64,000 nt of DNA, taken from positions 32,001 to 96,000 of IMG/VR virus record IMGVR_UViG_3300050821_006746; one strand, 5' to 3'. This document shows, in pieces, positions 1-64,000 of the stretch (its first letter is position 1; every line of letters starts with the position of its first letter). The DNA comes from a virus. A program made the translations under genes and the position numbers. The notes beneath the pieces were generated by a model. It saw only the letters and a list, made by a program, of their open reading frames with translations, did not search any database and was not told the DNA's origin.

Positions 1-64
1 GTAGTGGCTTATGTTTCTTTTCTGGCATAAATAGAGTATAACACGACAAGAAAGGAGAACACAC

Positions 65-274
65 ATGATTACACCAATGGAGGGCAGGCACGCAATCACG
101 GCGTTTGTCGATGCGCATCCTGTATGGAAAAGCGTGAAGTCCAGCCTAAGCACCCAGGAACGCGATGAAAAGCAGTACATCTACTTTCAGGGATCTGAAA
201 TTGGGGTTGTGTGGCAGGAAGGCCGTAACATTTACGCCGAGTCATTTTGGGGCTATTCACCCAATTTGGTATAG
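65..274 (+). CDS. Hypothetical protein
   Basis: AAGGAG SD upstream; followed by a hairpin terminator. Confidence 0.7.
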   Translation: MITPMEGRHAITAFVDAHPVWKSVKSSLSTQERDEKQYIYFQGSEIGVVWQEGRNIYAESFWGYSPNLV

Positions 275-281
275 CGCCAAA

Positions 282-323
282 TAGCCGCTTGCCTCATCAT
301 CCTGGCAGCGAGGCAAGCAGCTA
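282..323. terminator. Hairpin terminator between convergent genes
   Basis: TAGCCGCTTGCCTC / GAGGCAAGCAGCTA inverted repeat. Confidence 0.65.
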
Positions 324-352
324 ACACAAAGCAGAGTTGTAAGTGAACAATG

Positions 353-604
353 CTACTTCTTCGCAATCACGGTAGAGTGTTTCACGTCAACGACAATAAG
401 CGCATTACGTAGCGAGGTAAGGTAAATAAAGGCAAATAGGCAGAGCAACAGGAAATCGAGGATGGCATGAGCATTCACGCCGAAGGAGCCGCCGAGAATA
501 TCTATAGAAAAGGCGCGACTATCGGGGAAGCGCCAAAAAATAAAGGCTATCCACGATGCGAGCAGGGTAAAGCCCAACGATAAGAGATAAATACGTCGTA
601 ACAC
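353..604 (-). CDS. Small two-TM membrane protein
   Basis: GTG start after AAGGAGG; two hydrophobic segments. Confidence 0.65.
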   Translation of the reverse strand: MLRRIYLLSLGFTLLASWIAFIFWRFPDSRAFSIDILGGSFGVNAHAILDFLLLCLFAFIYLTSLRNALIVVDVKHSTVIAKK

Positions 605-684
605 GGCCGCCTCCTTGCTAGCTTAAATACATGCATAGTGTACCATAGTATATCAGCAAGTGGAAGGGTCTAGTTATAACAAGG

Positions 685-872
685 CGCAAAACGACCGCCC
701 TGGTTTAATGAGCGGTCGTTTTGCGGATCTTCTTCATTTACCTTTTGTGCATGTGTTCCTGCGCTACTCGCTCACTCTTTCTGCTGTGCTTCACTGCTCT
801 ACCCGGTTACGATCCGTACTAGGATGAGTCATGCGAAACTTGTAGCCGGAATGTCCGACTAGAAACATTAAT
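685..872 (-). ncRNA. Putative ~190 nt small RNA
   Basis: Minus-strand promoter TTGAAC-17-TATGAT (907-879); perfect 14-bp hairpin terminator at 685-725; no ORF in the track. Confidence 0.5.
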
Positions 873-892
873 GGCAGAATCATAGCATATCA

Positions 893-1288
893 ATGCAAAT
901 CGTTCAACAAAGGAGCACTATGGAAGAGATTAGACAAAACGATCGGGTACAGGTTGTAGGCATGTGGCCTGATAGTGCAAGAGGCTATGTCAAGCATATC
1001 ACCACGATTGGTGATATGGCTTATGTGGTCTTTGACAAGGTGCAACAGGCCAATGAGGAAGAGGATCACAACTGGTACGAGTACAACTGGTACACGGAAG
1101 AGCACCTGCTGAAAATCGAAAGCCTCAAGTTAGGTGATCGTGTCGAGATCATAGCAGAATGGCCTATTGGTGTGATGGGTACTACTGGCCAAAGGAGCAA
1201 CGATATGATCTGGGTTACGTTTGACCAGGAGCAAGATGGCAGTGATGGAGGCTGGTATCGAGAAGCACATTTGAATAAAATCGTGTAG
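893..1288 (+). CDS. Protein with two tandem SH3/KOW-like repeats
   Basis: Internal duplication DRVxV...WP...VxFD...WYxExHLxKI. Confidence 0.65.
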   Translation: MQIVQQRSTMEEIRQNDRVQVVGMWPDSARGYVKHITTIGDMAYVVFDKVQQANEEEDHNWYEYNWYTEEHLLKIESLKLGDRVEIIAEWPIGVMGTTGQRSNDMIWVTFDQEQDGSDGGWYREAHLNKIV

Positions 1289-1391
1289 AGCGTCAAACAG
1301 CCGTCACGCGGTCTTCCAAGAAACGTGACGGCCATTCTCATCCGGGCACCCACTAGTGTCACCTGGCTAGGGTGTCCAAAGAAAGTATACT

Positions 1392-1646
1392 ATGACTACC
1401 CAAATCAAGCAAGCTGGCTTGCACCTGAGCGCACCAATAGACAACTGCGTTGGCAGGCAATATCGTGTGTCAGATGAGTACTGGACGGAGATCGTGACAA
1501 TCGCCAATGGCTGCGTTCACTGCTCATGTGAGCGACATGAGCACATGGCAGAATGTGAGCACATCATGGTTGTCGAGAAGAGAGAAGAAGAGTATCGTAG
1601 TGAGACACAACGTAGGCTTGAGTATTGTTCGTTATTTGAAGTATAG
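1392..1646 (+). CDS. SWIM-type zinc finger protein
   Basis: CSC-x8-CEH motif. Confidence 0.55.
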   Translation: MTTQIKQAGLHLSAPIDNCVGRQYRVSDEYWTEIVTIANGCVHCSCERHEHMAECEHIMVVEKREEEYRSETQRRLEYCSLFEV

Positions 1647-3323
1647 AAAGTGAATGATATGAGTGTAGAAGTAACAATAGGCGTAAGCACACGAGTAAAA
1701 GCTGATGTGCAATCCTACGGCATCGTAGAAGCCACCGTGATAGCGGTTATTCCAAATGGGGATGGTAGCGACATATATCAACTCGAATGGACCAATACTG
1801 CGTGGCCCAAAGGTGGGACGGCGGTCTCTCGCGATGAGATCATTGAAGTTTTATCAATGGAGGCATAGCATGGATCTCAAATATACCCGTAAAAAGCTCT
1901 CGGAAGCCGCTATGCGCGCAGAGCACGCAAGGACACTCCCACACGACGACAAGGTATTCCACGCCTTTACAGCGGCAATGGGCGCACTATACGCTTGCTT
2001 TGAGTGGCTGCCCGATGATTTGCAGGCTGATGCGAGACAGGCATACGATGCGTTGAATGCCACATTGGAGGAAGATGTCAATGGATGAGCATACAGTCTA
2101 CGCCGCTATAGAGCAAGGTGAGACGGAGTGGCTGGCCCGCATCCTCGAAGCAGACAAAGAGCCATACTACTTCGTGCCAGGCGGTATCTATAGCGGTATT
2201 GCTATGTTGTTCAAGAGCCTGCTGTGCAAGGCACTGAATAATGCATATATGGATGTGGTAATTGTGAGCGAGGATCTGTTTAATCGTAAGGTAGTTGAGC
2301 GAGAGGCACCTGATCTGCTGATTGAGCAGAATATGACACTACCGTAGAAAGAATAAACGCATGAGCGAATATCAAGACCTGAACATGAACAAATACTACA
2401 ACCCGATGGACGAGAACAAAATTTTCGCTTTACCAACGGATACTGTAACCGAACACCCAGACGCACAGGGGAATAAGACGCTTTACATTACCCGACTGCT
2501 TCCCAATGGGAGTCAAATGAACGCTACCACTAAACCTGATAGGACAATCATTTGTAATTGGCATGAATTTTATTGGCAGGAGCTAGAAAGCTATTAATTG
2601 CGGGTTGGTAGACTGCTGTTTGGCGCTTCAGTGTCAGATAGCAGCCTGTCAATTGGCAGGATGGAAGGGCCACTCTCTACTGAGCAGAATGAGAGTGGCC
2701 GCAGAGAGATGAGACGCAATCGTTGGAAGCGAGGTAGCATCTCAGGAGGATTGTATTATGCGAGAGCATAAAAAGCAAGAAACTACCACAGAACATCCCA
2801 CACCACAACAATGGGCTATCACACTCAAAGAGTACGAGATTGCCTTCTCAGATCGTCATTTCTGCCTGACATGCAGTCAATGGGTAGAAGATGAAGGGCA
2901 CGAATGCGCAGAGAGGCAGGCCGCATAATGAGCAGGAAGGAACTCACTCAATTTGTAAACGATGAGGCACTCGTTGATCTGCTGTACACGTCGCTAGAAG
3001 AAGCACATCCTATCGATTGTGAGTGCGCCTGGTGCAACGCTGAGCAAGGACGCGAGCAAGGCGATGGATCTCACGGTATTTGCGGGTATCACCGCGAAGA
3101 AGTCTATCAAGCGTACAAATCGAGTCGTGTGGCATAATGGACGATAAAACTCTTAGCGAGATTGAAACGCGTTTACGTCACGTTGAACAGGATCTCACTT
3201 CAATGCGCGAAGATCTCCAGAAATACGGAGAAGTGCAGGCGATAAGGGATCTGGCAATCGTCAACCTTGCCATCGATATAGAGCGAGTACAGGCGGTACG
3301 TGACATGATTGGCAATTGAACGA

Positions 3324-3357
3324 TATGAGAGCAGGCGCTTGATCGCCTGCTCTCATA
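3324..3357. terminator. Bidirectional hairpin terminator
   Basis: Perfect 14-bp inverted repeat TATGAGAGCAGGCG/CGCCTGCTCTCATA between convergent blocks. Confidence 0.75.
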
Positions 3358-3555
3358 CTATCCGAGTCTTGTTTGTATAGTTGCATATTTCTTTAATGCA
3401 TAGTACACTTGATACGATTTACAAAACATTTTCACGTACACTAACTATACGTGACCTAAGAATGGTGACTCAAATTTTTTTGCGTACTTTCAACTGTGGT
3501 AGGGAGCAAGCACACAAAAAATCGACCGAGCCGCCTTTTCTTTTTGGCTACTTTC

Positions 3556-4371
3556 TCAGGCTTTTTGTCCAGAGATCATCAGTGCATCGATAAACATCTC
3601 GAAGCCTGGTGCCTCAAAGTCGCTGAACACCTGTGCTTTGATGCTTTCAAAAGCCTCCTCATCAAGCACTTCAAAAAGTACTGGTTTAAAAACCTCAAAC
3701 ACGCTGCGCAAATCGGAGAGGAACCCCTCGCGTCCTTCTATGCCAACGCTCAAATCAAGCACGTATGGCTTTTGCTGGATATTGACGAGTCCCAACGCGC
3801 CAAATATCTTAGCAAACTGGTCAACCTGTGCGTAAGATGTCCCCCGTCTTTGGAGCGCCTCCATGAAATATCCATTCCAACGCTGGAGCGCGTCGCTATT
3901 GGAGTGAGGGGGCTGCTTGAAATCGATCACGCAAAATGTAGCACCTGGCTTGAGCAAATGCGCACAGTCCGCGAATATTTCCTGCACTCGTGAACCAAGA
4001 AACCAGCATGCACAACGCATCTGGATATAATCAAACGCCTTTACTTTGCCGCTTGATTTTGCGATATCAAACATATCGCCCTGTTTGTAAGTGATATTCA
4101 CATGCTCTGTGGACGCAAGGGCACGCGCATAATCTAGCAAGAGGGCACTCTTATCCAGGCCAACACACTCAGCATTTGGATAAGCGTGCGCTACTCTTCT
4201 GAGCCATCCTCCTGTGCCGCAAGCCACATCTAGTACACGTTTAGGATGCATGTATCCTGTAAAAAAGAGTGGGAAGAGATCATTGAGCAATTCGTCTTGT
4301 AAACTGAGTCTCCTTGCCTCATCAGCGTCGCTAGGAGGGATAGGATACTGACCTTGCCTGCTGTTTTGCAT
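3556..4371 (-). CDS. Class I SAM-dependent methyltransferase (LaeA-like)
   Basis: VLDVACGTGGW motif I, VGLD, FDYIQMR, LKPG; N-terminal DEARRLSLQD; likely start at 4371. Confidence 0.88.
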   Translation of the reverse strand: MQNSRQGQYPIPPSDADEARRLSLQDELLNDLFPLFFTGYMHPKRVLDVACGTGGWLRRVAHAYPNAECVGLDKSALLLDYARALASTEHVNITYKQGDMFDIAKSSGKVKAFDYIQMRCACWFLGSRVQEIFADCAHLLKPGATFCVIDFKQPPHSNSDALQRWNGYFMEALQRRGTSYAQVDQFAKIFGALGLVNIQQKPYVLDLSVGIEGREGFLSDLRSVFEVFKPVLFEVLDEEAFESIKAQVFSDFEAPGFEMFIDALMISGQKA

Positions 4372-4387
4372 ATCGCCTTCTTTCGTA

Positions 4388-5386
4388 TCAAAACGGAACA
4401 TACGCCCTCGTAGGAAGTTTACCACCATCAAACGAGTGCCGCATGTATCCTGCTAGGATAGGTTCTCCAATGTTTTCAAGCAACGTTGTGGCATTGTTGT
4501 GTATTCTCATGCAGAGATAGCGCTGATCGCTGTCAGGCAACCCTTGCGGATGGCTTTTGCGGATCGGATCTAACATCTCTGCACGTCGCTTTACATTATT
4601 GTGCCGCACAAAATCAGCATCCCACGTTGCCATCTGCTCCTCGTCAAGATCCCAATACCAATCACCAGCAAACTCCCTTGTTTTGCCCCACGCGAGTGAT
4701 CCAATACCTGGAACAGTAACGAAACCAGGATGCCAACTTGCACCGATCCACTGTGAATAGAGCAAGAGATTGGCTGGCAGATCGGGCGAGAGTGGATAAG
4801 GATACATACGTGGCATTTTCTCATCTGGCAATAAGCCCCACACGTAGAACCACGGCGCATCCATTCTCTGACGTGCTGGCATCCAGCGACGCTGTTCTCG
4901 CTTAAAGAGATAGCGCATCATGTAAATACTTGCGACACTATTTGGCTCTAGCGAACTGTGCTTGATTGATCTTAGCAAGTGCTTGTTAAGCCATTCCTGC
5001 ACAGTTGTACGTGGTAACGCCCTAGAAGATGAGTATCTCTCAAATTCACGTCTGAACCAGTCGGGTACTATGCGCTCTGTTTGTGTCCGTGCCTCAGCGG
5101 TTACGGCAGCCACAAGGAAGTACGAGATAGTCTCACGTGCTACTTGGATCTGTTTCCAAATCTGATCGAAAAGTGGTGGAGGCTCTTGTTTACCATAAGA
5201 TGGCAACTTGATTGCGTGAGGATACGCAAAGATATGACGCACGAACGCCTCTGGCAATGGTGCAAAATTTGCCAGATGTGGACGCCATATCGATTCATCA
5301 ATCTCAGGGATCTTGGTTTGTAGCATAAATTTAGGCATCCTTATCGCGTGGTGCTGTAAGTATATCACTCCATCCGTGCATTTCAT
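4388..5386 (-). CDS. Hypothetical protein, possible central MerR-like HTH
   Basis: 332-aa ORF co-oriented with the methyltransferase; LPRTTVQEWLNKHLL segment. Confidence 0.6.
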   Translation of the reverse strand: MKCTDGVIYLQHHAIRMPKFMLQTKIPEIDESIWRPHLANFAPLPEAFVRHIFAYPHAIKLPSYGKQEPPPLFDQIWKQIQVARETISYFLVAAVTAEARTQTERIVPDWFRREFERYSSSRALPRTTVQEWLNKHLLRSIKHSSLEPNSVASIYMMRYLFKREQRRWMPARQRMDAPWFYVWGLLPDEKMPRMYPYPLSPDLPANLLLYSQWIGASWHPGFVTVPGIGSLAWGKTREFAGDWYWDLDEEQMATWDADFVRHNNVKRRAEMLDPIRKSHPQGLPDSDQRYLCMRIHNNATTLLENIGEPILAGYMRHSFDGGKLPTRAYVPF

Positions 5387-5413
5387 CGATATTGCACGTG
5401 GAGGTTTGGCTAT

Positions 5414-5500
5414 CTAATTAAGGACAAGGTGAGAAAGCACAGCAACTATACCACATAAGCCAACAAGAACACAAATAGCAATAAAACAAGTAAATAGCAC
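5414..5500 (-). CDS. 28-aa hydrophobic peptide (not in ORF track)
   Basis: AAGGGAG SD, GTG start, MLFTCFIAICVLVGLCGIVAVLSHLVLN. Confidence 0.45.
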   Translation of the reverse strand: MLFTCFIAICVLVGLCGIVAVLSHLVLN

Positions 5501-5918
5501 GCATCTCCCTTCTGGAAAGCAGAGAATCAACAAAAATACTCAGTATTTCCACCATGCTAAAAAGCACGAAAATCTGCACCTATCAACACCTCGTTGTGTG
5601 ATTTTCCACACTTCAGCCTTGTTATACAAGCAAGCGAAACGTCATAACACCTAATTGCACTGCAAATGCAGTATTCGAGTGAACAGGTAGAGACAAGCAA
5701 CTAGAGTTATAATAAAATGAGGAATTTTTCAGAAACGGCAAATAATCCGCGAACAAAGTACTTGCGGTTCGCGGAGGCATGCATTATTATTAGAGCATAT
5801 CATTTTTCTTTTTGCTCAGGGATGCATCTACTCATATCATTGCGCCAATCCTGAGTAACGAGACAAAACGCAATCATCCGGCTCATAAGAGCCTGCTATA
5901 TAGAAACCGAGGCACAAC

Positions 5919-6158
5919 ATGCCTAGCACAATGATCCAATCTGATATGCCCGTTGTTTTGGGGCATGAAGATGATATCCTCCTAACATTCAAAGAAACCA
6001 TGAAGATGTTGCGTCTTTCTCGCTCTGGTTTGTATCGCGAGATGTGGGATGGCAACATTACGGGATACAAAATCGGGTCAACCTGGAGGTTTTACCGAAA
6101 TGACGCAAGACAGTTACTGCGCCAGGTAATCTACCATCCCGAAAAACGCCCAGCTTAA
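5919..6158 (+). CDS. Excisionase-like HTH_17 DNA-binding protein
   Basis: LLTFKETMKMLRLSRSGLY...GYKIGSTWRF. Confidence 0.85.
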   Translation: MPSTMIQSDMPVVLGHEDDILLTFKETMKMLRLSRSGLYREMWDGNITGYKIGSTWRFYRNDARQLLRQVIYHPEKRPA

Positions 6159-6220
6159 CCCACACACTTACGATTTTTAATCGTGTGAATAGCCATATTA
6201 TCGGCTATCCTGATTAAACC

Positions 6221-6249
6221 TTGTACTATCAGGATCAATATGCTATTCT
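6221..6249 (+). promoter_or_regulatory. Sigma70-type promoter
   Basis: TTGTAC-17-TATTCT with TG extension. Confidence 0.55.
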
Positions 6250-6298
6250 TCTGTCATTCGCTGTTTACAGTGACACAGCAAAGGAGATAACCGCCTTG

Positions 6299-6487
6299 AT
6301 GGCAGAAGAATGGATAACAGTGAACACCATCAGTGCCGAGCTTGGAATAAGCACTGAGAGCGTTCGCAAATACATCAACAAACCAGATGGTATAGTGGCT
6401 ACTCTTGTGGGCAACTCATACCGCATCAAACGTAAAGACTACGAAGACTGGCAGAAAAGACAGGAAGGCAAAAAGAAGAAAACTTAG
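6299..6487 (+). CDS. Excisionase-like HTH_17 protein
   Basis: WITVNTISAELGISTESVRKYI...VGNSYRI; AAGGAG SD. Confidence 0.85.
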   Translation: MAEEWITVNTISAELGISTESVRKYINKPDGIVATLVGNSYRIKRKDYEDWQKRQEGKKKKT

Positions 6488-6683
6488 TGACCGTCAAAAG
6501 AGCAAAAAGATAGCGCCGCCACCTCCTACAGTTTCGGCGCAATCGTCGGCATTCTCATACCTGGCTGGATAGATACTTATCAGGCTTACGCCTTCGGGCA
6601 CAAAAAAGCACAGGCCATCAAACCTCTGCTCCGCCTCAATTTCAGTGACGAGGTTTGTGTCCAGATAAGTCACTATGCTGCAT

Positions 6684-6712
6684 AGCATACGTGTTGAATG
6701 ACCGATTGTCAA
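6684..6712 (-). promoter_or_regulatory. Antisense sigma70 promoter
   Basis: TTGACA-17-TATGCT on the minus strand. Confidence 0.65.
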
Positions 6713-6766
6713 GAATTTGGGCAAAAAATCTGAGGCAAAGAGCGCCCCTGACGGTCATTAGAGAGC

Positions 6767-6985
6767 ATGAGAGACAAAAGAAGAAATGAGAACTATCTTA
6801 CTGTAAAGCAGATAGCAACAATACTTGGCGTATCAGAAAAAAGGGTGCGAGATTACATCAAAAATGAAGGACTCACACCAAAGAAAACACGAGGACGTAA
6901 ACCGTACTTAGTGCATGTAGATGTGTTTAACGCATGGCTTGAGACGCGTACAACATCTGAAGGAGAGAGCAGCGATGACGAATAG
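6767..6985 (+). CDS. Excisionase-like HTH_17 protein
   Basis: YLTVKQIATILGVSEKRVRDYIKNEGL. Confidence 0.85.
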   Translation: MRDKRRNENYLTVKQIATILGVSEKRVRDYIKNEGLTPKKTRGRKPYLVHVDVFNAWLETRTTSEGESSDDE

Positions 6986-7303
6986 GCTATATATGGCAAT
7001 CACCAAAGCAATTATCGTTGTCTCTCTCCTCGTGTTGGCAGTTATCAACACCGCTAAACGCTGGCAATCCCGCAAGGAGCACCACGAAGTGCAACCTACA
7101 CCACAGGATTGCCAGCAACAACAAGAAATAGCCTCCATTATCGAGGAAGAATTTCAGCGAGAAGAGAATTTCAAGGTGTGGTACGCGCAACGCATGGATG
7201 CATCACGCATTATCTTGCCAGAGAAGCAGGTACGCAGGCTCTACGAGACGTATCTGAGCAATGAGAAAATTATCAAATCGCGAGTAGTCAGTGAGGTAGC
7301 AGA

Positions 7304-7513
7304 TTGAAACGACAAGAGAAAAAGACCATCGAAATGCGGGTGTACGTCCCGCAAGGCATACACCGCCTGCTAGTCCAGAGACAGAACAATAATAAGCAAT
7401 TAGACAAGCCCTTCAAGTCGCTATCAGATTTTGCTCTAGATGCGCTGATAGATGGCCTATTTCGAGAAGCGTACTGCGAACAATTGCAAAAAATGAAAGA
7501 GCAACGGACATGA
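7304..7513 (+). CDS. Ribbon-helix-helix-like regulator
   Basis: Alternating strand EMRVYVP followed by helices ending SLSDFALDAL. Confidence 0.5.
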   Translation: MKRQEKKTIEMRVYVPQGIHRLLVQRQNNNKQLDKPFKSLSDFALDALIDGLFREAYCEQLQKMKEQRT

Positions 7514-8467
7514 GTGTAGTTGCAGACCCCCAATACGAGGCAACAGAACCGATGGTATCCGTGTTCTCCCAGAGCGGCGTAGATCATCCTGTTGTCTTAC
7601 CAGAGCTGGTATTACCAGCGCAAGCGCAACCTGCTATCACGCACGACGCACATACGCGACTAGATGACCTCCTATGCGTCAAGCAAATGCAGCAAGGTTT
7701 CAAACTTGACATCATTGCCGTGTGGCTGGCTATTCCGTTGCTTTTCGGTTTAGTCGGTTGTGCCTGGGTCTTATTTATTGCTCAATTTTTCAGATTTTTT
7801 AGTTGATTAGGAGTATTCATGCACGAAGAATTAATTATAGTTGCCTACGATCTCCTGAGCAGTTACGTATTGCCAGGAAAAGCCTACGATGTGCTTGAAG
7901 CACTGGCGTACAGATCATCAATAGTAGATCTGGAACAAGAAGATCCTGATGACATTAATTATAACAAATTGAGAGTTAGTGCCATGAAAGACGCCGTATC
8001 TGCTCTGCACGCTGCGCACAAAAAATGGGACGAAGAAGCCAGCAAGCGACAATCCTTTGCCATTATCGATCCCATTTGGAACGAAGTGGAGATGCAAGCT
8101 TGACTACCACAACACGAGTGCCCTACCGCAAAGTCGATGTGCTAGCACTGCGCATTGACCCCAAGCGAACCTGTGATGTAGTCGAGGACCAGCCAGACGG
8201 CGCTACACACGTCAAAGTACGGTGGTTCGGTAAGACGATAGAAGAATACATCAGAAACGAAGATGTCATGCCACTTGGGCAAAGGCCGATAGAAGAGGTA
8301 ATATGAGCCATTTTGACTAGCGAAACACATACCAATTGGTACGCCTACACGCACTGATAGGTACGTGCTTATGAGTCACAGTAAATCAATATTAATCTGG
8401 AATGATTCCGCTCAGCGGAAAATTGGTAAAAATTAAGTAGAAGAAAGTACCAGGCAGGAGTTGAGAA

Positions 8468-9034
8468 ATGAACAAAATACCAACGCTCTTTTTGCGCAAT
8501 CCTGAGAACATGAAACTAGTTACTCGCGAGGTTAACCCAGATGCGGCGTGGGTAGTCGACGTTTACGGCTTCCCTACCGTCAAAAAAGACGGCACAAACA
8601 TTCGTGTCGCCACAGAAAACGGCATTTGTACCTTTGTTGAAAAGCGGCGCAATCCCACGCGAGAAGAAAAGGCAGTGGGCGCTGAACCTGGCTACGTTGA
8701 TGCGCATCCCAACGATCCTGCCGACAAACACATTTTTGCTGCTGTGGATGCTACCAATTTCACTGATTGGCCTGATGGTGCATGGCCGTGTGAGGCGTTG
8801 GGGCCAAAAATACAGGGTGGCATTGAAAGTCGTGTGCCGTGTCTCTATCCATTTTCATTTGAGCCTGAATATATCTACGCGCAATTTCTGAGAGATTTCG
8901 ATGCCATCAAAGCGTATCTGGAGTCGCATCCTATCGAGGGGATTGTTTGGCACGATCGGGTACATGAGCGATTCGCGAAGATCAAGCGTAGGGATTTTAA
9001 TCTACCGTGGCCTCCAACAAAGAGAGAGAAATAA
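8468..9034 (+). CDS. RNA ligase-like nucleotidyltransferase (DUF5565/RLIG1-like)
   Basis: Motif I KKDGTN, CEALG, EGIVW, AKIKRRDF; N-terminal KIPTLF. Confidence 0.8.
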   Translation: MNKIPTLFLRNPENMKLVTREVNPDAAWVVDVYGFPTVKKDGTNIRVATENGICTFVEKRRNPTREEKAVGAEPGYVDAHPNDPADKHIFAAVDATNFTDWPDGAWPCEALGPKIQGGIESRVPCLYPFSFEPEYIYAQFLRDFDAIKAYLESHPIEGIVWHDRVHERFAKIKRRDFNLPWPPTKREK

Positions 9035-11195
9035 TTGGACAGAAAAGAGAAGGCTAACCGACGCGCCAAAGATGCCGTTATTGCGTTGCTTGTTGCATCC
9101 GAGCAGCCACCCAATGAGGCAGAGGCGCTAACTTCGATGTTGGAATGGGAAGACCTAACCTATACACAAGTGCTTGAGGCGCTTGATTATAACCTCAAGC
9201 ACAACGCCTATCGCAATGAGCAACTGGAGAACCATGCTAACTTATGTATTCGAGAAGCAGAGAAGGTGAAGGCGCGCAAACAGAGGGAGGCGGTTAGTGT
9301 CTAGACTTACCGAACCACGCCAGTACAAGCAGCGCACCCACGAAGAGATGCAAGACGCACTCAGACGCTTCTGCAACGCTGCATGGGGCAATCATGGGGC
9401 AAATGAGCGTAGTGTCTTCTCTATCCCACCTGACGATGAGGACGCTGATATTATTTTCTCTGATGTCATGCACGAACTGGTAGAGGCACGTAAACGGATC
9501 ATAGAACTTGAGGCAGAGGTACAATCGTTGCGAGAAAGAGAGAAAGAATAATGTGGGATATTCCTAAATACTGGTTAGTAGCATTCGGCATAGGATGCGC
9601 ATTCTTATTGCTTCTTTTGGCGTGGATCACAATATTTGTGCCACTCTTCAATCAAGCCGATTACAACAACTTCAATATCGAAGAGCAACTAGACAGAGCA
9701 GAGCGCATGGGCATTCTGAGCGCACTCAAGTGCTCAGTGAAGATGGCAACCATCTACAAATTGACGTTTGCCCATAGGATCGCCTGCTTAATGAGTGAGG
9801 TGCAGCCATGATCCATAGCGACGATCCCAAGATAACATTGCTCAAAGAGTGCTACGCATTGCTAGACGATATCCGAGATGAGGGTGTGTACAAATCAGCA
9901 ATCATTCCTGGTCTGCTTGCCCGTATAGTCCCGTTTATTTTTAGCCCTATCCCATACGAAGAGGTTTCCACAGTACGCTTTCGTTGTCCTGGTTGCCAAT
10001 CGGTGATGCTTGAGGTTTTACGCAGCGATTGGGCGACATGGGACCACATTACATGCGATTGTGGCAAACGTTACCGGGTTGTATGGTGTGAAGGCGAAAG
10101 CAAAGCGTATATTTTGGAGGATGTGCAGCCATGACTCATACTATCCCTGGTCGCGCTCATACGCCAGAACAAAAACGCGCAATCATCGAGCGCTTTTACG
10201 AAGCCTGGCTTGCTGTTCCTAATTGGCGGTTGCCTCAACTTATTTACAACGCTACTGGAGGCAAGGACATTTTCTATGTAGAGGATGAGCCTTTTATGGC
10301 AGAGATAGAGCAAATATCGGAACGATGGAGGCAACCATGACCCTCATCCTCTGGGCAACATCTCCCATCACATCAACGCTCGCCATATGGGCACTATCGC
10401 GCATCATCGGCGCTGGTATGTACTATTTCGCCGGTAGAGGAAGTAAGGTGCAATCGTGAAACAGCAGTATCACAAAACGGTCAAGCTCAAGGGATGGCAG
10501 ATCGAAGACGGAGAGGACATCGACAAAGCAATACAAGAGGTTTTGGAAATTATTGCTCAGCAAAAAGGAACAATCCACCTGATCGATTTCAAAATCTATC
10601 AGATAGATACACAGCCATTGCTAGCGCACCGCGAGACGTTCTTGACGGTTATGGCAGAAGAGGGGGAGTTATGAACACACCATGCCCACTCTGCAATACC
10701 CCAACAGACCTACACTCTGATTGTCCTGGCTATCCTGGTCGCGGCAGCAAAACAGGCTTTGTCATGGCATGCAACCCTCCATGCGGCAACGCCTGCCGCT
10801 TTGAGTGCCCTTCCTGCCATTGGTGGTATCGCACGCCAAACTGCCGCGATGCGAGCAAGATGGGCATTCGTCCCGATTGGCTAGACGCTGTACTGGCAGT
10901 GTTTGAGGAGGCGGAAAATGCGCTTTAAAAATAGGCAACGCAAGATAAGCAGAGGCGTAATGCCAATTCAAGAAATCCTAGACCAATACGGAGATATGCC
11001 CATGTGCGACTTTGTAGACCTTGCCATAACTCACGGTCTTATTCCACTGAACATGCATCTCAGCCCATACGATGAATTGGCAATATACCCACAACATCGG
11101 AGCACCCCAGCGCTGTCAGTGCAGAATGGGCCTGCATCATGAGCACAACACAAAAGCGGCGCACATTTCGCACGCCGCTAACCTCATCTGAATAC

Positions 11196-11435
11196 TCAAG
11201 CTGCTATGGATTTACGAGGAGGCTCTACCAGCGTACTCAAGTCAACTTCAAGCGCTCTGGCCAACTTGATAAGCGTTTCTCTTCGTGGCATTCGCCTACC
11301 ATTCTCAATAGTACTGATCGTATCAACATCAACATCTGCCCTAGTTGCCAAATCAACCTGTGTCATGAGACGGCTTTCTCTCACTTCTCGCAGGCGGAAC
11401 TTCGCCCCTACAGGTCTCTTTCGTGGTCTACCCAT
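11196..11435 (-). CDS. XRE-family HTH regulator
   Basis: LREVRESRLMTQVDLA...TISTIENGRRMP...LIKLARAL. Confidence 0.92.
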   Translation of the reverse strand: MGRPRKRPVGAKFRLREVRESRLMTQVDLATRADVDVDTISTIENGRRMPRRETLIKLARALEVDLSTLVEPPRKSIAA

Positions 11436-11561
11436 GTGTTATGTATCTCCTCATCGCTTATGTGGTTTGTGGTCTCTGAACATTTTCGGTGTATTTCTCT
11501 CAAGTTTAAATCACTGCCAAACAAAATTCAAGCCCAACTATCGAATGTACGTGTATTCACC

Positions 11562-11590
11562 TTGACAAACTTAGTGCAATCATGTAAGAT
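11562..11590 (+). promoter_or_regulatory. Sigma70 promoter divergent from the XRE gene
   Basis: TTGACA-17-TAAGAT. Confidence 0.7.
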
Positions 11591-12594
11591 ATCTAGAAAG
11601 AAAATCCGTTAAATTGCTAAGGAGACAATCAATGAGCAAAATCACGCCTGATCAAGAAACGTTCCTTGCTTTCGTAGCAAGTGAGATCGCAGGTCAGGAA
11701 CGCCTCAATCAATTCGCGACATACGAAGCTTTGAAGTGTATTTGCGAATACTATAATCACCCTACCGAATCAACAGCGCTTGACCTGTACTTTTTCTTGC
11801 GTACCCATGACGAAAGCAGGGCAATGGTCCACCAATTCAGGGAATACACACGAACACATCAGTTAAACGAAAACGATACCACCGTCAATCGCCAATTCAC
11901 ACCCGACGACAAAATTAGCATGGTCAAGGGCGCTATTATCGGTGCATTGGGCGGTGGTCACATCGATGGACGCGACGGGGCAAGTTATTGCAAGGCCGTG
12001 CTAGCAAGCATCGCTGAGATCCTCGATATCACTATCCCAGAAGATCTCAAGGCGGCAAACGGACTGCACTAGGAGCGCAACAATGAAAACAATCGATCAA
12101 CTCAGCAAATCGGGCCTGCGCAAACGTCGCCAGCATATCATGACCATGCCGTTGACGCCTGTCCGTGCTGAGAAAATCCGGCAAATTGAGGCGAGAGAGT
12201 GGGAGTTGTATCGAGAGGAGAATCCGCCAGTGAAGGCGCCTGCAAATTTTTTTGTACGGGAAGAGGAGTGGTAAATGAGATTCAAAGTACGAACCGCCGT
12301 CCAATTGACGCAAGAGCAACTGGCCACGCTGCAACGTCATGGTTGCAGGCCCATACCCTATATCACATGGGACCATGAATGGGTCTTTGCAGCGTATTGC
12401 GAGGATGGACAAGAGCAAGAATTGCGCAATCAGGCATGGCGCAAGCGGCGCGAACACAACCGCAAAATGATGTACTTCTTTGCTCTAATGGAGCAAGAGA
12501 CGGTCTCGCTGCAAGGCACGATGGTTGCTCTTGCTGAGGTCTACGTGGATGCCGCCCAGATGGCTGCAACGAACACAAAGAAGGAGCAAGAAGC

Positions 12595-12996
12595 ATGAGC
12601 AACTTCAACAACACAACCATTGTGGTAGCATCCATTTCACCACACATCTGGGAACAGGATAAAGGCGTTTGGAAGCAGTGGGTAACATCCATCGACGTTT
12701 CGTTCAAGACGAAGGAGACATACAAGCGGATTATCACACATTTCTACGGACTGCTTAATCTACCTATCTCTCAGATAACTGAGCAGCACATCAACGATTA
12801 TCGAGACTATCTGGTAGAAGATGGTAGAACTGAGAGAACTGTCAGAACCTACATAACCGTCATTAACAAGTATTGGCGGTTTGCTCAGGCATTGCAAAAA
12901 GCAAGAACAGCAACGGAAGAGACGTACCACGATCTGACCGAACTAGAAGTCTCGGTATTTGCTCAGGTTCAGCAAGAAATGGCAGGTGAAGCATGA
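12595..12996 (+). CDS. Stand-alone integrase N-terminal (SAM-like core-binding) domain protein
   Basis: SFKTKETY...ITEQHINDYRDYL...TERTVRTYITVINKYWRF; no catalytic domain. Confidence 0.75.
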   Translation: MSNFNNTTIVVASISPHIWEQDKGVWKQWVTSIDVSFKTKETYKRIITHFYGLLNLPISQITEQHINDYRDYLVEDGRTERTVRTYITVINKYWRFAQALQKARTATEETYHDLTELEVSVFAQVQQEMAGEA

Positions 12997-13541
12997 GCAT
13001 AGCCAATCCTGAAAACGTTCTCTGTACGCATCCCAACCAGTACCCGAAATTCGAGATTGACGTGATACCGGGCACAGATTGGGAGCTAGAAATCCGAAGT
13101 GAGCATGTCATTTATGCCTATCGATGGGATGACGAAGAATTTACCATGCAATACATCCTGTGGCCAAACGGAAACGATGCCATATTCACATCTCGTGACG
13201 ACGCCATAGAGGCTTGTAAACAATTCGAGGAGACGAAAACAAAATGAGCGAAGAGAGACAAATTGAAATTCGCCCTTTTGGCCAAATTGTTTGTCATCGC
13301 ACGCCGTCTAACCCGAAGTTTATGCGAGACCAGCATGTGATACGTCGCAACGCTACCGATGAGAGCAAGTTGGGCAACTTTGTAGCCTACTGCGAGGATG
13401 CGCGGCTTGCTTGGGTCTTCTGGGCAGGCGAGACTGAGGCAAGGAAAGTGCTACTCTCGAATTTGGCATCTATCGAGGATTGGCGTGTTGCTCGTGAACA
13501 ACAGGCTAACCTTGCGAATTATTGGAAATAGGAGCATCAAC

Positions 13542-13865
13542 ATGGAAAAACCGACTATTGTCTGTCTCTGCGGTTCCACTCGCTTCTCAGATGCATTTCA
13601 CGAAGCCAACTTACGCGAAACCCTGGCAGGCCGCATTGTCTTATCCATCGGTTGCGATTTCAAGAGTGACACCGACCTTTTGCTAGCCGGTGAACTCACT
13701 ACGGCAGACAAACATCGCCTAGACGAGCTGCACCTGCGTAAGATCGATTTAGCCGATGAGGTGCTTGTGCTCAACGTTGGCGGATACATCGGACAATCGA
13801 CAAGCAACGAGATTGCCTACGCCCAAAACCACAACAAGCCTATTCGTTGGCTGGAAGCTTTGTAG
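13542..13865 (+). CDS. Nucleoside 2-deoxyribosyltransferase-like / DUF4406-like protein
   Basis: IVCLCGSTRF, HLRKIDLADEVLVLNVGGYIGQSTSNEIAYA. Confidence 0.65.
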   Translation: MEKPTIVCLCGSTRFSDAFHEANLRETLAGRIVLSIGCDFKSDTDLLLAGELTTADKHRLDELHLRKIDLADEVLVLNVGGYIGQSTSNEIAYAQNHNKPIRWLEAL

Positions 13866-14464
13866 TTCGTATTTTACTCCTTCAGTGACAGGAGAACACA
13901 TCATGTACACACTCGAAGAACGAGACGGCGCATTATACGCCAAAGAAACGAGCATTAACGAATGGCTTCCGCGCCAGGACGAAAACTGGTACTTGCTCGC
14001 CACCCCTTACCGAAATTTCGTTTCGTGGTTTGCTTCTGAGGAAGCAGCTCGCCAACTTCTCGGCATGGAAATCCGTGCTACCATCAACAATCCTGCGGTG
14101 GTTTTCCGAAATCACTTAGGTTGGCTTTTCCATCGGGCCGACGCCAGTTCTAAACCCGCCTATACCGAATCTACCCCCATACCTTCGCCAAAGATCAAAG
14201 GTCGCTGCAAGGTTGTGTGGCACAAAGGCGCATGGCACAAGGAAACCGTGAAGGGATTGGTGAAAGTCGCATGAAACCAAGCCTCAAACTACTCTACTAC
14301 TCGCTAGAACGAGCGAGCATGACCTACGCCGAAACAGGCTCACCCTATGCTCAGCAACGCGCAATTGAACTCATCGGAGAATTGCACCAATGTCTAGACG
14401 ATGTTGAACAAATCATCCTCTCAGAAGAGCGCACGCCCACTACAGGCGAATCGGAGGCGCAAGG

Positions 14465-15157
14465 ATGAAAGTTCTTATCGTAGATGAAAATTCTAATATG
14501 GTCCACATGCTCTCTGGCCTGCTCAAGCATCAAGTGGGTATCGATGTACTGGAGGCCAGTTCTCTCAGGCAAGTCGAGCAAGGCTGGCAGTGGAAACCTG
14601 ATCTTGTACTCATTGACCCTCTAGACGATACGGGCATCGACTTTTGCACCCAACTGCGCAAGAAACATGACCCGCTCATCCTGGCAATGAGCAGAGACAG
14701 AGCAAACGAAGCGCCCTATCTCGAAAACGGCGCTGATGCTTACATTCAGAAGCCGTTCCTGCCTGAGAAAGTTCTTGCGCATATCCATGCTCTTGCTCGT
14801 AGACCACGTTCGCAAGCCAGTATCAATAGCGGCATTATGCGCATAGGCAACCTGACTATTGACTCAGTGCGCAACCAGGCTCAAGCACAAGACTCTACGA
14901 TTGCGCTGACTACCATAGAGTGCCGATTGCTCTGGTATCTCGCCAACAATGCACCGCGTATTTGCTCATATGCTTTGCTAGTCGATTATGCATGGAATAT
15001 CAATATCCCTTGTGTCCGAGAAAAAACGGACACCAACTTGCTCAAAGTGTTCATGTTCCATTTGCGCAAGAAACTGGCAACACTTGGCCGCATGGGAACA
15101 GTCGAGAATGTTGTAGGCACTGGATATCAATTTATCCCAGCAGAGGAGCAATCATGA
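14465..15157 (+). CDS. OmpR/PhoB-family response regulator (orphan)
   Basis: KVLIVDE, PDLVLID, GADAYIQKPF receiver; winged helix LTTIECRLL...LRKKL...VGTGY. Confidence 0.9.
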   Translation: MKVLIVDENSNMVHMLSGLLKHQVGIDVLEASSLRQVEQGWQWKPDLVLIDPLDDTGIDFCTQLRKKHDPLILAMSRDRANEAPYLENGADAYIQKPFLPEKVLAHIHALARRPRSQASINSGIMRIGNLTIDSVRNQAQAQDSTIALTTIECRLLWYLANNAPRICSYALLVDYAWNINIPCVREKTDTNLLKVFMFHLRKKLATLGRMGTVENVVGTGYQFIPAEEQS

Positions 15158-15516
15158 GCGACAACGACCTACATCTTGAGATTAACGATAAATGCATCGA
15201 TAAGGGAACGCCTGTTTTATTGGGCAAAAACACAGTCTTTCACTTTTCGCCGCCGCTCAACGAGGATTACTGGATATTCCGTGTCATGCTACACAAAGAT
15301 CAGGCAGTTGTGGGATTTCCGAAGTACTCAGGAATAGGCATTGGCTTTGCTCAAGAGGAGCACTACAACGTTAACCTGCCATACAGGTGCAATGCTGCAA
15401 TGGTCTACGATCACATCGAAGAGAACAAGCGCTACGATGAGATCACCAAAGAGCAGTGCATACAGGCAATACACCTGATCCAAGAAGCAGCAGAACGGTA
15501 CCAGCAATCACAATGA
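15154..15516 (+). CDS. Hypothetical protein
   Basis: ATGA-coupled start with GAGGAG SD. Confidence 0.65.
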   Translation: MSDNDLHLEINDKCIDKGTPVLLGKNTVFHFSPPLNEDYWIFRVMLHKDQAVVGFPKYSGIGIGFAQEEHYNVNLPYRCNAAMVYDHIEENKRYDEITKEQCIQAIHLIQEAAERYQQSQ

Positions 15517-16315
15517 CCAGAGACCATCTTTGGCTCGCACTCAGCGGCGCTCTGCTCGTGGCGTTCGCGCTTGCCGCTATTTGGCTGTTTAGTGCGCATT
15601 ATTCGCTATTATTTGTTTCGTTTTAGGAGCATTTTATGAGTAAAAGTGGTGGATACCTTGATGTGGTTAATGACGATCTTATCTCTCGACGTGGCTTGAC
15701 GCTCAGACCACACCCAAAGCAGGTTGTGCTTGAAGGCATCCAATCTGTGGAGGATAATCGCTTTCCAGATGGTCGTGCCCTGGCACCAATAATTAGCAAA
15801 CACGAATGTGCGTGCTGGGTATGCCATCCTGAGATGTTTCCTGATGGTGAAGTTGAGGAAGGGACTGTGAGCGTGCGCAAATGGCTTACACCACGTTTCT
15901 GGAAAACGACTCTCGATGGACAACCATGCGGGTTTGTCAAAGAGGCAAAACCAGGACGACAGGGTCATGTGTGGGTATCACGAACGCCGCCACATGCCTG
16001 CTCTTGTGGTAGTCACTATTCTTGCACAATGATGTTGCATGGCAACGTAACGGTCACACCTGACGGAGATGATTACAAATGATTGTACAGCAACCCATCA
16101 CAGCACAGCAAAAAGCCGAGATGAAGACCCTGGCAAAGCAGTGCAAGGCAAAGGTCTCATTCAGTGGGCCACACATCGCACTCACAACCAAGTGCTTCTC
16201 AGGGCGCTATCCCAACAACATGGACGGCTATAGCGCCGCACTGGCAATACTTGAGAAGTTAACGCCGAAACAATCGTAGTGCATCACTTATCCCGTCAGT
16301 GATCGGGAGGACATC

Positions 16316-16927
16316 ATGAATACGCTTATACCCATTGATCCAATAGAGAATAATTTGTTAGGCAAAAGCAATGAATGGTACACACCATCTCGCTATATCG
16401 AAGCCGCAAAGGAAGTCATGGGCGGCATTGATCTTGACCCTGCTTCGAGTGAAGTAGCCAACAAAACCGTTAAGGCAGCAAGGTACTACACCATCAAGGA
16501 TAACGGACTCCTGCAGGATTGGCGTGGTCGCATATGGCTCAATCCCCCCTATGGACGCACGACTAAAATGCAGGGTCAGCACAAAAGCACCATCTATTTG
16601 TTCACCGAAAAGCTTATCAAATCCTATGAGAGCGGAGAAGTTGAGCAAGCTATCATTTTGGCAACCACTGAGGTAAATGCGCGGTGGTTTTATCCGCTCT
16701 GGAAATATCCCATATGCATACCTGACCATCGCGTCCATTTTATGGTTGATGAGAAGCTAGAAAAATATTGCCAGATGTTTGGCACCTGCTTTGCTTACCT
16801 CGGACCTAACGAAGCTCATTTTACAGAAGTCTTTTCTAGGTTTGGGCATGTTGTCAAAACCGTTGGACGGCCAGCGCCAAAGCCAATAGCACTAGACCTG
16901 TGGACACCAACAAGCGTGGCACCGTAA
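16316..16927 (+). CDS. Phage DNA N6-adenine methyltransferase
   Basis: NEWYTP, IDLDPAS, WLNPPYG. Confidence 0.9.
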   Translation: MNTLIPIDPIENNLLGKSNEWYTPSRYIEAAKEVMGGIDLDPASSEVANKTVKAARYYTIKDNGLLQDWRGRIWLNPPYGRTTKMQGQHKSTIYLFTEKLIKSYESGEVEQAIILATTEVNARWFYPLWKYPICIPDHRVHFMVDEKLEKYCQMFGTCFAYLGPNEAHFTEVFSRFGHVVKTVGRPAPKPIALDLWTPTSVAP

Positions 16928-17077
16928 CGCGTTCCTTAGCCTCTCAGCACGAGGTGACCCATGACATCATTCAGCGCCTATGCGCTTACTAATAGATACA
17001 GATTCACCAACAATAGTTGCAGATTCTTGCAATCACTTGCATTTCACGGCAAATTCGTATATCCTAGTACTGACACG

Positions 17078-17106
17078 TTGACTTCGTTAGATCAGTGTGT
17101 TATCAT
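17078..17106 (+). promoter_or_regulatory. Sigma70 promoter
   Basis: TTGACT-17-TATCAT. Confidence 0.65.
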
Positions 17107-17132
17107 GATAACGAGCGAACAGGAGAACCAAC

Positions 17133-17333
17133 ATGTTTATGGCAGAAATAGCGTACACGCCAGAGGAGGTAGCAAAGAGGCTCAGCATCACGCCGCGCAT
17201 GGCAACAGAGTATCTACGAACGGGCAAAATACCGGGTGGGTACAAGGTAGCTGGTCAGTGGAGAATAGACGAGCCAGACCTCACGAACTTTATAACAGAG
17301 CAGAAGCGCAAGGCTTCACAAAAGGACTCATAG
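17133..17333 (+). CDS. Excisionase-like HTH_17 protein
   Basis: YTPEEVAKRLSITPRMATEYLRTGKIPGGYKVAGQWRI. Confidence 0.88.
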   Translation: MFMAEIAYTPEEVAKRLSITPRMATEYLRTGKIPGGYKVAGQWRIDEPDLTNFITEQKRKASQKDS

Positions 17334-17464
17334 GGGTTATCCCCAAAAACGACATTGAGCCACCTAAACTTTGGCGAGTAGCAGGTGGCCCATGAACAAA
17401 GATCTCAGCAGAACGTTTAATGCGTTCTGACGAGCGACTTTGTGTCCATTCACTGGACAAATTA

Positions 17465-17493
17465 ACTATACACTATCCGGCAAGCCGCGTCAA
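17465..17493 (-). promoter_or_regulatory. Antisense sigma70 promoter
   Basis: TTGACG-17-TATAGT on the minus strand. Confidence 0.65.
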
Positions 17494-20400
17494 GGTGAAA
17501 CACCAACGACGACTTGAAACAGCGAGACACATACAAGCGAAAGAAGGAGAGCGATGAGCACACAACCAACGCCATTGATGATTAAAACTCTAGAGCAAAT
17601 TGGGAACGACACCGTAACTGGATGGGGCTACAACAACAACCCGAATGGACAGCGCAACCTCAATGCCAACATAACCCACGCATTGATTAAACGTGGACTG
17701 CTAGAGCCTGCTGGTGAAATGTCATGGAGTGGGCAGAACACGCCTGTGTACCGTCTCTCTGAGTCAGGGAAGCAAGCATTGAGTGCTGCACTACCGCCCA
17801 CGACACCGAAAGATGAGTCTTGGAAATTAGTGTTTGCGAGAGGTGAACAATGGGCATAACAAAAATCACGTCAGCGCAACAGCAGATCCTCAACCAAATG
17901 CGCAGAGGCTATGCGCTCATTTCTCATATGGACACCAAATACCGTTCATTCAACATGCCTGCTGAGCATGGCGGATACCTGCTCAACACAGCGTCTTGTG
18001 CCATGAAGCCCGTTCTTCTCTCGACAATTAAAGCCATGCTTGGTAAAAATCTGATTGCCGAGGAAAAGCGCTATGTCTCATCAGATGGCTTCTGTGGTGA
18101 ACACCAGACGGAGAGGTGGCGCATTCACTACAAACTCAACCTGTGCATTCACTGCTATGAGCAGCCTGCTAGCGATCAGTTCAATGGCATGTTCTGCGCT
18201 GCATGCGCCAATGAGATGGGTGAGCAGTGGGAAACCGAACAAAACGAGCGTGTGAAGGAGATGGCGCAATGAACAAAAGAATGATCACGGCTATTACACC
18301 CAGGTCTGATTTTGTTGAGGTCGATCTAGCCTGTGGGCACACAATACGGTGGTTCCCGTTTAGCGAACAAACCCCTCAGCAATTGGCAGAGCACATGCAA
18401 AACCTAACACCCAAGCCAATACAAGTAGGCAAGACAAAGTTAAATTGCAAGGAGTGCACACAATGAGCAACGAAGAACGACAAGTATCGTGGATTGGCAC
18501 ACTCCACGTCACGTACAAAGCAGGCGATACCGGTATGATTATCCCCGAATATATCCTTGCCCGCATGACACCAGAACTGGTAGCAAGCGAATTGGAAAGC
18601 ATCGCACGACAAATCAGAGACGGTCAAGTACCGGATCAAGTCAAGCCGATCGATGAGGTTGATATTCTCCACCTGCGGCAAATTGCAGAGTGGCTAGAGC
18701 AACGCTATGGCACATCCAAGGAAACCATCGCGCTCCAGCCACAAGCGAAAGGACAACAACAATGATTACTGACGAGGCGATACTACAAGCAATCGAATAC
18801 AGGATGGATCAGTTAAACGCAACATTCAGCCTTGAGGATGGGCACATTTGCAGCAATAACGCTGATCTAGGAACCATTTCAAAAGTGTATCATCTTCCAC
18901 TTCATTGTCTTGCCCAACTAATCTGGAAAAGTAAGGAAGAGGCAGAGGTGAAAGCATGACACCAATCACAGCCGCCGCCACTATCCAGCGCATTGCTGAC
19001 AGTGGACTCGATATCAGCACTGAGGATTATCGGGCACTGGTAGAGGTTGCCCAATGGCTAGCGACGTTGCAAGAGCCAGTGAGCACGGAACTTGACGACA
19101 TAATTGACACACTCGACGAAACAATTGATGAGATTGTAGATACCATCCTTGACGACAACAATGTTGACACCCTCAACGATGAAGAAAGAGTTTCGCCAGA
19201 AACGTGGCTTTCTGCAAAAACAGAAATTTTGGCATTGTTGGCTCAGCGCAAGGAGAAGGCACAATGAGCAAACTCAGTTTCGCTTGTGGTCACACCGAAG
19301 AGCAAGAGCACGCACTGGTCAATGAGTTCTTTGACGGCTTGCGCGCTTACATGAAACAGTGTGGGCGCTTCATGGGCAAGCCGATTGCCGAGAACTGGCA
19401 AACACTCGACGAGCAAGCAAAAGATCACCACATTAATGTTCTGTTTGTGCGCCATGCGGTTACGCTCACAAAGTTGGCACACGACGCGATACACGAGGCG
19501 ACAAAAGCATGAACCACGAAGGCAAGCACTACATACACACCACTAAAGCGTGGTACTACGCTGATTGGGCACCACAGGAGTGGCAAGACGAAATTCGCTT
19601 TTTCACAGAGGGATCGGGAGCAATGTACATGCGCTGGTATGCTCGTCCCAACTTAACATCACGTTTAGAGGTGAACATAGGCGAGATGTATGCACTGACG
19701 ACACAAACGGAACTACTTTCAACGTTGGCTCACATTGCTGTGAGCGGCGAGAAAATGGCACCCGATGATTTTCGCGAGATCCTTGAGGAATGTGGTTTTG
19801 TGGATAGCACGCCTCTTACACAAAAAGGGCACCCCAACGAGGAGACACAATCATGATAGGGTTATCAGACATCGCAGAACAGGGCGAAGAATCGGGAAGA
19901 GAAGAAGCGGCATGTGATTATCCGTTCCTTCCTGATCCTCTAGATTATCGAGAATTGCGTCAATATGGGCGTGGTCGTGCGCAAGGCTTATACCGATTAC
20001 GCGGCAAAGCAGCACGTGTGTTTGCGCACAACTGGTCTATAGGCTACATAGCTGAGTGCAATTTATATAAACTGGTTTGCTCAGCAGAATTGCAGGAGGC
20101 GCAATCATGATAACACTCACCACAGGTGCACATCTCGCCAGTGTGCGAGAACGCCTCACAGCGCCGCTAGACGAGCAAAGCTATAACGACCTGGCAGTGG
20201 TAGCGCTCTTCTACTCGACGCACGCCACGACTGAGCAGCGTGTTGAGGCGGCATTGCTCTATGTGGAGGTGGTTCGCAAGGCGGCAGAGGCGAGACGAGC
20301 AACGCGACAAGATGATATAGCATGACACGTTGACATAATGTTGAGACAAGCGAGCAGTAAGGATAGCAACATGGAACAAGAGAAGCCACTCACAATCGAG

Positions 20401-20782
20401 CAGCGCATTACTCGTATCCGCCAATGTATGCAGGCTGCGGGCGAGGATTGCGTAGCATTGGGTAATCAGTGGAGCGAGTTTGGCGATTGGAACAATGGGC
20501 CACGCTTCTCTGTTCGCAGTCAGATAATGCCTGAGAATATGCAGGAAGCCACAAAGGAGACGCCACAAAATGCAATTTGAGCAAGCAACCAAGAACCTGA
20601 CAGATCGCACTGACTGCAACCCGAATGATTATGAGGCAATTCAATACTTCCTCATCGAGTTTGCGGAGCACATTCTTATGCATACTACACCTGCGGCAGG
20701 GAGCACGATCAAGAAGTATCAGGGGATGTCTGTAGAGCAAATCGTGGTGGCTCTTCCCGATATGCCAGAAATGGAGTGACCT

Positions 20783-21208
20783 ATGAGCAGAGAACTACTT
20801 TTCCGCGCCTGGACTGGCAAGACGATGATGTACCAAGATCGGCAATACTTGGGATCATTCATCCGTCGCGTGGTCATACAAGTCTTGATGGATCACGATT
20901 TTCCCGAAGCGATGAAGCGCAAAAGCTACTTGCCCAAAGGGACCAAAATTGACGATTATCTCATGCAATACATCAACAATGAGGATATCTGCGGCAAAAA
21001 AATCTACGACGAGGACATTGTGATGCTACGTGGTAGCAACTACCCGACGCGCTATCAAGTGTACTGGAATGTGGATCAGTGGGACGTGAAAGATGCTCAG
21101 GGCAATGGCTATGATCGTGGCTACTACGAGAGTGGCTCTATTAACTGGAGAAGTGGCTTGGAAGTTATCGGCAATATGCGCGAAACCCCTAACTTACTCA
21201 ACAATTAG
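20783..21208 (+). CDS. YopX-family protein
   Basis: RELLFRAW, LMQY...GKKIYDEDIV, LEVIGNMRETPNLL. Confidence 0.88.
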   Translation: MSRELLFRAWTGKTMMYQDRQYLGSFIRRVVIQVLMDHDFPEAMKRKSYLPKGTKIDDYLMQYINNEDICGKKIYDEDIVMLRGSNYPTRYQVYWNVDQWDVKDAQGNGYDRGYYESGSINWRSGLEVIGNMRETPNLLNN

Positions 21209-21286
21209 CCTGCCCTACGGCAGTGTACATAGAGGTGTCCAGTGACCACCAACATCAGCGCCCAGCGCGCATATGATACAATCGAC

Positions 21287-21329
21287 TTGACATTAGCCAA
21301 CAGATCAAGTAAAATGGCATTAGCCAACA
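21287..21329 (+). promoter_or_regulatory. Sigma70 promoter with direct-repeat operator
   Basis: TTGACA-17-TAAAAT; CATTAGCCAACA at 21291 and 21318. Confidence 0.7.
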
Positions 21330-21338
21330 AGGAGAATA

Positions 21339-21566
21339 ATGGATTTGGAAGCAGTAAAGGAGATCATCTCTTCGCAGGGATGGACACCGCAGGAAAGGAA
21401 GAAGCAGAGAGGGACGCTCTATTTGTACGCTGCCAAATGGGATGTAGAGGAACAAAAAACCATGTGGCGATACATTTGTGCGATATCCCAGGCGGAATAT
21501 CTCACAGAGGAGCAAATACTAGCAACACTCAGCAGACCACCGAGAACAAAAAGAAAGCCAGCTTAG
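21339..21566 (+). CDS. Small protein with basic tail, probable autoregulator
   Basis: Own promoter, AAGGAG SD, flanking repeats. Confidence 0.6.
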   Translation: MDLEAVKEIISSQGWTPQERKKQRGTLYLYAAKWDVEEQKTMWRYICAISQAEYLTEEQILATLSRPPRTKRKPA

Positions 21567-21784
21567 CGCTGGCTAATGATAACAGCGACCCGCCATTGGT
21601 TGGCACCCTACGCGGGCCGTAAAACAAACTGAACCGCCAGGCAACGTGTTCAGCGTTGTCTAGAGGCTACGTGCGCCTTGTGATAGGCACATTGTTCATT
21701 TTACCTGATTGAACAAAGGAATGCAAGGATGGTAGCGAAATCGTGACGAATATTCCAGCAAATCAAAAATCATTGTCTTACCCC

Positions 21785-21813
21785 TTGACATTTGCGTTCG
21801 TATCGAATACAAT
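21785..21813 (+). promoter_or_regulatory. Sigma70 promoter upstream of the methylase/replication block
   Basis: TTGACA-17-TACAAT. Confidence 0.7.
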
Positions 21814-22328
21814 ACGAATATCAAGTAGTAAACAAACACAAAGGAGAAAGACAATGAACGATCAAGTATACACACAGATGCTTAAAGATGTCACCACAGA
21901 GGTCAATTTTGAGAAGGCTTGCGAGATGCTAACGCAGATCCATCAGGAGTGTGATTGTCGCACCACTGAGTACTACGGTGGCAAACGCACACAACGCTCC
22001 ATCAAGAGCCGCGCCTTTGTCTGTGCCGCAAACACTGTGCGCTGGAATTTCCATAAGTTCGTCACGATGTCAAAAAATGGCCGCTACGAAGTGAACGAGC
22101 GCAATCAGCGCATTCAAGACAGGCAGGGATGGTAATGGAAAAGAAACGCGGTGGACAGGAAGGCAACAAGAACGCTAAGCGGGCAAAACATCCCCGCTTA
22201 GCAGTCAGTTATTCGGGTGATCTCCTCGATTTAGCCTATGAAAAGTTGGCAGATCAAGGGAATACTGCACCTACAGAGGATCAAATAAAGGATTTTATCC
22301 GCGCAATGACAAGGAAGGGATTGGAGCA

Positions 22329-23087
22329 ATGAAACCATTCACCTTTGGCTCACTTTTCTCTGGCGTTGGTGGTATTGATTTAGGCTTGGAGCGGGCTGGT
22401 ATGCAGTGCGCTTGGCAGGTGGAGATAGATGATTATGCAACAAAAGTACTTGAAAAACAGTGGCCCAATGTTACCCGGTTTCGAGACGTGCGAACCGTTG
22501 GAAAACGCAACCTGCCAACAGTTGACCTTCTGGCAGGTGGATTCCCCTGCCAACCTCATAGTCTCAATGGCAAAAGAAAAGCCAGCGAAGACGAACGCGA
22601 TCTCTGGCCAGAATTTCGCCGGCTTATTTGCGAGCTTAAACCCGCTTGGGTGTTGGCTGAAAACGTCATGGGGCTACTTAGTTCAGAAAATGGTCACTTC
22701 TTCGGCGGCATTCTCAGGGACTTGGCCGCGCTCAGGTATGATGCACAATGGCAAGTGCTACCAGCTTCCTCCTTTGGCGCACCACACCGAAGAGAAAGAG
22801 TCTTCATTGTGGCCTACCCTCAGAGCCTCTATGTGGAAAAATCGCAAATGGTCCAATCACAGAAAAGACCACCATTTCAATTTGGAAGAATATCTTCCAA
22901 CGATTTATCCAGAAATCAATGGAAAACCAATCAACCCTCATTTTCTGGAATGGATGATGGGATTCCCTATTGGGTGGACAGAAGTAAGGGACTCGGAAAC
23001 GCAGTTGTTCCACAAATAGCAGAGAGCATTGCTTATCGCATTCTCATGGCAGATGCAGCAAGCAAGGATGAAACGGAAGTAGCATAA
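22329..23087 (+). CDS. DNA cytosine-5 methyltransferase, alpha polypeptide
   Basis: FSGVGG (I), GFPCQ (IV), ENV (VI), RRERVF (VIII), GNAVVP (X); motif IX absent. Confidence 0.93.
   Translation: MKPFTFGSLFSGVGGIDLGLERAGMQCAWQVEIDDYATKVLEKQWPNVTRFRDVRTVGKRNLPTVDLLAGGFPCQPHSLNGKRKASEDERDLWPEFRRLICELKPAWVLAENVMGLLSSENGHFFGGILRDLAALRYDAQWQVLPASSFGAPHRRERVFIVAYPQSLYVEKSQMVQSQKRPPFQFGRISSNDLSRNQWKTNQPSFSGMDDGIPYWVDRSKGLGNAVVPQIAESIAYRILMADAASKDETEVA
22429..23019 (+). CDS. Overlapping +1-frame beta polypeptide of the C5 methyltransferase
   Basis: 196-codon nested ORF with LWPTLRAS and INPHFLEWMMGFPIGWT (motif IX-like); true start uncertain. Confidence 0.8.
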   Translation: MIMQQKYLKNSGPMLPGFETCEPLENATCQQLTFWQVDSPANLIVSMAKEKPAKTNAISGQNFAGLFASLNPLGCWLKTSWGYLVQKMVTSSAAFSGTWPRSGMMHNGKCYQLPPLAHHTEEKESSLWPTLRASMWKNRKWSNHRKDHHFNLEEYLPTIYPEINGKPINPHFLEWMMGFPIGWTEVRDSETQLFHK

Positions 23088-23173
23088 CCTGGCAGTGCCA
23101 GTAATATAGAGGTTTGATTATGGCACAAGTAGCACGACCACAAGAGGGCAAAGAAAAGCAAGGATGGTAGCGC

Positions 23174-23800
23174 ATGTACGAGAAATCTTACCAAGCCTGG
23201 AAAGAGTTTAAGGAAAAGCTCTATGGAAAATCTAAGGAGCAATTCGAGGATGCAACGCCAGAAGAAAAGCGGGCGTTGCTAGACAAGATGAATGCTTCTG
23301 ACGATGAACAGATACAGCAGAAAGAGATAGAGCTAAATGAGCTATTTAGCAAAATGCAAGATCTTACTCAGGAAATAGCTCGTTTAACGGAATATTCAAC
23401 AGGACATCAAGTTAGGATCATTCAACACGCCACAAGTGCTCTCAATAATTTTGTTCGCAATGGCATCCCCGATATGTTCCATTTTCCACGAGAAGACATG
23501 GACAAAATTATTCGCGCCATAGAGCAGGATCGTCGTACTCAGGCGCAAAGAGAAACGCTTGAGGGAATGCCGTATGATGCCTATCTGAAAACAGAGGCAT
23601 GGCAAATAAGGCGTTCACAGGCTCTCAAAGACGCCAAGAATAGGTGTCAGTTATGTTACAGTACAAAACTTCTCAATGTCCACCACAAGACCTATGAGCG
23701 GCGCGGACACGAACTGCCAGAGGATTTGATTGTACTCTGCAACGATTGTCACGCAAAACATCACGACAAAATTGGCAAAAAGAATTCATGGAATTTTTAG
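23174..23800 (+). CDS. HNH endonuclease with coiled-coil N-terminus
   Basis: CQLC...VHHKTY...DLIVLCNDCHAKHH. Confidence 0.85.
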   Translation: MYEKSYQAWKEFKEKLYGKSKEQFEDATPEEKRALLDKMNASDDEQIQQKEIELNELFSKMQDLTQEIARLTEYSTGHQVRIIQHATSALNNFVRNGIPDMFHFPREDMDKIIRAIEQDRRTQAQRETLEGMPYDAYLKTEAWQIRRSQALKDAKNRCQLCYSTKLLNVHHKTYERRGHELPEDLIVLCNDCHAKHHDKIGKKNSWNF

Positions 23801-23818
23801 ATAGATTTTCGAGGTAGC

Positions 23819-25459
23819 ATGATGGCAAACGCAGTTAGCCCACAGGATGAGCAGAAGATCAGCGAAAAGCAAAACACACCCTGGCGTGTGAAATTTACCT
23901 GCGACAAGAAAAACCCATCCTATCAAGAAATCCGCAAGGATCTTTTTGTTGCCTGTTGGGGCAATGCCAAGATGGTAGAGGTGCTATTTCACTTCCTGAA
24001 TACTGGTAGTTGGAAAGCGCATCACAACCACATGGACGAAAACACACGTGTGATTGTCCTCCAAGAAAAGCACTCTGAGATTTTAGCTAAAGTTAAACTT
24101 AAAGTCTCAGAGCCTACGCTTATCACATTCCTCAAGATGTTTGCTCAAGTTGGCTATGTTCGCAAAGCAGCCCGCAAGGGAGCACAAGAGATCAACTTTG
24201 AGGCCGTAGAGAAAGCATTCACAAACCCGCCTGAGAAGCCGGTTATCAGCAAGGATTTAAACTTAAATTTAAGTTTAAATAGTGAGCGGTCAAATGAGGT
24301 GGATAACCTACGTCAAGAGGTCGTCAATTTGCGCGAACAAGTGCAGGATTTAAGTTTAACTTTAGTTGGATTTAAGTCACTGTACGCTCAATTTGAGCAC
24401 GAATTTAAGTTTAACTTTAGCTCGCGAACTAAAGAATTTAACTTAAATGAATCGCCTGAGAGCACACAGGAAGCCAGCTCAGACCCACTTTTTTTTCCTA
24501 AGAATCCTTCTTTAGATATAAGAGATAGAGAAGAAGATGAAGAGAGTAAGAAGGACGATTGCGCTATCGCGCCGCTCGCACCTACATTTTTCGCTTTGCT
24601 TCCCTGGCTTTGGTCGGATGGGCTGGAAACACCCACAAGGTTACTTGTGGAATTAAACTCCACTATGCCAGTTGGTGAACAACAAAGGCGCTTATGGGCC
24701 ACTGAGCAGTACAAGCAGGAATTAGCTTCTAAAGGTTGCCCTGTGATGGTAGAGATGGTTTCAGAGCCTCCACAGAACGCCATTGATGCTGCTGCTACTC
24801 CTGAGTGGATTCTGGTTCTCATGGAGCCAGCACAACCCAAACAAGTATACGCTTCATATAGCCAGGAGTCACCTACACCCCCAGAGCAAAGTATAAAAGA
24901 TACGGAGGTTGGTGCGGCGCGTGGCTATATGCAAAGTACAGATGCAAATATACCTTCTGAGCAGAATAAGTCCACAAAGCGCACACGTGGCAAGAAAGCA
25001 GAGAAGGTTGAACAGTCAAGCCTCCCTTTTGACAAGGGCATCGCGCTAAACGAGGATGAACAGCGCATTTCTGATTGGTTCTGCAAGTTCTGGTTTATCA
25101 AAATCCCGCCAACAGTAAACGCATTGTACAAAAAACATTGTGGAACTTTAGTGCCTTTTGTCCATTCTTGGGAAGAAATGCAGAGTTTAGAGAAAGTGGC
25201 GCGAGTTTGGTTGCAAAGCCAACTTAAACCAGGGACAAAGGTTGGTGGATTGCATCTAGGTAATTTCACAAACACCAATGTTTTGAATAATTGGCAGCCA
25301 GATTTACCAGACAATATTGTCGCTATCGACTCAAAACAACGATCTGGGGTTGATACCTTTGCGCATGTACCAGCCTTTGGAGGGAAAACCGAAGAGCAAT
25401 TAGATGCTGAGTTGCCGGAGACTCTTGAGTTTCTTCGTGCGAGAGGCATAGCCATCTAG
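23819..25459 (+). CDS. Replication initiator (lambda O-like organisation)
   Basis: Directly upstream of a DnaC-like gene; N-terminal wHTH-like region; internal iterons. Confidence 0.7.
   Translation: MMANAVSPQDEQKISEKQNTPWRVKFTCDKKNPSYQEIRKDLFVACWGNAKMVEVLFHFLNTGSWKAHHNHMDENTRVIVLQEKHSEILAKVKLKVSEPTLITFLKMFAQVGYVRKAARKGAQEINFEAVEKAFTNPPEKPVISKDLNLNLSLNSERSNEVDNLRQEVVNLREQVQDLSLTLVGFKSLYAQFEHEFKFNFSSRTKEFNLNESPESTQEASSDPLFFPKNPSLDIRDREEDEESKKDDCAIAPLAPTFFALLPWLWSDGLETPTRLLVELNSTMPVGEQQRRLWATEQYKQELASKGCPVMVEMVSEPPQNAIDAAATPEWILVLMEPAQPKQVYASYSQESPTPPEQSIKDTEVGAARGYMQSTDANIPSEQNKSTKRTRGKKAEKVEQSSLPFDKGIALNEDEQRISDWFCKFWFIKIPPTVNALYKKHCGTLVPFVHSWEEMQSLEKVARVWLQSQLKPGTKVGGLHLGNFTNTNVLNNWQPDLPDNIVAIDSKQRSGVDTFAHVPAFGGKTEEQLDAELPETLEFLRARGIAI
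24085..24447. repeat. Iteron cluster / putative replication origin
   Basis: TTTAAGTTTAA(CTTTAG) at 24349 and 24404, inverted copy at 24085, 26-bp palindrome at 24255-24280. Confidence 0.75.
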
Positions 25460-25473
25460 AAAGGGTAACGGTT

Positions 25474-26430
25474 ATGGATAAGAAAGCAAAAGAGCGTATG
25501 CAACAAGCCATTGAGGATGCCAAGCGCAGACGAGAGCACATCTGTGATGATCCACAACCTCTAGGCAACCTGCTTCCAACATTGCCCAAAATTGTTGCCT
25601 TGACGGGTGTATACCCTGAATTTTTGTTTGAGACGCAGCCGAGCAATTATAGCCGCAATCCAGATGATCTCATGTATCTTTGTCCAACGTGTGGACAATG
25701 TTTCGGTGTAATCAGAAAGTCAAATGGCTATCGGCGGCGTCCTTGTCAGTGTATGCAAGACGAATACGACCGTCAGGATAGACTACGCTTTCAGGAGAGT
25801 GTGCGCCAAGAGCGCCTGGCAGTGCCAGTCAAGGAGCGAGTGACTTACACCTGGCTTGGTATGGACTATAGCGCGTTGGCAGAGCACTCACTGTCCAATT
25901 TTGAGATGCAGTATCAGCGCAACGCTTTTACGTTGGTTGCTGGCTACGTCAAGCAAAATTTAGCCCGTAGTGCCGAAAAGGATAACCTCTTGATTTATGG
26001 CGAGAAGGCAGGCTTGGGTAAGACTCATCTTGCGGCGGCATTACTTAATCTCTGCTACGAGGATGGCTATTCTTGTTTGTTCATGCTCGCAAAGGATTAC
26101 TTCGATGCGCTATGGGCATCTGACTTCAAGGACCGCTTGGCATTGCGTCAACGAGCGAGCAAGGCTGATTTCTTGCTCATAGACGACATTGACAAAGCTG
26201 AGCAAAAAGATACGAGCGCTCAAAAGTCAGAATTTTTTCAATTGCTCAATTTGCGTTATGAGGCTGGTCGTCCAACATTCTTCACGGCAAACTCTGCTGA
26301 TCTTTCTAGGTGGTTCAATGAGTGGACAATAAGCCGGGTACAAGAGCGCTTATTGAGGATACCCGTTGCTGGTAAAGATTATCGAGAGATTCGCGCTGAA
26401 CGTGCAAGGCAAGGGATAAACGCAGGCTAG
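25474..26430 (+). CDS. DnaC/IstB-like AAA+ helicase loader
   Basis: CPTC...CQC zinc motif, GLGKTHLA Walker A, LLIDDID Walker B, PTFFTAN, GKDYR. Confidence 0.9.
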   Translation: MDKKAKERMQQAIEDAKRRREHICDDPQPLGNLLPTLPKIVALTGVYPEFLFETQPSNYSRNPDDLMYLCPTCGQCFGVIRKSNGYRRRPCQCMQDEYDRQDRLRFQESVRQERLAVPVKERVTYTWLGMDYSALAEHSLSNFEMQYQRNAFTLVAGYVKQNLARSAEKDNLLIYGEKAGLGKTHLAAALLNLCYEDGYSCLFMLAKDYFDALWASDFKDRLALRQRASKADFLLIDDIDKAEQKDTSAQKSEFFQLLNLRYEAGRPTFFTANSADLSRWFNEWTISRVQERLLRIPVAGKDYREIRAERARQGINAG

Positions 26431-28139
26431 TGTTAAGAAAGGATACACTCACCATGAGTTACATGCCATTTAACGATGATAACCAACCATTATATGCTGA
26501 TGAGAACGAAAATATTCTTTTACGTGTGAAAGACCTCAAAAAGTTGATTGAGGATGATGTGCATTTGTCCGTTATTGATTTGAAGTCGATGAGCGTAAAC
26601 AGCGACCCTGAAAAACTGCAAGAACTATATCCTGCTCTTATGCCAGATCGCGTGTGGTTTGTTTGGGCTACGTTTCAAGCACCAGAAGGTTTAAAAACCT
26701 CACGGGCCTTTGTCATGTTGAAGGATGGTCAACTTTCTCTTCCTCTTGGGATGTTTCTTCATCTGGAGACGTTTCTTGCTGCTCATCGAAAACAGGCAAA
26801 GCGAGATATACCTGATTTGACACTGGATTATATTGAGACGTTGGAATCGATCATTGCTGACGATTGGCGTTTCTGGCGTGATTTTGTATATTTCCTTGAT
26901 CGTCACCATGCTCAGTTATTCGTTCAGGGAACACTCAAACCGCAATTTGAGAGACAGATCGTTGATTTGTATAAAAATTTTAGGTCAGTTAACTTTTTTT
27001 CAACGGAAAATGAGGCAATTGATCCATTCCCTGGCGGCAAGTTTAGTTTTGTGGAGAAGCGCGATATCGAACGCAAGAAGGAAGAATAATCATGGCACAA
27101 TGTACAGCGCTCGCTTGTCCACGTTTGCACGCTGATCCCGAAGATCGCACAATGGCTATCGACTTCTCGTCTTCACTGGTTACGCGTGACGCGCTCGGCA
27201 ATACGTGGTGCAACTATTGCATCAAACAATGTGAACTCATAAATTGGGGGAAGGCGCATAACTGGCCTGAAATCCATGTCACTGGAGAGCGAGGTAGATA
27301 TGCCATAGCACAAGGTCAATGGCATTGGCTGACGAGCGTGATGGGAAGTAACCAGGATGCGATAGACGCCTACCATGCCGCTGTGATAGCTGGGAACGAG
27401 GCTATGGAGCAGGAGATCGCGGAGAGTGTGGAGCGGGCGCATGATGCGAGGTTGCAGGCGAGGCGCGAACGTTGGTTGCACACGAGATAGCCTTGTGCAA
27501 CAATGATAATGGATGAGATAAGCCAGAGGAGAGATAGAATGGATCAGTTAACCGTATATGCTGTGTTTTTCTATATGGATGATGACGTGCCCGATGTTTA
27601 CTGTCTAGACGAAGCAGTTGCCAGGCAGATGGCTAGCAACTATGAGTCTGGCGATTATATCCTGTTGCAGGTGAGTGAGCAGGAATGGATGAGCCTGTTG
27701 AGAGGAGAGCGATAGTGGGTTGGTATACAGATGTGGTTGTCCACGTATCCATTTTGGAAAACGACGATGAGCAGGATAATTTGCGCCTCTTGCCTGAATT
27801 GCAAGCCGTGGCGCGGTTATTTCCTGTGCCAGACTGCTCGCATTTTTACGCTGGCACAACCAAAGGCTCTCACATTGATGTGATACTAAAGGGCATCGGT
27901 GCTATCAAGTGGGAATATCCCGAAGACGTGCAGGTGTGGTACAAAGACGAGCACGACGAGACTTTCAGGCTTGTTATGGGTGTGGAAGAGCAGGATAAGC
28001 GGATTGTGGAGCGGGATAGATTGCTGTATGAGGCGTGGGATTTGCTTATGGATGTGCAGGTATTTATACCACCTGAGAATTACGATTTGACTTGCGTGAA
28101 GAATTGGATTGAGAAATACAAACAGTTGAAGGGCGAAGA

Positions 28140-28604
28140 ATGAAAATAATCCCTGTGGGCTATGGCAACCCGAAGCACCGTGAACTTATCCCTGTGCTCA
28201 TGCAAGATCCTGATGCCGTGCTAGTGAGTGCGTGCCACTCAGATCGTGCAGCGCTCTACACATGGAGTGTTGCCAATCTTATAAAGCGCTATGGTGAACA
28301 ATTCAGGTGGATACCTCCACTTGGCAATATTCACTACAAACATCCTGAGTTTGGCATCCAGATTGCCGATCTCGACACCGGCTTATCTGATGTCTACGAT
28401 TTGTTGTTGTTGGGTAAAACGGCGCTGATTATGTGTGGATGCGGAACGATGGAACCAACGAAGAAACATCCACACGGGTGTCATCGGCGCATTATTTGCG
28501 ATGCGATGGCAGTGAGGTATGCAGATGTGGAGATTGTTCTACCTGAGACGATCTCGCCAGACGGCACGATTAGCGCACGTCAGGCGGGCGTGATGACACG
28601 TTGA
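28140..28604 (+). CDS. DUF488-like protein
   Basis: IIPVGYG start, LGN, LIMCGC...GCHRRII. Confidence 0.6.
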   Translation: MKIIPVGYGNPKHRELIPVLMQDPDAVLVSACHSDRAALYTWSVANLIKRYGEQFRWIPPLGNIHYKHPEFGIQIADLDTGLSDVYDLLLLGKTALIMCGCGTMEPTKKHPHGCHRRIICDAMAVRYADVEIVLPETISPDGTISARQAGVMTR

Positions 28605-30398
28605 CCGTGTTGGACGTGGGATTTTTATGTTGCGATTTGTGGGGCTTTTAACGTGGCTCTCAACGCGTTAAAATGGGTATAGCGAAAAGGAGCAAACAGA
28701 AATGATTAAGAATTGCCCACAATGTGGCGGATTGATCGGCTTGAATGCCGAAAAGATAGCGCGAACGTTGGAGAATACTTTTGTCTGTGAAGGGCACCCT
28801 CAGCCATCGCCACAAGATACGCAGTTTCGTCAATGGGCTACTGCTGTCTGGGATAAACTGTTGGGCGATAGCCGCTACATCGACGTGTCAACGGGCATGG
28901 GCACTGAATTGGACACAGAGGACAGTGATCACAAGCCATATATCGATATCCTTGCGCGTGCAGGTTATGTGCTTGTAGAGCATACATTTACGGAATTTTG
29001 GAGCGGGGCAGACGCAGAGGTAGGGCATTATCCTGACATGGAATCTATCCCTGATTTGCCAGAGTTACCAGAGGAGAAGACAAGATGAACAGGGATAATC
29101 AATTTGCCGGATCGGCAAAGGCGGTCTATGAGAAATTTGTGCGAAATGTTCTCTTGTCCGATAAGGGGATGGACATTGAAGCCTTTAAGCAAGAGCAAGA
29201 AACTATTCTTGCACGTGCTGGCTATGCTCTTGTGAAGCAAGCGATAGACGAAGCCCATTCAGTACTGAATGGGAATTGTACGGATTGCTACGAACACATC
29301 ACCGCTTATGATGTTTTGCGTGACATACCAGATATGCCCACATTGCCAGAGGAGACGACAAAATGAGTATTGATAATCCCACTAAACACATCCTTGTAAA
29401 AGATGTACATCAGTTTGAATGGATGCTCTACCGGCGTGGCTGCACATCGTTTGCTTCGTGGAGTGATGTGCATGGAATGGTGTACGCGACGATGCTTGGT
29501 AATGAGGTATATCAGTTTCGAGAAGACTTTTTCTTGCACGAGACTGTAGAGATTGTTTCTCATCGTCTAGAGGTTATGATGGGCAACGGGATGCACTTTG
29601 TTTGGTGCAAGCAGTGCCACGAGCCATTGTTGAAAATAGAGACAGGACATGCAGAATGGATTGAAACTGGTGGCGATGCGTATCAGATGTATGATAATGC
29701 GATTATGCTGATGCCAGGCGTTGCCTTTGAGATGACAATCGAATATCGTAGCGCGAAGGCTGGACCCGCTTCACCTGTGATCGAGTCTTGTGTAAATTGT
29801 GGCGTGTTGTTGGACGGGAACACTAGCGAGATCGAAGATTGCCAGGATTAGGCCCAAGAAAAAGAAATAGCCAGTGACCCAACGTACCAGAGAAGCGCAC
29901 ATGAGTATGCACCAGTTTGGTATCTCTCGTGTGCGCTTTATATTGCATTGCAATATATCAATACGCGGCAATTCGTGCTAGAATGTGCTCAGAATTCCAA
30001 TCCTTCACAGTGACGAGGAGACACCATCATGAGCTTTCTAGACCGTATCCGATTACAACGACCCACCTATGCCACAAAGATTATCGTGCCCGAAGAGATC
30101 AAGGCATTCGATCCCATTACGCCACTTCCTGAGCCACCAACGCCGCTTGTCGTACAAGTGCAGACGTGCGGTTATTGTGGCGGTCCATGCGAGAGTGAGC
30201 CGCATCAGTTCACAAATGGTGATTTGTACTTGAAGCGGTTGCCTTTCTCTTTCTTGTGCAACTCTTGTTGGAAGATGCGTGAGGACTTGCGCACACGGCA
30301 TAATGTGGCTAACACCAATACCCTTGTAGTGGGCAAGCCGCAGCGTATGCGCAAGGTAGAGGCGCGAGCAGAGGCAGAGCAGGCGTAGGGCAAAGAGA

Positions 30399-30425
30399 GA
30401 GGCTAGCGTTGGTTGCGCTAGCCTC
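30399..30425. terminator. Hairpin between convergent blocks
   Basis: GAGGCTAGCG/CGCTAGCCTC. Confidence 0.6.
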
Positions 30426-32843
30426 GTGGGATTGACTAGAGGTCACTGTAGTGTTCCCACGGCCAAGTACCATCATCGTACATCCACTGCCACTCTGCTG
30501 TGCTAAATGTTTGCAGGTGCTTATCGTGCTGATAGACGTGGATAATTTCTGAATCGTTCTCATCCTCCTTGAGCGTGATATGGCAATCCTCAAGTGCGTT
30601 GGTCAAGACGCCTGCTTGATCCATCTCGAAACACGATGTTGCGTTGTCGTCGCCTGCTGCATCAGAGTTGTTCTCGTGTGAGTAGATAGCCTCTACAGCG
30701 GCGCGCACCACGTAGACCTCGCTGAGCAGAGCGCTTAGGTGCTTGTGTAGGCGCTGGTTCTCTTTGCGTAGCGCTTCCAGTTCGGTTAGGGGCTGTTGTG
30801 GTTGGTCGTGCATGTGCTATTCTCCTTCTAACCAAAGTGTGGTATGTATTCCGGTTGAAACTCACGATCAATAAGTTGCTCTGCTTTTGCCTGTGCCTCT
30901 TCTTGCGTGGCTTCGGTTGCCTCAGTCACACTAAACGGCTTCTTGACGCGATAAAACCACATGCCGTCATCTGCTGGTTTAACGAATGCGCGAATGCCGT
31001 TTCTGTTGTCTCGATTGGCAAAAACGATGTGGAGTGTGTCGGTGTTATGGGCACGACGCCAGTAGTAGAATTTCATGGTTGTTCTTCCTCTGTGACTTTG
31101 CTAAGTTTCCGTTTGAGTTCTCGTTTATGCTCACTCGATAGGTTGATAGCCTTCTCCAGATCGTCTAGAAGATCATCAGGTGCTTCCAAGATGAGCAAGA
31201 GCGTTCGCACAAAGAACTGTACGAGATAGTCGTGCGTTGATTCGTATTCATGGCGTCGTTCCTGCGTTTTCAAAACAATCCTCCCATTTTCGTGATCTGC
31301 CTTGCGTCGAATAAACGCGCTTATCGTTTTCGTCGAGGATCACATAATAGCCGCTGTACACCGTCGCATGATCCCAATTGGCCGCTTGCTGTGCCTCTTC
31401 TAGCGTCTCCCACGTTAGCGGTGGTGAGTGCCCGATTGCGCCGTGTGTGAGGACGTGGAAGCCCTCACAGCCACTATAAGCCATACGATACATACTAAAA
31501 CCCCGCTATTTTCGTTGTATCTTTGCCCATACGGTTGAGCATCCGATAGATGTTGTTTTGTGCCCACTCCGCAGCGAGCCAACAATCATCAACATAGAGG
31601 TACTGGATTTGTTGGATCTCCTCCAGTGTGATCGTTTTCCACTCAGGCTCTCCCAAGCGGATGTACATTTCATCTAGCCAACTTGAGAGACGTGGAGCGC
31701 TCTGCTCGTAGTGTCGAACAGCTTCCGCAAGGAACTGCTTGAACTTTTCGACAGATAGAAACTGTTTAGGCACTATCGATTCTCCCTTATGGCTTGCAGG
31801 TGTTGGCACATGGTACGCCCGCCGTCGAATTTGGTAAACATTGTGCTTAATGCCATCTCTAGTCCCTGATTGCCCTCCGCCATTTTCCAGATAGCCGCCT
31901 GCGCTGCATCGTCATTGGCGTCAAATGCCTGAGCGTACTCCATCAGGTAATCGCGCTTGCCTGCGTTGATACGTTCTAGGCGGGCCTGTGCCGCCTCTCT
32001 AGCCAGGTCAAACACGTAGTCGTTATGCAGCGCCTTCATGAGGCTGAGCGCCGTGTTATAGCGTGCCAGAGCAGCGCGGCGCTCTCCTGAAAATTCCGGT
32101 GCGTACATCGCGTGACGGGCTTTATCGCCCGCTACCTCTGGGTTAATGGCTAGACGCTGGCATTCAGCGATGGAGGCGTCGAGTTCGCTCTGGCGTTGGG
32201 TGCCCAATGGGCTAGATTTGCAGTTCTTACACATGTTGTGCTCCTGACCGGGAATAACGCGCCCGGTCTCGCGTGTGGTGGTGGTTATTTATGTGTTTGC
32301 GTGCGTTCGTTTAACATTGCGGTTTCTGATTGATCGGCTTCATCGCGCATGCGATCTAATTTGCGCAGGAGTTCCATTGCTATTCTTGCGAAATTTTTAT
32401 TTCCATCATGGGCATCCATTTCAACGACTCCGCGTAAATAGAACAGTTCAGCGCGTGTCAATTTGGTCTCTGCCATCTCATTTCTCTTCCCCAGGCGGAT
32501 TATCGCGCCGCCTGCCCGCGAACTAATCGATTGCCAATCTTCTTGTTGACGTCTTGCCACTGGTGCGCTGTACACGCGTTGGGTTACGAGATCAGCGGGT
32601 GATGGTTGGCGTGGCTCTGGCTTGACTGGCGTGCCATCTTCATGGTGACGAATGAAGCACTGAATTTCATGATCCTCTGGGCGACGTACTGTGCGACCCC
32701 AAACCTTGCGAGCGGCTTTGCGTGCGCCGATTTGCGTGTTAGCCTCTACGGCAGCGGTGCGCGTGCCCCAAGTGCAGTCCCATACGAACATTGTCTCTAT
32801 CTCCTCTTGGGAGACCAGCGAACCAGCCTCCCGATAATCTCAA

Positions 32844-33359
32844 CTATGCGACTTTGAGCGGAACCATGCGTCCGCCTAGTTCAGCGATTGGAGCTACCAC
32901 GAAGCCGCGTCCGGTCAATTGTGTGTTGCACTGTTTGGCGGCACGTCCATTGGCAACCTTTGCCTCAAACTTCGTGTGCAGTTCCTCTTTGTGTTGTGTG
33001 ACCATCTGTGCCATAAAAGCCGTATCTCCCATGCGCTCTTTCACAACCGGCTTAGCAACGATCTTCTCCGCCTCAGCAACAGCCTCTTCTCCTTGTGCTT
33101 GTATCAGCTCGGCCTTTGCAATCAACACTTCTTGAACGGCTTTGATGTGACAGCACTCAGAGTAGCCCCAAAGGTGTGCGTCGCAATCACAGAAGAAGAC
33201 GCGAGTACCGCCAACGACTTCAGAGCGAACCTGGTAGTATTGGCTGGAAGAATTGCTCTTTACGGACCAACCCAGCACTTTACCAGTCAGTTTGTCAATC
33301 GCGGTGGCGATAGAGGCGGCTTTGATGAGCGGCTTGGCGGTTTTCTGCTTGCGTGCCAT
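32844..33359 (-). CDS. SWIM zinc finger protein
   Basis: WSVKSNSSSQYYQV...CDC...CCHIKAV. Confidence 0.7.
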   Translation of the reverse strand: MARKQKTAKPLIKAASIATAIDKLTGKVLGWSVKSNSSSQYYQVRSEVVGGTRVFFCDCDAHLWGYSECCHIKAVQEVLIAKAELIQAQGEEAVAEAEKIVAKPVVKERMGDTAFMAQMVTQHKEELHTKFEAKVANGRAAKQCNTQLTGRGFVVAPIAELGGRMVPLKVA

Positions 33360-33463
33360 GTTATTATCTCCTTGTGATGAGGGCTAAGGCTGTCAAATCT
33401 GTAACCCTCATCCGGTGAATGGCGCTTCGTAAGAGGCGCTTTTCTTTTTGTTTCTATATCATA

Positions 33464-33550
33464 ATTATACACTACGTTGTTAATTAATTGCAAGTGTTTT
33501 TGTGTGAGTTTTTGTGTTCCCTTGAAAATTGCAAGAACGTCGTTTATAAT
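33464..33550. promoter_or_regulatory. Divergent promoter pair
   Basis: Minus strand TTGCAA-18-TATAAT (33493-33464); plus strand TTGAAA-17-TATAAT (33522-33550). Confidence 0.7.
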
Positions 33551-33579
33551 TAGCAAAACATACCAGACAGGAGATAGAT

Positions 33580-33792
33580 ATGAGCGATATTGACTTGAAG
33601 AATAGCTTTCTTCCCGACGAAGCTGCTAAGTACCTGGGGATTAACGTCCAGAAGCTCAATAGATTAAGGCGTTTAGGCCGTCTACATGGTACTCAGGTAG
33701 GAACAACCAATCTTTTTACATATACCTTGGACGATCTGAGAAAAGCAGATTTGTCTGAAAAGAAGCGAGGACCAAAACCACATGGCACTTGA
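33580..33792 (+). CDS. HTH_17/MerR-like regulator
   Basis: FLPDEAAKYLGINVQKLNRLRRLGRL...KRGPKP. Confidence 0.8.
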   Translation: MSDIDLKNSFLPDEAAKYLGINVQKLNRLRRLGRLHGTQVGTTNLFTYTLDDLRKADLSEKKRGPKPHGT

Positions 33793-33866
33793 CTTTATTG
33801 ATGTCGTCGTTTATAATTATTTTGTGAAAGACGCAGTGCAGTAATTATAAACGGAGGTTTCCCTTT

Positions 33867-34502
33867 ATGAAGGAGAATGAGAAACGATGTTCTGTATGTA
33901 AAAAAGATTTACCTGCCACTCCAGAATTTTTTTATCGTAAGCGATCCCGTAAAGATGGTTTTAGTTCTAAGTGTAAGGGATGTGAAAACGAGAAAATCAA
34001 AGAACGCTTGTCATTGCCAGATGTTAGGGAGCGCAAATTGGCTTATGACAAAGCGTATGCTAGACGTTTAGAGGTGCGCGAGCATCGTAAGAAGTATTGC
34101 GATGTTTATTTTAGTGATCCAGAGGTCCAAAAACATGCTACCGTTCGGCGCAAAGGTTATCGTCAACTTCCCAAAGTTCGGGGCAACAGGCGTGTTGCGG
34201 ATCACACTCGTAGAATGCGAAAGAAAGCAATTTTAGGTGTATTTACTTCTCGACAGATCCAAGAACAGTTAAAACGGCAACGCTACCGCTGTTACTATGC
34301 GGCGTGTGGTTATGCCAAATTTGAAAAATGTGACGGGAAATACATCTATCATATCGATCATACTTTTCCCGTTAGCCGCATTGCTGGTATGGATATCCCA
34401 GCAAATGATATCGGCTATTTGGTATTAGCGTGTCCTTCTTGCAATCACAAGAAAAGCAACAAATTCCCATGGGAATGGCCTGAAGGTGGAAGATTGCTAT
34501 AG
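33867..34502 (+). CDS. HNH homing endonuclease
   Basis: CSVC...CKGC N-terminus; HIDH...LVLACPSCNHKKSNK. Confidence 0.88.
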   Translation: MKENEKRCSVCKKDLPATPEFFYRKRSRKDGFSSKCKGCENEKIKERLSLPDVRERKLAYDKAYARRLEVREHRKKYCDVYFSDPEVQKHATVRRKGYRQLPKVRGNRRVADHTRRMRKKAILGVFTSRQIQEQLKRQRYRCYYAACGYAKFEKCDGKYIYHIDHTFPVSRIAGMDIPANDIGYLVLACPSCNHKKSNKFPWEWPEGGRLL

Positions 34503-36773
34503 TTGAATTAACAATTAACATAGTGGGGCGGCTAATCCCGCCTCTGAGGAGAAACTGCAATGAACGCACAGAACGCGCAATCAATCGGCTATGAGGATGG
34601 CAAGACCTACATTAGTGGTTTCCTTGCCAATCGCGAAATGACGTTTGCCGAAGCAAGCAAACTGATGGATCTCGAATTTATTACTTTGCAGGCTGCACGC
34701 AATGTGGCAGAGCACACATATCGCGTACAGAGCAAGCGTACTGTCGATTTGTATGTGCAGGGTGCGCATGATGCATGGGAGGCTTGTGTGGCAACGTCTC
34801 AACGTGAAGCCGAAGAATCGGCGCGGCGTGCTGCTGTGGAGCACAACCCGAATACGCGATTTTGCACGTGCGCGGCGTGTAGCGGTAAAGGAGAATAGCA
34901 TGATAGGTTACTATGTTTGGTTTAATCATACGATCCATCGGTATGCGTTTACGCGTCAACATGTAAAGCCAACGAATGATCCGACGTGGGAATGGGTGGG
35001 ACATACTGATCACGGTGTTTTCGCTCAGGCGTATCTGCAAGAAGGTGGACCTGACTACTACAAAGTTGGAGAGAAAATAGCATGAATGATAACCCCATGC
35101 GCGATGTTATCGAGCAGATGAAAGCCGCTGCTCAACGCGAAGGCAAGCAGCAGACTAGCTTACAGGCGAAGGCGGCAATGGAGCTAAACAGAATCGACAT
35201 TGAGATGATTATCAGCCAATTGCTGATTGCTGGCATGGAACAAGAGCGGATTGCTGAGAAGGTGAGGGTACCGGATGGCTATCTGGAAATGGCGCAGTAC
35301 TTTCGGGATCTCTCGGCACGCATGAAAGCGTTTTGTGATGGGTCTAGTGCTGAGAAGTTTGTGCTGCGGGAAGGGGAATAGACATGAGCGAATTGGCATG
35401 GAAAATTATCGCTGCCTTCTTTGTTGGTGAGGGGTTTAATCGTTTTACACAGGAAGGGATGTCGTGCTCTCTTGCGGGATGGACATTGAAAAAATTGTTA
35501 GATACTGACGAATCCATCGATGCCGCTCAAGTGCTGCATGGAAGCGAGTTAACGCAAAGTAAATGGGAGTGCGCATTGCGCGAGTTGGTGGATCTGGGAT
35601 TGATCGAAGAGAACCCGAATTTGGGAGAACGCTGGCGATTGGTGGTAAAGACTTCTAAGCAGCAATAGCACACATCTACACAACATGCTATACTCTTCCC
35701 AATGTTGGCGACTTGCTCAGCAGGTCGCTTTTTTGTTTGGAGCACAACATGCCATTTCAGTCAATCGATTTGCTTAAAGACGCCTCTATAACCATAGGAG
35801 AGCATACCTATCCAATTACACACTTCGCCTCATCCACGTCAGAGATGATCGATCAGGTTGCACATTTTAGCCGCACGTGGGATGAACGGCGTGGCGATAT
35901 CCATTTTGAAACGTACACGGATGTAGAGTTAACCCCCTATGGAAGAGCAGTTATACAAGAATACCTCTCTAATGGACAATGCTGCGATGTCACGATCAAT
36001 TATGGTTATTCCCCTGTGGTAGCATCGTCTAGGCGACCGTGCCCACGCAACACCCGCATTCAGCGAGTGCAAGCCAAACGTAAGGCACTGTACCTGGGCC
36101 ACAATGGCAAATGTTGCTCGCTACGCACTCGTAAAGCGTCGCTAGCACTCAGGAAGGCAGAGCAACGCTGGTATCTCGATATGAGCGCTGAGCAGCCTGT
36201 GGCGAGCGAATATGAGCGTGTGTCTCCACGAGTAGCTAGGAAGCAGGCGAGCGATGCGAGGCGGTTCTATCGGAGCTTTGGGCCACTAAAGAATGATCCC
36301 AACTATCTCGATTTGGGTGAATACTTCGATCGAGAGATTGCGTACGCATTTACTGTGCCTGACCATGAGATTGGAGAAACATATAATGGATGAGCACGAG
36401 ATACTTGGTAAGATTGCCTACGAGGCGTATGAGCAAGCTTACAGTTGGGTTCGTCGTGGGCTGCTTGGATGGGATAAGTTGAGAGAGGACGAGAAACAGC
36501 CGTGGATAGCCGTTGGGCAAGCCGTCGCTGAGCGGGTGATAGCAGATTTGCAAACAGCGGTGGAGGCTAGCGAATGACTTTATATGTTTCCAAAGAGCAG
36601 GCCAGGAGTATGATGGTTGAGCACTGCTTGAGGTGCCACAAAGTACGTAGCCTGGGCTTTTATCAGCTAACTGAGCAAACACCTGTGATGATTTCCGTGA
36701 GCGAGGATCGACTGACGCAAGCAGTAAGTATACAAGAGTTTTGTGATTGTGACGAGCGAAAAGAGGCGAGTGA

Positions 36774-37003
36774 ATGACAGATGAGCAGTTACGTCTTATG
36801 GCTGAGATACTTGCTCGCTTGTTTTAGGCAGCGATTGGACTGTGCTATACAACGCGTGGGGTGCGAATGTGGGTCAGTGTCGCTATTGCGGTGCGGTTGG
36901 GGAAATCTACTATCCCGATATCCACTATAAGCACCAGGAGAAATGCCCCATTAATTTGTGTGTACAATTAAACCAGTCATTGCAGGTTAACGCCGCCCCA
37001 TAA
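36774..37003 (+). pseudogene. Frameshifted small Cys/His-rich gene
   Basis: Coupled ATG gives 17 aa then TAG; the -1 frame continues 59 codons with CRYC...HQEKC. Confidence 0.45.
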
Positions 37004-37007
37004 AAGA

Positions 37008-37050
37008 GATGGCAGGTAATCCGTACTTACATTCTGGATTACCCACCATC
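37008..37050. terminator. Hairpin between convergent blocks
   Basis: GATGG..GGTAATCC / GGATTACC..CCATC. Confidence 0.55.
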
Positions 37051-40003
37051 TAAGCCTACTCGTTTGGTTATTCTAAAATTTGTGGCGTATTTGCGAGCCT
37101 GGATATCTGTTTATCCAAAGAGTATGCTATGAGTAGACGTGAGCAGAATAGCATATCTCGACATCCTGTGCAAGAGCAATCAGCCAAACAGGCTACTACT
37201 CTAAATCTGGCAGCGGTATTGTGTTGCTGAGTTCCAGACATTCTCGTACATCGTAGAGCGGTGTGATTATCGGCTTTTTGCCCATATAGGGGTTGTATAT
37301 GTATGCCGATGGCTCTTGTGTAACTACACGATTGGTGGCTTCTACCTCTTCCTTGCGCATCAGCCATTGCGGTGCGGCGGCATGTGCAAAATAGCACACC
37401 TTGCCGAGACATTGCTCTGCGTTGGCGTCCGTTGCTCTGGTGAAAGTGAGCGTGCAGACAGTGCATCGGTATCTGAGCGTTGGCTTGCCGTAGATATTAT
37501 CTACGTGTTCTCCCACGAGCTGATGTGCGAGGTGCGGTTTGCGGGTAAAGATTTTGAACATGATTATCTCCTGTACTCAGGTGGTGGCAATAGTATCTTA
37601 CAGCCAGGGCACGCCCAAATTCTTGTGTCATTGGCGTAGTACTCATACCATTGCTTGCGGAGCGGGTTTACTTCGGTGGGATCTAAGGCTGCTTGTTCTC
37701 TTTCCGTTGGCGTGCTCATGCTTGCTCCCTCTTTTTCTGTTCTACCAGTGTGGTGCATCGTTCTGGAATACCTTCAACCATTGAAAGTATGTGAAGTGTA
37801 TGTCCTTGTCGATCGCCTTCAGGAAAATACTTTTCTACGCTTTCTTTAATTTGAGCCAATGCCCCTGACAAGAATCGCATGTGGTTTATTATCTCTTCTT
37901 TATCGTCTGGCGTTATCTTACTCATTAGTGCTCCTTCATTCTCCAGTGGATTGTCTCTTGCAACGCCTGATTAGGCGAGAAGCCTAACCGTCCATCCATG
38001 CGCTTATTGCGATAGCCGAAGTAACGGCATAAGAGGAGAAATAGTGCATTTTCGTCGATGTCGAGTGCTTCTAGCACTTCAATATTTTCGCGGTCTTCGT
38101 CACTGAGTTTCATTAGTGCTCCTCTTCTCGTCTTTGTGCATCCATAGTCAATCTGGTCAAGTAGCGATGCCAGTCCCATTTACGATCCTCCGAATAAATC
38201 CAGCCTGGCAACACTACGCCGGGACCTATTTTGCTGTCTCTCGTGTCGTTGTTGTAGACAAGCGTGTCAATTGCCATCGCTAAGGCTGTGCGGTAGACAC
38301 GCAACTCTTCCTCTGGGCTACTATAACCAGAATTGTATCTATCACTCAGTTTCCACCGAAGATCAGCAAGATTTCTGTTTTGGTCTTCGGTGCCGTCTGT
38401 AAAAGAATTGTGAATCATGATTGTGCTCCTTGCTCTGACTCAGGATCTATCTTTTCGCCCAAATACCGCATGAGCACCCAGTCCGCGCCCACTTTCCGTG
38501 TAGGGTCGTAGTCTTCGGGCGTGCCATTCCATTCCTCGATAGCCTTGAGCAGCGATTGTCGCTCTTTGTCGGGGAGAAAACTGAGATCAAAGTCATTGCA
38601 CCCATGATTGCTATATTGATCGGATGCGAGATCAAGCAACATTGCTATGAGTTTGCGTTCATAGGATTTGAGTCTTGCCATTAATGTGTCCCTTTATTTG
38701 CTCTACGTTTCTTCTTCAACCCGAAATGATAAATCCATTGCTCAGTTTGTATGTGAAACCAGCAGTACACGCCACTATTCGGGCATATGGGCATCTCTTT
38801 GCCGGATTCCAGGCAGAGTGGACAAAGTTGCTTTTTCATCAATGTGCTCCCTTTAAACATGGACATGGTAGTTATCGCTACAGTCATACATGAGAGCGAA
38901 CTCGCTTCCGTTGCAGTTTTCAATGTGATGCATTGCAATATCTTTTAGCCCATCTAATTCGTAAAATTGGATGATACTTCGCGAAAGCGCAAGGTCAAAG
39001 CCTCTTTGCCGATTTGTTTTAAGTCTTGCGGCAATGACTGGCATTCGATCATGCACGCGATAAACGATGGTTATGGTAAAGTCGTGCTCTTCTATGAGTG
39101 TTGTGAGCGTTTGTATGATGTCCTCTTCATTCATGACGTGCTCCCTTTAGCCTCGCCTCAAGTTCTGCGATTTGCTTCTCGTACTTCTGTGCTCCCTCCT
39201 GATAAGTGAGCATGTTCTTGCATGCGCTCTCCGCTCGTTTTTGTGCATCTTGCAATTCGTGTTGCAGTTCTCTCAGGTTCTCCCAATCTGAACCGCTTTT
39301 CTTGATCCACTCTTCCAACGTGCCTTCGGGATCTCGCATGTACTCAGCAATGTCTTTGGCGGCATTGGCTGCTACTTGTGACTGTGAGAGATCACCGCAA
39401 TAATCACTGTACTCTCTGATAAAAGGTTGCTGGTCTTTGCGTGCAGGCGGATACGTGACAGTGCAATCTGTTTTGCTGTCACCATCATAGTTGCTGTGCG
39501 TGTAGATGATGTGGATATCAAATTCGTGTACTTCGGTTGGCATGGGTTAATTCTCCTGTTTCAGTGCCATTCGCTCAATATAGCTGCGTGATGCCTCTCC
39601 CTCTGCTGTGGTAGCAGGGACAACTCGCACAGCCACAGCCACGCTATTGTCATTATCCGAGTATGGTACCTGCCAATCCTCTGTTTGCATGGTGTTGTTA
39701 GCGTTATGGAATACATCTGTTACGATAAAGAGGAGTGGCGTTTGATGCGGCAAGTCCTCGCCCGTTGGGGTGCGTATATGAGCAGTGAGACGAAGCGAGA
39801 TCTTTTCTCCAATGCGCGGAACAACGGGCGAGCGATACGCACCAATCTCTACTATGACCCCGGTTCTGTCATTCACTGCCTCTAAATAAATATCCATGTA
39901 TATGCTCCTTTACTCTATGCCGAGCAATGCGGCCAATTGATCGCCATGCTTGTTCTCTGCTCGTTTCAGACTTGCCAGATAGCGGCCTGTGGTTGCGAGT
40001 GAT

Positions 40004-40939
40004 TTAATACATGTTATCCGTTTTACCGGCTTCCAGTTCATCTAGTACATAATGGTCTACGGTTGTTTGTATTCTTTTGTGCCTTAAAGCTTTTTGGGCG
40101 AGTCTGATATCTTCTTTGGCTAAGATCGTGCCTACGAAGCGCCGAAAGTCATGCGGCTTAATATGCTCCAATTCACAACGACTGGCGTACTTTTGCACTG
40201 CATTCCAGATTGCTTGAGGTGTGATTGGTTTAAGGAGTATTTTTTCTCCTCTGCCCGTGAATGACGTAAAGATGTATTCGCATTCTATTGGACGTGCTAT
40301 AAGCCATGCTGTTATGGATGTGTGCGCCTCTTTGCTCAGGAAGGCGCTTACTGGCTTGATCTCGTTCTTGCCGCGTACTTTCAGCACATAGCCACCTTCT
40401 TGCTCCTCTATCTGGCTTTGTTTGAGTGTTGCCAGTTCGCTAGCTCGTATGCCAGAACTGGCAAGGGTATGGAGTAGAGCGCGGTCACGCAATCCTACCA
40501 GTGTAGCCGTGTTTGGCATCTCGCAGAGACGGCGCATATCCTCTGGTTTGATGCGAGTTCTAGCGTGTGGTTTGAGTTTGTCAGGATCGATCTTGACGCC
40601 TTCAATGTCTCTGAACTCTTCATAGATGGACCTGTCAATGAGTTTTCGTTTTTGAGCCTCTTTTATTATGCGTTTGATTGCTGACATCATACGATTGATC
40701 GTGTTGCTACTTTTGAAGGTTCCATCCTCTTGAGGCGTTAGAAGCATCCAATCGCGCCACTCTCGCATGGTTTGCGCGTCCATAATGTCTAGCTCTTTCT
40801 CTGATGCGAAATGCTGATAACTAGAAATGGAGTACTTGTACATTTTAATAGAAGAGTCAGCCAGATCATAGGTGAGCCAGTTTTGTAAATTCTGGCTCAC
40901 TGTATGGAGTGCGCTGTGTGGTACAAGTTGCCGATCCAT
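40004..40939 (-). CDS. Tyrosine recombinase (Xer/Cre-like, no arm-binding domain)
   Basis: RDRALL..SSGIRASEL, GK, PHDFRR, LRHK, HY; start at 40939 after GGAGG, coupled to the upstream stop. Confidence 0.93.
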   Translation of the reverse strand: MDRQLVPHSALHTVSQNLQNWLTYDLADSSIKMYKYSISSYQHFASEKELDIMDAQTMREWRDWMLLTPQEDGTFKSSNTINRMMSAIKRIIKEAQKRKLIDRSIYEEFRDIEGVKIDPDKLKPHARTRIKPEDMRRLCEMPNTATLVGLRDRALLHTLASSGIRASELATLKQSQIEEQEGGYVLKVRGKNEIKPVSAFLSKEAHTSITAWLIARPIECEYIFTSFTGRGEKILLKPITPQAIWNAVQKYASRCELEHIKPHDFRRFVGTILAKEDIRLAQKALRHKRIQTTVDHYVLDELEAGKTDNMY

Positions 40940-41418
40940 TAAACTTCCTCCTGTACGTAGCTCTCGATATACTGCAAAAGTGATTTTACTCTTTCCGGTT
41001 TTTCTTCCAGCAAACCAAGAGCCTGATTGCATGCACTACATAGCAAGCCTCTGACTCTTCCTGTGGTATGGCAGTGATCGACATGGAGCATAGGAATACG
41101 GTTTATTGTGCGCTTGCTTCTACCCGCATTATTGGTTTCTGGTTTTCCACAACAAGCGCATACACCGCTCTGCCCTTCTAGCATCCTCTCGTAGTCCTCT
41201 AGGTTAATGCCATATGCAACTCGAAGTTGTGCATCCTTCATTTTTCGGTAGTCGTATGATGCGTGTTTATGTGATGCAACGCAGACCTTACACCACGACT
41301 CTACCCCAAATGCTTTCTTGGGAGCAGGTGAATACTCAGATAGATTTTTGTGTTCTTTGCATCTCGAACATAGTTTTCTTCCCAGAGCATCTAATTCAAC
41401 GCGCTGACCTCTTGCCAT
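40939..41418 (-). CDS. Recombination endonuclease VII family protein
   Basis: YGINLEDYERMLEGQSGVCACC, LHVDHCHTTGRVRGLLCSACNQALG. Confidence 0.92.
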   Translation of the reverse strand: MARGQRVELDALGRKLCSRCKEHKNLSEYSPAPKKAFGVESWCKVCVASHKHASYDYRKMKDAQLRVAYGINLEDYERMLEGQSGVCACCGKPETNNAGRSKRTINRIPMLHVDHCHTTGRVRGLLCSACNQALGLLEEKPERVKSLLQYIESYVQEEV

Positions 41419-41482
41419 GAAAATCTTCCTTTCAAAACCATCACGGGCTAAATAGGCATTTAATCAACCTATCTTCTCCTTG

Positions 41483-41511
41483 ATTATAGCAGATCATACC
41501 CCACTTGTCCA
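41483..41511 (-). promoter_or_regulatory. Promoter of the endoVII-recombinase operon
   Basis: TGGACA-17-TATAAT with TG extension. Confidence 0.7.
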
Positions 41512-41990
41512 CACTTTATCGATGCATATCAAATCGTCCTATGCTACTCGACGTGTTCCAGGTTGGCACGTATTGCGAGTTTGCGATGCCTGGCAGAAAA
41601 GAGTATGATAGGCGAAATAGCAGAGGAGTAAATATGCAAGAATATTCAGACTTTATCGAGCAAATAGTAGCGGCAATGAAACCGCTCATTGGTAGCATCG
41701 AAACAAGCGAGGTCAGGAAGTACGGATTGGAAGCGGCTTCTGTTGTATATGATAGGCTGATCCCTCATTGGAATACTGGCGGCGGTTCTGGTATGCCTAA
41801 CCCACAGGTAACGCCAAAGGAGGTGGCTGTAGCAGAGACGTTCACTAAGGCTTGCCACAAATTGCAACTTACCGTGGAGCATGAGGTGAACATGATGCAC
41901 AAGGCTGGCTAAGGATTAACCTCTAGACAATACGAGAGCGCTGAGCAGGTAGCCAGCGCTCTTTGTTTGCTCGTTATGCTATAATCGTCA

Positions 41991-42210
41991 CGTGGTCCCC
42001 AATCCACGAAGCTAACAGTGAGGGATGTTGACGATAGATGCTCGTCCTGCAAGTTGAACATCAATCAGTCAACATCCTCGTCGGAATGGTTCACCATCGG
42101 CGTAAGAGGTACGGTATAGCCGCTAAGTATCTGGTACTCACTCCAGTAAACCTCGCAAAAAGAGCACGACCTATGCATCCTTCGGGATAGCGGGTAACGC
42201 GCTCTTTTTG
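41991..42210 (+). ncRNA. Putative structured ncRNA 1
   Basis: Extended -10 TGCTATAAT (41977-41985); multiple stems; CUUCGG tetraloop; closing AAAAAGAGC/GCTCTTTTT. Confidence 0.6.
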
Positions 42211-42243
42211 TTTGATTGACAGTCGTGATAGCATATATTTGGT

Positions 42244-42312
42244 TCACCTGTATGCAAATGGTAAGCATAGGGTCGCGCCCAAGATTGCAGGTTTCGATCC
42301 CTGGCAGGTGCA
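42244..42312 (+). tRNA. tRNA-like element with truncated anticodon arm (no assignable anticodon)
   Basis: CACCTG/CAGGTG acceptor stem; TGC-AAATGGTAA-GCA D-arm; CAGG-TTTCGATC-CCTG T-arm; only GGGTCGCGCCC at the anticodon position. Confidence 0.55.
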
Positions 42313-42444
42313 TTGCTCACCTGCCATGTGCAGGAAGAGCAACGGTGTCGCTACTAAGGGACAAGCGAAGTGTACATGCGCCCCAACCAACGACGCTAGC
42401 AAACGACCTCTTGTAGAGGGAAGTGCTCTCAGCAGAGTGAGAGG

Positions 42445-42490
42445 ATAGCACCGGAGAATTAACTAGCTCCGGTGCTATTTTTGTTTTTTT
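42445..42490 (+). terminator. Intrinsic terminator of ncRNA unit 2
   Basis: 12-bp perfect stem ATAGCACCGGAG/CTCCGGTGCTAT plus T tract. Confidence 0.85.
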
Positions 42491-42868
42491 GCGTGTTACA
42501 CAAGAATATTTCTTGGCTCAATGTTGAACCCCAACCAATCTGCCAAATCCATAAACTCTTGATGCGTCATTGTAATAGCGCAAGTATCATTGATGGGATT
42601 ATCTGTGATTTGCAGACCTCTTTGGCAAAATCCGGCGATATATGCTTCACAGAAGCATCGGCGCAACATACTTCATAAACCATGTTGGTGCTGAATATAC
42701 CCGCTCAGACCCCTTCCAGGCTTATCTGACGTGTATCAAATTGAAAGAAAGCCAAGATATTCTTGGCTTTCTCAGACAGGCGGTTCTATTGAAAAGGTTG
42801 CTCGGACTGCGGCAAGATATGCATCACAGGGCCATTCTGATATATCCCACACAAACCAAAATACATCC

Positions 42869-42927
42869 TTTACAAGTGACCATTTTGGGCCTATAATACA
42901 AAGTGTTGTGACCGAAAATGGTCACTT
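42869..42927 (+). promoter_or_regulatory. Promoter with 13-bp inverted-repeat operator
   Basis: TTTACA-17-TATAAT; AAGTGACCATTTT (42874) / AAAATGGTCACTT (42915). Confidence 0.65.
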
Positions 42928-42948
42928 ATCAAGAAAGGGATATGTGAT

Positions 42949-43446
42949 ATGACCCAAAAACAATGGCTGATGGAGCATGAGCATCTCTGGGATCTTGTGT
43001 TTGCTCTGGGAACAGAAATCGAGCGGATAAAGGCCAATGATGGTGTTGACAGTCTGCATCTGAAAAAGCTGAAAAAACTCCGAGAGCTTTTTCAGGCCAT
43101 GATCGAGAATGCCGAATGGGAGTACCACGAGGACACTGGAGAGCGTCACCGGCCCGCAGAGCGGGTGATGATCTCGCTCATCCCACATAGCGACGATTGG
43201 TGGTCCGATCCTTACGCTGTGGTCCCTGTTGCGGGCCAAACGGCAACCATGGGCAAGCAGCGATGGGCAGTTCTCGAGAAAGGGGCAGGCCGCCCTGTGG
43301 GAGAGAAAACCTACTCTCAGAAGACCCACGCCTACCGCGCTTGTCGCAGGCTCAACGATGCGGCCCGGCAGGCATTTGAGGACAAGCGCGGATGGTTTCC
43401 GACTCCTGCCCTGGCTACTGAAGCGGAGAGCAGCCTGGCGCAGTGA
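42949..43446 (+). CDS. Hypothetical moron-like protein
   Basis: Own promoter and SD; visibly GC-richer 3' half. Confidence 0.7.
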   Translation: MTQKQWLMEHEHLWDLVFALGTEIERIKANDGVDSLHLKKLKKLRELFQAMIENAEWEYHEDTGERHRPAERVMISLIPHSDDWWSDPYAVVPVAGQTATMGKQRWAVLEKGAGRPVGEKTYSQKTHAYRACRRLNDAARQAFEDKRGWFPTPALATEAESSLAQ

Positions 43447-44448
43447 ATTTATGTGAAGCATCTAATGGCCCGTGAAGCATATTTTGGCAGTGAACATTCG
43501 GGACAAAAGCATCAAATGCTCTGAAAAGAGAACAAAATGACTCACTGCTTCAATATGCTTCACAAATCAGAATCGCTGCCAACATATCCTACAGAAAACC
43601 TATTAGCTCGTTAGTGTCAAGCCGCTTCTGGCGTCAAGGCACTGCCACGATATGGGTAATAGCCGTTGTCAGAATATGCATAAAATCACATTATCAGTGT
43701 TATCGGGGCAGCAGAGAATAGAGATGAAATCGTCGTTCTCCCTAAATTGCAACTCGCTATCAATGCCGCGTATTGACCATACTCCCATTATGCCCTCTCT
43801 TTGTCGTCGCTTTTCTCAACATTTCGTATTGCCACATAGCCATCTCGCCACCCTGCAATTTCCATCGGTTTTCCAGGGATATTCAGCGTCCACTTTGAAT
43901 CGTTGTCTTCTTCTTGTGTGACCGCCTCCGTGATTTGCCGCAATCGCTCTACTCGCTGATCCTCTGGCAGTTCACGCAGCCAGAACAAGACCAGGCTTTG
44001 CATCTCATCATTGGTGAGCGGTGAGTACGAGAAGCCCCATTCGTCGCATCCTTGCCCTGTTTTTATCTCGATATCGTCGCAACAGTTTGTGATAACTGTA
44101 ACCTCATCGGTGATTCTTTGCTGGCTCATTGCGGCTGCTTCCCATGCTTTTCCAGAATGCGCATCCACATGCGATCTTTCTTCTGCTCTTCCACTGAGAG
44201 ATGCTAGGGCAATGGGTGATCCACAATGTGACGATAATCGCCTAGTGCTATGCGTTTGCCGCAGATGCTACAAGGCACGCCTCTAATGAGAATTGACGCT
44301 GGAATGATACAGAGTAACAAGAGCACGATCATTGCTACAAGGAAAAAGTAAATCATTTTAACCTCCTGATTCTCGCGATTATACCATAGTCGCCACAAAG
44401 CTAAAACAACCTGAAACAAGACGGACAACATGAAATGAACTGGCACGG

Positions 44449-44611
44449 TTGTATAGACAAGCGATATAGAGTACAATTGCTGTGGATAGTGGTTTTCGTT
44501 CTGCTTTGGAGTGGTCATTGTTGGTAGCTCTCCTTATCGCAATTGAAACTGCCAATCCGGTGCGGTTGGCAGCGTGCTCTAGCCGATCATGTACGTGTGA
44601 TTGGCGTTTTT
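44449..44611 (+). promoter_or_regulatory. Putative late promoter with leader terminator
   Basis: TTGTAT-17-TACAAT; hairpin GCCGATCAT/GTGATTGGC plus TTTTT just before terS. Confidence 0.5.
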
Positions 44612-44630
44612 GCATGTCTGGAGATCAGTG

Positions 44631-45125
44631 GTGAGCACCGATGATACACCAGAGGAGAGCGCAAAGGCTTATCAGGCTTTTCTCGATTATCGTGACATGG
44701 GTGTGAATAGAAGCCTGGCGAAACTTAACGAGCGATACGGCAAAAAAGCGTCATATATACGTCAATTACAAAAGTGGTCTGCCTTGTATGATTGGCAGGC
44801 ACGCATAAAGCAATTTGAGCAGGAACAAGCAGAGGAGCGAGCGGCCAAGATCCAAGCAGATCTTGATGAGATGAACGAGCGTCATGTGAAATTGGCGGTT
44901 GAGCAACAAGAGAAAGCCAGGAAGCAAATTGAGGATCTTATCAATGCTAGGGCATTTGGGAGTCAGGCGGTTGTGCAGTTGCTCAAAATCGCAACGGACC
45001 TAGAACGGTTGGCGCGTGGTGCTCCAACTGAGCGAGAAGAAATAACAGGTAGTATCAGCCATAAGGTTGTTTTTATGGTTCCACAGAAAGGGGAGAAGCG
45101 CAACAATGATAACGATGTCTCCTGA
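44631..45125 (+). CDS. terS: Terminase small subunit
   Basis: ESAKAYQAFLDYRDMGVNRSL...KWSALYDWQAR; immediately upstream of terL. Confidence 0.8.
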   Translation: MSTDDTPEESAKAYQAFLDYRDMGVNRSLAKLNERYGKKASYIRQLQKWSALYDWQARIKQFEQEQAEERAAKIQADLDEMNERHVKLAVEQQEKARKQIEDLINARAFGSQAVVQLLKIATDLERLARGAPTEREEITGSISHKVVFMVPQKGEKRNNDNDVS

Positions 45126-46653
45126 TGTGGAAATACAACCCGGTGATACTGTTATCAAGGCTCAAGAAGGACCACAAACCACATTTCTTGAGAATGATGC
45201 AGACATTTGTATTTATGGCGGGAGTGCAGGCGGCGGCAAGTCATGGGCATTGCTGCTTGACGCGCTCTACTATGCTGCACTAGATCCTGTTCCTGGCTTC
45301 GGCGCTGTTATTTTTCGTCGCACGTCTCCACAAATTACACAAGAAGGTGGTTTGTGGGATGAGGCGGCTAAATTGTATCCCCTCGCAGGTGGCATTCCTA
45401 AAACAACGCGCCTTGAGTATGTCTGGCCGCGCAATCAAACCAAAGTGCGCTTTGCCCACATGCAGTATGATAGCGACCGCTTTAACTGGCAGGGCGCACA
45501 AATTGCCTATATTGGATTTGATGAGCTTACCCATTTCACCGAAGAACAGTTCTTTTATATGCCAAGCCGCAACCGTAGCGTTTGTGGCGTTAAACCTCGC
45601 ATGCGTGGGACCGTCAATCCTGATGCTGACTCATGGGTGAAACGTTTCCTTGCTCCTTGGGTAGATGAGGAATGGCCAGTGGAGGATAGGGCGGTGTCTG
45701 GTGAGAAGCGCTGGTTTATTCGTGATGGTCGGCAAATTGTTTGGCTCAAAAAGGGCGAAATGCATCCTGATGCCAAGTCGGTTACGTTTATCAGGGCAAG
45801 TGTCTACGATAATAAGATTTTACTCCAGACCAATCCTGAGTACCTAACTAACCTCAAGTCATTGCCGCTGATTGAGCGCGAACGTTTGCTTAACGGCAAC
45901 TGGTCTATTCGTCCTGAAGGTGGTCAGTACTTCAAGAAACATTGGTTTCCTGTCCTGAGTGTTCGTCCTGGGGATATCGAAGTAGAATGCCGTTATTGGG
46001 ATAAAGCCGCTACTGAGATTGTACCGACTAGTAGTAAGAAGCAAGATCCTGACTATACCGCTTCTGTGCTCCTTGGCAGGCGCAAGGCAGGCGCTTATCC
46101 TCGCTACGTGGTGTTAGATGCCACATGGGATAGAAAGTCACCAGGCGGCGTTGAGAAGCTTGTTAGACAAGTAGCAGAGCATGACGATGAGTGTTATGCA
46201 GACGAACAGGGCGCGTTGATTCACGGTAAATATGTTCGTGTGTGCATCGAAGAAGAAGCCGGGTCCTCTGGCAAGGATGACACCTATACCTTTGTGACAA
46301 AGGTCCTTGACGGGTTTGACGCTCACGGTATACGGGTGACAGGAAGCAAGGAAGTGCGCGCCAAGGCTCCATCAGCTCAGTCTGAGCAAGGGAACATAGC
46401 TCTACTTAAAGCATCGTGGAATGCTGCTTTTCTTGACTTCCTGGAAGCGTTTCCTAATCCGAAAGTACACGATGATCCTGTTGATGCCTTCGATGGTTCT
46501 TATGGCCAACTTAGCGTGTCACGCGTACCATTGGATGGTGAGCCTGAGATAGCAGAAGCGCAAGTAGAAGTGCCAATCCTGCAAGAAATCATCAAACAAC
46601 AATCTGATCCATTTGGCTATTTTGATCGATTGCATGGGGAGGATTGGACGTGA
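45106..46653 (+). CDS. terL: Terminase large subunit
   Basis: GGSAGGGKS Walker A, FDELTHF Walker B, RYWDKA, PDYTA, HDDPVDA. Confidence 0.96.
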   Translation: MITMSPDVEIQPGDTVIKAQEGPQTTFLENDADICIYGGSAGGGKSWALLLDALYYAALDPVPGFGAVIFRRTSPQITQEGGLWDEAAKLYPLAGGIPKTTRLEYVWPRNQTKVRFAHMQYDSDRFNWQGAQIAYIGFDELTHFTEEQFFYMPSRNRSVCGVKPRMRGTVNPDADSWVKRFLAPWVDEEWPVEDRAVSGEKRWFIRDGRQIVWLKKGEMHPDAKSVTFIRASVYDNKILLQTNPEYLTNLKSLPLIERERLLNGNWSIRPEGGQYFKKHWFPVLSVRPGDIEVECRYWDKAATEIVPTSSKKQDPDYTASVLLGRRKAGAYPRYVVLDATWDRKSPGGVEKLVRQVAEHDDECYADEQGALIHGKYVRVCIEEEAGSSGKDDTYTFVTKVLDGFDAHGIRVTGSKEVRAKAPSAQSEQGNIALLKASWNAAFLDFLEAFPNPKVHDDPVDAFDGSYGQLSVSRVPLDGEPEIAEAQVEVPILQEIIKQQSDPFGYFDRLHGEDWT

Positions 46654-47165
46654 ATAACCATCTCTTCCACCACACAAAGCATCCGCATGCCGCTCGCAAT
46701 GTGAATGAGATTCATGAAAGCCAAATGGGTATAGGGGCAAAGATTGCCGATGCGGTTACTGGCGTTATGGGGTCGTGGAAATTCATTATCATTCAAACGG
46801 TAATTGTCGCTTTCTGGATTACTGCGAATGTGTGGCTCTTATCTCATCCCTTTGATCCATTTCCGCTAATTTTACTGAATCTCGTTTTCAGCACACAAGC
46901 GGCCTACGCGTCACCACTTATCCTGATGTCTCAAAACAGACAGTCTATTAAGGACCGTATCACAGCAGACGAGACGTACAGGAATGCACAAAAGGGTGAA
47001 GAGGAAACTCGCGCCGTTATGGAGCATCTGACTTCACAAGATACGGAGTTGCTTACGCAGACACGCGAGTTGTTGAAGCAAACTGATCTTCTTGAAGCAC
47101 AAGCCGCACGAATTGAAAAGTTGCTCAAGCGCATCGATGCTGCAACAGGAAGAGGCGCGGCATGA
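46650..47165 (+). CDS. DUF1003 membrane protein
   Basis: GSWKFII...FDPFPLILLNLVFSTQAAYASPLILMSQNRQ. Confidence 0.9.
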   Translation: MNNHLFHHTKHPHAARNVNEIHESQMGIGAKIADAVTGVMGSWKFIIIQTVIVAFWITANVWLLSHPFDPFPLILLNLVFSTQAAYASPLILMSQNRQSIKDRITADETYRNAQKGEEETRAVMEHLTSQDTELLTQTRELLKQTDLLEAQAARIEKLLKRIDAATGRGAA

Positions 47166-47639
47166 TAGAACCAAACATCGATTTAGCCACGTTCAGGAAG
47201 AATCTACGCAATCTGTTGCATTGGAACCTAGATCCGCTCTCTACTGCTGAGATACTTAAATCTGGTGATGCTTTGCATTGTCCTGAGTGCAAGAAATTGC
47301 GATATGTGATGTTCAAAACTGCTACCACCGAAACGCCTTTGCTCTATTTCGGTGATTATTGCGTGTGTCCATCGCAAGAAGATGTACAAGAGTACGAGCA
47401 GGCTCTTGCGCTGGTTCGTGATTTCCCACCGATACGAGAAATGGCAGAGGTGGCTGATGATCCAAATGCAGGCATCCTTACCCACGAAAAGATGACGACG
47501 TTCTTGGATGATTTGAAAAGTGGGAGGGTTGGCTGATGAACGCTGTTGCCGCTTCTGGACTGGCTATGCTCATCTCTATGGCGTTTGTGTGCGGGATTGT
47601 GGCGTATTTGATACGGGATACGGTTGTGGAGGGGAATAA

Positions 47640-48218
47640 GTGATGGTTGCATTAGCGAAGCCTTTTGTTAGAACATCAACAAGCAATGAGTGGTACACGC
47701 CTTTCCAATATGTAGAGGCTGCTAGGTTGCTTATGGGCACAATAGACCTCGATCCTGCCAGCAGTTCAGATGCCAATATGACTATCAGGGCTACGGTTTA
47801 CTATGACGCTCAGGCCAATGGCCTGAGCGTCCCGTGGAGTGGCAGGGTGTGGCTCAATCCACCCTACGGCACAACAAATGGGCAAAGCAATCAGGGAATT
47901 TGGACACGACGCTGTATCTATGAGTATCAAGTCGGCAATGTAAAAGAAGCCATTTTGCTTATCACGGCAGCAACGGATATGAAGTGGTTTCAAGTGCTTT
48001 GGAACTACCCACTTTGTTTTGTCGATCATGGGATTTACTTCTATCGTCCTCAAGAAAATGACGAAATGAAGCATGGGCAAGGTTCTTGTGTTGCCTATTT
48101 GGGACATCAAGAAGGGCGTTTTACTGATATCTTTCGCAAGTTTGGCCCAATCATGCGCCGTGTCGATAAGCCTTGTGAGATTGCACCTCTCAGTTTATGG
48201 GAGGTGAGCAATGTCTAG
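47640..48218 (+). CDS. Second phage DNA N6-adenine methyltransferase
   Basis: NEWYTP, IDLDPAS, WLNPPYG; paralogue of 16316-16927. Confidence 0.9.
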   Translation: MMVALAKPFVRTSTSNEWYTPFQYVEAARLLMGTIDLDPASSSDANMTIRATVYYDAQANGLSVPWSGRVWLNPPYGTTNGQSNQGIWTRRCIYEYQVGNVKEAILLITAATDMKWFQVLWNYPLCFVDHGIYFYRPQENDEMKHGQGSCVAYLGHQEGRFTDIFRKFGPIMRRVDKPCEIAPLSLWEVSNV

Positions 48219-49932
48219 ACGCTACTCCTCTGCACAAAAACAGGCTCAGGTATTACGTCGTCGTGTTGAGCGCCAAGAGAAAGTTAACCCTTTGTACGCG
48301 GGATATTCTGTAATATCTGATATGTCGCAACCGCGTACTATGTCTCGTGATATACGAACTTACATCAATGAAGGTTACTGTGGCAATGATACCCTTAACA
48401 AAGTAATCGGGTATGGTATAACAAATGGTGCGGCTATACCTCCTGTGCTCTTTACAGACCGAACGATGAAAAAGCGGATTAATAATCATCCAATCCTCGA
48501 TAAATTGGAAAATCCAAACTCTGAGATGGATGGTGTGTTTTATCGAGAGTGTGTGCTTGGCTGGTTTCTGCTTGCAGGATCTAGTTTTATGTATATCAAT
48601 CGTGTTGCCAAAGCAGGCCCACCCGATGAAATGTGGGTGCTTGAGTCAAACAAGGTCAAACCAATCCCTGATGAGAAGCGCGGCATTACAGGCTACGAGT
48701 ATGCTGATTTTCCTGCTGAGAAAAACCCGATCAAGCCAAATCTTATTGGTCATATGCGCAATTGGAATCCGCGAGATCCTTTCTTTGGCTTGTCTCCAAT
48801 CACTGTAGCGGCAATTCTTGTTGACCAACAATCAGCAATCAGGAAGTGGAATTTAGCGCTCTTACAGAACTTTGCAAAGCCTCCTGGTGCGTGGGTAACT
48901 GATGCTATTCTTGCTCCAAACGATAGGGCAAAACTTGAGGCAAGAGTCAATGAGAAGTTAACCGGATTTCGCAACGCCGGTAAGACGCCAGTGCTAGACG
49001 GCGCTCTCAAGTGGATGCCATCGGCGGTTTCGCCCGCTGATATGGATTGGTTAGAGAGCACTAAGTACAATGCTGGTGCTATTGCAAATGTTTTTAACAT
49101 GCCGCCCCAATTAATTGGTGATACATCATCCACAACATTTGATAACATGCAGGAAGCCAAAGCCGCAAGTTACACAGAATACATTTTCCCGATGCTGGAT
49201 AAAGAATACAGCACATTGCGTCGTTGGCTTGTGCCTATGTACCCTGATCTGTGCGATAGAAGCGGCAAGCCAGTTGCTTATCTCTACTATGACAAAGAGA
49301 GTGTTGAGGTAGTCCAGGCTGTTATACAAGCACGTAAAACCGCTGCTTCCCAAAGGGCCAATCAGTCATGGTCACAAGGCGCGGCGTCCTCCTGTACGCT
49401 CAATGAAGCCAGAGAGATGCAAGGATTGCCGCCTGATCCTCAAGGCGATATCTACCGTATTGGCGGTGTGTACGTGCGAAAAACCGATCTGGACAAATAC
49501 GCAGAGCAATCACTGACAGTTCCCGCAGCGCCGCCTATGCCTATCCCTGAGCCAATCGAGGATACTGGCAATCCGAGCAACCCAAGTAACCCGAATAATA
49601 CACAAGACGACACGCAACCTGCGAACGGCACAAAGCCGACGCCTGGAAAGAAGCCCAATGCAACTAATCCTGGCGATAGCAATAGCGGTAATAGCAAGCC
49701 TGGCAATAAGCCTGCCGCTAAACCTGCTAGTAAGCCGAAGAGTCGTGAGATCGGAGATCCAGAAGCACTTGATCTTACGAGCAAGCAGGATAAGGACACC
49801 AACCGAGCGGTGGAAGTCGAGAGAGAGCGATGGACCGACGACGCTTCCGAGCGCATAGACGTGGGAAGCAATGATGAGAAGCGTATCAAGCGAGAAAATT
49901 ATAGAAAATTTATGGATGAGGTATTAGTATGA
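48211..49932 (+). CDS. Portal protein (HK97 type) with Pro/Asn/Lys-rich tail
   Basis: HPILDKLENPN, FFGLSPI, NFAKPPG, IANVFNMPPQLIG, TLNEAREMQGLPP. Confidence 0.93.
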   Translation: MSRRYSSAQKQAQVLRRRVERQEKVNPLYAGYSVISDMSQPRTMSRDIRTYINEGYCGNDTLNKVIGYGITNGAAIPPVLFTDRTMKKRINNHPILDKLENPNSEMDGVFYRECVLGWFLLAGSSFMYINRVAKAGPPDEMWVLESNKVKPIPDEKRGITGYEYADFPAEKNPIKPNLIGHMRNWNPRDPFFGLSPITVAAILVDQQSAIRKWNLALLQNFAKPPGAWVTDAILAPNDRAKLEARVNEKLTGFRNAGKTPVLDGALKWMPSAVSPADMDWLESTKYNAGAIANVFNMPPQLIGDTSSTTFDNMQEAKAASYTEYIFPMLDKEYSTLRRWLVPMYPDLCDRSGKPVAYLYYDKESVEVVQAVIQARKTAASQRANQSWSQGAASSCTLNEAREMQGLPPDPQGDIYRIGGVYVRKTDLDKYAEQSLTVPAAPPMPIPEPIEDTGNPSNPSNPNNTQDDTQPANGTKPTPGKKPNATNPGDSNSGNSKPGNKPAAKPASKPKSREIGDPEALDLTSKQDKDTNRAVEVERERWTDDASERIDVGSNDEKRIKRENYRKFMDEVLV

Positions 49933-51288
49933 AGACGAATGCAGAGCTTTTTAATAGAGCAACGCATGCAGGCTATGACTATAAAAAAGTCTTTGGCGTA
50001 TATCCCGAAAAGATTGGCATTGCATATGACCGCATGAAGCACTTTCTCTATACAAGTGTTAATTTTCCTGAAATGGAAGATGCCACGATTGCATCCTTTT
50101 CTCTTGTTGACGAGAATTGGCCAACTGTCGGATTCCATACAGTCCCTTTTGTTCCTATTCTGGGAGATACCATTGATCCCGATGAAGTCTATCTGCCAGA
50201 TCCGAAAATGGGCGACAAAGCTTTTAGTGGTTTGGCGCTTTGTCGCATGGTTGAGACAAATGGGGCTTTCTATGAAATGATGCTTTATCAAATGGCAAGA
50301 GAGGTATTGGTATGAGCATATTAAGATTCGTAAAGTGTGAAATGTGCAAAAATACATTTCAATTGCCATTGGTATCATCTCTTGCCCCCTACGAGTTACC
50401 CGCTCTTTGGCTAACTCTTTACGAAGGCAACTCAGCAAATCATGAAGGTAAGCATTTTTGCTCTGAGGAATGCCTGCGGCAATATTTTCAGATAGCGACT
50501 ATGCCGCAAAAAACAGAGCTACCGTCGCTTGACGAAGATGACGACCTACCACCAGATGAGTTCTTGCCATTCAGAGGCAAGTGTTTGCCTGATGGTCGCG
50601 TTGTGTCTTTGGCTGATGGGGCTATTTATATTCCAGAGCCACAAGAGAATCCAGATTGCAAGGCGCGGCGCTTCCTTCTTGCAGATGGTGAGACAGCGGA
50701 GTTTACCGATGGTGTGAAGTGGGGCGATGGGAAGGTTTCCATTGAAGCAAAAAATCAGAATGAAATATGGACATACGATGCATGGGATGATTTGAAAAAA
50801 GCGAATCAAGGCTCTGGCGTGCAATGGATCGATCAGGAGGTGAGCAAGTGAGTATGCCGCCTAGTAAGATTGATATCTACATCGATGGGCAAAAACTTAC
50901 CTACGGTTTGTTGCTTGATAAGCCGCAAGAGGGACGCCGCGCCATTTTCTTGCTTGCTCAAAGTTATGGTAAGCATGAGCATCATAGCGTTGCTGATTTG
51001 GAATGCGGGAATATTGCCAGGGTTTTGGATGGACGCCAGACAGCATTGAGAGAAGCTGCTGCTAATCGCTTTCCTGAAGATCCACGATCTACAAGAATAC
51101 ATGCTTTGCATTATAAGGCTGTAGAGAAAACACCAAACTATCTTGCATGGAAATATGTGTGGCGAAATATCCAGCAAAAGCATATAGATTGGCTCTATCA
51201 ATTGCGTGGTTGCGGCTTTATCAGTGGGCTTATTGTTGACTACGATTCTGAGTATCAAGGTGACATCATCCCACCTGGTCAAATGGCG

Positions 51289-51324
51289 ATTGTTGGCGAA
51301 GCTGGTAACGATGAAATCGTGTAT
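51289..51324 (+). repeat. 36-bp exact repeat, copy 1 (copy 2 at 59041-59076)
   Basis: ATTGTTGGCGAAGCTGGTAACGATGAAATCGTGTAT. Confidence 0.9.
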
Positions 51325-51335
51325 GGAGGTACTGA

Positions 51336-53048
51336 GTGAGCAACAGTTTGACAGCAACACAGAATAACAAATCTATTCGAGAAGAAAAGACGATCCAATT
51401 TAAGATTGAAGCCAAAGGCATTTCCACAAATGCGCAAGGGCAACAGGTTGGCAAGATAGAAGCATTTGGGGCAATGTACAACAACGTTGACGATGGGGGA
51501 GATAAGATCTTGCCGACAGCTTTCTCTCGCACTGTCAAAAATAGCAAAACGCGTGCCGAATCGAGAAACAAGCCCTACTTGCTCAAGATGTTGTGGCAGC
51601 ATAAAACCGATGAGGTTATTGGCGGCTGGTATGATGTCGATCCTAACGATCCCGAAGGGCTGCGCTGCAAGGGAGATATTTTGCTTTCTACCCAGCGAGG
51701 GCAAGAGTATTACGATCTGGCAATTGCCGAAATGATGGATGAGTTTTCAATCATCTATGAAGTAATGCCTGGTGGTTCTACCTGGACCAAAGATGGTGTG
51801 CGCGAATTGTCTGAATTACGCCTTTTCTCTGTAGATCCTGTTACCTGGGGCATGAACGACAAAACATACACGGTTGGTATTAAATCAATGGATACAGAGC
51901 AAAAAACCGCATGTGGCAGTACATCCGGTCCAATCGGGCCACGTGACGAATCGTGGAGTGGGAGCGCCGCCGAAAAGTGGATATGGGGCAAGGCACTAGG
52001 CGATGACGACAAAGTAAAATCTGCCATTGCCAAGAAATACTTCATGAAACTTGACGGAGATCCAACGCTTAAAGGCTCATACGGGTATCCATTTTGGATC
52101 AACGACCATATCAGCGTTGGTGGCGTTAAGGCAGTTGCGGGCGCTCTCTCAGGTGCCAGAAACGCCGATGCTGGTGGGGATACAGCAGGCATGAAGAAGA
52201 AAGTGGAAACACTTTATCGGCGCATAAATTCTAAGTATCCCGAAGCAGATCCGCTTACGCCGCCGTGGAAAGACGACGATGGTAAGTCTGGAGGAAGAGA
52301 TATGCAACTTAAGACTCTCATGGAGCACTACAATCAGCAAATGGCCTGTGATTTGCTGAGGGACTGGTCAGATGTTTACCTGGCTTCACTTACTCAGGCT
52401 ATCTTTGACGCCTTTACCGTTGGGGATGTCGATAGCGATGTATCACAGGCGCTTGACGACTTCAAGGCGCTCATTTTGGGTAAGTTTGTGCAGCAAGCAG
52501 AAGACGTGGATCTATGCGGCTATCTTGCCGACAACTCCTATTCCTATACACCTGGTCTATCTGCCATGCAGAATGGCTCAGGAGGTTATGGATACATGTC
52601 TCGTTCTAGCCAGATGGACCAGAAGGCAGGTAAGCCAATCAGCGCCGCCAATCAGAAGATCATTGATGACCATGTGAAGGCTATGAAGTCTATGGCGAAA
52701 CAAGCCAAAGCTGATATGCAAACGCATGTCGATTCAATGAACGATACCGTTGACAGTATGTCTGGTAGCAGTAGCGATAGTGGCAAATCTCTTGGCACTC
52801 TTGCCCAAAAAGCAGGACGCCCCTTGAGTGCAACTAACGCTAATGCACTGCACGATATGGCTGATAAGGCTATGTCGATTATGCAGGATCACACGAAGGC
52901 ACTCAGCAAAGCCGCCAATGGATTAGCTGATGCTGTGACGCCACCTGTGAGTGATACCGATGGTGAAGATCCTATGGATGACCAGGATGAACAGGTAGAA
53001 AAGAGCCTGAGAGATGGCTTGCTAGAACTCAAGGCACTCTCAGCATAG
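51336..53048 (+). CDS. HK97-family prohead protease with scaffold-like extension
   Basis: VDDGGDKILPTAF, MLWQH, FSIIY, RELSELRLFSVDPVTWGMN; repeated QKAGxPxSAxN. Confidence 0.9.
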   Translation: MSNSLTATQNNKSIREEKTIQFKIEAKGISTNAQGQQVGKIEAFGAMYNNVDDGGDKILPTAFSRTVKNSKTRAESRNKPYLLKMLWQHKTDEVIGGWYDVDPNDPEGLRCKGDILLSTQRGQEYYDLAIAEMMDEFSIIYEVMPGGSTWTKDGVRELSELRLFSVDPVTWGMNDKTYTVGIKSMDTEQKTACGSTSGPIGPRDESWSGSAAEKWIWGKALGDDDKVKSAIAKKYFMKLDGDPTLKGSYGYPFWINDHISVGGVKAVAGALSGARNADAGGDTAGMKKKVETLYRRINSKYPEADPLTPPWKDDDGKSGGRDMQLKTLMEHYNQQMACDLLRDWSDVYLASLTQAIFDAFTVGDVDSDVSQALDDFKALILGKFVQQAEDVDLCGYLADNSYSYTPGLSAMQNGSGGYGYMSRSSQMDQKAGKPISAANQKIIDDHVKAMKSMAKQAKADMQTHVDSMNDTVDSMSGSSSDSGKSLGTLAQKAGRPLSATNANALHDMADKAMSIMQDHTKALSKAANGLADAVTPPVSDTDGEDPMDDQDEQVEKSLRDGLLELKALSA

Positions 53049-53217
53049 AAATAACAAACAGACAGAAGGAACCACAGACAGCGTTCTGAAGTTCGCCCGT
53101 GAGTGTCCGCGCAATACTCACACCGAGCAAAGTACACCCGCCTGAGAAGCACTGTACAGAGAAGATCGACTGCACTACGTACCGGAGTCGCATGAAAAAC
53201 GACAAAGGACTAAGTAC

Positions 53218-54537
53218 ATGTCAGTTTCAGCTTTAGAAGTTAAAGAGTTGGTGGACGAGACGAAATCTCTCCACGCAAAACTCATGCAGCGTGTGGATGA
53301 ATCCGACAAAGAGCGGAAAGAAGCACACGAAAGCCTGACCAGTCAGACCGCCAAGATGTTTGGCGAAGCAACGGCAACCATCGAGCGCATTAACGCTGAG
53401 TTTGCCAAGTTGCAGGAAAAGTACGATGCACTTGACCGTGAGCGCAAAGAGGCACAACTTGCCGCTAATCGCCCACCGTTCCACGGAGTCGAGTTTGGCA
53501 AGAAGCAGCGATCCGATGCCCACAAGGCATGGATGAAGGCTATCAAGACTCGTGACAACGGCCTTCACCTGACATCAGAAGAGAAGTCGCTGATTATCCC
53601 TGCCTACATGCCAATGGAGCAGAAAGCTCTGTACGCTGCCGACGCGACCACAGGTGGCTACTTTGCTGCTACGGATTTCTTGGACGAACTGCTCGCCTAT
53701 CGCTTGCTGATCTCGCCTATGCGCTCGATTTGCCGTGTGCAGGCTACTTCGGGTGAAAAGGTTCAGATGCCCTCTCTGGCAAACGATACCACGGTCTTCT
53801 GGGCTGCTGAGCAAGCGGCGTTCCAGAACTCGCAAGATCCATCCACGAGCATGGTTGAGATCCCTGTGCATGAGATCCGTGCATTACTCAAAATCTCTCA
53901 GCAGAACTTGGAAGATAGCCAGTTCAATCTGGAAGATTTTATGAAACAAAGGATGATGCTCGGTTTCGCAAAAAAAGAAGGTTCTGCATTTGTTGCTGGT
54001 AGCGGCAATGGACAGCCCCAAGGCATCATGACCTTCCCGACGAAGGCTACTACATCCTACGCAGGTGGAAGTGCTGGTAAAAACAATGTTACCGATGCTA
54101 TCCCATACGTGCTTTCTGGCGGCGCTGCTGGCAACATCATTCAGGAAGACATCACCAATGTGCTGATGGACCTGAAAGCCGATTACGACAACGCCAACAC
54201 GGCATACATCTTCACTCGTGGAACACTCAACACGATCAGACTCTTCAAGGACTCCATCGGTCGTCCTCTGTGGATTCCCTTTGGCGCTGATGTCCCCTCC
54301 ACGGTTAACAATCGCAAATATGTCGAGATGCCTGATATGCCTGAAATTGCGAGCGGAAACTTCCCAATTGCGGTTGGCGATTTCAGCAACTACATGATCG
54401 TTGATCGTGTGAACCTGGCTATTCGCGAGCTTGACGAGTTGTTTGCTGTTTCCGGTCTCGTAGGCTTTATTGCCCGTATGCGAGTTGGCGGCCAATGCTT
54501 GCTTCCCGAAAGTTTTCGTGAGCTTAAAATCAACTAG
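53218..54537 (+). CDS. Major capsid protein (HK97 fold, delta domain)
   Basis: Coiled-coil N-terminus, TGGYFA, ISQQNLEDSQFNLE, GSGNGQPQGI, GDFSNYMIVDR, RVGG. Confidence 0.96.
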   Translation: MSVSALEVKELVDETKSLHAKLMQRVDESDKERKEAHESLTSQTAKMFGEATATIERINAEFAKLQEKYDALDRERKEAQLAANRPPFHGVEFGKKQRSDAHKAWMKAIKTRDNGLHLTSEEKSLIIPAYMPMEQKALYAADATTGGYFAATDFLDELLAYRLLISPMRSICRVQATSGEKVQMPSLANDTTVFWAAEQAAFQNSQDPSTSMVEIPVHEIRALLKISQQNLEDSQFNLEDFMKQRMMLGFAKKEGSAFVAGSGNGQPQGIMTFPTKATTSYAGGSAGKNNVTDAIPYVLSGGAAGNIIQEDITNVLMDLKADYDNANTAYIFTRGTLNTIRLFKDSIGRPLWIPFGADVPSTVNNRKYVEMPDMPEIASGNFPIAVGDFSNYMIVDRVNLAIRELDELFAVSGLVGFIARMRVGGQCLLPESFRELKIN

Positions 54538-54563
54538 TGTAAAAGTACATAGGAGATAAATAA

Positions 54564-55082
54564 ATGCGTGATATTGTATCTGAGGTTGGTACGTTTTACA
54601 CAGGCTTAACGGCTTGCCCGACCATCTCTAGCACACAGACATCCGCTGGCGTGGCGTTGTCAGGCTTCGATGGAGCTATGGTTTATATCCTCAATCCCAC
54701 GGCCACGAGCGCTGGTACCATGACACCTGTTATCCAGGTCACAAACGACAACGCGGGATCGCCAAACTCGTCTAACTGGACAAACGTCGCTGCTACTGAC
54801 CTTGTATGCTGGAACGCTACGAGCAACAGCGTCTACACGCCGGCTAAGGTCAATGATGCTAATGGCTTGCCTACTGGCAACAGTCAGCCTACGGTACTCA
54901 ATTCCAGTACAGCGATTAACCAGCGTATTGGCTACATTGGCACGAACTTTACCACAGGCGGTGGTACCACCCTCGAAGCTGATTGGATTCGCGTTGTGTC
55001 TACCGTCGCATCGTCCTGGTCGGCGCCGTATGACGTGATTATCTGCCTGGGACGTGCTCGTGTGAAGCCTAGTGCGGTATAG
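54564..55082 (+). CDS. Putative capsid decoration protein
   Basis: Thr/Ala-rich protein directly after the capsid gene. Confidence 0.5.
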   Translation: MRDIVSEVGTFYTGLTACPTISSTQTSAGVALSGFDGAMVYILNPTATSAGTMTPVIQVTNDNAGSPNSSNWTNVAATDLVCWNATSNSVYTPAKVNDANGLPTGNSQPTVLNSSTAINQRIGYIGTNFTTGGGTTLEADWIRVVSTVASSWSAPYDVIICLGRARVKPSAV

Positions 55083-55099
55083 AGAAGGAGCAATAAATC

Positions 55100-55660
55100 A
55101 TGGCTTATCCTACTGTTCCTACTCAGCCGTCGTTGCAATCCGCGCCGCTTGATGGACAAAAAGCGACCTATTCGGCATCTGCGCTCAAGCTTGGTGTTGC
55201 AACGGGCGCGAATGTGGTTTTTACGCTGACAGGTAGCGCTACGAAAACCGTTCGTGTCACGCGCATTGAGATGTCAGGCACATGTGCGACTACTGCCAAA
55301 GACATCAACTTTTTCATTGCAAAGTACTCAACTGCTGCTACAGGCGGCACTACTGGTACTGCTCCAACGATTGCGCCTCACGACGCCAATAGTGCGGCGG
55401 CATCGGCGGCGGTTGCTGTTTACACAGCCGATCCTACCGCTGGTACATCTGTCGGAACTATCCGCTCAGGCAACCTGTTTATGGCGGTTACTGGAGGCAC
55501 TGTTGCAACTGGCATGTATGCCGCTAACTTTGGTGATCGCCCATCACAAGATCTCGTGTTGCGCGGCATTGCTCAGCAGCTCGCTATCAGTCTTAATGGC
55601 GAAAATACTGCTACATCGGTCATGGATATAGTGGTTGAATGGGTAGAAGACAATAGCTAA
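55100..55660 (+). CDS. Putative virion structural protein
   Basis: Thr/Ala-rich composition; position in the head module. Confidence 0.5.
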   Translation: MAYPTVPTQPSLQSAPLDGQKATYSASALKLGVATGANVVFTLTGSATKTVRVTRIEMSGTCATTAKDINFFIAKYSTAATGGTTGTAPTIAPHDANSAAASAAVAVYTADPTAGTSVGTIRSGNLFMAVTGGTVATGMYAANFGDRPSQDLVLRGIAQQLAISLNGENTATSVMDIVVEWVEDNS

Positions 55661-55734
55661 ATGAACGCTGTTCTGGGAAGCGAAAGAAGCATTTCTCCTC
55701 GCTTCCCAGACGGATATGCCAGGAGGGCATCTAA

Positions 55735-56430
55735 GTGGCTGGAACTGTACTCGGATCAGAGGGCTTTATCGTCCTAACACCGCCAAGTGTTGAGCCTATC
55801 ACACTAAGCGATGTGAAGGATTGGATCAACGTCGATTTTAGCGACAAAGACGCACTGATAAGCAAGCTTATCACACGTGCGAGGCGTCGTGCTGAGACGC
55901 TGACAGGTAGAGCACTCGCTTCTCAGCAGATCCAGTGTACTTTTCCGATCACTAGGTCGCAAGGTGGGGAGTTGAGCGGGCCAATTGACCACGGACCAGA
56001 CTGGTATCAATTTAACGAACAATTGGGCGCAAATCCGTTTGGAGCGGCAATGTTCTATTTTGACCTACCAATGGCACCAATAGATGTAAATCAGGCAGTA
56101 TTGATAGAAACAAAAGTAACGGCCTTTGAGAATTGGTCAACGTTTGCTTCTGGCCTACCTTCGGCGCTCACAGCGAACGTGTGGATTGACAACAATCAAG
56201 AACCGGCAAGGATGTATTTCTCTGATCCTGTTACAAGCAATTTCTGGCGATTTACGTACTATGCTGGCTATGGCTCTAATACCTTTCCATTGCCCGAAGA
56301 TCTGGCAGAAGCACTTTTTGAACTCGTAGCGGTGTGGTACGACTGGCGAGATGGTAGCGCTCCTGCTACACAGATTCAGCAAATCGAGAGCAAGTTTTTG
56401 TCTAGACGCATATCAACGGCATGGATATAG
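55735..56430 (+). CDS. Head-tail adaptor (gp6-like)
   Basis: EPITLSDVKDWINVD...LITRARRRAETLTGRAL, YYAGYG, LPEDL...WYDWR. Confidence 0.88.
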   Translation: MAGTVLGSEGFIVLTPPSVEPITLSDVKDWINVDFSDKDALISKLITRARRRAETLTGRALASQQIQCTFPITRSQGGELSGPIDHGPDWYQFNEQLGANPFGAAMFYFDLPMAPIDVNQAVLIETKVTAFENWSTFASGLPSALTANVWIDNNQEPARMYFSDPVTSNFWRFTYYAGYGSNTFPLPEDLAEALFELVAVWYDWRDGSAPATQIQQIESKFLSRRISTAWI

Positions 56431-58308
56431 GAGGATTATGGAAGAGAAAAACAAGCATGCAACTGAGAATGATGTGCTTGCATGGTGTCGTGAGCATGGG
56501 GTATCAATTCGGTTCCTGAAAGGCTCGGTACGGATTGAGGCAGATCCTAAAGGGCTTCTTTTGGGTAAAGGAGAAACGCTCTTACATGCGTTTCAGGATC
56601 TTCAGGAGAAACACAATCCTGAACGCCTGGCTCTGATTGATGTTGCGCATCAAGCGTACTATGGATTGCTTATGGCGAATCCGCAAGATGCTTCTGCATA
56701 TGATGAAGCATATGGTGACAATGAGCGATGGGCGTTAGTGGTCAAAGCTATTGTCCGTTATCTCAAGTCTCACGGAATTCCATCCTGCTTTATGGGTGAG
56801 GATTAAATGTTAGCAAAGAAGCCAAAACGACAACCGAAGAAGAAGCCTGAAAAGCCCGTTGAGCAGGCTGTAGTGAGCGTGCCTGAGAGCAAGGAAACGG
56901 TTGTTGAGTTTGATTTCTTTTTGCCATATTGCGGCATCAGGAGAGCGAAATGACCAAGCATGAGGAAAGTAACAAGGAAGAGGCGTCGAGTAGCATTCCA
57001 CCCACTGTAGAGCAAGCATTGGCGGGACAGGCCGATTGGGTACGGGCAATTGTGCGCGAGGAAATAGCCAAGTGGGAGAAGCGGCAACTTCACGAGCGCC
57101 GATTTGGTGTGCCGTATCCGCCAAAAGAAGTCAAATAGCAGAGGCGCAATCATGGATGATCGATACAAGACGTTTCAGATCGTGATGTGGGGCCAAATTG
57201 TGACGATAGAGACAGCCAAGATGATTGCGCTGGTTACGAGAATAGAACAATGGATATGGAGGCTTAGGAGAAGATATGGACGATAAGGAAGATGCAGTAT
57301 GCCCGCATCCACAAGAGTTTCAGGCGAAGATGCTGAGTCTTGGTTGGGACTCAAGGACATGGGTGCCAACGCCCGGTGTCACGGATGAGGCAACAGAGTT
57401 CTACGTCACGCTTGGTAATCGCCACATCCATATTATAAGCATTGCCGAAGCTATGGCGCTCTCAGATGATGAGTTGCGTACTCGCATAGAGCAAGCTGCT
57501 GGAATGAGTAAACATGACCTATGTGAGCAATACGGTGCTAATAGTGCCGAAGAGTGGCGAGAACGGTACGGCAATCTTGAGCAAGAGGTAATTCTATGAA
57601 TGATAAGGAAGAGCAGCAAACTACGCACATCTATCTTGATGGCATGGCTATTTCGAGGGAGTTGGGTGAAGAATTGGTATTTGTGCCTGCGGGATCAAAG
57701 CTCAAGGAAGCGTTAACTGAGGCTGATTTAATGTGGCTTACTGACGAGATTGGCAAGAGGCTAGCAAATCGTATGAGAAGCAGCATGATAAGCCATATGG
57801 GTATAAGGGCATGAGCGACGAAGCAGCAACACAACCGCTACAAGAGCCTGAGCAAGCACAGGACCAACAGATGGTGAGCAAAGACACGCAATTTGCAGGT
57901 TTTGCCGAATTGCTGCTCGAAGAGCTGTTGAACAAACGCGACGGTATGATAGACACATCGGATTGGTGGAAAGAGCAGGCAAAAGTTACTATTGCCCGGC
58001 GTGTCTATGATCTTGCTTGTCATGTTTCCACCCAAACACTGCTGATAGCACATGGCGATATGAGCAAGATACCGGATATGACTACGTGGACAGAGGAGAC
58101 GAGCAAGTGAGCGAACGGCGCAAGATCAAAATTGTCACTGATGCTGTGGGGATACCTCATGTGTATGTGATTGGGACAGACATAGAACTCGACGGCGTGC
58201 TCTCCTGCAATGTGGTTGTCAAGCCAACGGATGTCCCTGTTGTTCAGATAGAGATCATGGAGCCGGAAGTCGAAATAAAACCAGTGTCTAGAAAGTAGGG
58301 ACAACAGG

Positions 58309-58536
58309 ATGGATGACAGAAAACAGGGGCTAGTAGATCGGATCAACAACGACTTCGTGTATCATCAGCCGAAGCCAGGTCAAGCAGAGCGCTATGTCCA
58401 GTTACGAGATAAGGCAAAGGAACTAGCCTTGCTCATTGTTGATCTGACGCCAATCTCACGTGAGCAGTCGTTAGCATTGACTGAACTGGAGAAGTCAATC
58501 TTTTTCGCAAACGCATCTATTGCTCGCAACGAGTAG
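58309..58536 (+). CDS. Acb2/Tad1 hairpin-domain-like protein
   Basis: FVYHQP...RYVQLRDKAKELA...SREQSLALTELEKSIFFANASIAR. Confidence 0.7.
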   Translation: MDDRKQGLVDRINNDFVYHQPKPGQAERYVQLRDKAKELALLIVDLTPISREQSLALTELEKSIFFANASIARNE

Positions 58537-59399
58537 GAGTGTGATATGAAATATCGCTGGTCTCATCCACCGAAGATCAAGCCACTTGCAATATAGTGGC
58601 GATCGGAAAGGTGAGTATGCATGAGAAAGATGCTCAAGAGGAAAAGCAAATCATTATGTGTAATGTGCAAATACTACAAGACCAATGGCGGGTGTAGGTG
58701 GACAGACAAAGAGAGAGATGCAATTAAACGATTTGCGAGAGCAGTCAAAGAACAACGATGCGAAGATTTGTAAGGAAGGGCAATCATGTTCACGCCATAT
58801 AAGAACCACACCACGAGGCTAGCCGCTACCATGTACGCGCCATGTGCAAGCGTTGGCTGTATTGAGCACGCCAAGCCTGAGAACGCCATAGAGGCAAAAC
58901 TAGACATCTTTGGCTCTCCACTGGTGCATGTGTGCTTCTGTGATGGTCATTATGGTTTTCTGATGGGCGATACAGCGGAGCATGAGATTATACCGGATAT
59001 TGCGGTAGAGGAGAAACCACTACACACAGGCGGCATTGCCATTGTTGGCGAAGCTGGTAACGATGAAATCGTGTATCTGCCACAAGGCAGTAGCGTTTAT
59101 CCAGTGGCTAAGGAGTAGGTATGGGGCAAGGCATCATCTCAGTAAGCAGCGCAATGTTTGAGGAGCGAGAGCAACCGCGAACATTGGCAGAATGGCATGC
59201 ATTGCTGATGTTGCCAGTGGAGTACAGAGTGCTTGAGGCGAAGGCTGATGCTATGTATCCGCTCTGGCTTATCACTGTGGAGAATGATGCTATTCCAGTG
59301 GTCAAGGGTAAGAAGTTGTCGAAAGGGTATTATCTTGAGCGTATCGAGATCGACAAGCCAAAGAAACGTGTAATTTGGTCACGAGAGGAGCAAGCATAA

Positions 59400-59789
59400 A
59401 TGGCGCGAGATGTGCATATTGACGCTGGCTACTTTAACAAGCCAATCCAGTTCCAGTCCGAGCAAACTACTCCTGATGGATCAGGTGGTAGTACAGCAAC
59501 GGGATGGACAACTGCTTATAAGTGCATGGCTCATATCGATAATCTTACCGATTCGACAACAGCGATTAGACGCATAGCAACACGGCCATTTCAGTTCATG
59601 CAGCTCTATCCTCAGATGGACGCATTGATGTCTATACGCTATCAAGCAAGCACGGCGCTTACACCAGCAATGACCATACTTTATAGAAATCGACGATATC
59701 AAATTATTGATTTGATTACTCCACATGAGGAGTTAGTTGCGATTGTAATACCCGTAGTGCTCTATCAAGCGCCTGGTACACCGGGATAA
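59400..59789 (+). CDS. Head closure protein (SPP1 gp16-like)
   Basis: AGYFNKPIQFQ...PDGSGG...W, IRY...MTILYRNRRYQI. Confidence 0.85.
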   Translation: MARDVHIDAGYFNKPIQFQSEQTTPDGSGGSTATGWTTAYKCMAHIDNLTDSTTAIRRIATRPFQFMQLYPQMDALMSIRYQASTALTPAMTILYRNRRYQIIDLITPHEELVAIVIPVVLYQAPGTPG

Positions 59790-59798
59790 GGGGGTAGT

Positions 59799-60224
59799 AT
59801 GACGATTGTAGGCGGATCATCGCTGCTTCCAACACAGGAGGCGGTCTACACGGTACTCACTGGCAATGCAGGCTTTACTAGCATCTGCGCAGGTCCTTTC
59901 GATCCAGCCCCGATAAATCAGGCGTTTCCTTATAGTGCGTTTGGGGCACATACCGAGTCCGCTTGGTATCAATTCCAGAAAACCAGCAAGCAGATTGATT
60001 TCGTTATTCATGTTTATAGCAAGCAACCAACATTTGCAGAAGCGATGACCATCTTGAATGTGATTAATGGCTTGATCGAGGGACAAACGCTGAGTTTAAC
60101 AAGCGGGAATTACACCAACGCTGAGAATGGTGTGCTATTTGTTAGTGCTCGCAAGGTTGAGGAGCCTGATGGACTCACACGACATCTCGAATGTAGATGG
60201 CATATCTATAACAATGCCAACTAG
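59799..60224 (+). CDS. Tail terminator (DUF3168-like)
   Basis: QEAVYTVL, PFDPAP...FPY, IHVYSK, EPDGLTRH. Confidence 0.82.
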   Translation: MTIVGGSSLLPTQEAVYTVLTGNAGFTSICAGPFDPAPINQAFPYSAFGAHTESAWYQFQKTSKQIDFVIHVYSKQPTFAEAMTILNVINGLIEGQTLSLTSGNYTNAENGVLFVSARKVEEPDGLTRHLECRWHIYNNAN

Positions 60225-60763
60225 GAGGCGTGACGCAATGACACCAGAACAAGAACAGGCACTCACTGACAAGATGGCTGGTATCGGCTACCCAGATTTC
60301 GATGTGATGCCAGGCGAAGAGAGTGTGCTCATGCTCCATGTACAGAGTAAGCTGATTGGTGGCACGCTCTATGCATTGGGATTGCCAGATGAGCAGTTGA
60401 AGGCACTGATTGATGAGACGGTGGCAGGAGGACAAAGCTGATGGGCGCAATCCGATTGGAGCACGCAAAGGGTAGGAATTTCACTGCTGAGGAGTTGGTT
60501 GGGCGACAAATCAGGATTGAAGGGCCAGTTCCTAAGAGGGGAACGCAGCCTATTGGGTACAACATGCTGATCGTTGCCGATGATGAGAGTATCGATAATG
60601 CGTGCAAGCTTGAGTTGAGCATAGAGCCTGATGCTGTAATTGAAGCAAGGGTGACGCTCTATCGCTTTGACTTGGCAACCGCAGAAGAACGTGTGCCGAC
60701 TGAGGTGGTTACGCTGAGGGATAACATCGAAGTGTCGTTCTCTGCTATCGTATCGGAGGTGGA

Positions 60764-61171
60764 ATGATGGGCGCAAGAGTCATTATCGAATGGGATGGGT
60801 TGGAGCAGGTAATCTCCAATCTCGCGGATCTTGGGGAGAAAGCACCGCAGAACCTTGAGCATCAGATGGCAGAACTGGCAAGCGCAACGGAGGATGCATG
60901 GAAAGAGAGCACGCCGCGACGAACGGGCAGGCTGCAAGAAGCAGATATCGTGGAGACGGGTGGCATGTCATTTACGCTGAATAATGCTACCCGGTACTAC
61001 GATTGGGTAGATCGGGGGCACATGACTCCAGCAGGTTGGCGTACCAGACATGGCTATCGTCCCGCCAAACGCCGGTCTCATGTTGAGGGGCAAGAGATGA
61101 CTGATAAGGCTGTTCAGTTTATTGAGGAGAATATTGAGGATTATCTCTCGAAGTTCTTGGATAACATATAG
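60764..61171 (+). CDS. HK97 gp10-like tail-completion protein
   Basis: IEWDGLEQ, TPRRTGRLQ, YYDWVDRGH. Confidence 0.8.
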   Translation: MMGARVIIEWDGLEQVISNLADLGEKAPQNLEHQMAELASATEDAWKESTPRRTGRLQEADIVETGGMSFTLNNATRYYDWVDRGHMTPAGWRTRHGYRPAKRRSHVEGQEMTDKAVQFIEENIEDYLSKFLDNI

Positions 61172-61179
61172 GTGTTGCA

Positions 61180-61377
61180 ATGGAGAATTCAGTAAAAATA
61201 CATTGCGAAACAACAGGGAAGCTCCTTGCGCGCCGTGATGAGAATGGCGTTTATTTATGGTGCAAAGAATGTAAGGTTGAGCATTTTATTTCGTGGGTTC
61301 CCAAAGATAACAAGAGTGAGGAAAATGCCGATAAAGTAGTTTCTGGAGAGGTTTTATGCTATAATCTGAGTATATAA
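61180..61377 (+). CDS. Mu Com-like zinc-ribbon protein
   Basis: IHCETTGKLLAR...LWCKECKVEH. Confidence 0.6.
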   Translation: MENSVKIHCETTGKLLARRDENGVYLWCKECKVEHFISWVPKDNKSEENADKVVSGEVLCYNLSI

Positions 61378-61476
61378 ATTGTGTGCCTCTGCAAGTGCGC
61401 TAACACTCCAGAGGCCGACCCTGAGTGTAAGTTCAAGGCAAGGTTATTATACCTTGTTAGGAAAGGGGTTTCTACC

Positions 61477-62202
61477 ATGTCTGGGCCAAAAGGCAACAAG
61501 AATGCTTTGGGATATCGACACACTGAGGAGGCAAAGAAACATCTAGCGGATATCGCAAGAGGTAAGGAGGGATCAGAGAAACAGCGGCAAACTGTAATTG
61601 CTCTAAACAAATCAAGATCGGGCCAACCTGGACATCTCCACACAGAGGAGTCACGTCGAAAAATAGCAGAAGCCCATCGAGCACGCTGGAATGATCCCGA
61701 ATGGAGAGCTAAAAGAGCCAAACAACTAAGGGAGGCTTTTGAGCAACCTGAAGCGATAGAGAAGATGAGAGAAGGCGTCACTGCCCATTGGTCAACCATT
61801 AGTTACGAAGAGAGACTAGAGCGCAATGCTGCAGGGCGAAAGGCTTCTCTGGAAGCAAATCCAACGAGCATTGAAATAAAGGTAAGTCAATACTTAGAAA
61901 ATCTTGGCATTCAATTTATTGAGCAAAAGCAGGAAGGCCCATACTTTCTAGACTTTTATCTTCCTGTAAAGAGGGTCATTGTAGAGGCGATGGGATGCTA
62001 TTTTCATTCTTGTGCTGTTTGTGGGAAGCAAAATGCTTACAAGCCCGATGCTCCTGCTTATGACGCAAGGCGTAAGAATTATCTAGAAAAGAGGGGGTAT
62101 CACGTCATTTGGATATGGGAACATGATATTAACAGGGATGTTGAGTTTGTACTTCGCCCTCTCTTGGAAAAATGTGGGGCGATAGAATACCCTACGGGGT
62201 AA
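61477..62202 (+). CDS. NUMOD3 plus Vsr/DUF559-like endonuclease (homing-endonuclease-like)
   Basis: HTEEAK and HTEESRRKI repeats; PTSIE, YFLDFY, VEAMGCYFH, DARRKNYLEKRGYHVIWIWEHD. Confidence 0.85.
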   Translation: MSGPKGNKNALGYRHTEEAKKHLADIARGKEGSEKQRQTVIALNKSRSGQPGHLHTEESRRKIAEAHRARWNDPEWRAKRAKQLREAFEQPEAIEKMREGVTAHWSTISYEERLERNAAGRKASLEANPTSIEIKVSQYLENLGIQFIEQKQEGPYFLDFYLPVKRVIVEAMGCYFHSCAVCGKQNAYKPDAPAYDARRKNYLEKRGYHVIWIWEHDINRDVEFVLRPLLEKCGAIEYPTG

Positions 62203-62243
62203 CGCAAAATTAGAGTTTTGTCAGAACAATAGAAAACGCAAAA

Positions 62244-62316
62244 GAGCCTTGAGCCACGGAACTGAGCATATCAGTATCGTGGCTTTTTTGATAAGTAGCC
62301 TTGAGCCTTGAGCCTT
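62244..62316 (+). promoter_or_regulatory. GAGCC tandem repeats overlapping an intrinsic terminator
   Basis: GAGCCTTGAGCC (62244); AGCCTTGAGCCTTGAGCCTT (62297); stem AGCCACG/CGTGGCT plus TTTTT (62252-62289). Confidence 0.65.
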
Positions 62317-62357
62317 TTGACTACCAGTATCTTTTGGTAAGAAAGGCAGAAAAGGCA

Positions 62358-62741
62358 TTGACAGCTTTAGCAGGAATCGGCGCGTCGGTCCAAGAATCTA
62401 GCACGGCCTTTACTGATTCAAGTAAATGGACTCTATCCCTCAAAAACGCCACCAAAGATGTCACCCCATTCGGGGCATCTGGCAGTTGGGCTATAAACAT
62501 CCCCACGATCAACTCATGGACCGCAAAGGTATCTGTGTTCATTGATCCTAGCGACACAGCACAATCAAACCTCAACGCACTGCTTGGGACAGTCGTATCA
62601 CTCACGCTCAATGTGAGTGGTACGCCTCATGGCTGGACAGGTAGCGCAATCCTCGCAGGCATCGATCCTAGTGTGGACGCCCAGAGTGCGGAAACATGCG
62701 ATTACTCCTTTACTGGAAGCGGATCGATCGCTTATTCCTGA
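62358..62741 (+). CDS. Tail tube protein 1 (TTG start)
   Basis: WTLSL...KDVTPFG...W...IPTINSWT...YSFTGSG. Confidence 0.8.
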   Translation: MTALAGIGASVQESSTAFTDSSKWTLSLKNATKDVTPFGASGSWAINIPTINSWTAKVSVFIDPSDTAQSNLNALLGTVVSLTLNVSGTPHGWTGSAILAGIDPSVDAQSAETCDYSFTGSGSIAYS

Positions 62742-62773
62742 GCTTAAAAACAAACGGAGAGGAGGTAACCGCC

Positions 62774-63472
62774 ATTAGCGCATATGCAGGCATAAATGGG
62801 GATGTTTGGCTTTCCACGTCACCCCCAACGGCACTTGGCTCACCCGAATCAGTCGCTGACTCAGGTGATCATATTCATTACTTCACAGCAACACATCCGG
62901 CGTGGGATTGGACAAAGACGTTGACTGTCCAGTGCTCACCAAATGGCTCGTCAGGCTGGGCAACCGTGACTGACTACATCTTTTTCTGGCCAGCCGGTGA
63001 AGTTGTGTTTAACACGGCGCGCGTACCTGGCACGAATAACTTCGTGCGCCTATCTGCTGGCAGTTACTTCACACTCTCTGCTCTGGGGGGCGCGCACATG
63101 TGGAAAGCGACTGGAAAGGCTGCCACCAAAGATGTGACGCCGTTCCAGGCCAGCGGTCATTATCAGCAAAACATAGCGACCATCAAATCGTGGACGTTCT
63201 CTGTGGACTGCTTCTCTCAGGATGCCAGAATCATGAACGAAATGGTCACGGGAATGAGCGGCATCAACACCTCTGGGGGAGTGATCGTTTGCCAGTTGTG
63301 GTGGGACGAGACGAATGGCAGGCGCTATCAGTTTTTCGCGCTCCCAACACAACTGGACACAACTGTTGTGTCCAGCGACGTGGACAAGCAGACGGTGCAA
63401 ATGACAGTCACCGGGCCACTCTATCAGATCACATCGAACACATTCACGACAGCAACTGTCACACGGATGTAG
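62774..63472 (+). CDS. Tail tube paralogue 2 with inserted domain (probable ATT start)
   Basis: ATKDVTPFQASG...NIATIKSWT matches tube 1; GGAGGT 7 nt before ATT. Confidence 0.72.
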   Translation: MSAYAGINGDVWLSTSPPTALGSPESVADSGDHIHYFTATHPAWDWTKTLTVQCSPNGSSGWATVTDYIFFWPAGEVVFNTARVPGTNNFVRLSAGSYFTLSALGGAHMWKATGKAATKDVTPFQASGHYQQNIATIKSWTFSVDCFSQDARIMNEMVTGMSGINTSGGVIVCQLWWDETNGRRYQFFALPTQLDTTVVSSDVDKQTVQMTVTGPLYQITSNTFTTATVTRM

Positions 63473-63483
63473 AAAGCACATAC

Positions 63484-63960
63484 ATGGCAAAGATAGTAGA
63501 ACTGGACACAACACAGGAAAAAGCGTCGCCAAACGGCCATGACGATACATGGCAGAGTTTTGATAGCGACATTGCACTGCTGCAACACATTCTCTCGAAG
63601 AAGCCTGCTGAGAAGCTAGTAGACGTACCAGAGTGGAACGTGCGTGTGCTTTGTCGTGCGCTCACCGCTGAGCACCGCATTGATGTGGAGACAAGGGCAT
63701 ACAACGCGGAAACAAAGAGAACCAATTACAGCGTTGTCTCGCACCTGATCTTGATGTATGGCTGCTATAACCCAAGCACCGGCAATCCCGTTTTCTATGG
63801 TCTAGACGATAGCGAGGCTGCGCGAAAGCAAAAAGAAGCCACCATGAAGACGGTACTCATGCGAGAACAAGACGGCGGCGCTATTGAGCGCCTGTCGTTT
63901 GCCATCTTGCGTCTCTCTCGCATGCTGTTCAACGATGCTGAAAACGCGAAAAAAAACTAG
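63484..63960 (+). CDS. Tail assembly chaperone with -1 slippery site
   Basis: VDVPEWNVRVLCRALT...AKKN; A AAA AAC before the stop; -1 frame open to the window end. Confidence 0.85.
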   Translation: MAKIVELDTTQEKASPNGHDDTWQSFDSDIALLQHILSKKPAEKLVDVPEWNVRVLCRALTAEHRIDVETRAYNAETKRTNYSVVSHLILMYGCYNPSTGNPVFYGLDDSEAARKQKEATMKTVLMREQDGGAIERLSFAILRLSRMLFNDAENAKKN

Positions 63961-64000
63961 AAATTCGGTCTTTCTATGACGCTTATAGGCTCACTGAGCG

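Follow-up and report, generated by a model that had tools for sequence, protein, structure and literature searches.

Candidate OOP-like antisense RNA genes behind small regulator genes in an uncultivated temperate phage

Two strong leftward promoters and their surroundings

The DNA analysed here, a stretch of 64,000 nucleotides called the window below, is part of the 109-kb genome of an uncultivated tailed temperate phage from IMG/VR. No close relatives of the phage were found, and no relative carrying the region was detected in phage records, IMG/VR, JGI metagenomes or GTDB genomes; relatives are present in Logan/ENA, and the whole case made here is built on one genome. An earlier note had proposed that at least seven minus-strand promoters, all with 17-bp spacers, form a distributed antisense layer. 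All seven hexamer pairs are present in the sequence, and their uniform spacing follows from the way the sites were picked. We find them to be a mixed collection and reject a single system; two of them, at 6.6 and 17.4 kb, stand apart from the rest.

A plus-strand gene for a small HTH_17 (Xis/MerR-like) regulator lies upstream of the 6.6-kb unit at 6299-6487 (Pfam HTH_17, E=1.7e-5; PHROG 66), with a weak plus promoter before it at 6221-6249 (9.3 bits, TG extension). The sole promoter-like site in the gap that follows (6488-6790) is a strong orphan sigma70-type promoter on the minus strand, TTGACA-17-TATGCT (6712-6684; 14.3 bits), whose -10 overlaps the inverted repeat TATGCT-gcat-AGCATA at 6674-6689. 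Its transcript, predicted to start near 6677, would be a structured RNA of ~180 nt (6494-6677, minus strand; -65.6 kcal/mol, z -2.4) carrying the 5'-proximal motif UGGACACAAA-c-CUCGUC at 6663-6647, a first hairpin and U-run at ~6633-6600, and, at its end, a canonical intrinsic terminator (stem 6544-6509 with a GCGCCG/CGGCGC core, U-run 6508-6495) situated 8-10 nt past the stop codon of 6299-6487. No credible ORF was found on either strand of 6494-6677, the only one having a GTG/TTG start and no SD, and a 76-aa minus-strand ORF has no homologue except itself.

The 17.4-kb unit follows a second plus-strand HTH_17 gene at 17133-17333 (Pfam HTH_17, E=3.6e-9; PHROGs DNA-binding/excisionase families), driven by a strong TG-extended promoter, TTGACT-17-TATCAT, at 17078-17106 (15.0 bits). 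Here too the gap (17334-17580) holds one promoter-like site, the strong orphan minus-strand promoter TTGACG-17-TATAGT (17493-17465; at 15.3 bits the top-scoring match in 1-20 kb), which faces the HTH_17 gene with a predicted start near 17458. The stretch 17340-17458 would yield a structured RNA of 60-120 nt (fold z -4.0 on the minus strand, -4.7 on the plus strand), and no credible ORF was found in it on either strand. It contains the inverted repeat TTGTCCA-N5-TGGACA, the motif UGGACACAAA-gucg-CUCGUC at 17448-17430, a hairpin at 17434-17404 followed by a U-run (terminator-like, 17434-17394), and an 11-bp hairpin at 17391-17357 with a U-run at 17350-17341, likewise terminator-like and about 8 nt past the stop codon of 17133-17333. 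These terminators are non-canonical, 6 nt separating the U-run from the stem.

Computationally, the two units have much in common. Both promoters stand just after small HTH_17 genes and precede structured stretches of 120-180 nt that lack ORFs and whose far ends, close to the upstream stop codon, are minus-strand terminators. The combination TGGACACAAA..CTCGTC near the RNA 5' end occurs at these two places only in the genome, and the exact 10-mer TTTGTGTCCA has two copies in 109 kb, one per unit, each 16-20 nt downstream of the -10, with CTCGTC following at 30-31 nt; the shared GACGAG..TTTGTGTCCA reported earlier for these gaps is real. Transcription is predicted to begin 90-96 nt before the start codons of the downstream genes and to run away from them, and the RNAs would end 8-16 nt beyond the stop codons of the upstream genes. 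They would leave the downstream RBS uncovered and scarcely reach the upstream coding region; at neither unit do they overlap the 3' end of the regulator's coding sequence, and complementarity would be to the 3' UTR of its mRNA or to read-through RNA. Neither gap contains a plus-strand promoter.

Scored by PWM, the seven sites reach 12.8 (907), 10.4 (1412), 10.9 (2778), 14.3 (6712), 15.3 (17493), 11.1 (21726) and 12.4 bits (61474). The phage sets its own standard with 16 strong sense promoters, nearly all TTGACA-17-TAnnnT and 20-50 nt before start codons, and among the seven only 6712-6684 and 17493-17465 attain it; these two also have the flanking 'cacc/attc' context of the sense promoters. 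The -35 elements of the five weaker sites (TTGAAC, TTGCTT, TTGCTT, TTGCAT and TAGAAA) match TTGACA at only 3-4 of six positions, against 5-6 of six for the phage's real promoters, so that none passes a test requiring at least 5/6 with a 17-bp spacer; those at 1412, 2778 and 21726 match at 3/6 and are absent from the consensus-scan list.

Comparison with shuffled sequence gives the same division. Consensus scans returned 21 matches in 1-20 kb (25.9+-4.9 in shuffles), 39 in 20-40 kb (25.6+-4.8) and 14 in 44-64 kb (25.0+-5.4). In the window's 24 '++' gaps there are 7 minus-strand matches of at least 10.4 bits, a threshold chosen post hoc, against 2.6+-1.6 (P~0.02), and 2 of at least 14 bits against 0.13 expected. 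Across the 48 co-directional gaps of the genome, two counts of antisense matches gave 11 against 5.75 (P=0.05) and 3 against 1.28 (P=0.15), and matches of at least 14 bits numbered 2 against 0.19 (0/100 shuffles). Only the two strong sites are above chance; the other five are no commoner than in shuffles. Minus-strand operons have no comparable antisense matches except one that overlaps a sense promoter.

The five weaker sites and the hairpin leaders

The site at 21726-21698 (TTGCAT-17-TAAAAT, minus strand; 11.1 bits) is weak and at chance level, but hairpins and a terminator lie downstream of it. Upstream, a strong plus promoter (TTGACA-17-TAAAAT, 21287-21315; 16.5-16.7 bits) precedes a small plus-strand gene with a good SD at 21339-21566, whose charged 75-aa product has no Pfam or PHROG match. 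The three modules that had been described as sitting directly behind small self-promoted genes do so, behind this gene and the two HTH_17 genes. Within 21546-21726, where no ORF was found, lies a candidate minus-strand RNA of ~145 nt with four hairpins (fold z -3.6), closed by a canonical terminator that has its stem at 21574-21556 and its U-run reaching ~21546. The terminator loop contains the stop codon of 21339-21566; this RNA alone extends into the upstream gene, by about 20 nt. Unlike the 6.6- and 17.4-kb gaps, this one has a strong plus promoter, at 21785-21813. It is possibly a third unit of the kind proposed below.

The remaining four sites are explained by chance or by ordinary features, one lying in a divergent promoter region, two overlapping start codons and one lying in the leader of a homing endonuclease gene. 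The pair TTGAAC-17-TATGAT at 907-879 (minus strand, TG extension) lies in a divergent gap; its reading as antisense to a plus-strand gene is rejected, and most simply it serves the minus-strand gene 353-604 through a leader bearing a strong bidirectional hairpin (685-725, -27.6 kcal/mol). The chance-level minus-strand hexamers TTGCTT/TATACT at 1412-1384 overlap the start codon at 1392, and TTGCTT/TACAAT at 2778-2750, also on the minus strand and also rejected, overlap that at 2758. The latter site belongs to a strongly structured sense-strand leader (2598-2778, plus strand) with a ~27-bp G.U-rich hairpin and a 10-bp hairpin; it folds to -67.5 kcal/mol on the plus strand against -46.0 on the minus (z -6.0 and -5.1; 10 against 3 G.U pairs). 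At 61357-61476 lies the plus-strand leader of a NUMOD3-DUF559 endonuclease gene (61477-62202; Pfam DUF559/NUMOD3), which has an extended -10, TGCTATAAT, at 61357-61365 on the plus strand; the gap folds to -88.4 kcal/mol (plus) against -60.4 (minus). The minus-strand TATAAT there falls within the AAGGT..ACCTT hairpin of this leader, and TAGAAA, at 61474, sits between SD and ATG, and both are rejected as promoter elements.

Part of the claim that each promoter fires across a hairpin leader holds, as significant structure (z -3.4 to -6) is present in several gaps; the 2.6- and 61.4-kb structures, however, are far more stable as sense RNA. In the 6.6- and 17.4-kb gaps and others that were folded, z-scores are about equal on both strands, and fold energy therefore does not settle the strand; the minus folds of the three candidate units exceed the plus folds both in total pairs and in G.U pairs. 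The TTGG- or CCAA-type loop motifs across the seven leaders number 10 against 9.35+-2.7 in shuffles, which is chance. UUGGCG/YUNR loops do not recur: one exact UUGGCG hexaloop was found, at 17371-17376 on the plus strand in the stem-loop 17357-17391. Minus-strand terminators are not enriched overall in '++' gaps, and no sequence family shared by the seven modules was found. Rfam 15 gave no match at gathering score in the window, the sole match at E<=1 in 500-22000 being Thr_leader on the 685-725 hairpin (25.6 bits against a gathering score of 55).

A proposed convergent RNA unit and its rivals

We propose, with a probability of about one in two, that 6712-6684, 17493-17465 and possibly 21726-21698 are promoters of small non-coding RNA genes, convergent and of the same kind as lambda OOP. 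This makes two or three candidate antisense sRNAs rather than a distributed layer. Each unit would fill the intergenic space that immediately follows a small plus-strand gene with its own promoter, an HTH_17 regulator in two cases. A sigma70-type promoter would fire leftwards to make a structured RNA of 60-180 nt without an ORF, which would stop at intrinsic terminators at, or a few bases past, the upstream stop codon. Because the 6.6- and 17.4-kb gaps lack plus promoters, the early operons downstream must be read through from upstream, and therefore the antisense RNA and convergent polymerases would pair or collide with the read-through transcript. We infer such transcription and pairing, and a regulatory effect: through RNase III-type cleavage or through transcriptional interference, expression on either side would be lowered or uncoupled. 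The TGGACACAAA..CTCGTC element that closely follows both starts may be an operator shared by the two units or a 5' element shared by their RNAs. A more speculative extension, which we regard as quite doubtful, is a repeated design in which every small self-promoted regulator gene has a convergent antisense unit of its own behind it and the shared UGGACACAAA..CUCGUC lets one factor, or one RNA-RNA or RNA-protein interaction, coordinate the read-through that leads out of several such genes into separate early operons. If true, the phage would have a multi-copy, co-regulated OOP-like gating network and not a single antisense RNA.

The original reading was broader: at least seven modules gating each early operon segment through kissing-loop (UUGGCG/YUNR) recognition. 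The hexamers are there, many gaps are structured, one exact UUGGCG hexaloop exists, and the '++' gaps hold an excess of matches at 10.4 bits; without the two strong sites, however, 5 matches are left against about 2.5 expected, and the poor -35 elements, the lack of a common sequence and the chance-level loop motifs all speak against it. With two modules folding as sense RNA, one being a divergent promoter region, another an endonuclease leader, and minus-strand operons almost devoid of comparable matches, we find this layer unsupported and very improbable. It is somewhat unlikely, in our judgement, that no site works as an antisense unit at all and that the hairpin gaps are sense elements of long early transcripts, such as attenuators, processing or stability hairpins, or put/nut-like antitermination sites behind small regulator genes; in that case the two strong promoters would be fortuitous or would give pervasive functionless transcription. 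Bacteria and phages commonly contain spurious antisense promoters. The equally strong plus-strand z-scores, the clearly sense-strand structures at 2.6 and 61.4 kb, whole-window promoter counts equal to those of shuffles and the unenriched minus terminators are all consistent with such sense elements, and TTTGTGT could be the T-tract of small plus-strand hairpins (site 17423-17436). Against them stand the two matches of at least 14 bits where 0.19 are expected, a fixed-distance motif shared by those two sites and unique in the genome, and U-tailed terminators that are oriented leftward, the plus strand having no U-run.

Control could instead act on the DNA. Face-to-face promoters would flank the HTH_17 gene as in P2/186 Cox/Apl-type switches, with TTTGTGTCCA and the inverted repeats as putative operators and with promoter occlusion and polymerase collision doing the work, the RNA itself having no role. 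The promoters at 17078 and 17493 do converge about 345 bp apart around the HTH_17 gene, TATGCT-N4-AGCATA and TTGTCCA-N5-TGGACA overlap or follow the minus promoters, and TATGCT..AGCATA repeats number 3 against about 0.35 expected, all intergenic. The terminators, however, would stop most leftward polymerases before they reached the HTH gene, and the 6.6-kb unit has no strong facing promoter, which makes such a switch improbable. Scarcely credible is the expression of tiny, nearly leaderless peptides from the minus promoters. At 17.4 kb an ORF of 10 codons opens at 17450 (ATG GAC ACA AAG TCG CTC GTC...) and at 6.6 kb a 59-codon frame begins with the GTG at 6673; the start codons are 4-8 nt from the predicted transcript starts, both frames share the residues D-T-N/K-(S)-L-V, and the motif halves, 1 and 4 nt apart, keep the frame. 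A 3-nt difference in spacing arises by chance one time in three, however, and there is no SD, a GTG start in one case, a disparity in length (10 against 59 codons), no homologue and a low codon score (8.3 for 59 codons).

Comparison with known antisense systems

The convergent RNA units can be compared with several described systems. Judging from PMC6562991 and from the title of Asano et al. 1998 as cited in PMC10724649, YUNR loops may sit on the sense or the antisense partner. The single UUGGCG hexaloop, presented by the stem-loop 17357-17391, recalls CopA/CopT and the IncI-alpha Inc RNA (5'-rUUGGCG-3' loop, YUNR U-turns), but it is one instance, the other 'TTGG/CCAA' loops that had been named differ in sequence and occur at chance frequency, and the candidate RNA has no leader-peptide or RBS overlap and no replication-control context; the kissing-loop analogy thus falls away. 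In type I toxin-antitoxin pairs of the Bacillus subtilis bsrG/SR4 and txpA/RatA kind, often found on prophages, a small gene meets a convergent ~180-nt sRNA at its 3' end (PMC6562991). This phage would share the small gene with a convergent sRNA, but its sense genes encode hydrophilic HTH_17 proteins or a charged 75-aa protein and not hydrophobic toxins.

Precedents for small phage antisense RNAs include OOP/cII, sar and c4 (PMC5415839, PMC12197685). In immI of P22 (Pant-arc-ant), the small antisense RNA sar is transcribed backwards, within an operon, in the direction of a small repressor gene that regulates itself (PMC12197685). The candidate RNAs would likewise fire back towards a small self-promoted gene. 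The start of sar is within the downstream gene, whose RBS the RNA covers, whereas the candidates would start 90-96 nt upstream of the downstream start codon, leaving the RBS uncovered.

The analogy with lambda OOP, which the earlier note had drawn, is reasonable for the two units in which a strong minus promoter is followed by a structured RNA without an ORF and by terminators. OOP is an untranslated RNA of 77 nt, made from its own sigma70 promoter (pO) and antisense to cII; its gene, convergent to the early operon, separates a small HTH regulator gene from the early genes that follow. It has an intrinsic terminator near the 3' end of the regulator and acts by RNase III cleavage of the duplex (PMC5415839, PMC12197685). 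An opposite-strand promoter of their own is predicted in silico for the candidates at 6712 and 17493, and a weak one at 21726; terminators that would give a discrete short transcript are canonical at 6544-6495 and 21574-21546 and terminator-like at 17.4 kb; and the candidate RNAs have no coding capacity, in the sense of an ORF with SD and ATG. The candidates differ from OOP in having no sequence or Rfam similarity to it, and in their ends: OOP ends well inside the coding region, whereas the candidates would end 8-16 nt past the stop codon or, at 21.6 kb, ~20 nt inside. Lambda has one such RNA, behind a CII-type gene, whereas this phage has two or three predicted copies, behind HTH_17 genes. 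OOP-like control after small regulator genes is a plausible and already known kind of phage control.

Promoter-like sites and the phage's own standard

The earlier note had proposed at least seven minus-strand sigma70 promoters, and all seven -35/-10 pairs that it lists, with their 17-bp spacers, are present, scoring 12.8 (907-879), 10.4 (1412-1384), 10.9 (2778-2750), 14.3 (6712-6684), 15.3 (17493-17465), 11.1 (21726-21698) and 12.4 bits (61474-61446) with a standard sigma70 weight matrix. The -35 elements of sites 1412, 2778 and 21726 match TTGACA at only three of six positions, and these sites are absent from the consensus-scan listing. Promoter-like sites show no general excess over shuffled sequence: the consensus scan returned 21 against 25.9 ± 4.9 at 1-20 kb, 39 against 25.6 ± 4.8 at 20-40 kb and 14 against 25.0 ± 5.4 at 44-64 kb. 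An excess over shuffles was recovered in part by the earlier note's own check, applied to the minus strand of the window's 24 gaps between co-directional plus-strand genes, with seven matches against 2.6 ± 1.6 at a threshold of at least 10.4 bits that was picked post hoc, three against 0.64 at 12 bits or more and two against 0.13 at 14 bits or more. Extended to the genome's full set of 48 co-directional gaps, the counts were 11 against 5.75 (P=0.05), three against 1.28 (P=0.15) and two against 0.19 (0 of 100 shuffles). Sites 6712-6684 and 17493-17465 therefore carry the signal.

The phage itself provides a standard for comparison. Across the genome, 25 sites reach 13 bits or more, 18 of them in gaps, and the 16 strong sites in sense orientation are nearly all TTGACA-17-TAnnnT, mostly 20-50 nt 5' of a start codon, with -35 boxes matching TTGACA at five or six of six positions. 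Taking these 16 as the reference, the minus-strand sites 6712-6684 and 17493-17465 conform, flanking context included, and the other five fall short, with -35 elements of TTGAAC, TTGCTT, TTGCTT, TTGCAT and TAGAAA. Beyond the window (coordinates -12387 to -12265; genome ~19613-19735), a further strong promoter (TTGACA-17-TATGAT, 15.9 bits) makes a third orphan. It overlaps the stop codon of a plus-strand gene of 60 aa, and with the bidirectional terminator after it would delimit an ORF-less unit of ~85 nt in a convergent gap.

Candidate antisense units at 6.6, 17.4 and 21.6 kb

The units predicted from the two strong promoters directly follow small HTH_17 (Xis/MerR-like) genes at 6299-6487 and 17133-17333, the latter with a strong plus-strand promoter of its own at 17078-17106. 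In each gap the minus-strand promoter is the sole promoter-like site; the operons that follow (6767-8306 and 17554-21208) must therefore be transcribed by read-through from upstream. On the minus strand the element reported as common to the two modules is indeed present, at nearly equal distance from both promoters: the 6.6-kb copy reads TATGCT-N20-TGGACACAAA-c-CTCGTC and the 17.4-kb copy TATAGT-N16-TGGACACAAA-gtcg-CTCGTC. No other exact copy of the 10-mer TGGACACAAA exists in the genome and, because the pair of sites was chosen by promoter score alone, a 10-mer and a 6-mer at matching distance are very unlikely to coincide by chance. A scan of IMG/VR for GACGAG-N1-5-TTTGTGTCCA gave 44 matches, single and scattered, as fits chance.

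With predicted starts near 6677 and 17458, the RNAs would be about 75 or 180 nt long at 6.6 kb and 60 or 120 nt at 17.4 kb. Both minus-strand folds contain several hairpins (z -2.4 at 6.6 kb and -4.0 at 17.4 kb), and in both a 5' CACAAA is predicted to pair with a U-rich tail past the first hairpin. A second terminator adjoins the upstream gene in each unit. At 6.6 kb the minus strand carries a canonical terminator (stem 6544-6509 with a GCGCCG/CGGCGC core, U-run 6508-6495), its U-run lying 8 nt past the stop codon of the upstream gene, and at 17.4 kb it carries a terminator-like 11-bp hairpin (17391-17357) with U5 after 6 nt. No ORF with both an SD and an ATG was found on either strand at 6.6 or 17.4 kb, and homologue searches with a 76-aa minus-strand frame at 6.6 kb returned only the frame itself; the minus-strand ORFs, without homologues or SD, were dropped as coding sequences. 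Inverted repeats (TATGCT-gcat-AGCATA and TTGTCCA-N5-TGGACA) overlap or follow the promoters and could be operators.

The layout at 21.6 kb is similar, but its promoter, 21726-21698, is at chance level, and it is only possibly a third unit. Four hairpins follow this promoter (z -3.6), and an RNA started near 21691 would be about 145 nt long. The last hairpin, a canonical minus-strand terminator (stem 21574-21556, then a U-run), has in its loop the stop codon of a 75-aa plus-strand gene (21339-21566). That gene has a strong promoter (21287-21315, 16.7 bits) and a good SD, both of which favor it over a GTG-start ORF in another frame (21242-21622), which is probably not the true gene. The earlier claim that three modules sit behind small regulator genes thus stands for the two HTH_17 genes, with the 75-aa gene and a chance-level promoter as the third case.

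Across the genome, TATGCT-N4..21-AGCATA inverted repeats number three, all intergenic, against ~0.35 expected from hexamer counts: two in the window (6674-6689 and 37123-37155) and one beyond it at coordinate -13755 (~18245 of the genome). Of 15 copies of the 7-mer TAGCATA, 10 are intergenic; these repeats are a candidate operator family. GACCA-N4-TGGTC palindromes, with three good copies, all intergenic (window 42869-42925, and -22209 and -22180 outside it), flank or overlap two strong promoters and are probably a repressor operator common to two distant transcription units. The TTTGTGTCCA motif of the two candidate units resembles a perfect palindrome, CTGGACACAAC-TG-TTGTGTCCAG, at 63361-63385 within gene 62696-63472, and GTTGTGTCCAG at 63503-63512 in the gap after that gene.

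Sense-strand readings of the remaining sites

Site 907-879, with a TG-extended -10, lies in a divergent gap adjoining the minus-strand gene 353-604, with a strong bidirectional hairpin (685-725) downstream. It is most simply the promoter and leader of that gene, and it is antisense to no plus-strand gene. Site 1412 overlaps the start codon at 1392, and site 2778 the one at 2758. Within the window, structure is strongest in the 2.6-kb gap, and there as sense RNA (-67.5 vs -46.0 kcal/mol, plus vs minus; z -6.0/-5.1; 10 vs 3 G.U pairs). Positions 2598-2757 form a sense leader of a 56-aa Cys-rich gene, with two hairpins, one of ~27 bp rich in G.U pairs and one of 10 bp. Site 61474 falls within leader sequence upstream of a NUMOD3-DUF559 endonuclease gene, and this leader carries a plus-strand TGCTATAAT of its own; the claimed minus-strand TATAAT lies inside a small hairpin, and the gap folds at -88.4 (plus) vs -60.4 kcal/mol (minus).

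No sequence family unites the seven gaps. All-against-all blastn and MAFFT alignment returned self-hairpins and SD or junction repeats only, TTGG/CCAA loop motifs in the seven leaders are at chance content (10 vs 9.35 ± 2.7 in shuffles), and minus-strand terminators in the gaps between co-directional plus-strand genes show no significant excess (4/3/2 vs 2.7/1.2/0.55 expected). Rfam gave no match at gathering or relaxed thresholds. Structure z-scores are alike on both strands, and folding energy is weakly informative for strand. YUNR loops are possible on either partner of an antisense pair (PMC6562991), and the single UUGGCG hexaloop (17371-17376, plus) is therefore compatible with antisense control without being diagnostic of it.

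Interpretation and comparison with known systems

The window covers bases 32001-96000 of a 109,141-bp IMG/VR virus record that has a 97-bp terminal repeat and belongs to a tailed temperate phage. Among the phage's genes are those for a minus-strand tyrosine integrase (40004-40939), large terminase, portal, prohead protease, HK97-type capsid protein, methylases and a DnaA/IstB-like loader, and positions 1-30 kb are packed with small plus-strand early genes with little space between them. The region 11196-11631 looks like a CI/Cro-type switch, with an XRE/HTH_3 gene (11196-11435, minus) and two promoters back to back, 11531-11503 on the minus strand and 11562-11590 on the plus strand. The small HTH_17 genes form five paralogs, 18-28% identical (5919-6985, 17133-17333 and 33580-33792), three of them consecutive at 5.9-7.0 kb. 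Megablast against deposited phage records found no close relative. With the portal, the top matches are at ~30-33% identity, Bacillus and Geobacillus phages among them. A Bacillota host would be in keeping with the strong SD sequences and canonical promoters. The IMG/VR relatives of the major capsid protein (about 60% identity) are on short contigs and have no early DNA in common with this phage, and GTDB genomes searched via the major capsid contained no relative with the early region. Searches with the 101-aa neighbor protein (17554-17859) and its alignment against IMG/VR, JGI metagenomes and GTDB genomes, and with a 546-aa early protein against IMG/VR, found no relatives; the 17554-17859 protein does have homologs at 62-84% identity on Logan/ENA contigs of up to 83 kb.

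Taken together, these data do not support a distributed layer of seven antisense modules gating early operon segments. Judged in silico from one genome, two or perhaps three OOP-like antisense sRNA units, each placed after a small regulator gene, are plausible instead. Such units would be convergent sRNA genes of the kind represented by OOP, the short lambda RNA opposite cII. A transcript that reads on from the regulator gene into the following operon would be fully complementary to the sRNA along the gap, and their pairing may lead to duplex cleavage; direct interference between the convergent promoters may also contribute. A type I toxin-antitoxin arrangement is ruled out, as the sense genes encode hydrophilic HTH proteins.

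If correct, the OOP-like reading would add further examples of OOP-style antisense control, from a temperate phage lineage that is uncultivated and rich in ORFans, with one layout reused within a single genome after paralogous HTH_17 regulators, and -10 mutants would offer a simple handle on the partitioning of long early operons. Failing that, the region serves as a caution that loose -35/-10 matches next to start codons occur at chance frequency and that hairpin-rich gaps may be sense-strand leaders.

Phage precedents include OOP/cII, sar, sas, aQ and c4 (PMC5415839, PMC12197685). The RNAs predicted here start 90-96 nt upstream of the downstream gene and run away from it, leaving its RBS uncovered, and they scarcely overlap the coding sequence of the gene before the gap, which makes a translational block like that of sar or CopA unlikely.

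Follow-up and report, generated by a model that had tools for sequence, protein, structure and literature searches.

How a phage gains single genes inside operons whose members are tightly coupled in translation is an old question, the choice being between random joints filtered by selection and recombination targeted to gene boundaries. The window analysed here, a stretch of 64,000 nucleotides from the 109,141-bp record of an uncultured phage, raises this question because neighbouring small genes are often flanked by two copies of one short SD/stop/start junction, both in this phage and in its relatives. A total of 206 genes were called in the record, and their starts were compared with the start codon as anchor (coordinates refer to the window unless marked as genome coordinates). 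The junction repeats span the SD, the spacer and the stop/start, and they are junction-specific and non-random. They are between 10 and 24 nt long, and the only motifs they have in common are the SD and ATGA. The flanked genes are stop/start-overlapped at both sides, and the distances from copy to copy, taken from the coordinates, equal 2 modulo 3, the spacing that consecutive ATGA overlaps demand. The repeats lie on both strands and span at least 66 kb (genome 25.7-92.8 kb), and every one of them is confined to its own pair or array, being absent elsewhere in the genome at up to 1-3 mismatches.

All eight repeats quoted in the original prediction were recovered at their positions. The first belongs to a plus-strand array (array A), in which two identical 12-nt copies (9800-9811 and 10123-10134; 12/12) flank a 108-aa gene (9808-10134), the ORF upstream of copy 1 ending in VQP-stop and overlapping the ATG of this gene. 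Counting the diverged copies at 10337 and 10456, array A has four junctions; QP-stop again ends the ORF upstream of the third copy (10331-10341, 10/11), which on its own could be chance, and the fourth copy (10447-10459) has a GTGA overlap. Also on the plus strand, a 12/12 repeat (12590-12601 and 12988-12999) flanks a 133-aa gene (12595-12996) that carries the integrase N-terminal SAM-like domain only, an imperfect 24-nt repeat (18447-18470 and 19248-19271; 20/24, d = 3) brackets a three-gene block, and a 17/19 repeat (19840-19858 and 20094-20112) encloses an 85-aa gene (19853-20110). Two shorter or less perfect plus-strand cases follow, namely a 10/10 repeat (34894-34903 and 35076-35085) at a 61-aa gene (34900-35085) and a 14/16 repeat (36563-36578 and 36763-36778); the latter, where EASE-stop ends both upstream ORFs and the ATG of the right copy opens only a 17-codon ORF, is the weakest of the eight cases. 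Taken as a single 10-nt case, each of these two is expected 0.67 times among adjacent pairs and individually could be chance. On the minus strand, a 14/14 junction pair (37922-37935 and 38110-38123) flanks a 62-aa gene (37925-38113) of an operon (37.9-39.9 kb) in which a related SD-proximal core is common to 6-7 junctions. Beyond those listed in the original prediction, we found a plus-strand 12/12 pair (60439-60450 and 60765-60776) that extends 8 nt into coding sequence, and a further minus-strand array at genome 25.7-27.1 kb, upstream of the window.

Adjacent junctions are far more alike than distant ones. At 7 pairs of adjacent same-strand starts the two junctions share an exact run that passes through the start codon and is 10 nt or longer, against 0.34 expected from far pairs (Poisson P = 7.5e-8). 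None of 5000 permutations of gene order reached 7 (maximum 4), and a single one of 5000 did so when the permutation was kept within 12-gene blocks. With the SD and ATG excluded, 5 adjacent pairs had spacers (-8 to -1) identical at 7/8 positions or more against 0.26 expected, which bears out the earlier observation that the identity extends through the SD-to-start spacer. The outcome that the original prediction had named first as refuting it, adjacent junctions no more alike than random pairs once SD and ATGA are masked, was therefore not observed. ATGA-class junctions alone gave 6 against 0.33 expected. Mismatch-tolerant block scoring of adjacent pairs yielded 12 pairs at a score of at least 10 (0.68 expected) and 7 at a score of at least 12 (0.15 expected), while d = 2-5 gave 1-2 pairs each; the signal collapses from d = 1 to d = 2. 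In a test independent of gene calls, 91 exact direct repeats of at least 11 nt were found locally, and 11 of them had both copies at gene starts, where 0.25 would be expected. The adjacency effect was replicated in two of three distant relatives, namely in G003 (6 against 0.18 expected; 0/2000 permutations) and in G002, which has one 21-nt and one 14-nt pair (32/2000 permutations), the one 18-nt pair of G001 not being significant. In the family of this phage the excess reaches about 20-fold or more; in T4, T5, SPO1, FelixO1 and TM4 it is weak (only 2- to 6-fold or absent, with no effect in TM4), and the effect is therefore not universal.

The ancestral state of one such site is visible in relatives. 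The HK97-type portal gene (48211-49932, plus strand) ends in FMDEVLV-stop, a C-terminus conserved in its family, and its EVLV tail with the stop overlapping an ATG is conserved in dozens of homologs. This ancestral portal-end junction (49918-49932; 15 nt encoding E-V-L-V-stop with an embedded ATG) recurs at 50301-50315 (14/15), where it encodes the EVLV tail of the inserted gene X (49929-50315, plus strand; 128 aa), which belongs to a family of small proteins whose tails vary; the second copy also agrees at 14/15 positions with the junction between portal and Y in L006. Gene Y (50312-50851, plus strand), encoding a Cys-rich protein of 179 aa, follows. The original prediction had suggested looking for empty sites in related genomes. 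In L006/L087 and L103 the portal is joined directly to a Y homolog via the same junction and X is missing, and in most other relatives the portal is joined directly to the protease gene, its stop overlapping the protease start. Gene X was not found at the portal site of any relative. Its family homologs align over residues 1-110 from the same start Met and have unrelated tails, the EVLV tail being absent from all 22 aligned. These comparative data support an insertion scar at this one site, although the direction of the event rests on parsimony across mosaic relatives whose portals are about 50% identical. At the portal site the repeats do behave like the suggested target duplication, with an extra gene between the two copies; the repeats as a set have no fixed length. 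Flanking duplications are lacking at X-family genes in two other phages (L106-L108) and at the other portal-site inserts of relatives (Y in L006, those of L025 and L016, and T in L103), so that insertion leaves a duplication only occasionally; all portal-site inserts in relatives stay stop/start-overlapped on both sides. For the early-region cassettes, no relative close enough for a nucleotide-level empty site was found, nor was a donor sequence found for any cassette.

We consider it probable (roughly 0.6) that short-homology (illegitimate) recombination at translational-coupling junctions left these repeats as scars, stacking single genes and duplicating the bifunctional junction. A junction in this phage has two jobs: its SD and spacer are embedded in the final codons of the gene before it, and its ATG overlaps the stop of that gene. 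Either an unequal crossover between related co-infecting genomes with different genes after the same upstream gene or a two-ended insertion could produce the duplication. In the surviving products, one junction copy would complete the upstream protein and the second would allow translation of the downstream gene, and the incoming gene would begin on the ATG of the junction and have its new tail specified by the second copy. Crossovers would land in the elements common to every junction (SD and ATGA), and the duplicated unit would therefore span approximately the SD to ATG(A) and carry the spacer of its own site. Repeated rounds at one site would generate arrays in which unrelated mini-genes alternate with copies of one junction, the older copies diverging later. 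The same repeats would permit later gene loss or duplication by slippage or single-strand annealing; they also predict which accessory genes are loss-prone. It is also possible, if doubtful, that the duplicated junctions are working mini-attachment sites, such that a gene with one junction copy excises (as a circle or by copy-choice) and re-enters related genomes with the same junction; junctions could serve as landing pads across the family because coding constraint keeps, for example, the portal tail constant. If true, this would be a recombinase-independent, translation-signal-based cassette exchange in tailed phages, loading genes even into the head operon.

Several explanations other than recombination scars have to be weighed. 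Since 43% of the junctions are ATGA-type with a common SD, short matches are common; nevertheless, the collective excess of 20- to 45-fold, the permutation P of at most 2e-4 and the replication in G003 refute chance similarity among constrained junctions for the set as a whole and leave it scarcely credible. Local homogenisation or selection of initiation regions would make junctions alike with no insertion, be it through co-regulation, matched output or a translational regulator acting there, or through gene conversion or short-patch templated mutation between nearby junctions. Related SD-proximal cores across whole operons, as in the minus-strand operon at 37.9-39.9 kb, the array upstream of the window and the five-gene array of G003, fit this explanation, and those of the minus-strand operon could partly reflect selection on translation signals; so do the scores at d = 2-5, which are slightly above expectation, and the SAS of Cluster K mycobacteriophages, which demonstrate that conserved start-proximal repeats do exist (PMC3203893). 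We nevertheless find it rather unlikely, as the repeats are specific to their pair or array, similarity falls sharply beyond d = 1, the mismatches are free of codon periodicity (9, 6 and 9 at first, second and third positions), and the gene flanked at the portal site is demonstrably extra relative to its kin. A gene could also have been duplicated in tandem along with its junction, the copies then diverging past recognition. In favour of this, the adjacent pair 28702-29088/29085-29366 is paralogous (E 1e-9), its downstream junctions being 20/27 alike, and the T4 control matches mostly run into N-terminal codons, as paralogs would. This is, however, the only pair of adjacent paralogs detected by blastp; the pairs with runs of at least 10 nt and the array members have no protein similarity (Smith-Waterman z < 3 for all members of the 6-gene array of G000 and the 5-gene array of G003), X and Y are of different families with separate homologs, and perfect identity over 12-21 nt, free spacer positions included, is incompatible with a divergence that erased protein similarity. 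Tandem duplication is accordingly improbable as the general origin.

A further explanation is a dedicated cassette system, integron-like or transposon-like, whose recombinase, encoded by the phage, would insert one-gene units at junctions, remove them again and leave true target-site duplications. The original prediction had envisaged an integron-like form of this, with a tyrosine recombinase and a lone core-binding-domain protein as candidate players. The genome does encode both, the former at 40004-41032 (minus strand) and the latter inside one cassette (12595-12996), and arrays of unrelated ORFs with one separating repeat look like cassette arrays. Nothing, however, points to a dedicated cassette machine. 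The repeats vary in length, have no motif beyond SD/ATGA, occur on both strands at distances from the integrase of as much as about 35 kb, and enclose units without a common terminal motif. Single-stranded DNA folds of nine junction regions revealed no consistent attC-like hairpin or common structure (z-scores -2.6 to +1.7), and the repeats lie scattered and away from the integrase, with no attI/Pc and adjoining array beside it. The recombinase is a generic phage integrase/Xer-like enzyme (85-97 bits against Xer-type models), which falls far below every NCBIfam cut-off (220-335) and has no integron-integrase (IntI-type) equivalog match; nothing ties it to the repeats, and the core-binding-domain gene is mere cargo. 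The pattern also recurs in relatives that have only 14-25 mostly structural genes in common with this phage. A dedicated system is thus very improbable, and recombinase-independent short-homology events, akin to the RecA-independent slippage that the original prediction had mentioned as an alternative, fit better. Named elements were considered as well. A transposon target-site duplication was rejected on the variable repeat lengths and on the sequences just inside the repeats, which have no motif in common; Pfam/PHROG scans of the cassette genes found no transposase family. Morons were rejected as the flanked genes are overlapped stop/start on both sides with no promoter or terminator excess: between 9 and 21 kb there are 9 promoter-like sites (14.1 expected) and 15 terminator-like sites (11.8 expected), none of them at junctions. 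A PeSL-type regulatory cassette was rejected for want of a shared sigma-70 promoter and terminator stem-loop at the junctions, and a start-associated sequence for want of a single dispersed consensus.

The repeats of this phage can be compared with known arrangements. Integron cassettes likewise form arrays of unrelated promoterless ORFs split by a repeated element, but here attC structure, IntI-type integrase and attI/Pc are lacking and the repeats are variable. Juhala and colleagues in 2000, Clark and colleagues in 2001 and Hendrix are said to have placed mosaic joints at gene boundaries, through lambdoid boundary (linker) sequences or through illegitimate recombination and selection. The likeness is that new joints coincide with gene boundaries and that genes are gained seamlessly, by way of short conserved boundary sequences or through selection acting on random events; the difference is that those accounts concern exchange points between genomes. 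Our literature search found no description of a duplicated site-specific junction on both sides of a gained gene within one genome. In the PeSL (promoter-early stem-loop) cassettes of T4-type phages, short repeats stand on either side of individual genes, most of them ORFans, in plastic regions (Arbiol et al., 2010, PMC2839356); gene insertion, deletion and shuffling have been proposed to result from recombination between neighbouring repeats, and mini-circles were demonstrated (PMC2839356). Single genes are bracketed by short repeats in both systems, but the PeSL is one shared module of sigma-70 promoter and terminator hairpin in intergenic DNA, whereas the repeats here are site-specific, 10-24 nt long and inside coding sequence at stop/start overlaps, with no promoter, terminator or hairpin. 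The SAS/ESAS of Cluster K mycobacteriophages contain an SD and lie a few nucleotides upstream of the starts of non-structural genes (Pope et al., 2011, PMC3203893); they sometimes include the upstream stop and follow a single 13-bp consensus that is dispersed in the genome and conserved across subclusters (PMC3203893). A conserved SD-including sequence just upstream of start codons is thus found in both, but here each sequence is limited to one pair or array, and TM4 lacks the adjacency effect.

With regard to the question of gene gain, these site-specific duplications can be read as physical scars, with breakpoints located at the SD and the ATGA overlap. The adjacency statistic, a simple one, could be applied across all phage genomes to gauge the frequency of this route. 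Even the portal-protease junction of the HK97-type head module has received genes repeatedly, both here and in L006, L103, L025 and L016, and in this phage it carries three extra genes. The third, gene Z (50854-51339, plus strand; 161 aa), precedes the prohead protease (S78) fusion (51336-53048, plus strand), whose start overlaps the portal stop in most relatives. Gene Z is similar to 58786-59118, and the similarity breaks off precisely at the protease SD; it includes a 36-nt exact patch (51289-51324, plus strand, common to 59041-59076) that ends at the 5' edge of this SD and is the longest dispersed repeat of the genome.

The record is an IMG/VR virus of 109,141 bp with terminal repeats of 97 bp (the window covers bases 32001-96000), and carries about 200 genes, most of them tiny, with ATGA starts in 43%. 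Megablast against 50,697 deposited phages gave no nucleotide match to it, and no protein in a set of 5.8 billion is more than 66% identical to its portal. Its genes include an HK97-type portal (48211-49932), an S78 prohead protease fusion (51336-53048), a capsid protein (53218-54537), several DNA methylases, two HNH proteins, and one response regulator.

The original prediction was that many genes are flanked by near-identical copies of a junction, i.e., Shine-Dalgarno sequence (SD), spacer, and upstream stop overlapping the downstream start. All the repeat strings it quoted were found in place, and the similarity between adjacent junctions proved to be non-random. Gene calls for the full record came from a simple model of codon usage and ribosome-binding sites, start regions (-22 to +12) were cut out, and all pairs were compared, anchored on the start codon, with expected counts taken from gene pairs at least six genes apart. 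Exact runs of 10 nt or longer extending through the start codon occurred in seven adjacent same-strand pairs against 0.34 expected (Poisson P 7.5e-8), a count reached in 0 of 5000 order permutations and, with a conservative shuffle in 12-gene blocks, in 1 of 5000. The excess was retained when only the eight spacer bases from SD to ATG were scored (5 against 0.26 expected) and among ATGA junctions alone (6 against 0.33). With a mismatch-tolerant block score, 12 adjacent pairs scored at least 10 (0.68 expected) and seven at least 12 (0.15 expected), and gene distances 2 to 5 yielded 1-2 pairs each. Independently of gene calls, gene starts coincided with both copies in 11 of the 91 local exact direct repeats of at least 11 nt (0.25 expected). 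No repeat was found beyond its own pair or array. The repeats at 34894/35076 and 36563/36763 and the third "QP" junction (10331) are individually weak, with a chance expectation of 0.7-3 each, and the ORF behind the right copy of 36563/36763 has just 17 codons. Additional copies include a pair at 60439/60765, a diverged fourth copy at 10447-10459, and, on the minus strand upstream of the window, an array of six genes with junctions of the form Glu-Glu-stop, spacer, ATG.

We then applied the identical pipeline to three distant relatives from the portal family (G001-G003, ∼100 kb each, with 14-25 genes in common with the studied phage) and to classic phages. G003 had six pairs against 0.18 expected (0 of 2000 permutations), including five consecutive unrelated genes with one common junction in four exact copies and a fifth with one mismatch; G002 had two pairs of 21 and 14 nt (32 of 2000), and the single 18-nt pair of G001 was not significant. 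In classic phages the effect was weak at most, much of it within N-terminal codons: T4, 4 vs. 1.28 expected; T5, 2 vs. 0.43; SPO1, 1 vs. 0.16; FelixO1, 3 vs. 0.52; and TM4, 0. Searches of IMG/VR with the portal and cassette proteins for relatives close enough for an empty-site test returned distant kin or none, the exact 21-mer of G002 was limited to G002, and one metagenome scanned for closer relatives returned the same distant family.

Tandem duplication followed by divergence would also place like junctions side by side, and all-against-all blastp did find one pair of adjacent paralogs (28702/29085). The same search found no paralogs among the repeat-flanked genes, and no similarity was found among the member genes of the arrays in the studied phage and G003 (all Smith-Waterman z<3). 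Since the flanked and array genes are without paralogy, duplication and divergence does not explain the pattern; had divergence gone so far that protein similarity was lost, the free spacer bases would not be perfectly kept. Protein-level selection on the repeat-encoded tails was considered because early cases seemed synonymous, and was dropped after a wider count, in which mismatches between copies fell 9/6/9 by codon position over four genomes, without codon periodicity. The repeats had also been read as an integron-like system of single-gene cassettes, with the tyrosine recombinase (40004-41032, minus strand) as a candidate player. This reading is not upheld, because repeat length varies (10-24 nt, with ends not common to the units), no common hairpin was found at the junctions in ssDNA folds, and the recombinase is a generic Xer-like protein, well under all curated cut-offs. 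No excess of promoters or terminators was found either, and the only flanked gene with a Pfam/PHROGs name is 12595-12996, an isolated integrase N-terminal domain.

Judged by sequence comparison, the portal site gives the direction of change. Dozens of homologs have kept the portal C-terminus, YRKFM(D/E)EVLV-stop, and in most relatives the protease gene has its ATG overlapping this stop; in the studied phage, three extra genes lie between the two, namely X (49929-50315), Y (50312-50851), and Z (50854-51339). In the relatives L006/L087 and L103, a Y homolog directly follows the portal, and the portal|Y junction of L006 is identical to the X|Y junction of the studied phage at 14 of 15 positions. 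Gene X is therefore bracketed by two portal|Y junction copies, its last four codons being a copy of the portal tail. X is not an orphan, as a full HMMER scan found 38 remote homologs, whose alignments run from the initiator Met through roughly residue 110. The tails of this family are unrelated and variable, and none of 22 homologs aligned ends in EVLV; thus the left breakpoint lies at ATG(A) and the right at the SD. The proposed insertion with a target-site-like duplication is supported for X, but other inserts at this site lack a clear duplication: those in L006 (Y), L025 (a small gene), L016/L098 (a Dam methylase), and L103 (a ∼185-aa gene) have stop/start overlaps at both ends only. Flanking duplicates were not found around X-family genes in L106-L108 either, which rules out that the family always carries them. 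The ∼185-aa gene (L103:2284-2826, VTCIVGLVEDGK...), with GTGA/ATGA overlaps on both sides, lies between the Y homolog and the protease and is a further independent insert at the portal-protease hot spot. Most relatives' portals are ∼800 aa, with a Mu-F-like domain (PF04233) inserted ahead of the conserved C-terminal tail (homologs P0002-P0011). This domain is missing from the studied portal and some others, and tblastn did not find it elsewhere in the genome; as it is an internal insert in relatives and simply missing here, the idea that X had split the portal from a Mu-F domain was rejected.

Ordinary recombination is the probable mechanism, and the signal is clean both statistically and comparatively. 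A junction is bifunctional in that the final codons of the upstream gene contain the SD and spacer of the next gene, and the upstream stop overlaps the next gene's ATG. Illegitimate crossovers could occur at the microhomologies found in all junctions, SD and ATGA, either between co-infecting relatives with different genes behind the same upstream gene or at both ends of an incoming fragment, and either route would stack genes in tandem. A left joint at ATGA with a right joint at the SD would duplicate the site's own spacer; other crossover positions would leave no repeat, consistent with the mixed picture in relatives. Repeated events may build arrays in which older copies diverge over time; the four-junction series at 9.8-10.5 kb and the operon at 37.9-39.9 kb would be examples, and the repeats are predicted to allow later gene loss or amplification.

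The nearest described systems are the PeSL cassettes of T4-type phages (PMC2839356) and the start-associated sequences of Cluster K mycobacteriophages (PMC3203893). The former use a single shared element forming a promoter-terminator unit, whereas the repeats of the studied phage are confined to their own pair or array; the latter also share a single element, in contrast to the site-specific repeats here. No prior description of site-specific duplicated stop/start junctions was found by full-text searches, with subscription journals outside their coverage. We class the finding with repeat-associated modular shuffling, here with site-specific stop/start junctions.

The standing of Z as a repeat-flanked insert is ambiguous, as the duplication at its flanks is partial (SD and GTGAG in common, spacer different). 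A 36-nt exact identity (51289-51324 and 59041-59076), the longest dispersed repeat of the genome, stops precisely where the protease SD begins; from its sequence, the history of Z would be the same story as that of X, with a breakpoint at the SD. Through this patch, the unrelated small proteins Z (161 aa) and 58786-59118 both carry the peptide IVGEAGNDEIVY close to the C-terminus. In the latter, the peptide is followed by LPQGSSVYP, which resembles the C-terminal motif of the tape-measure-type protein (genome 97131-100319, outside the window). The head-tail genes 55735-56430 and 59400-59789 are separated by about 13 small genes (56438-59399), whereas their homologs are directly adjacent in G001 and G003 and have one gene between them in G002; no outer junction duplication (56430 to 59400) was found around the small genes. 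Several of these small genes start with MDDK/MNDKEE, and 57276 and 57596 are alike at 15 of 18 nt after the ATG.

Elsewhere, two Dam-type methyltransferase paralogs (16316-16927 and 47643-48218) are 43% identical, and a homolog of the second fills the portal-protease gap in L016/L098. Clustered 11-18-nt direct repeats and complements (ATTTAAGTTTAA-type unit) at 24093-24420 are possibly iterons of a replication origin; they lie within gene 23822-25459 (545 aa), for which no Pfam match was found. A 15-nt exact repeat with TATAAT (33538-33552 and 33805-33819), upstream of 33580-33792 and 33867-34502 (HNH), looks like a duplicated promoter. Another 15-nt repeat with an SD-like core (21723-21737 and 23158-23172, also 23060-23070) lies immediately 5' of the starts at 21743 and 23174 and brackets the methylase block.
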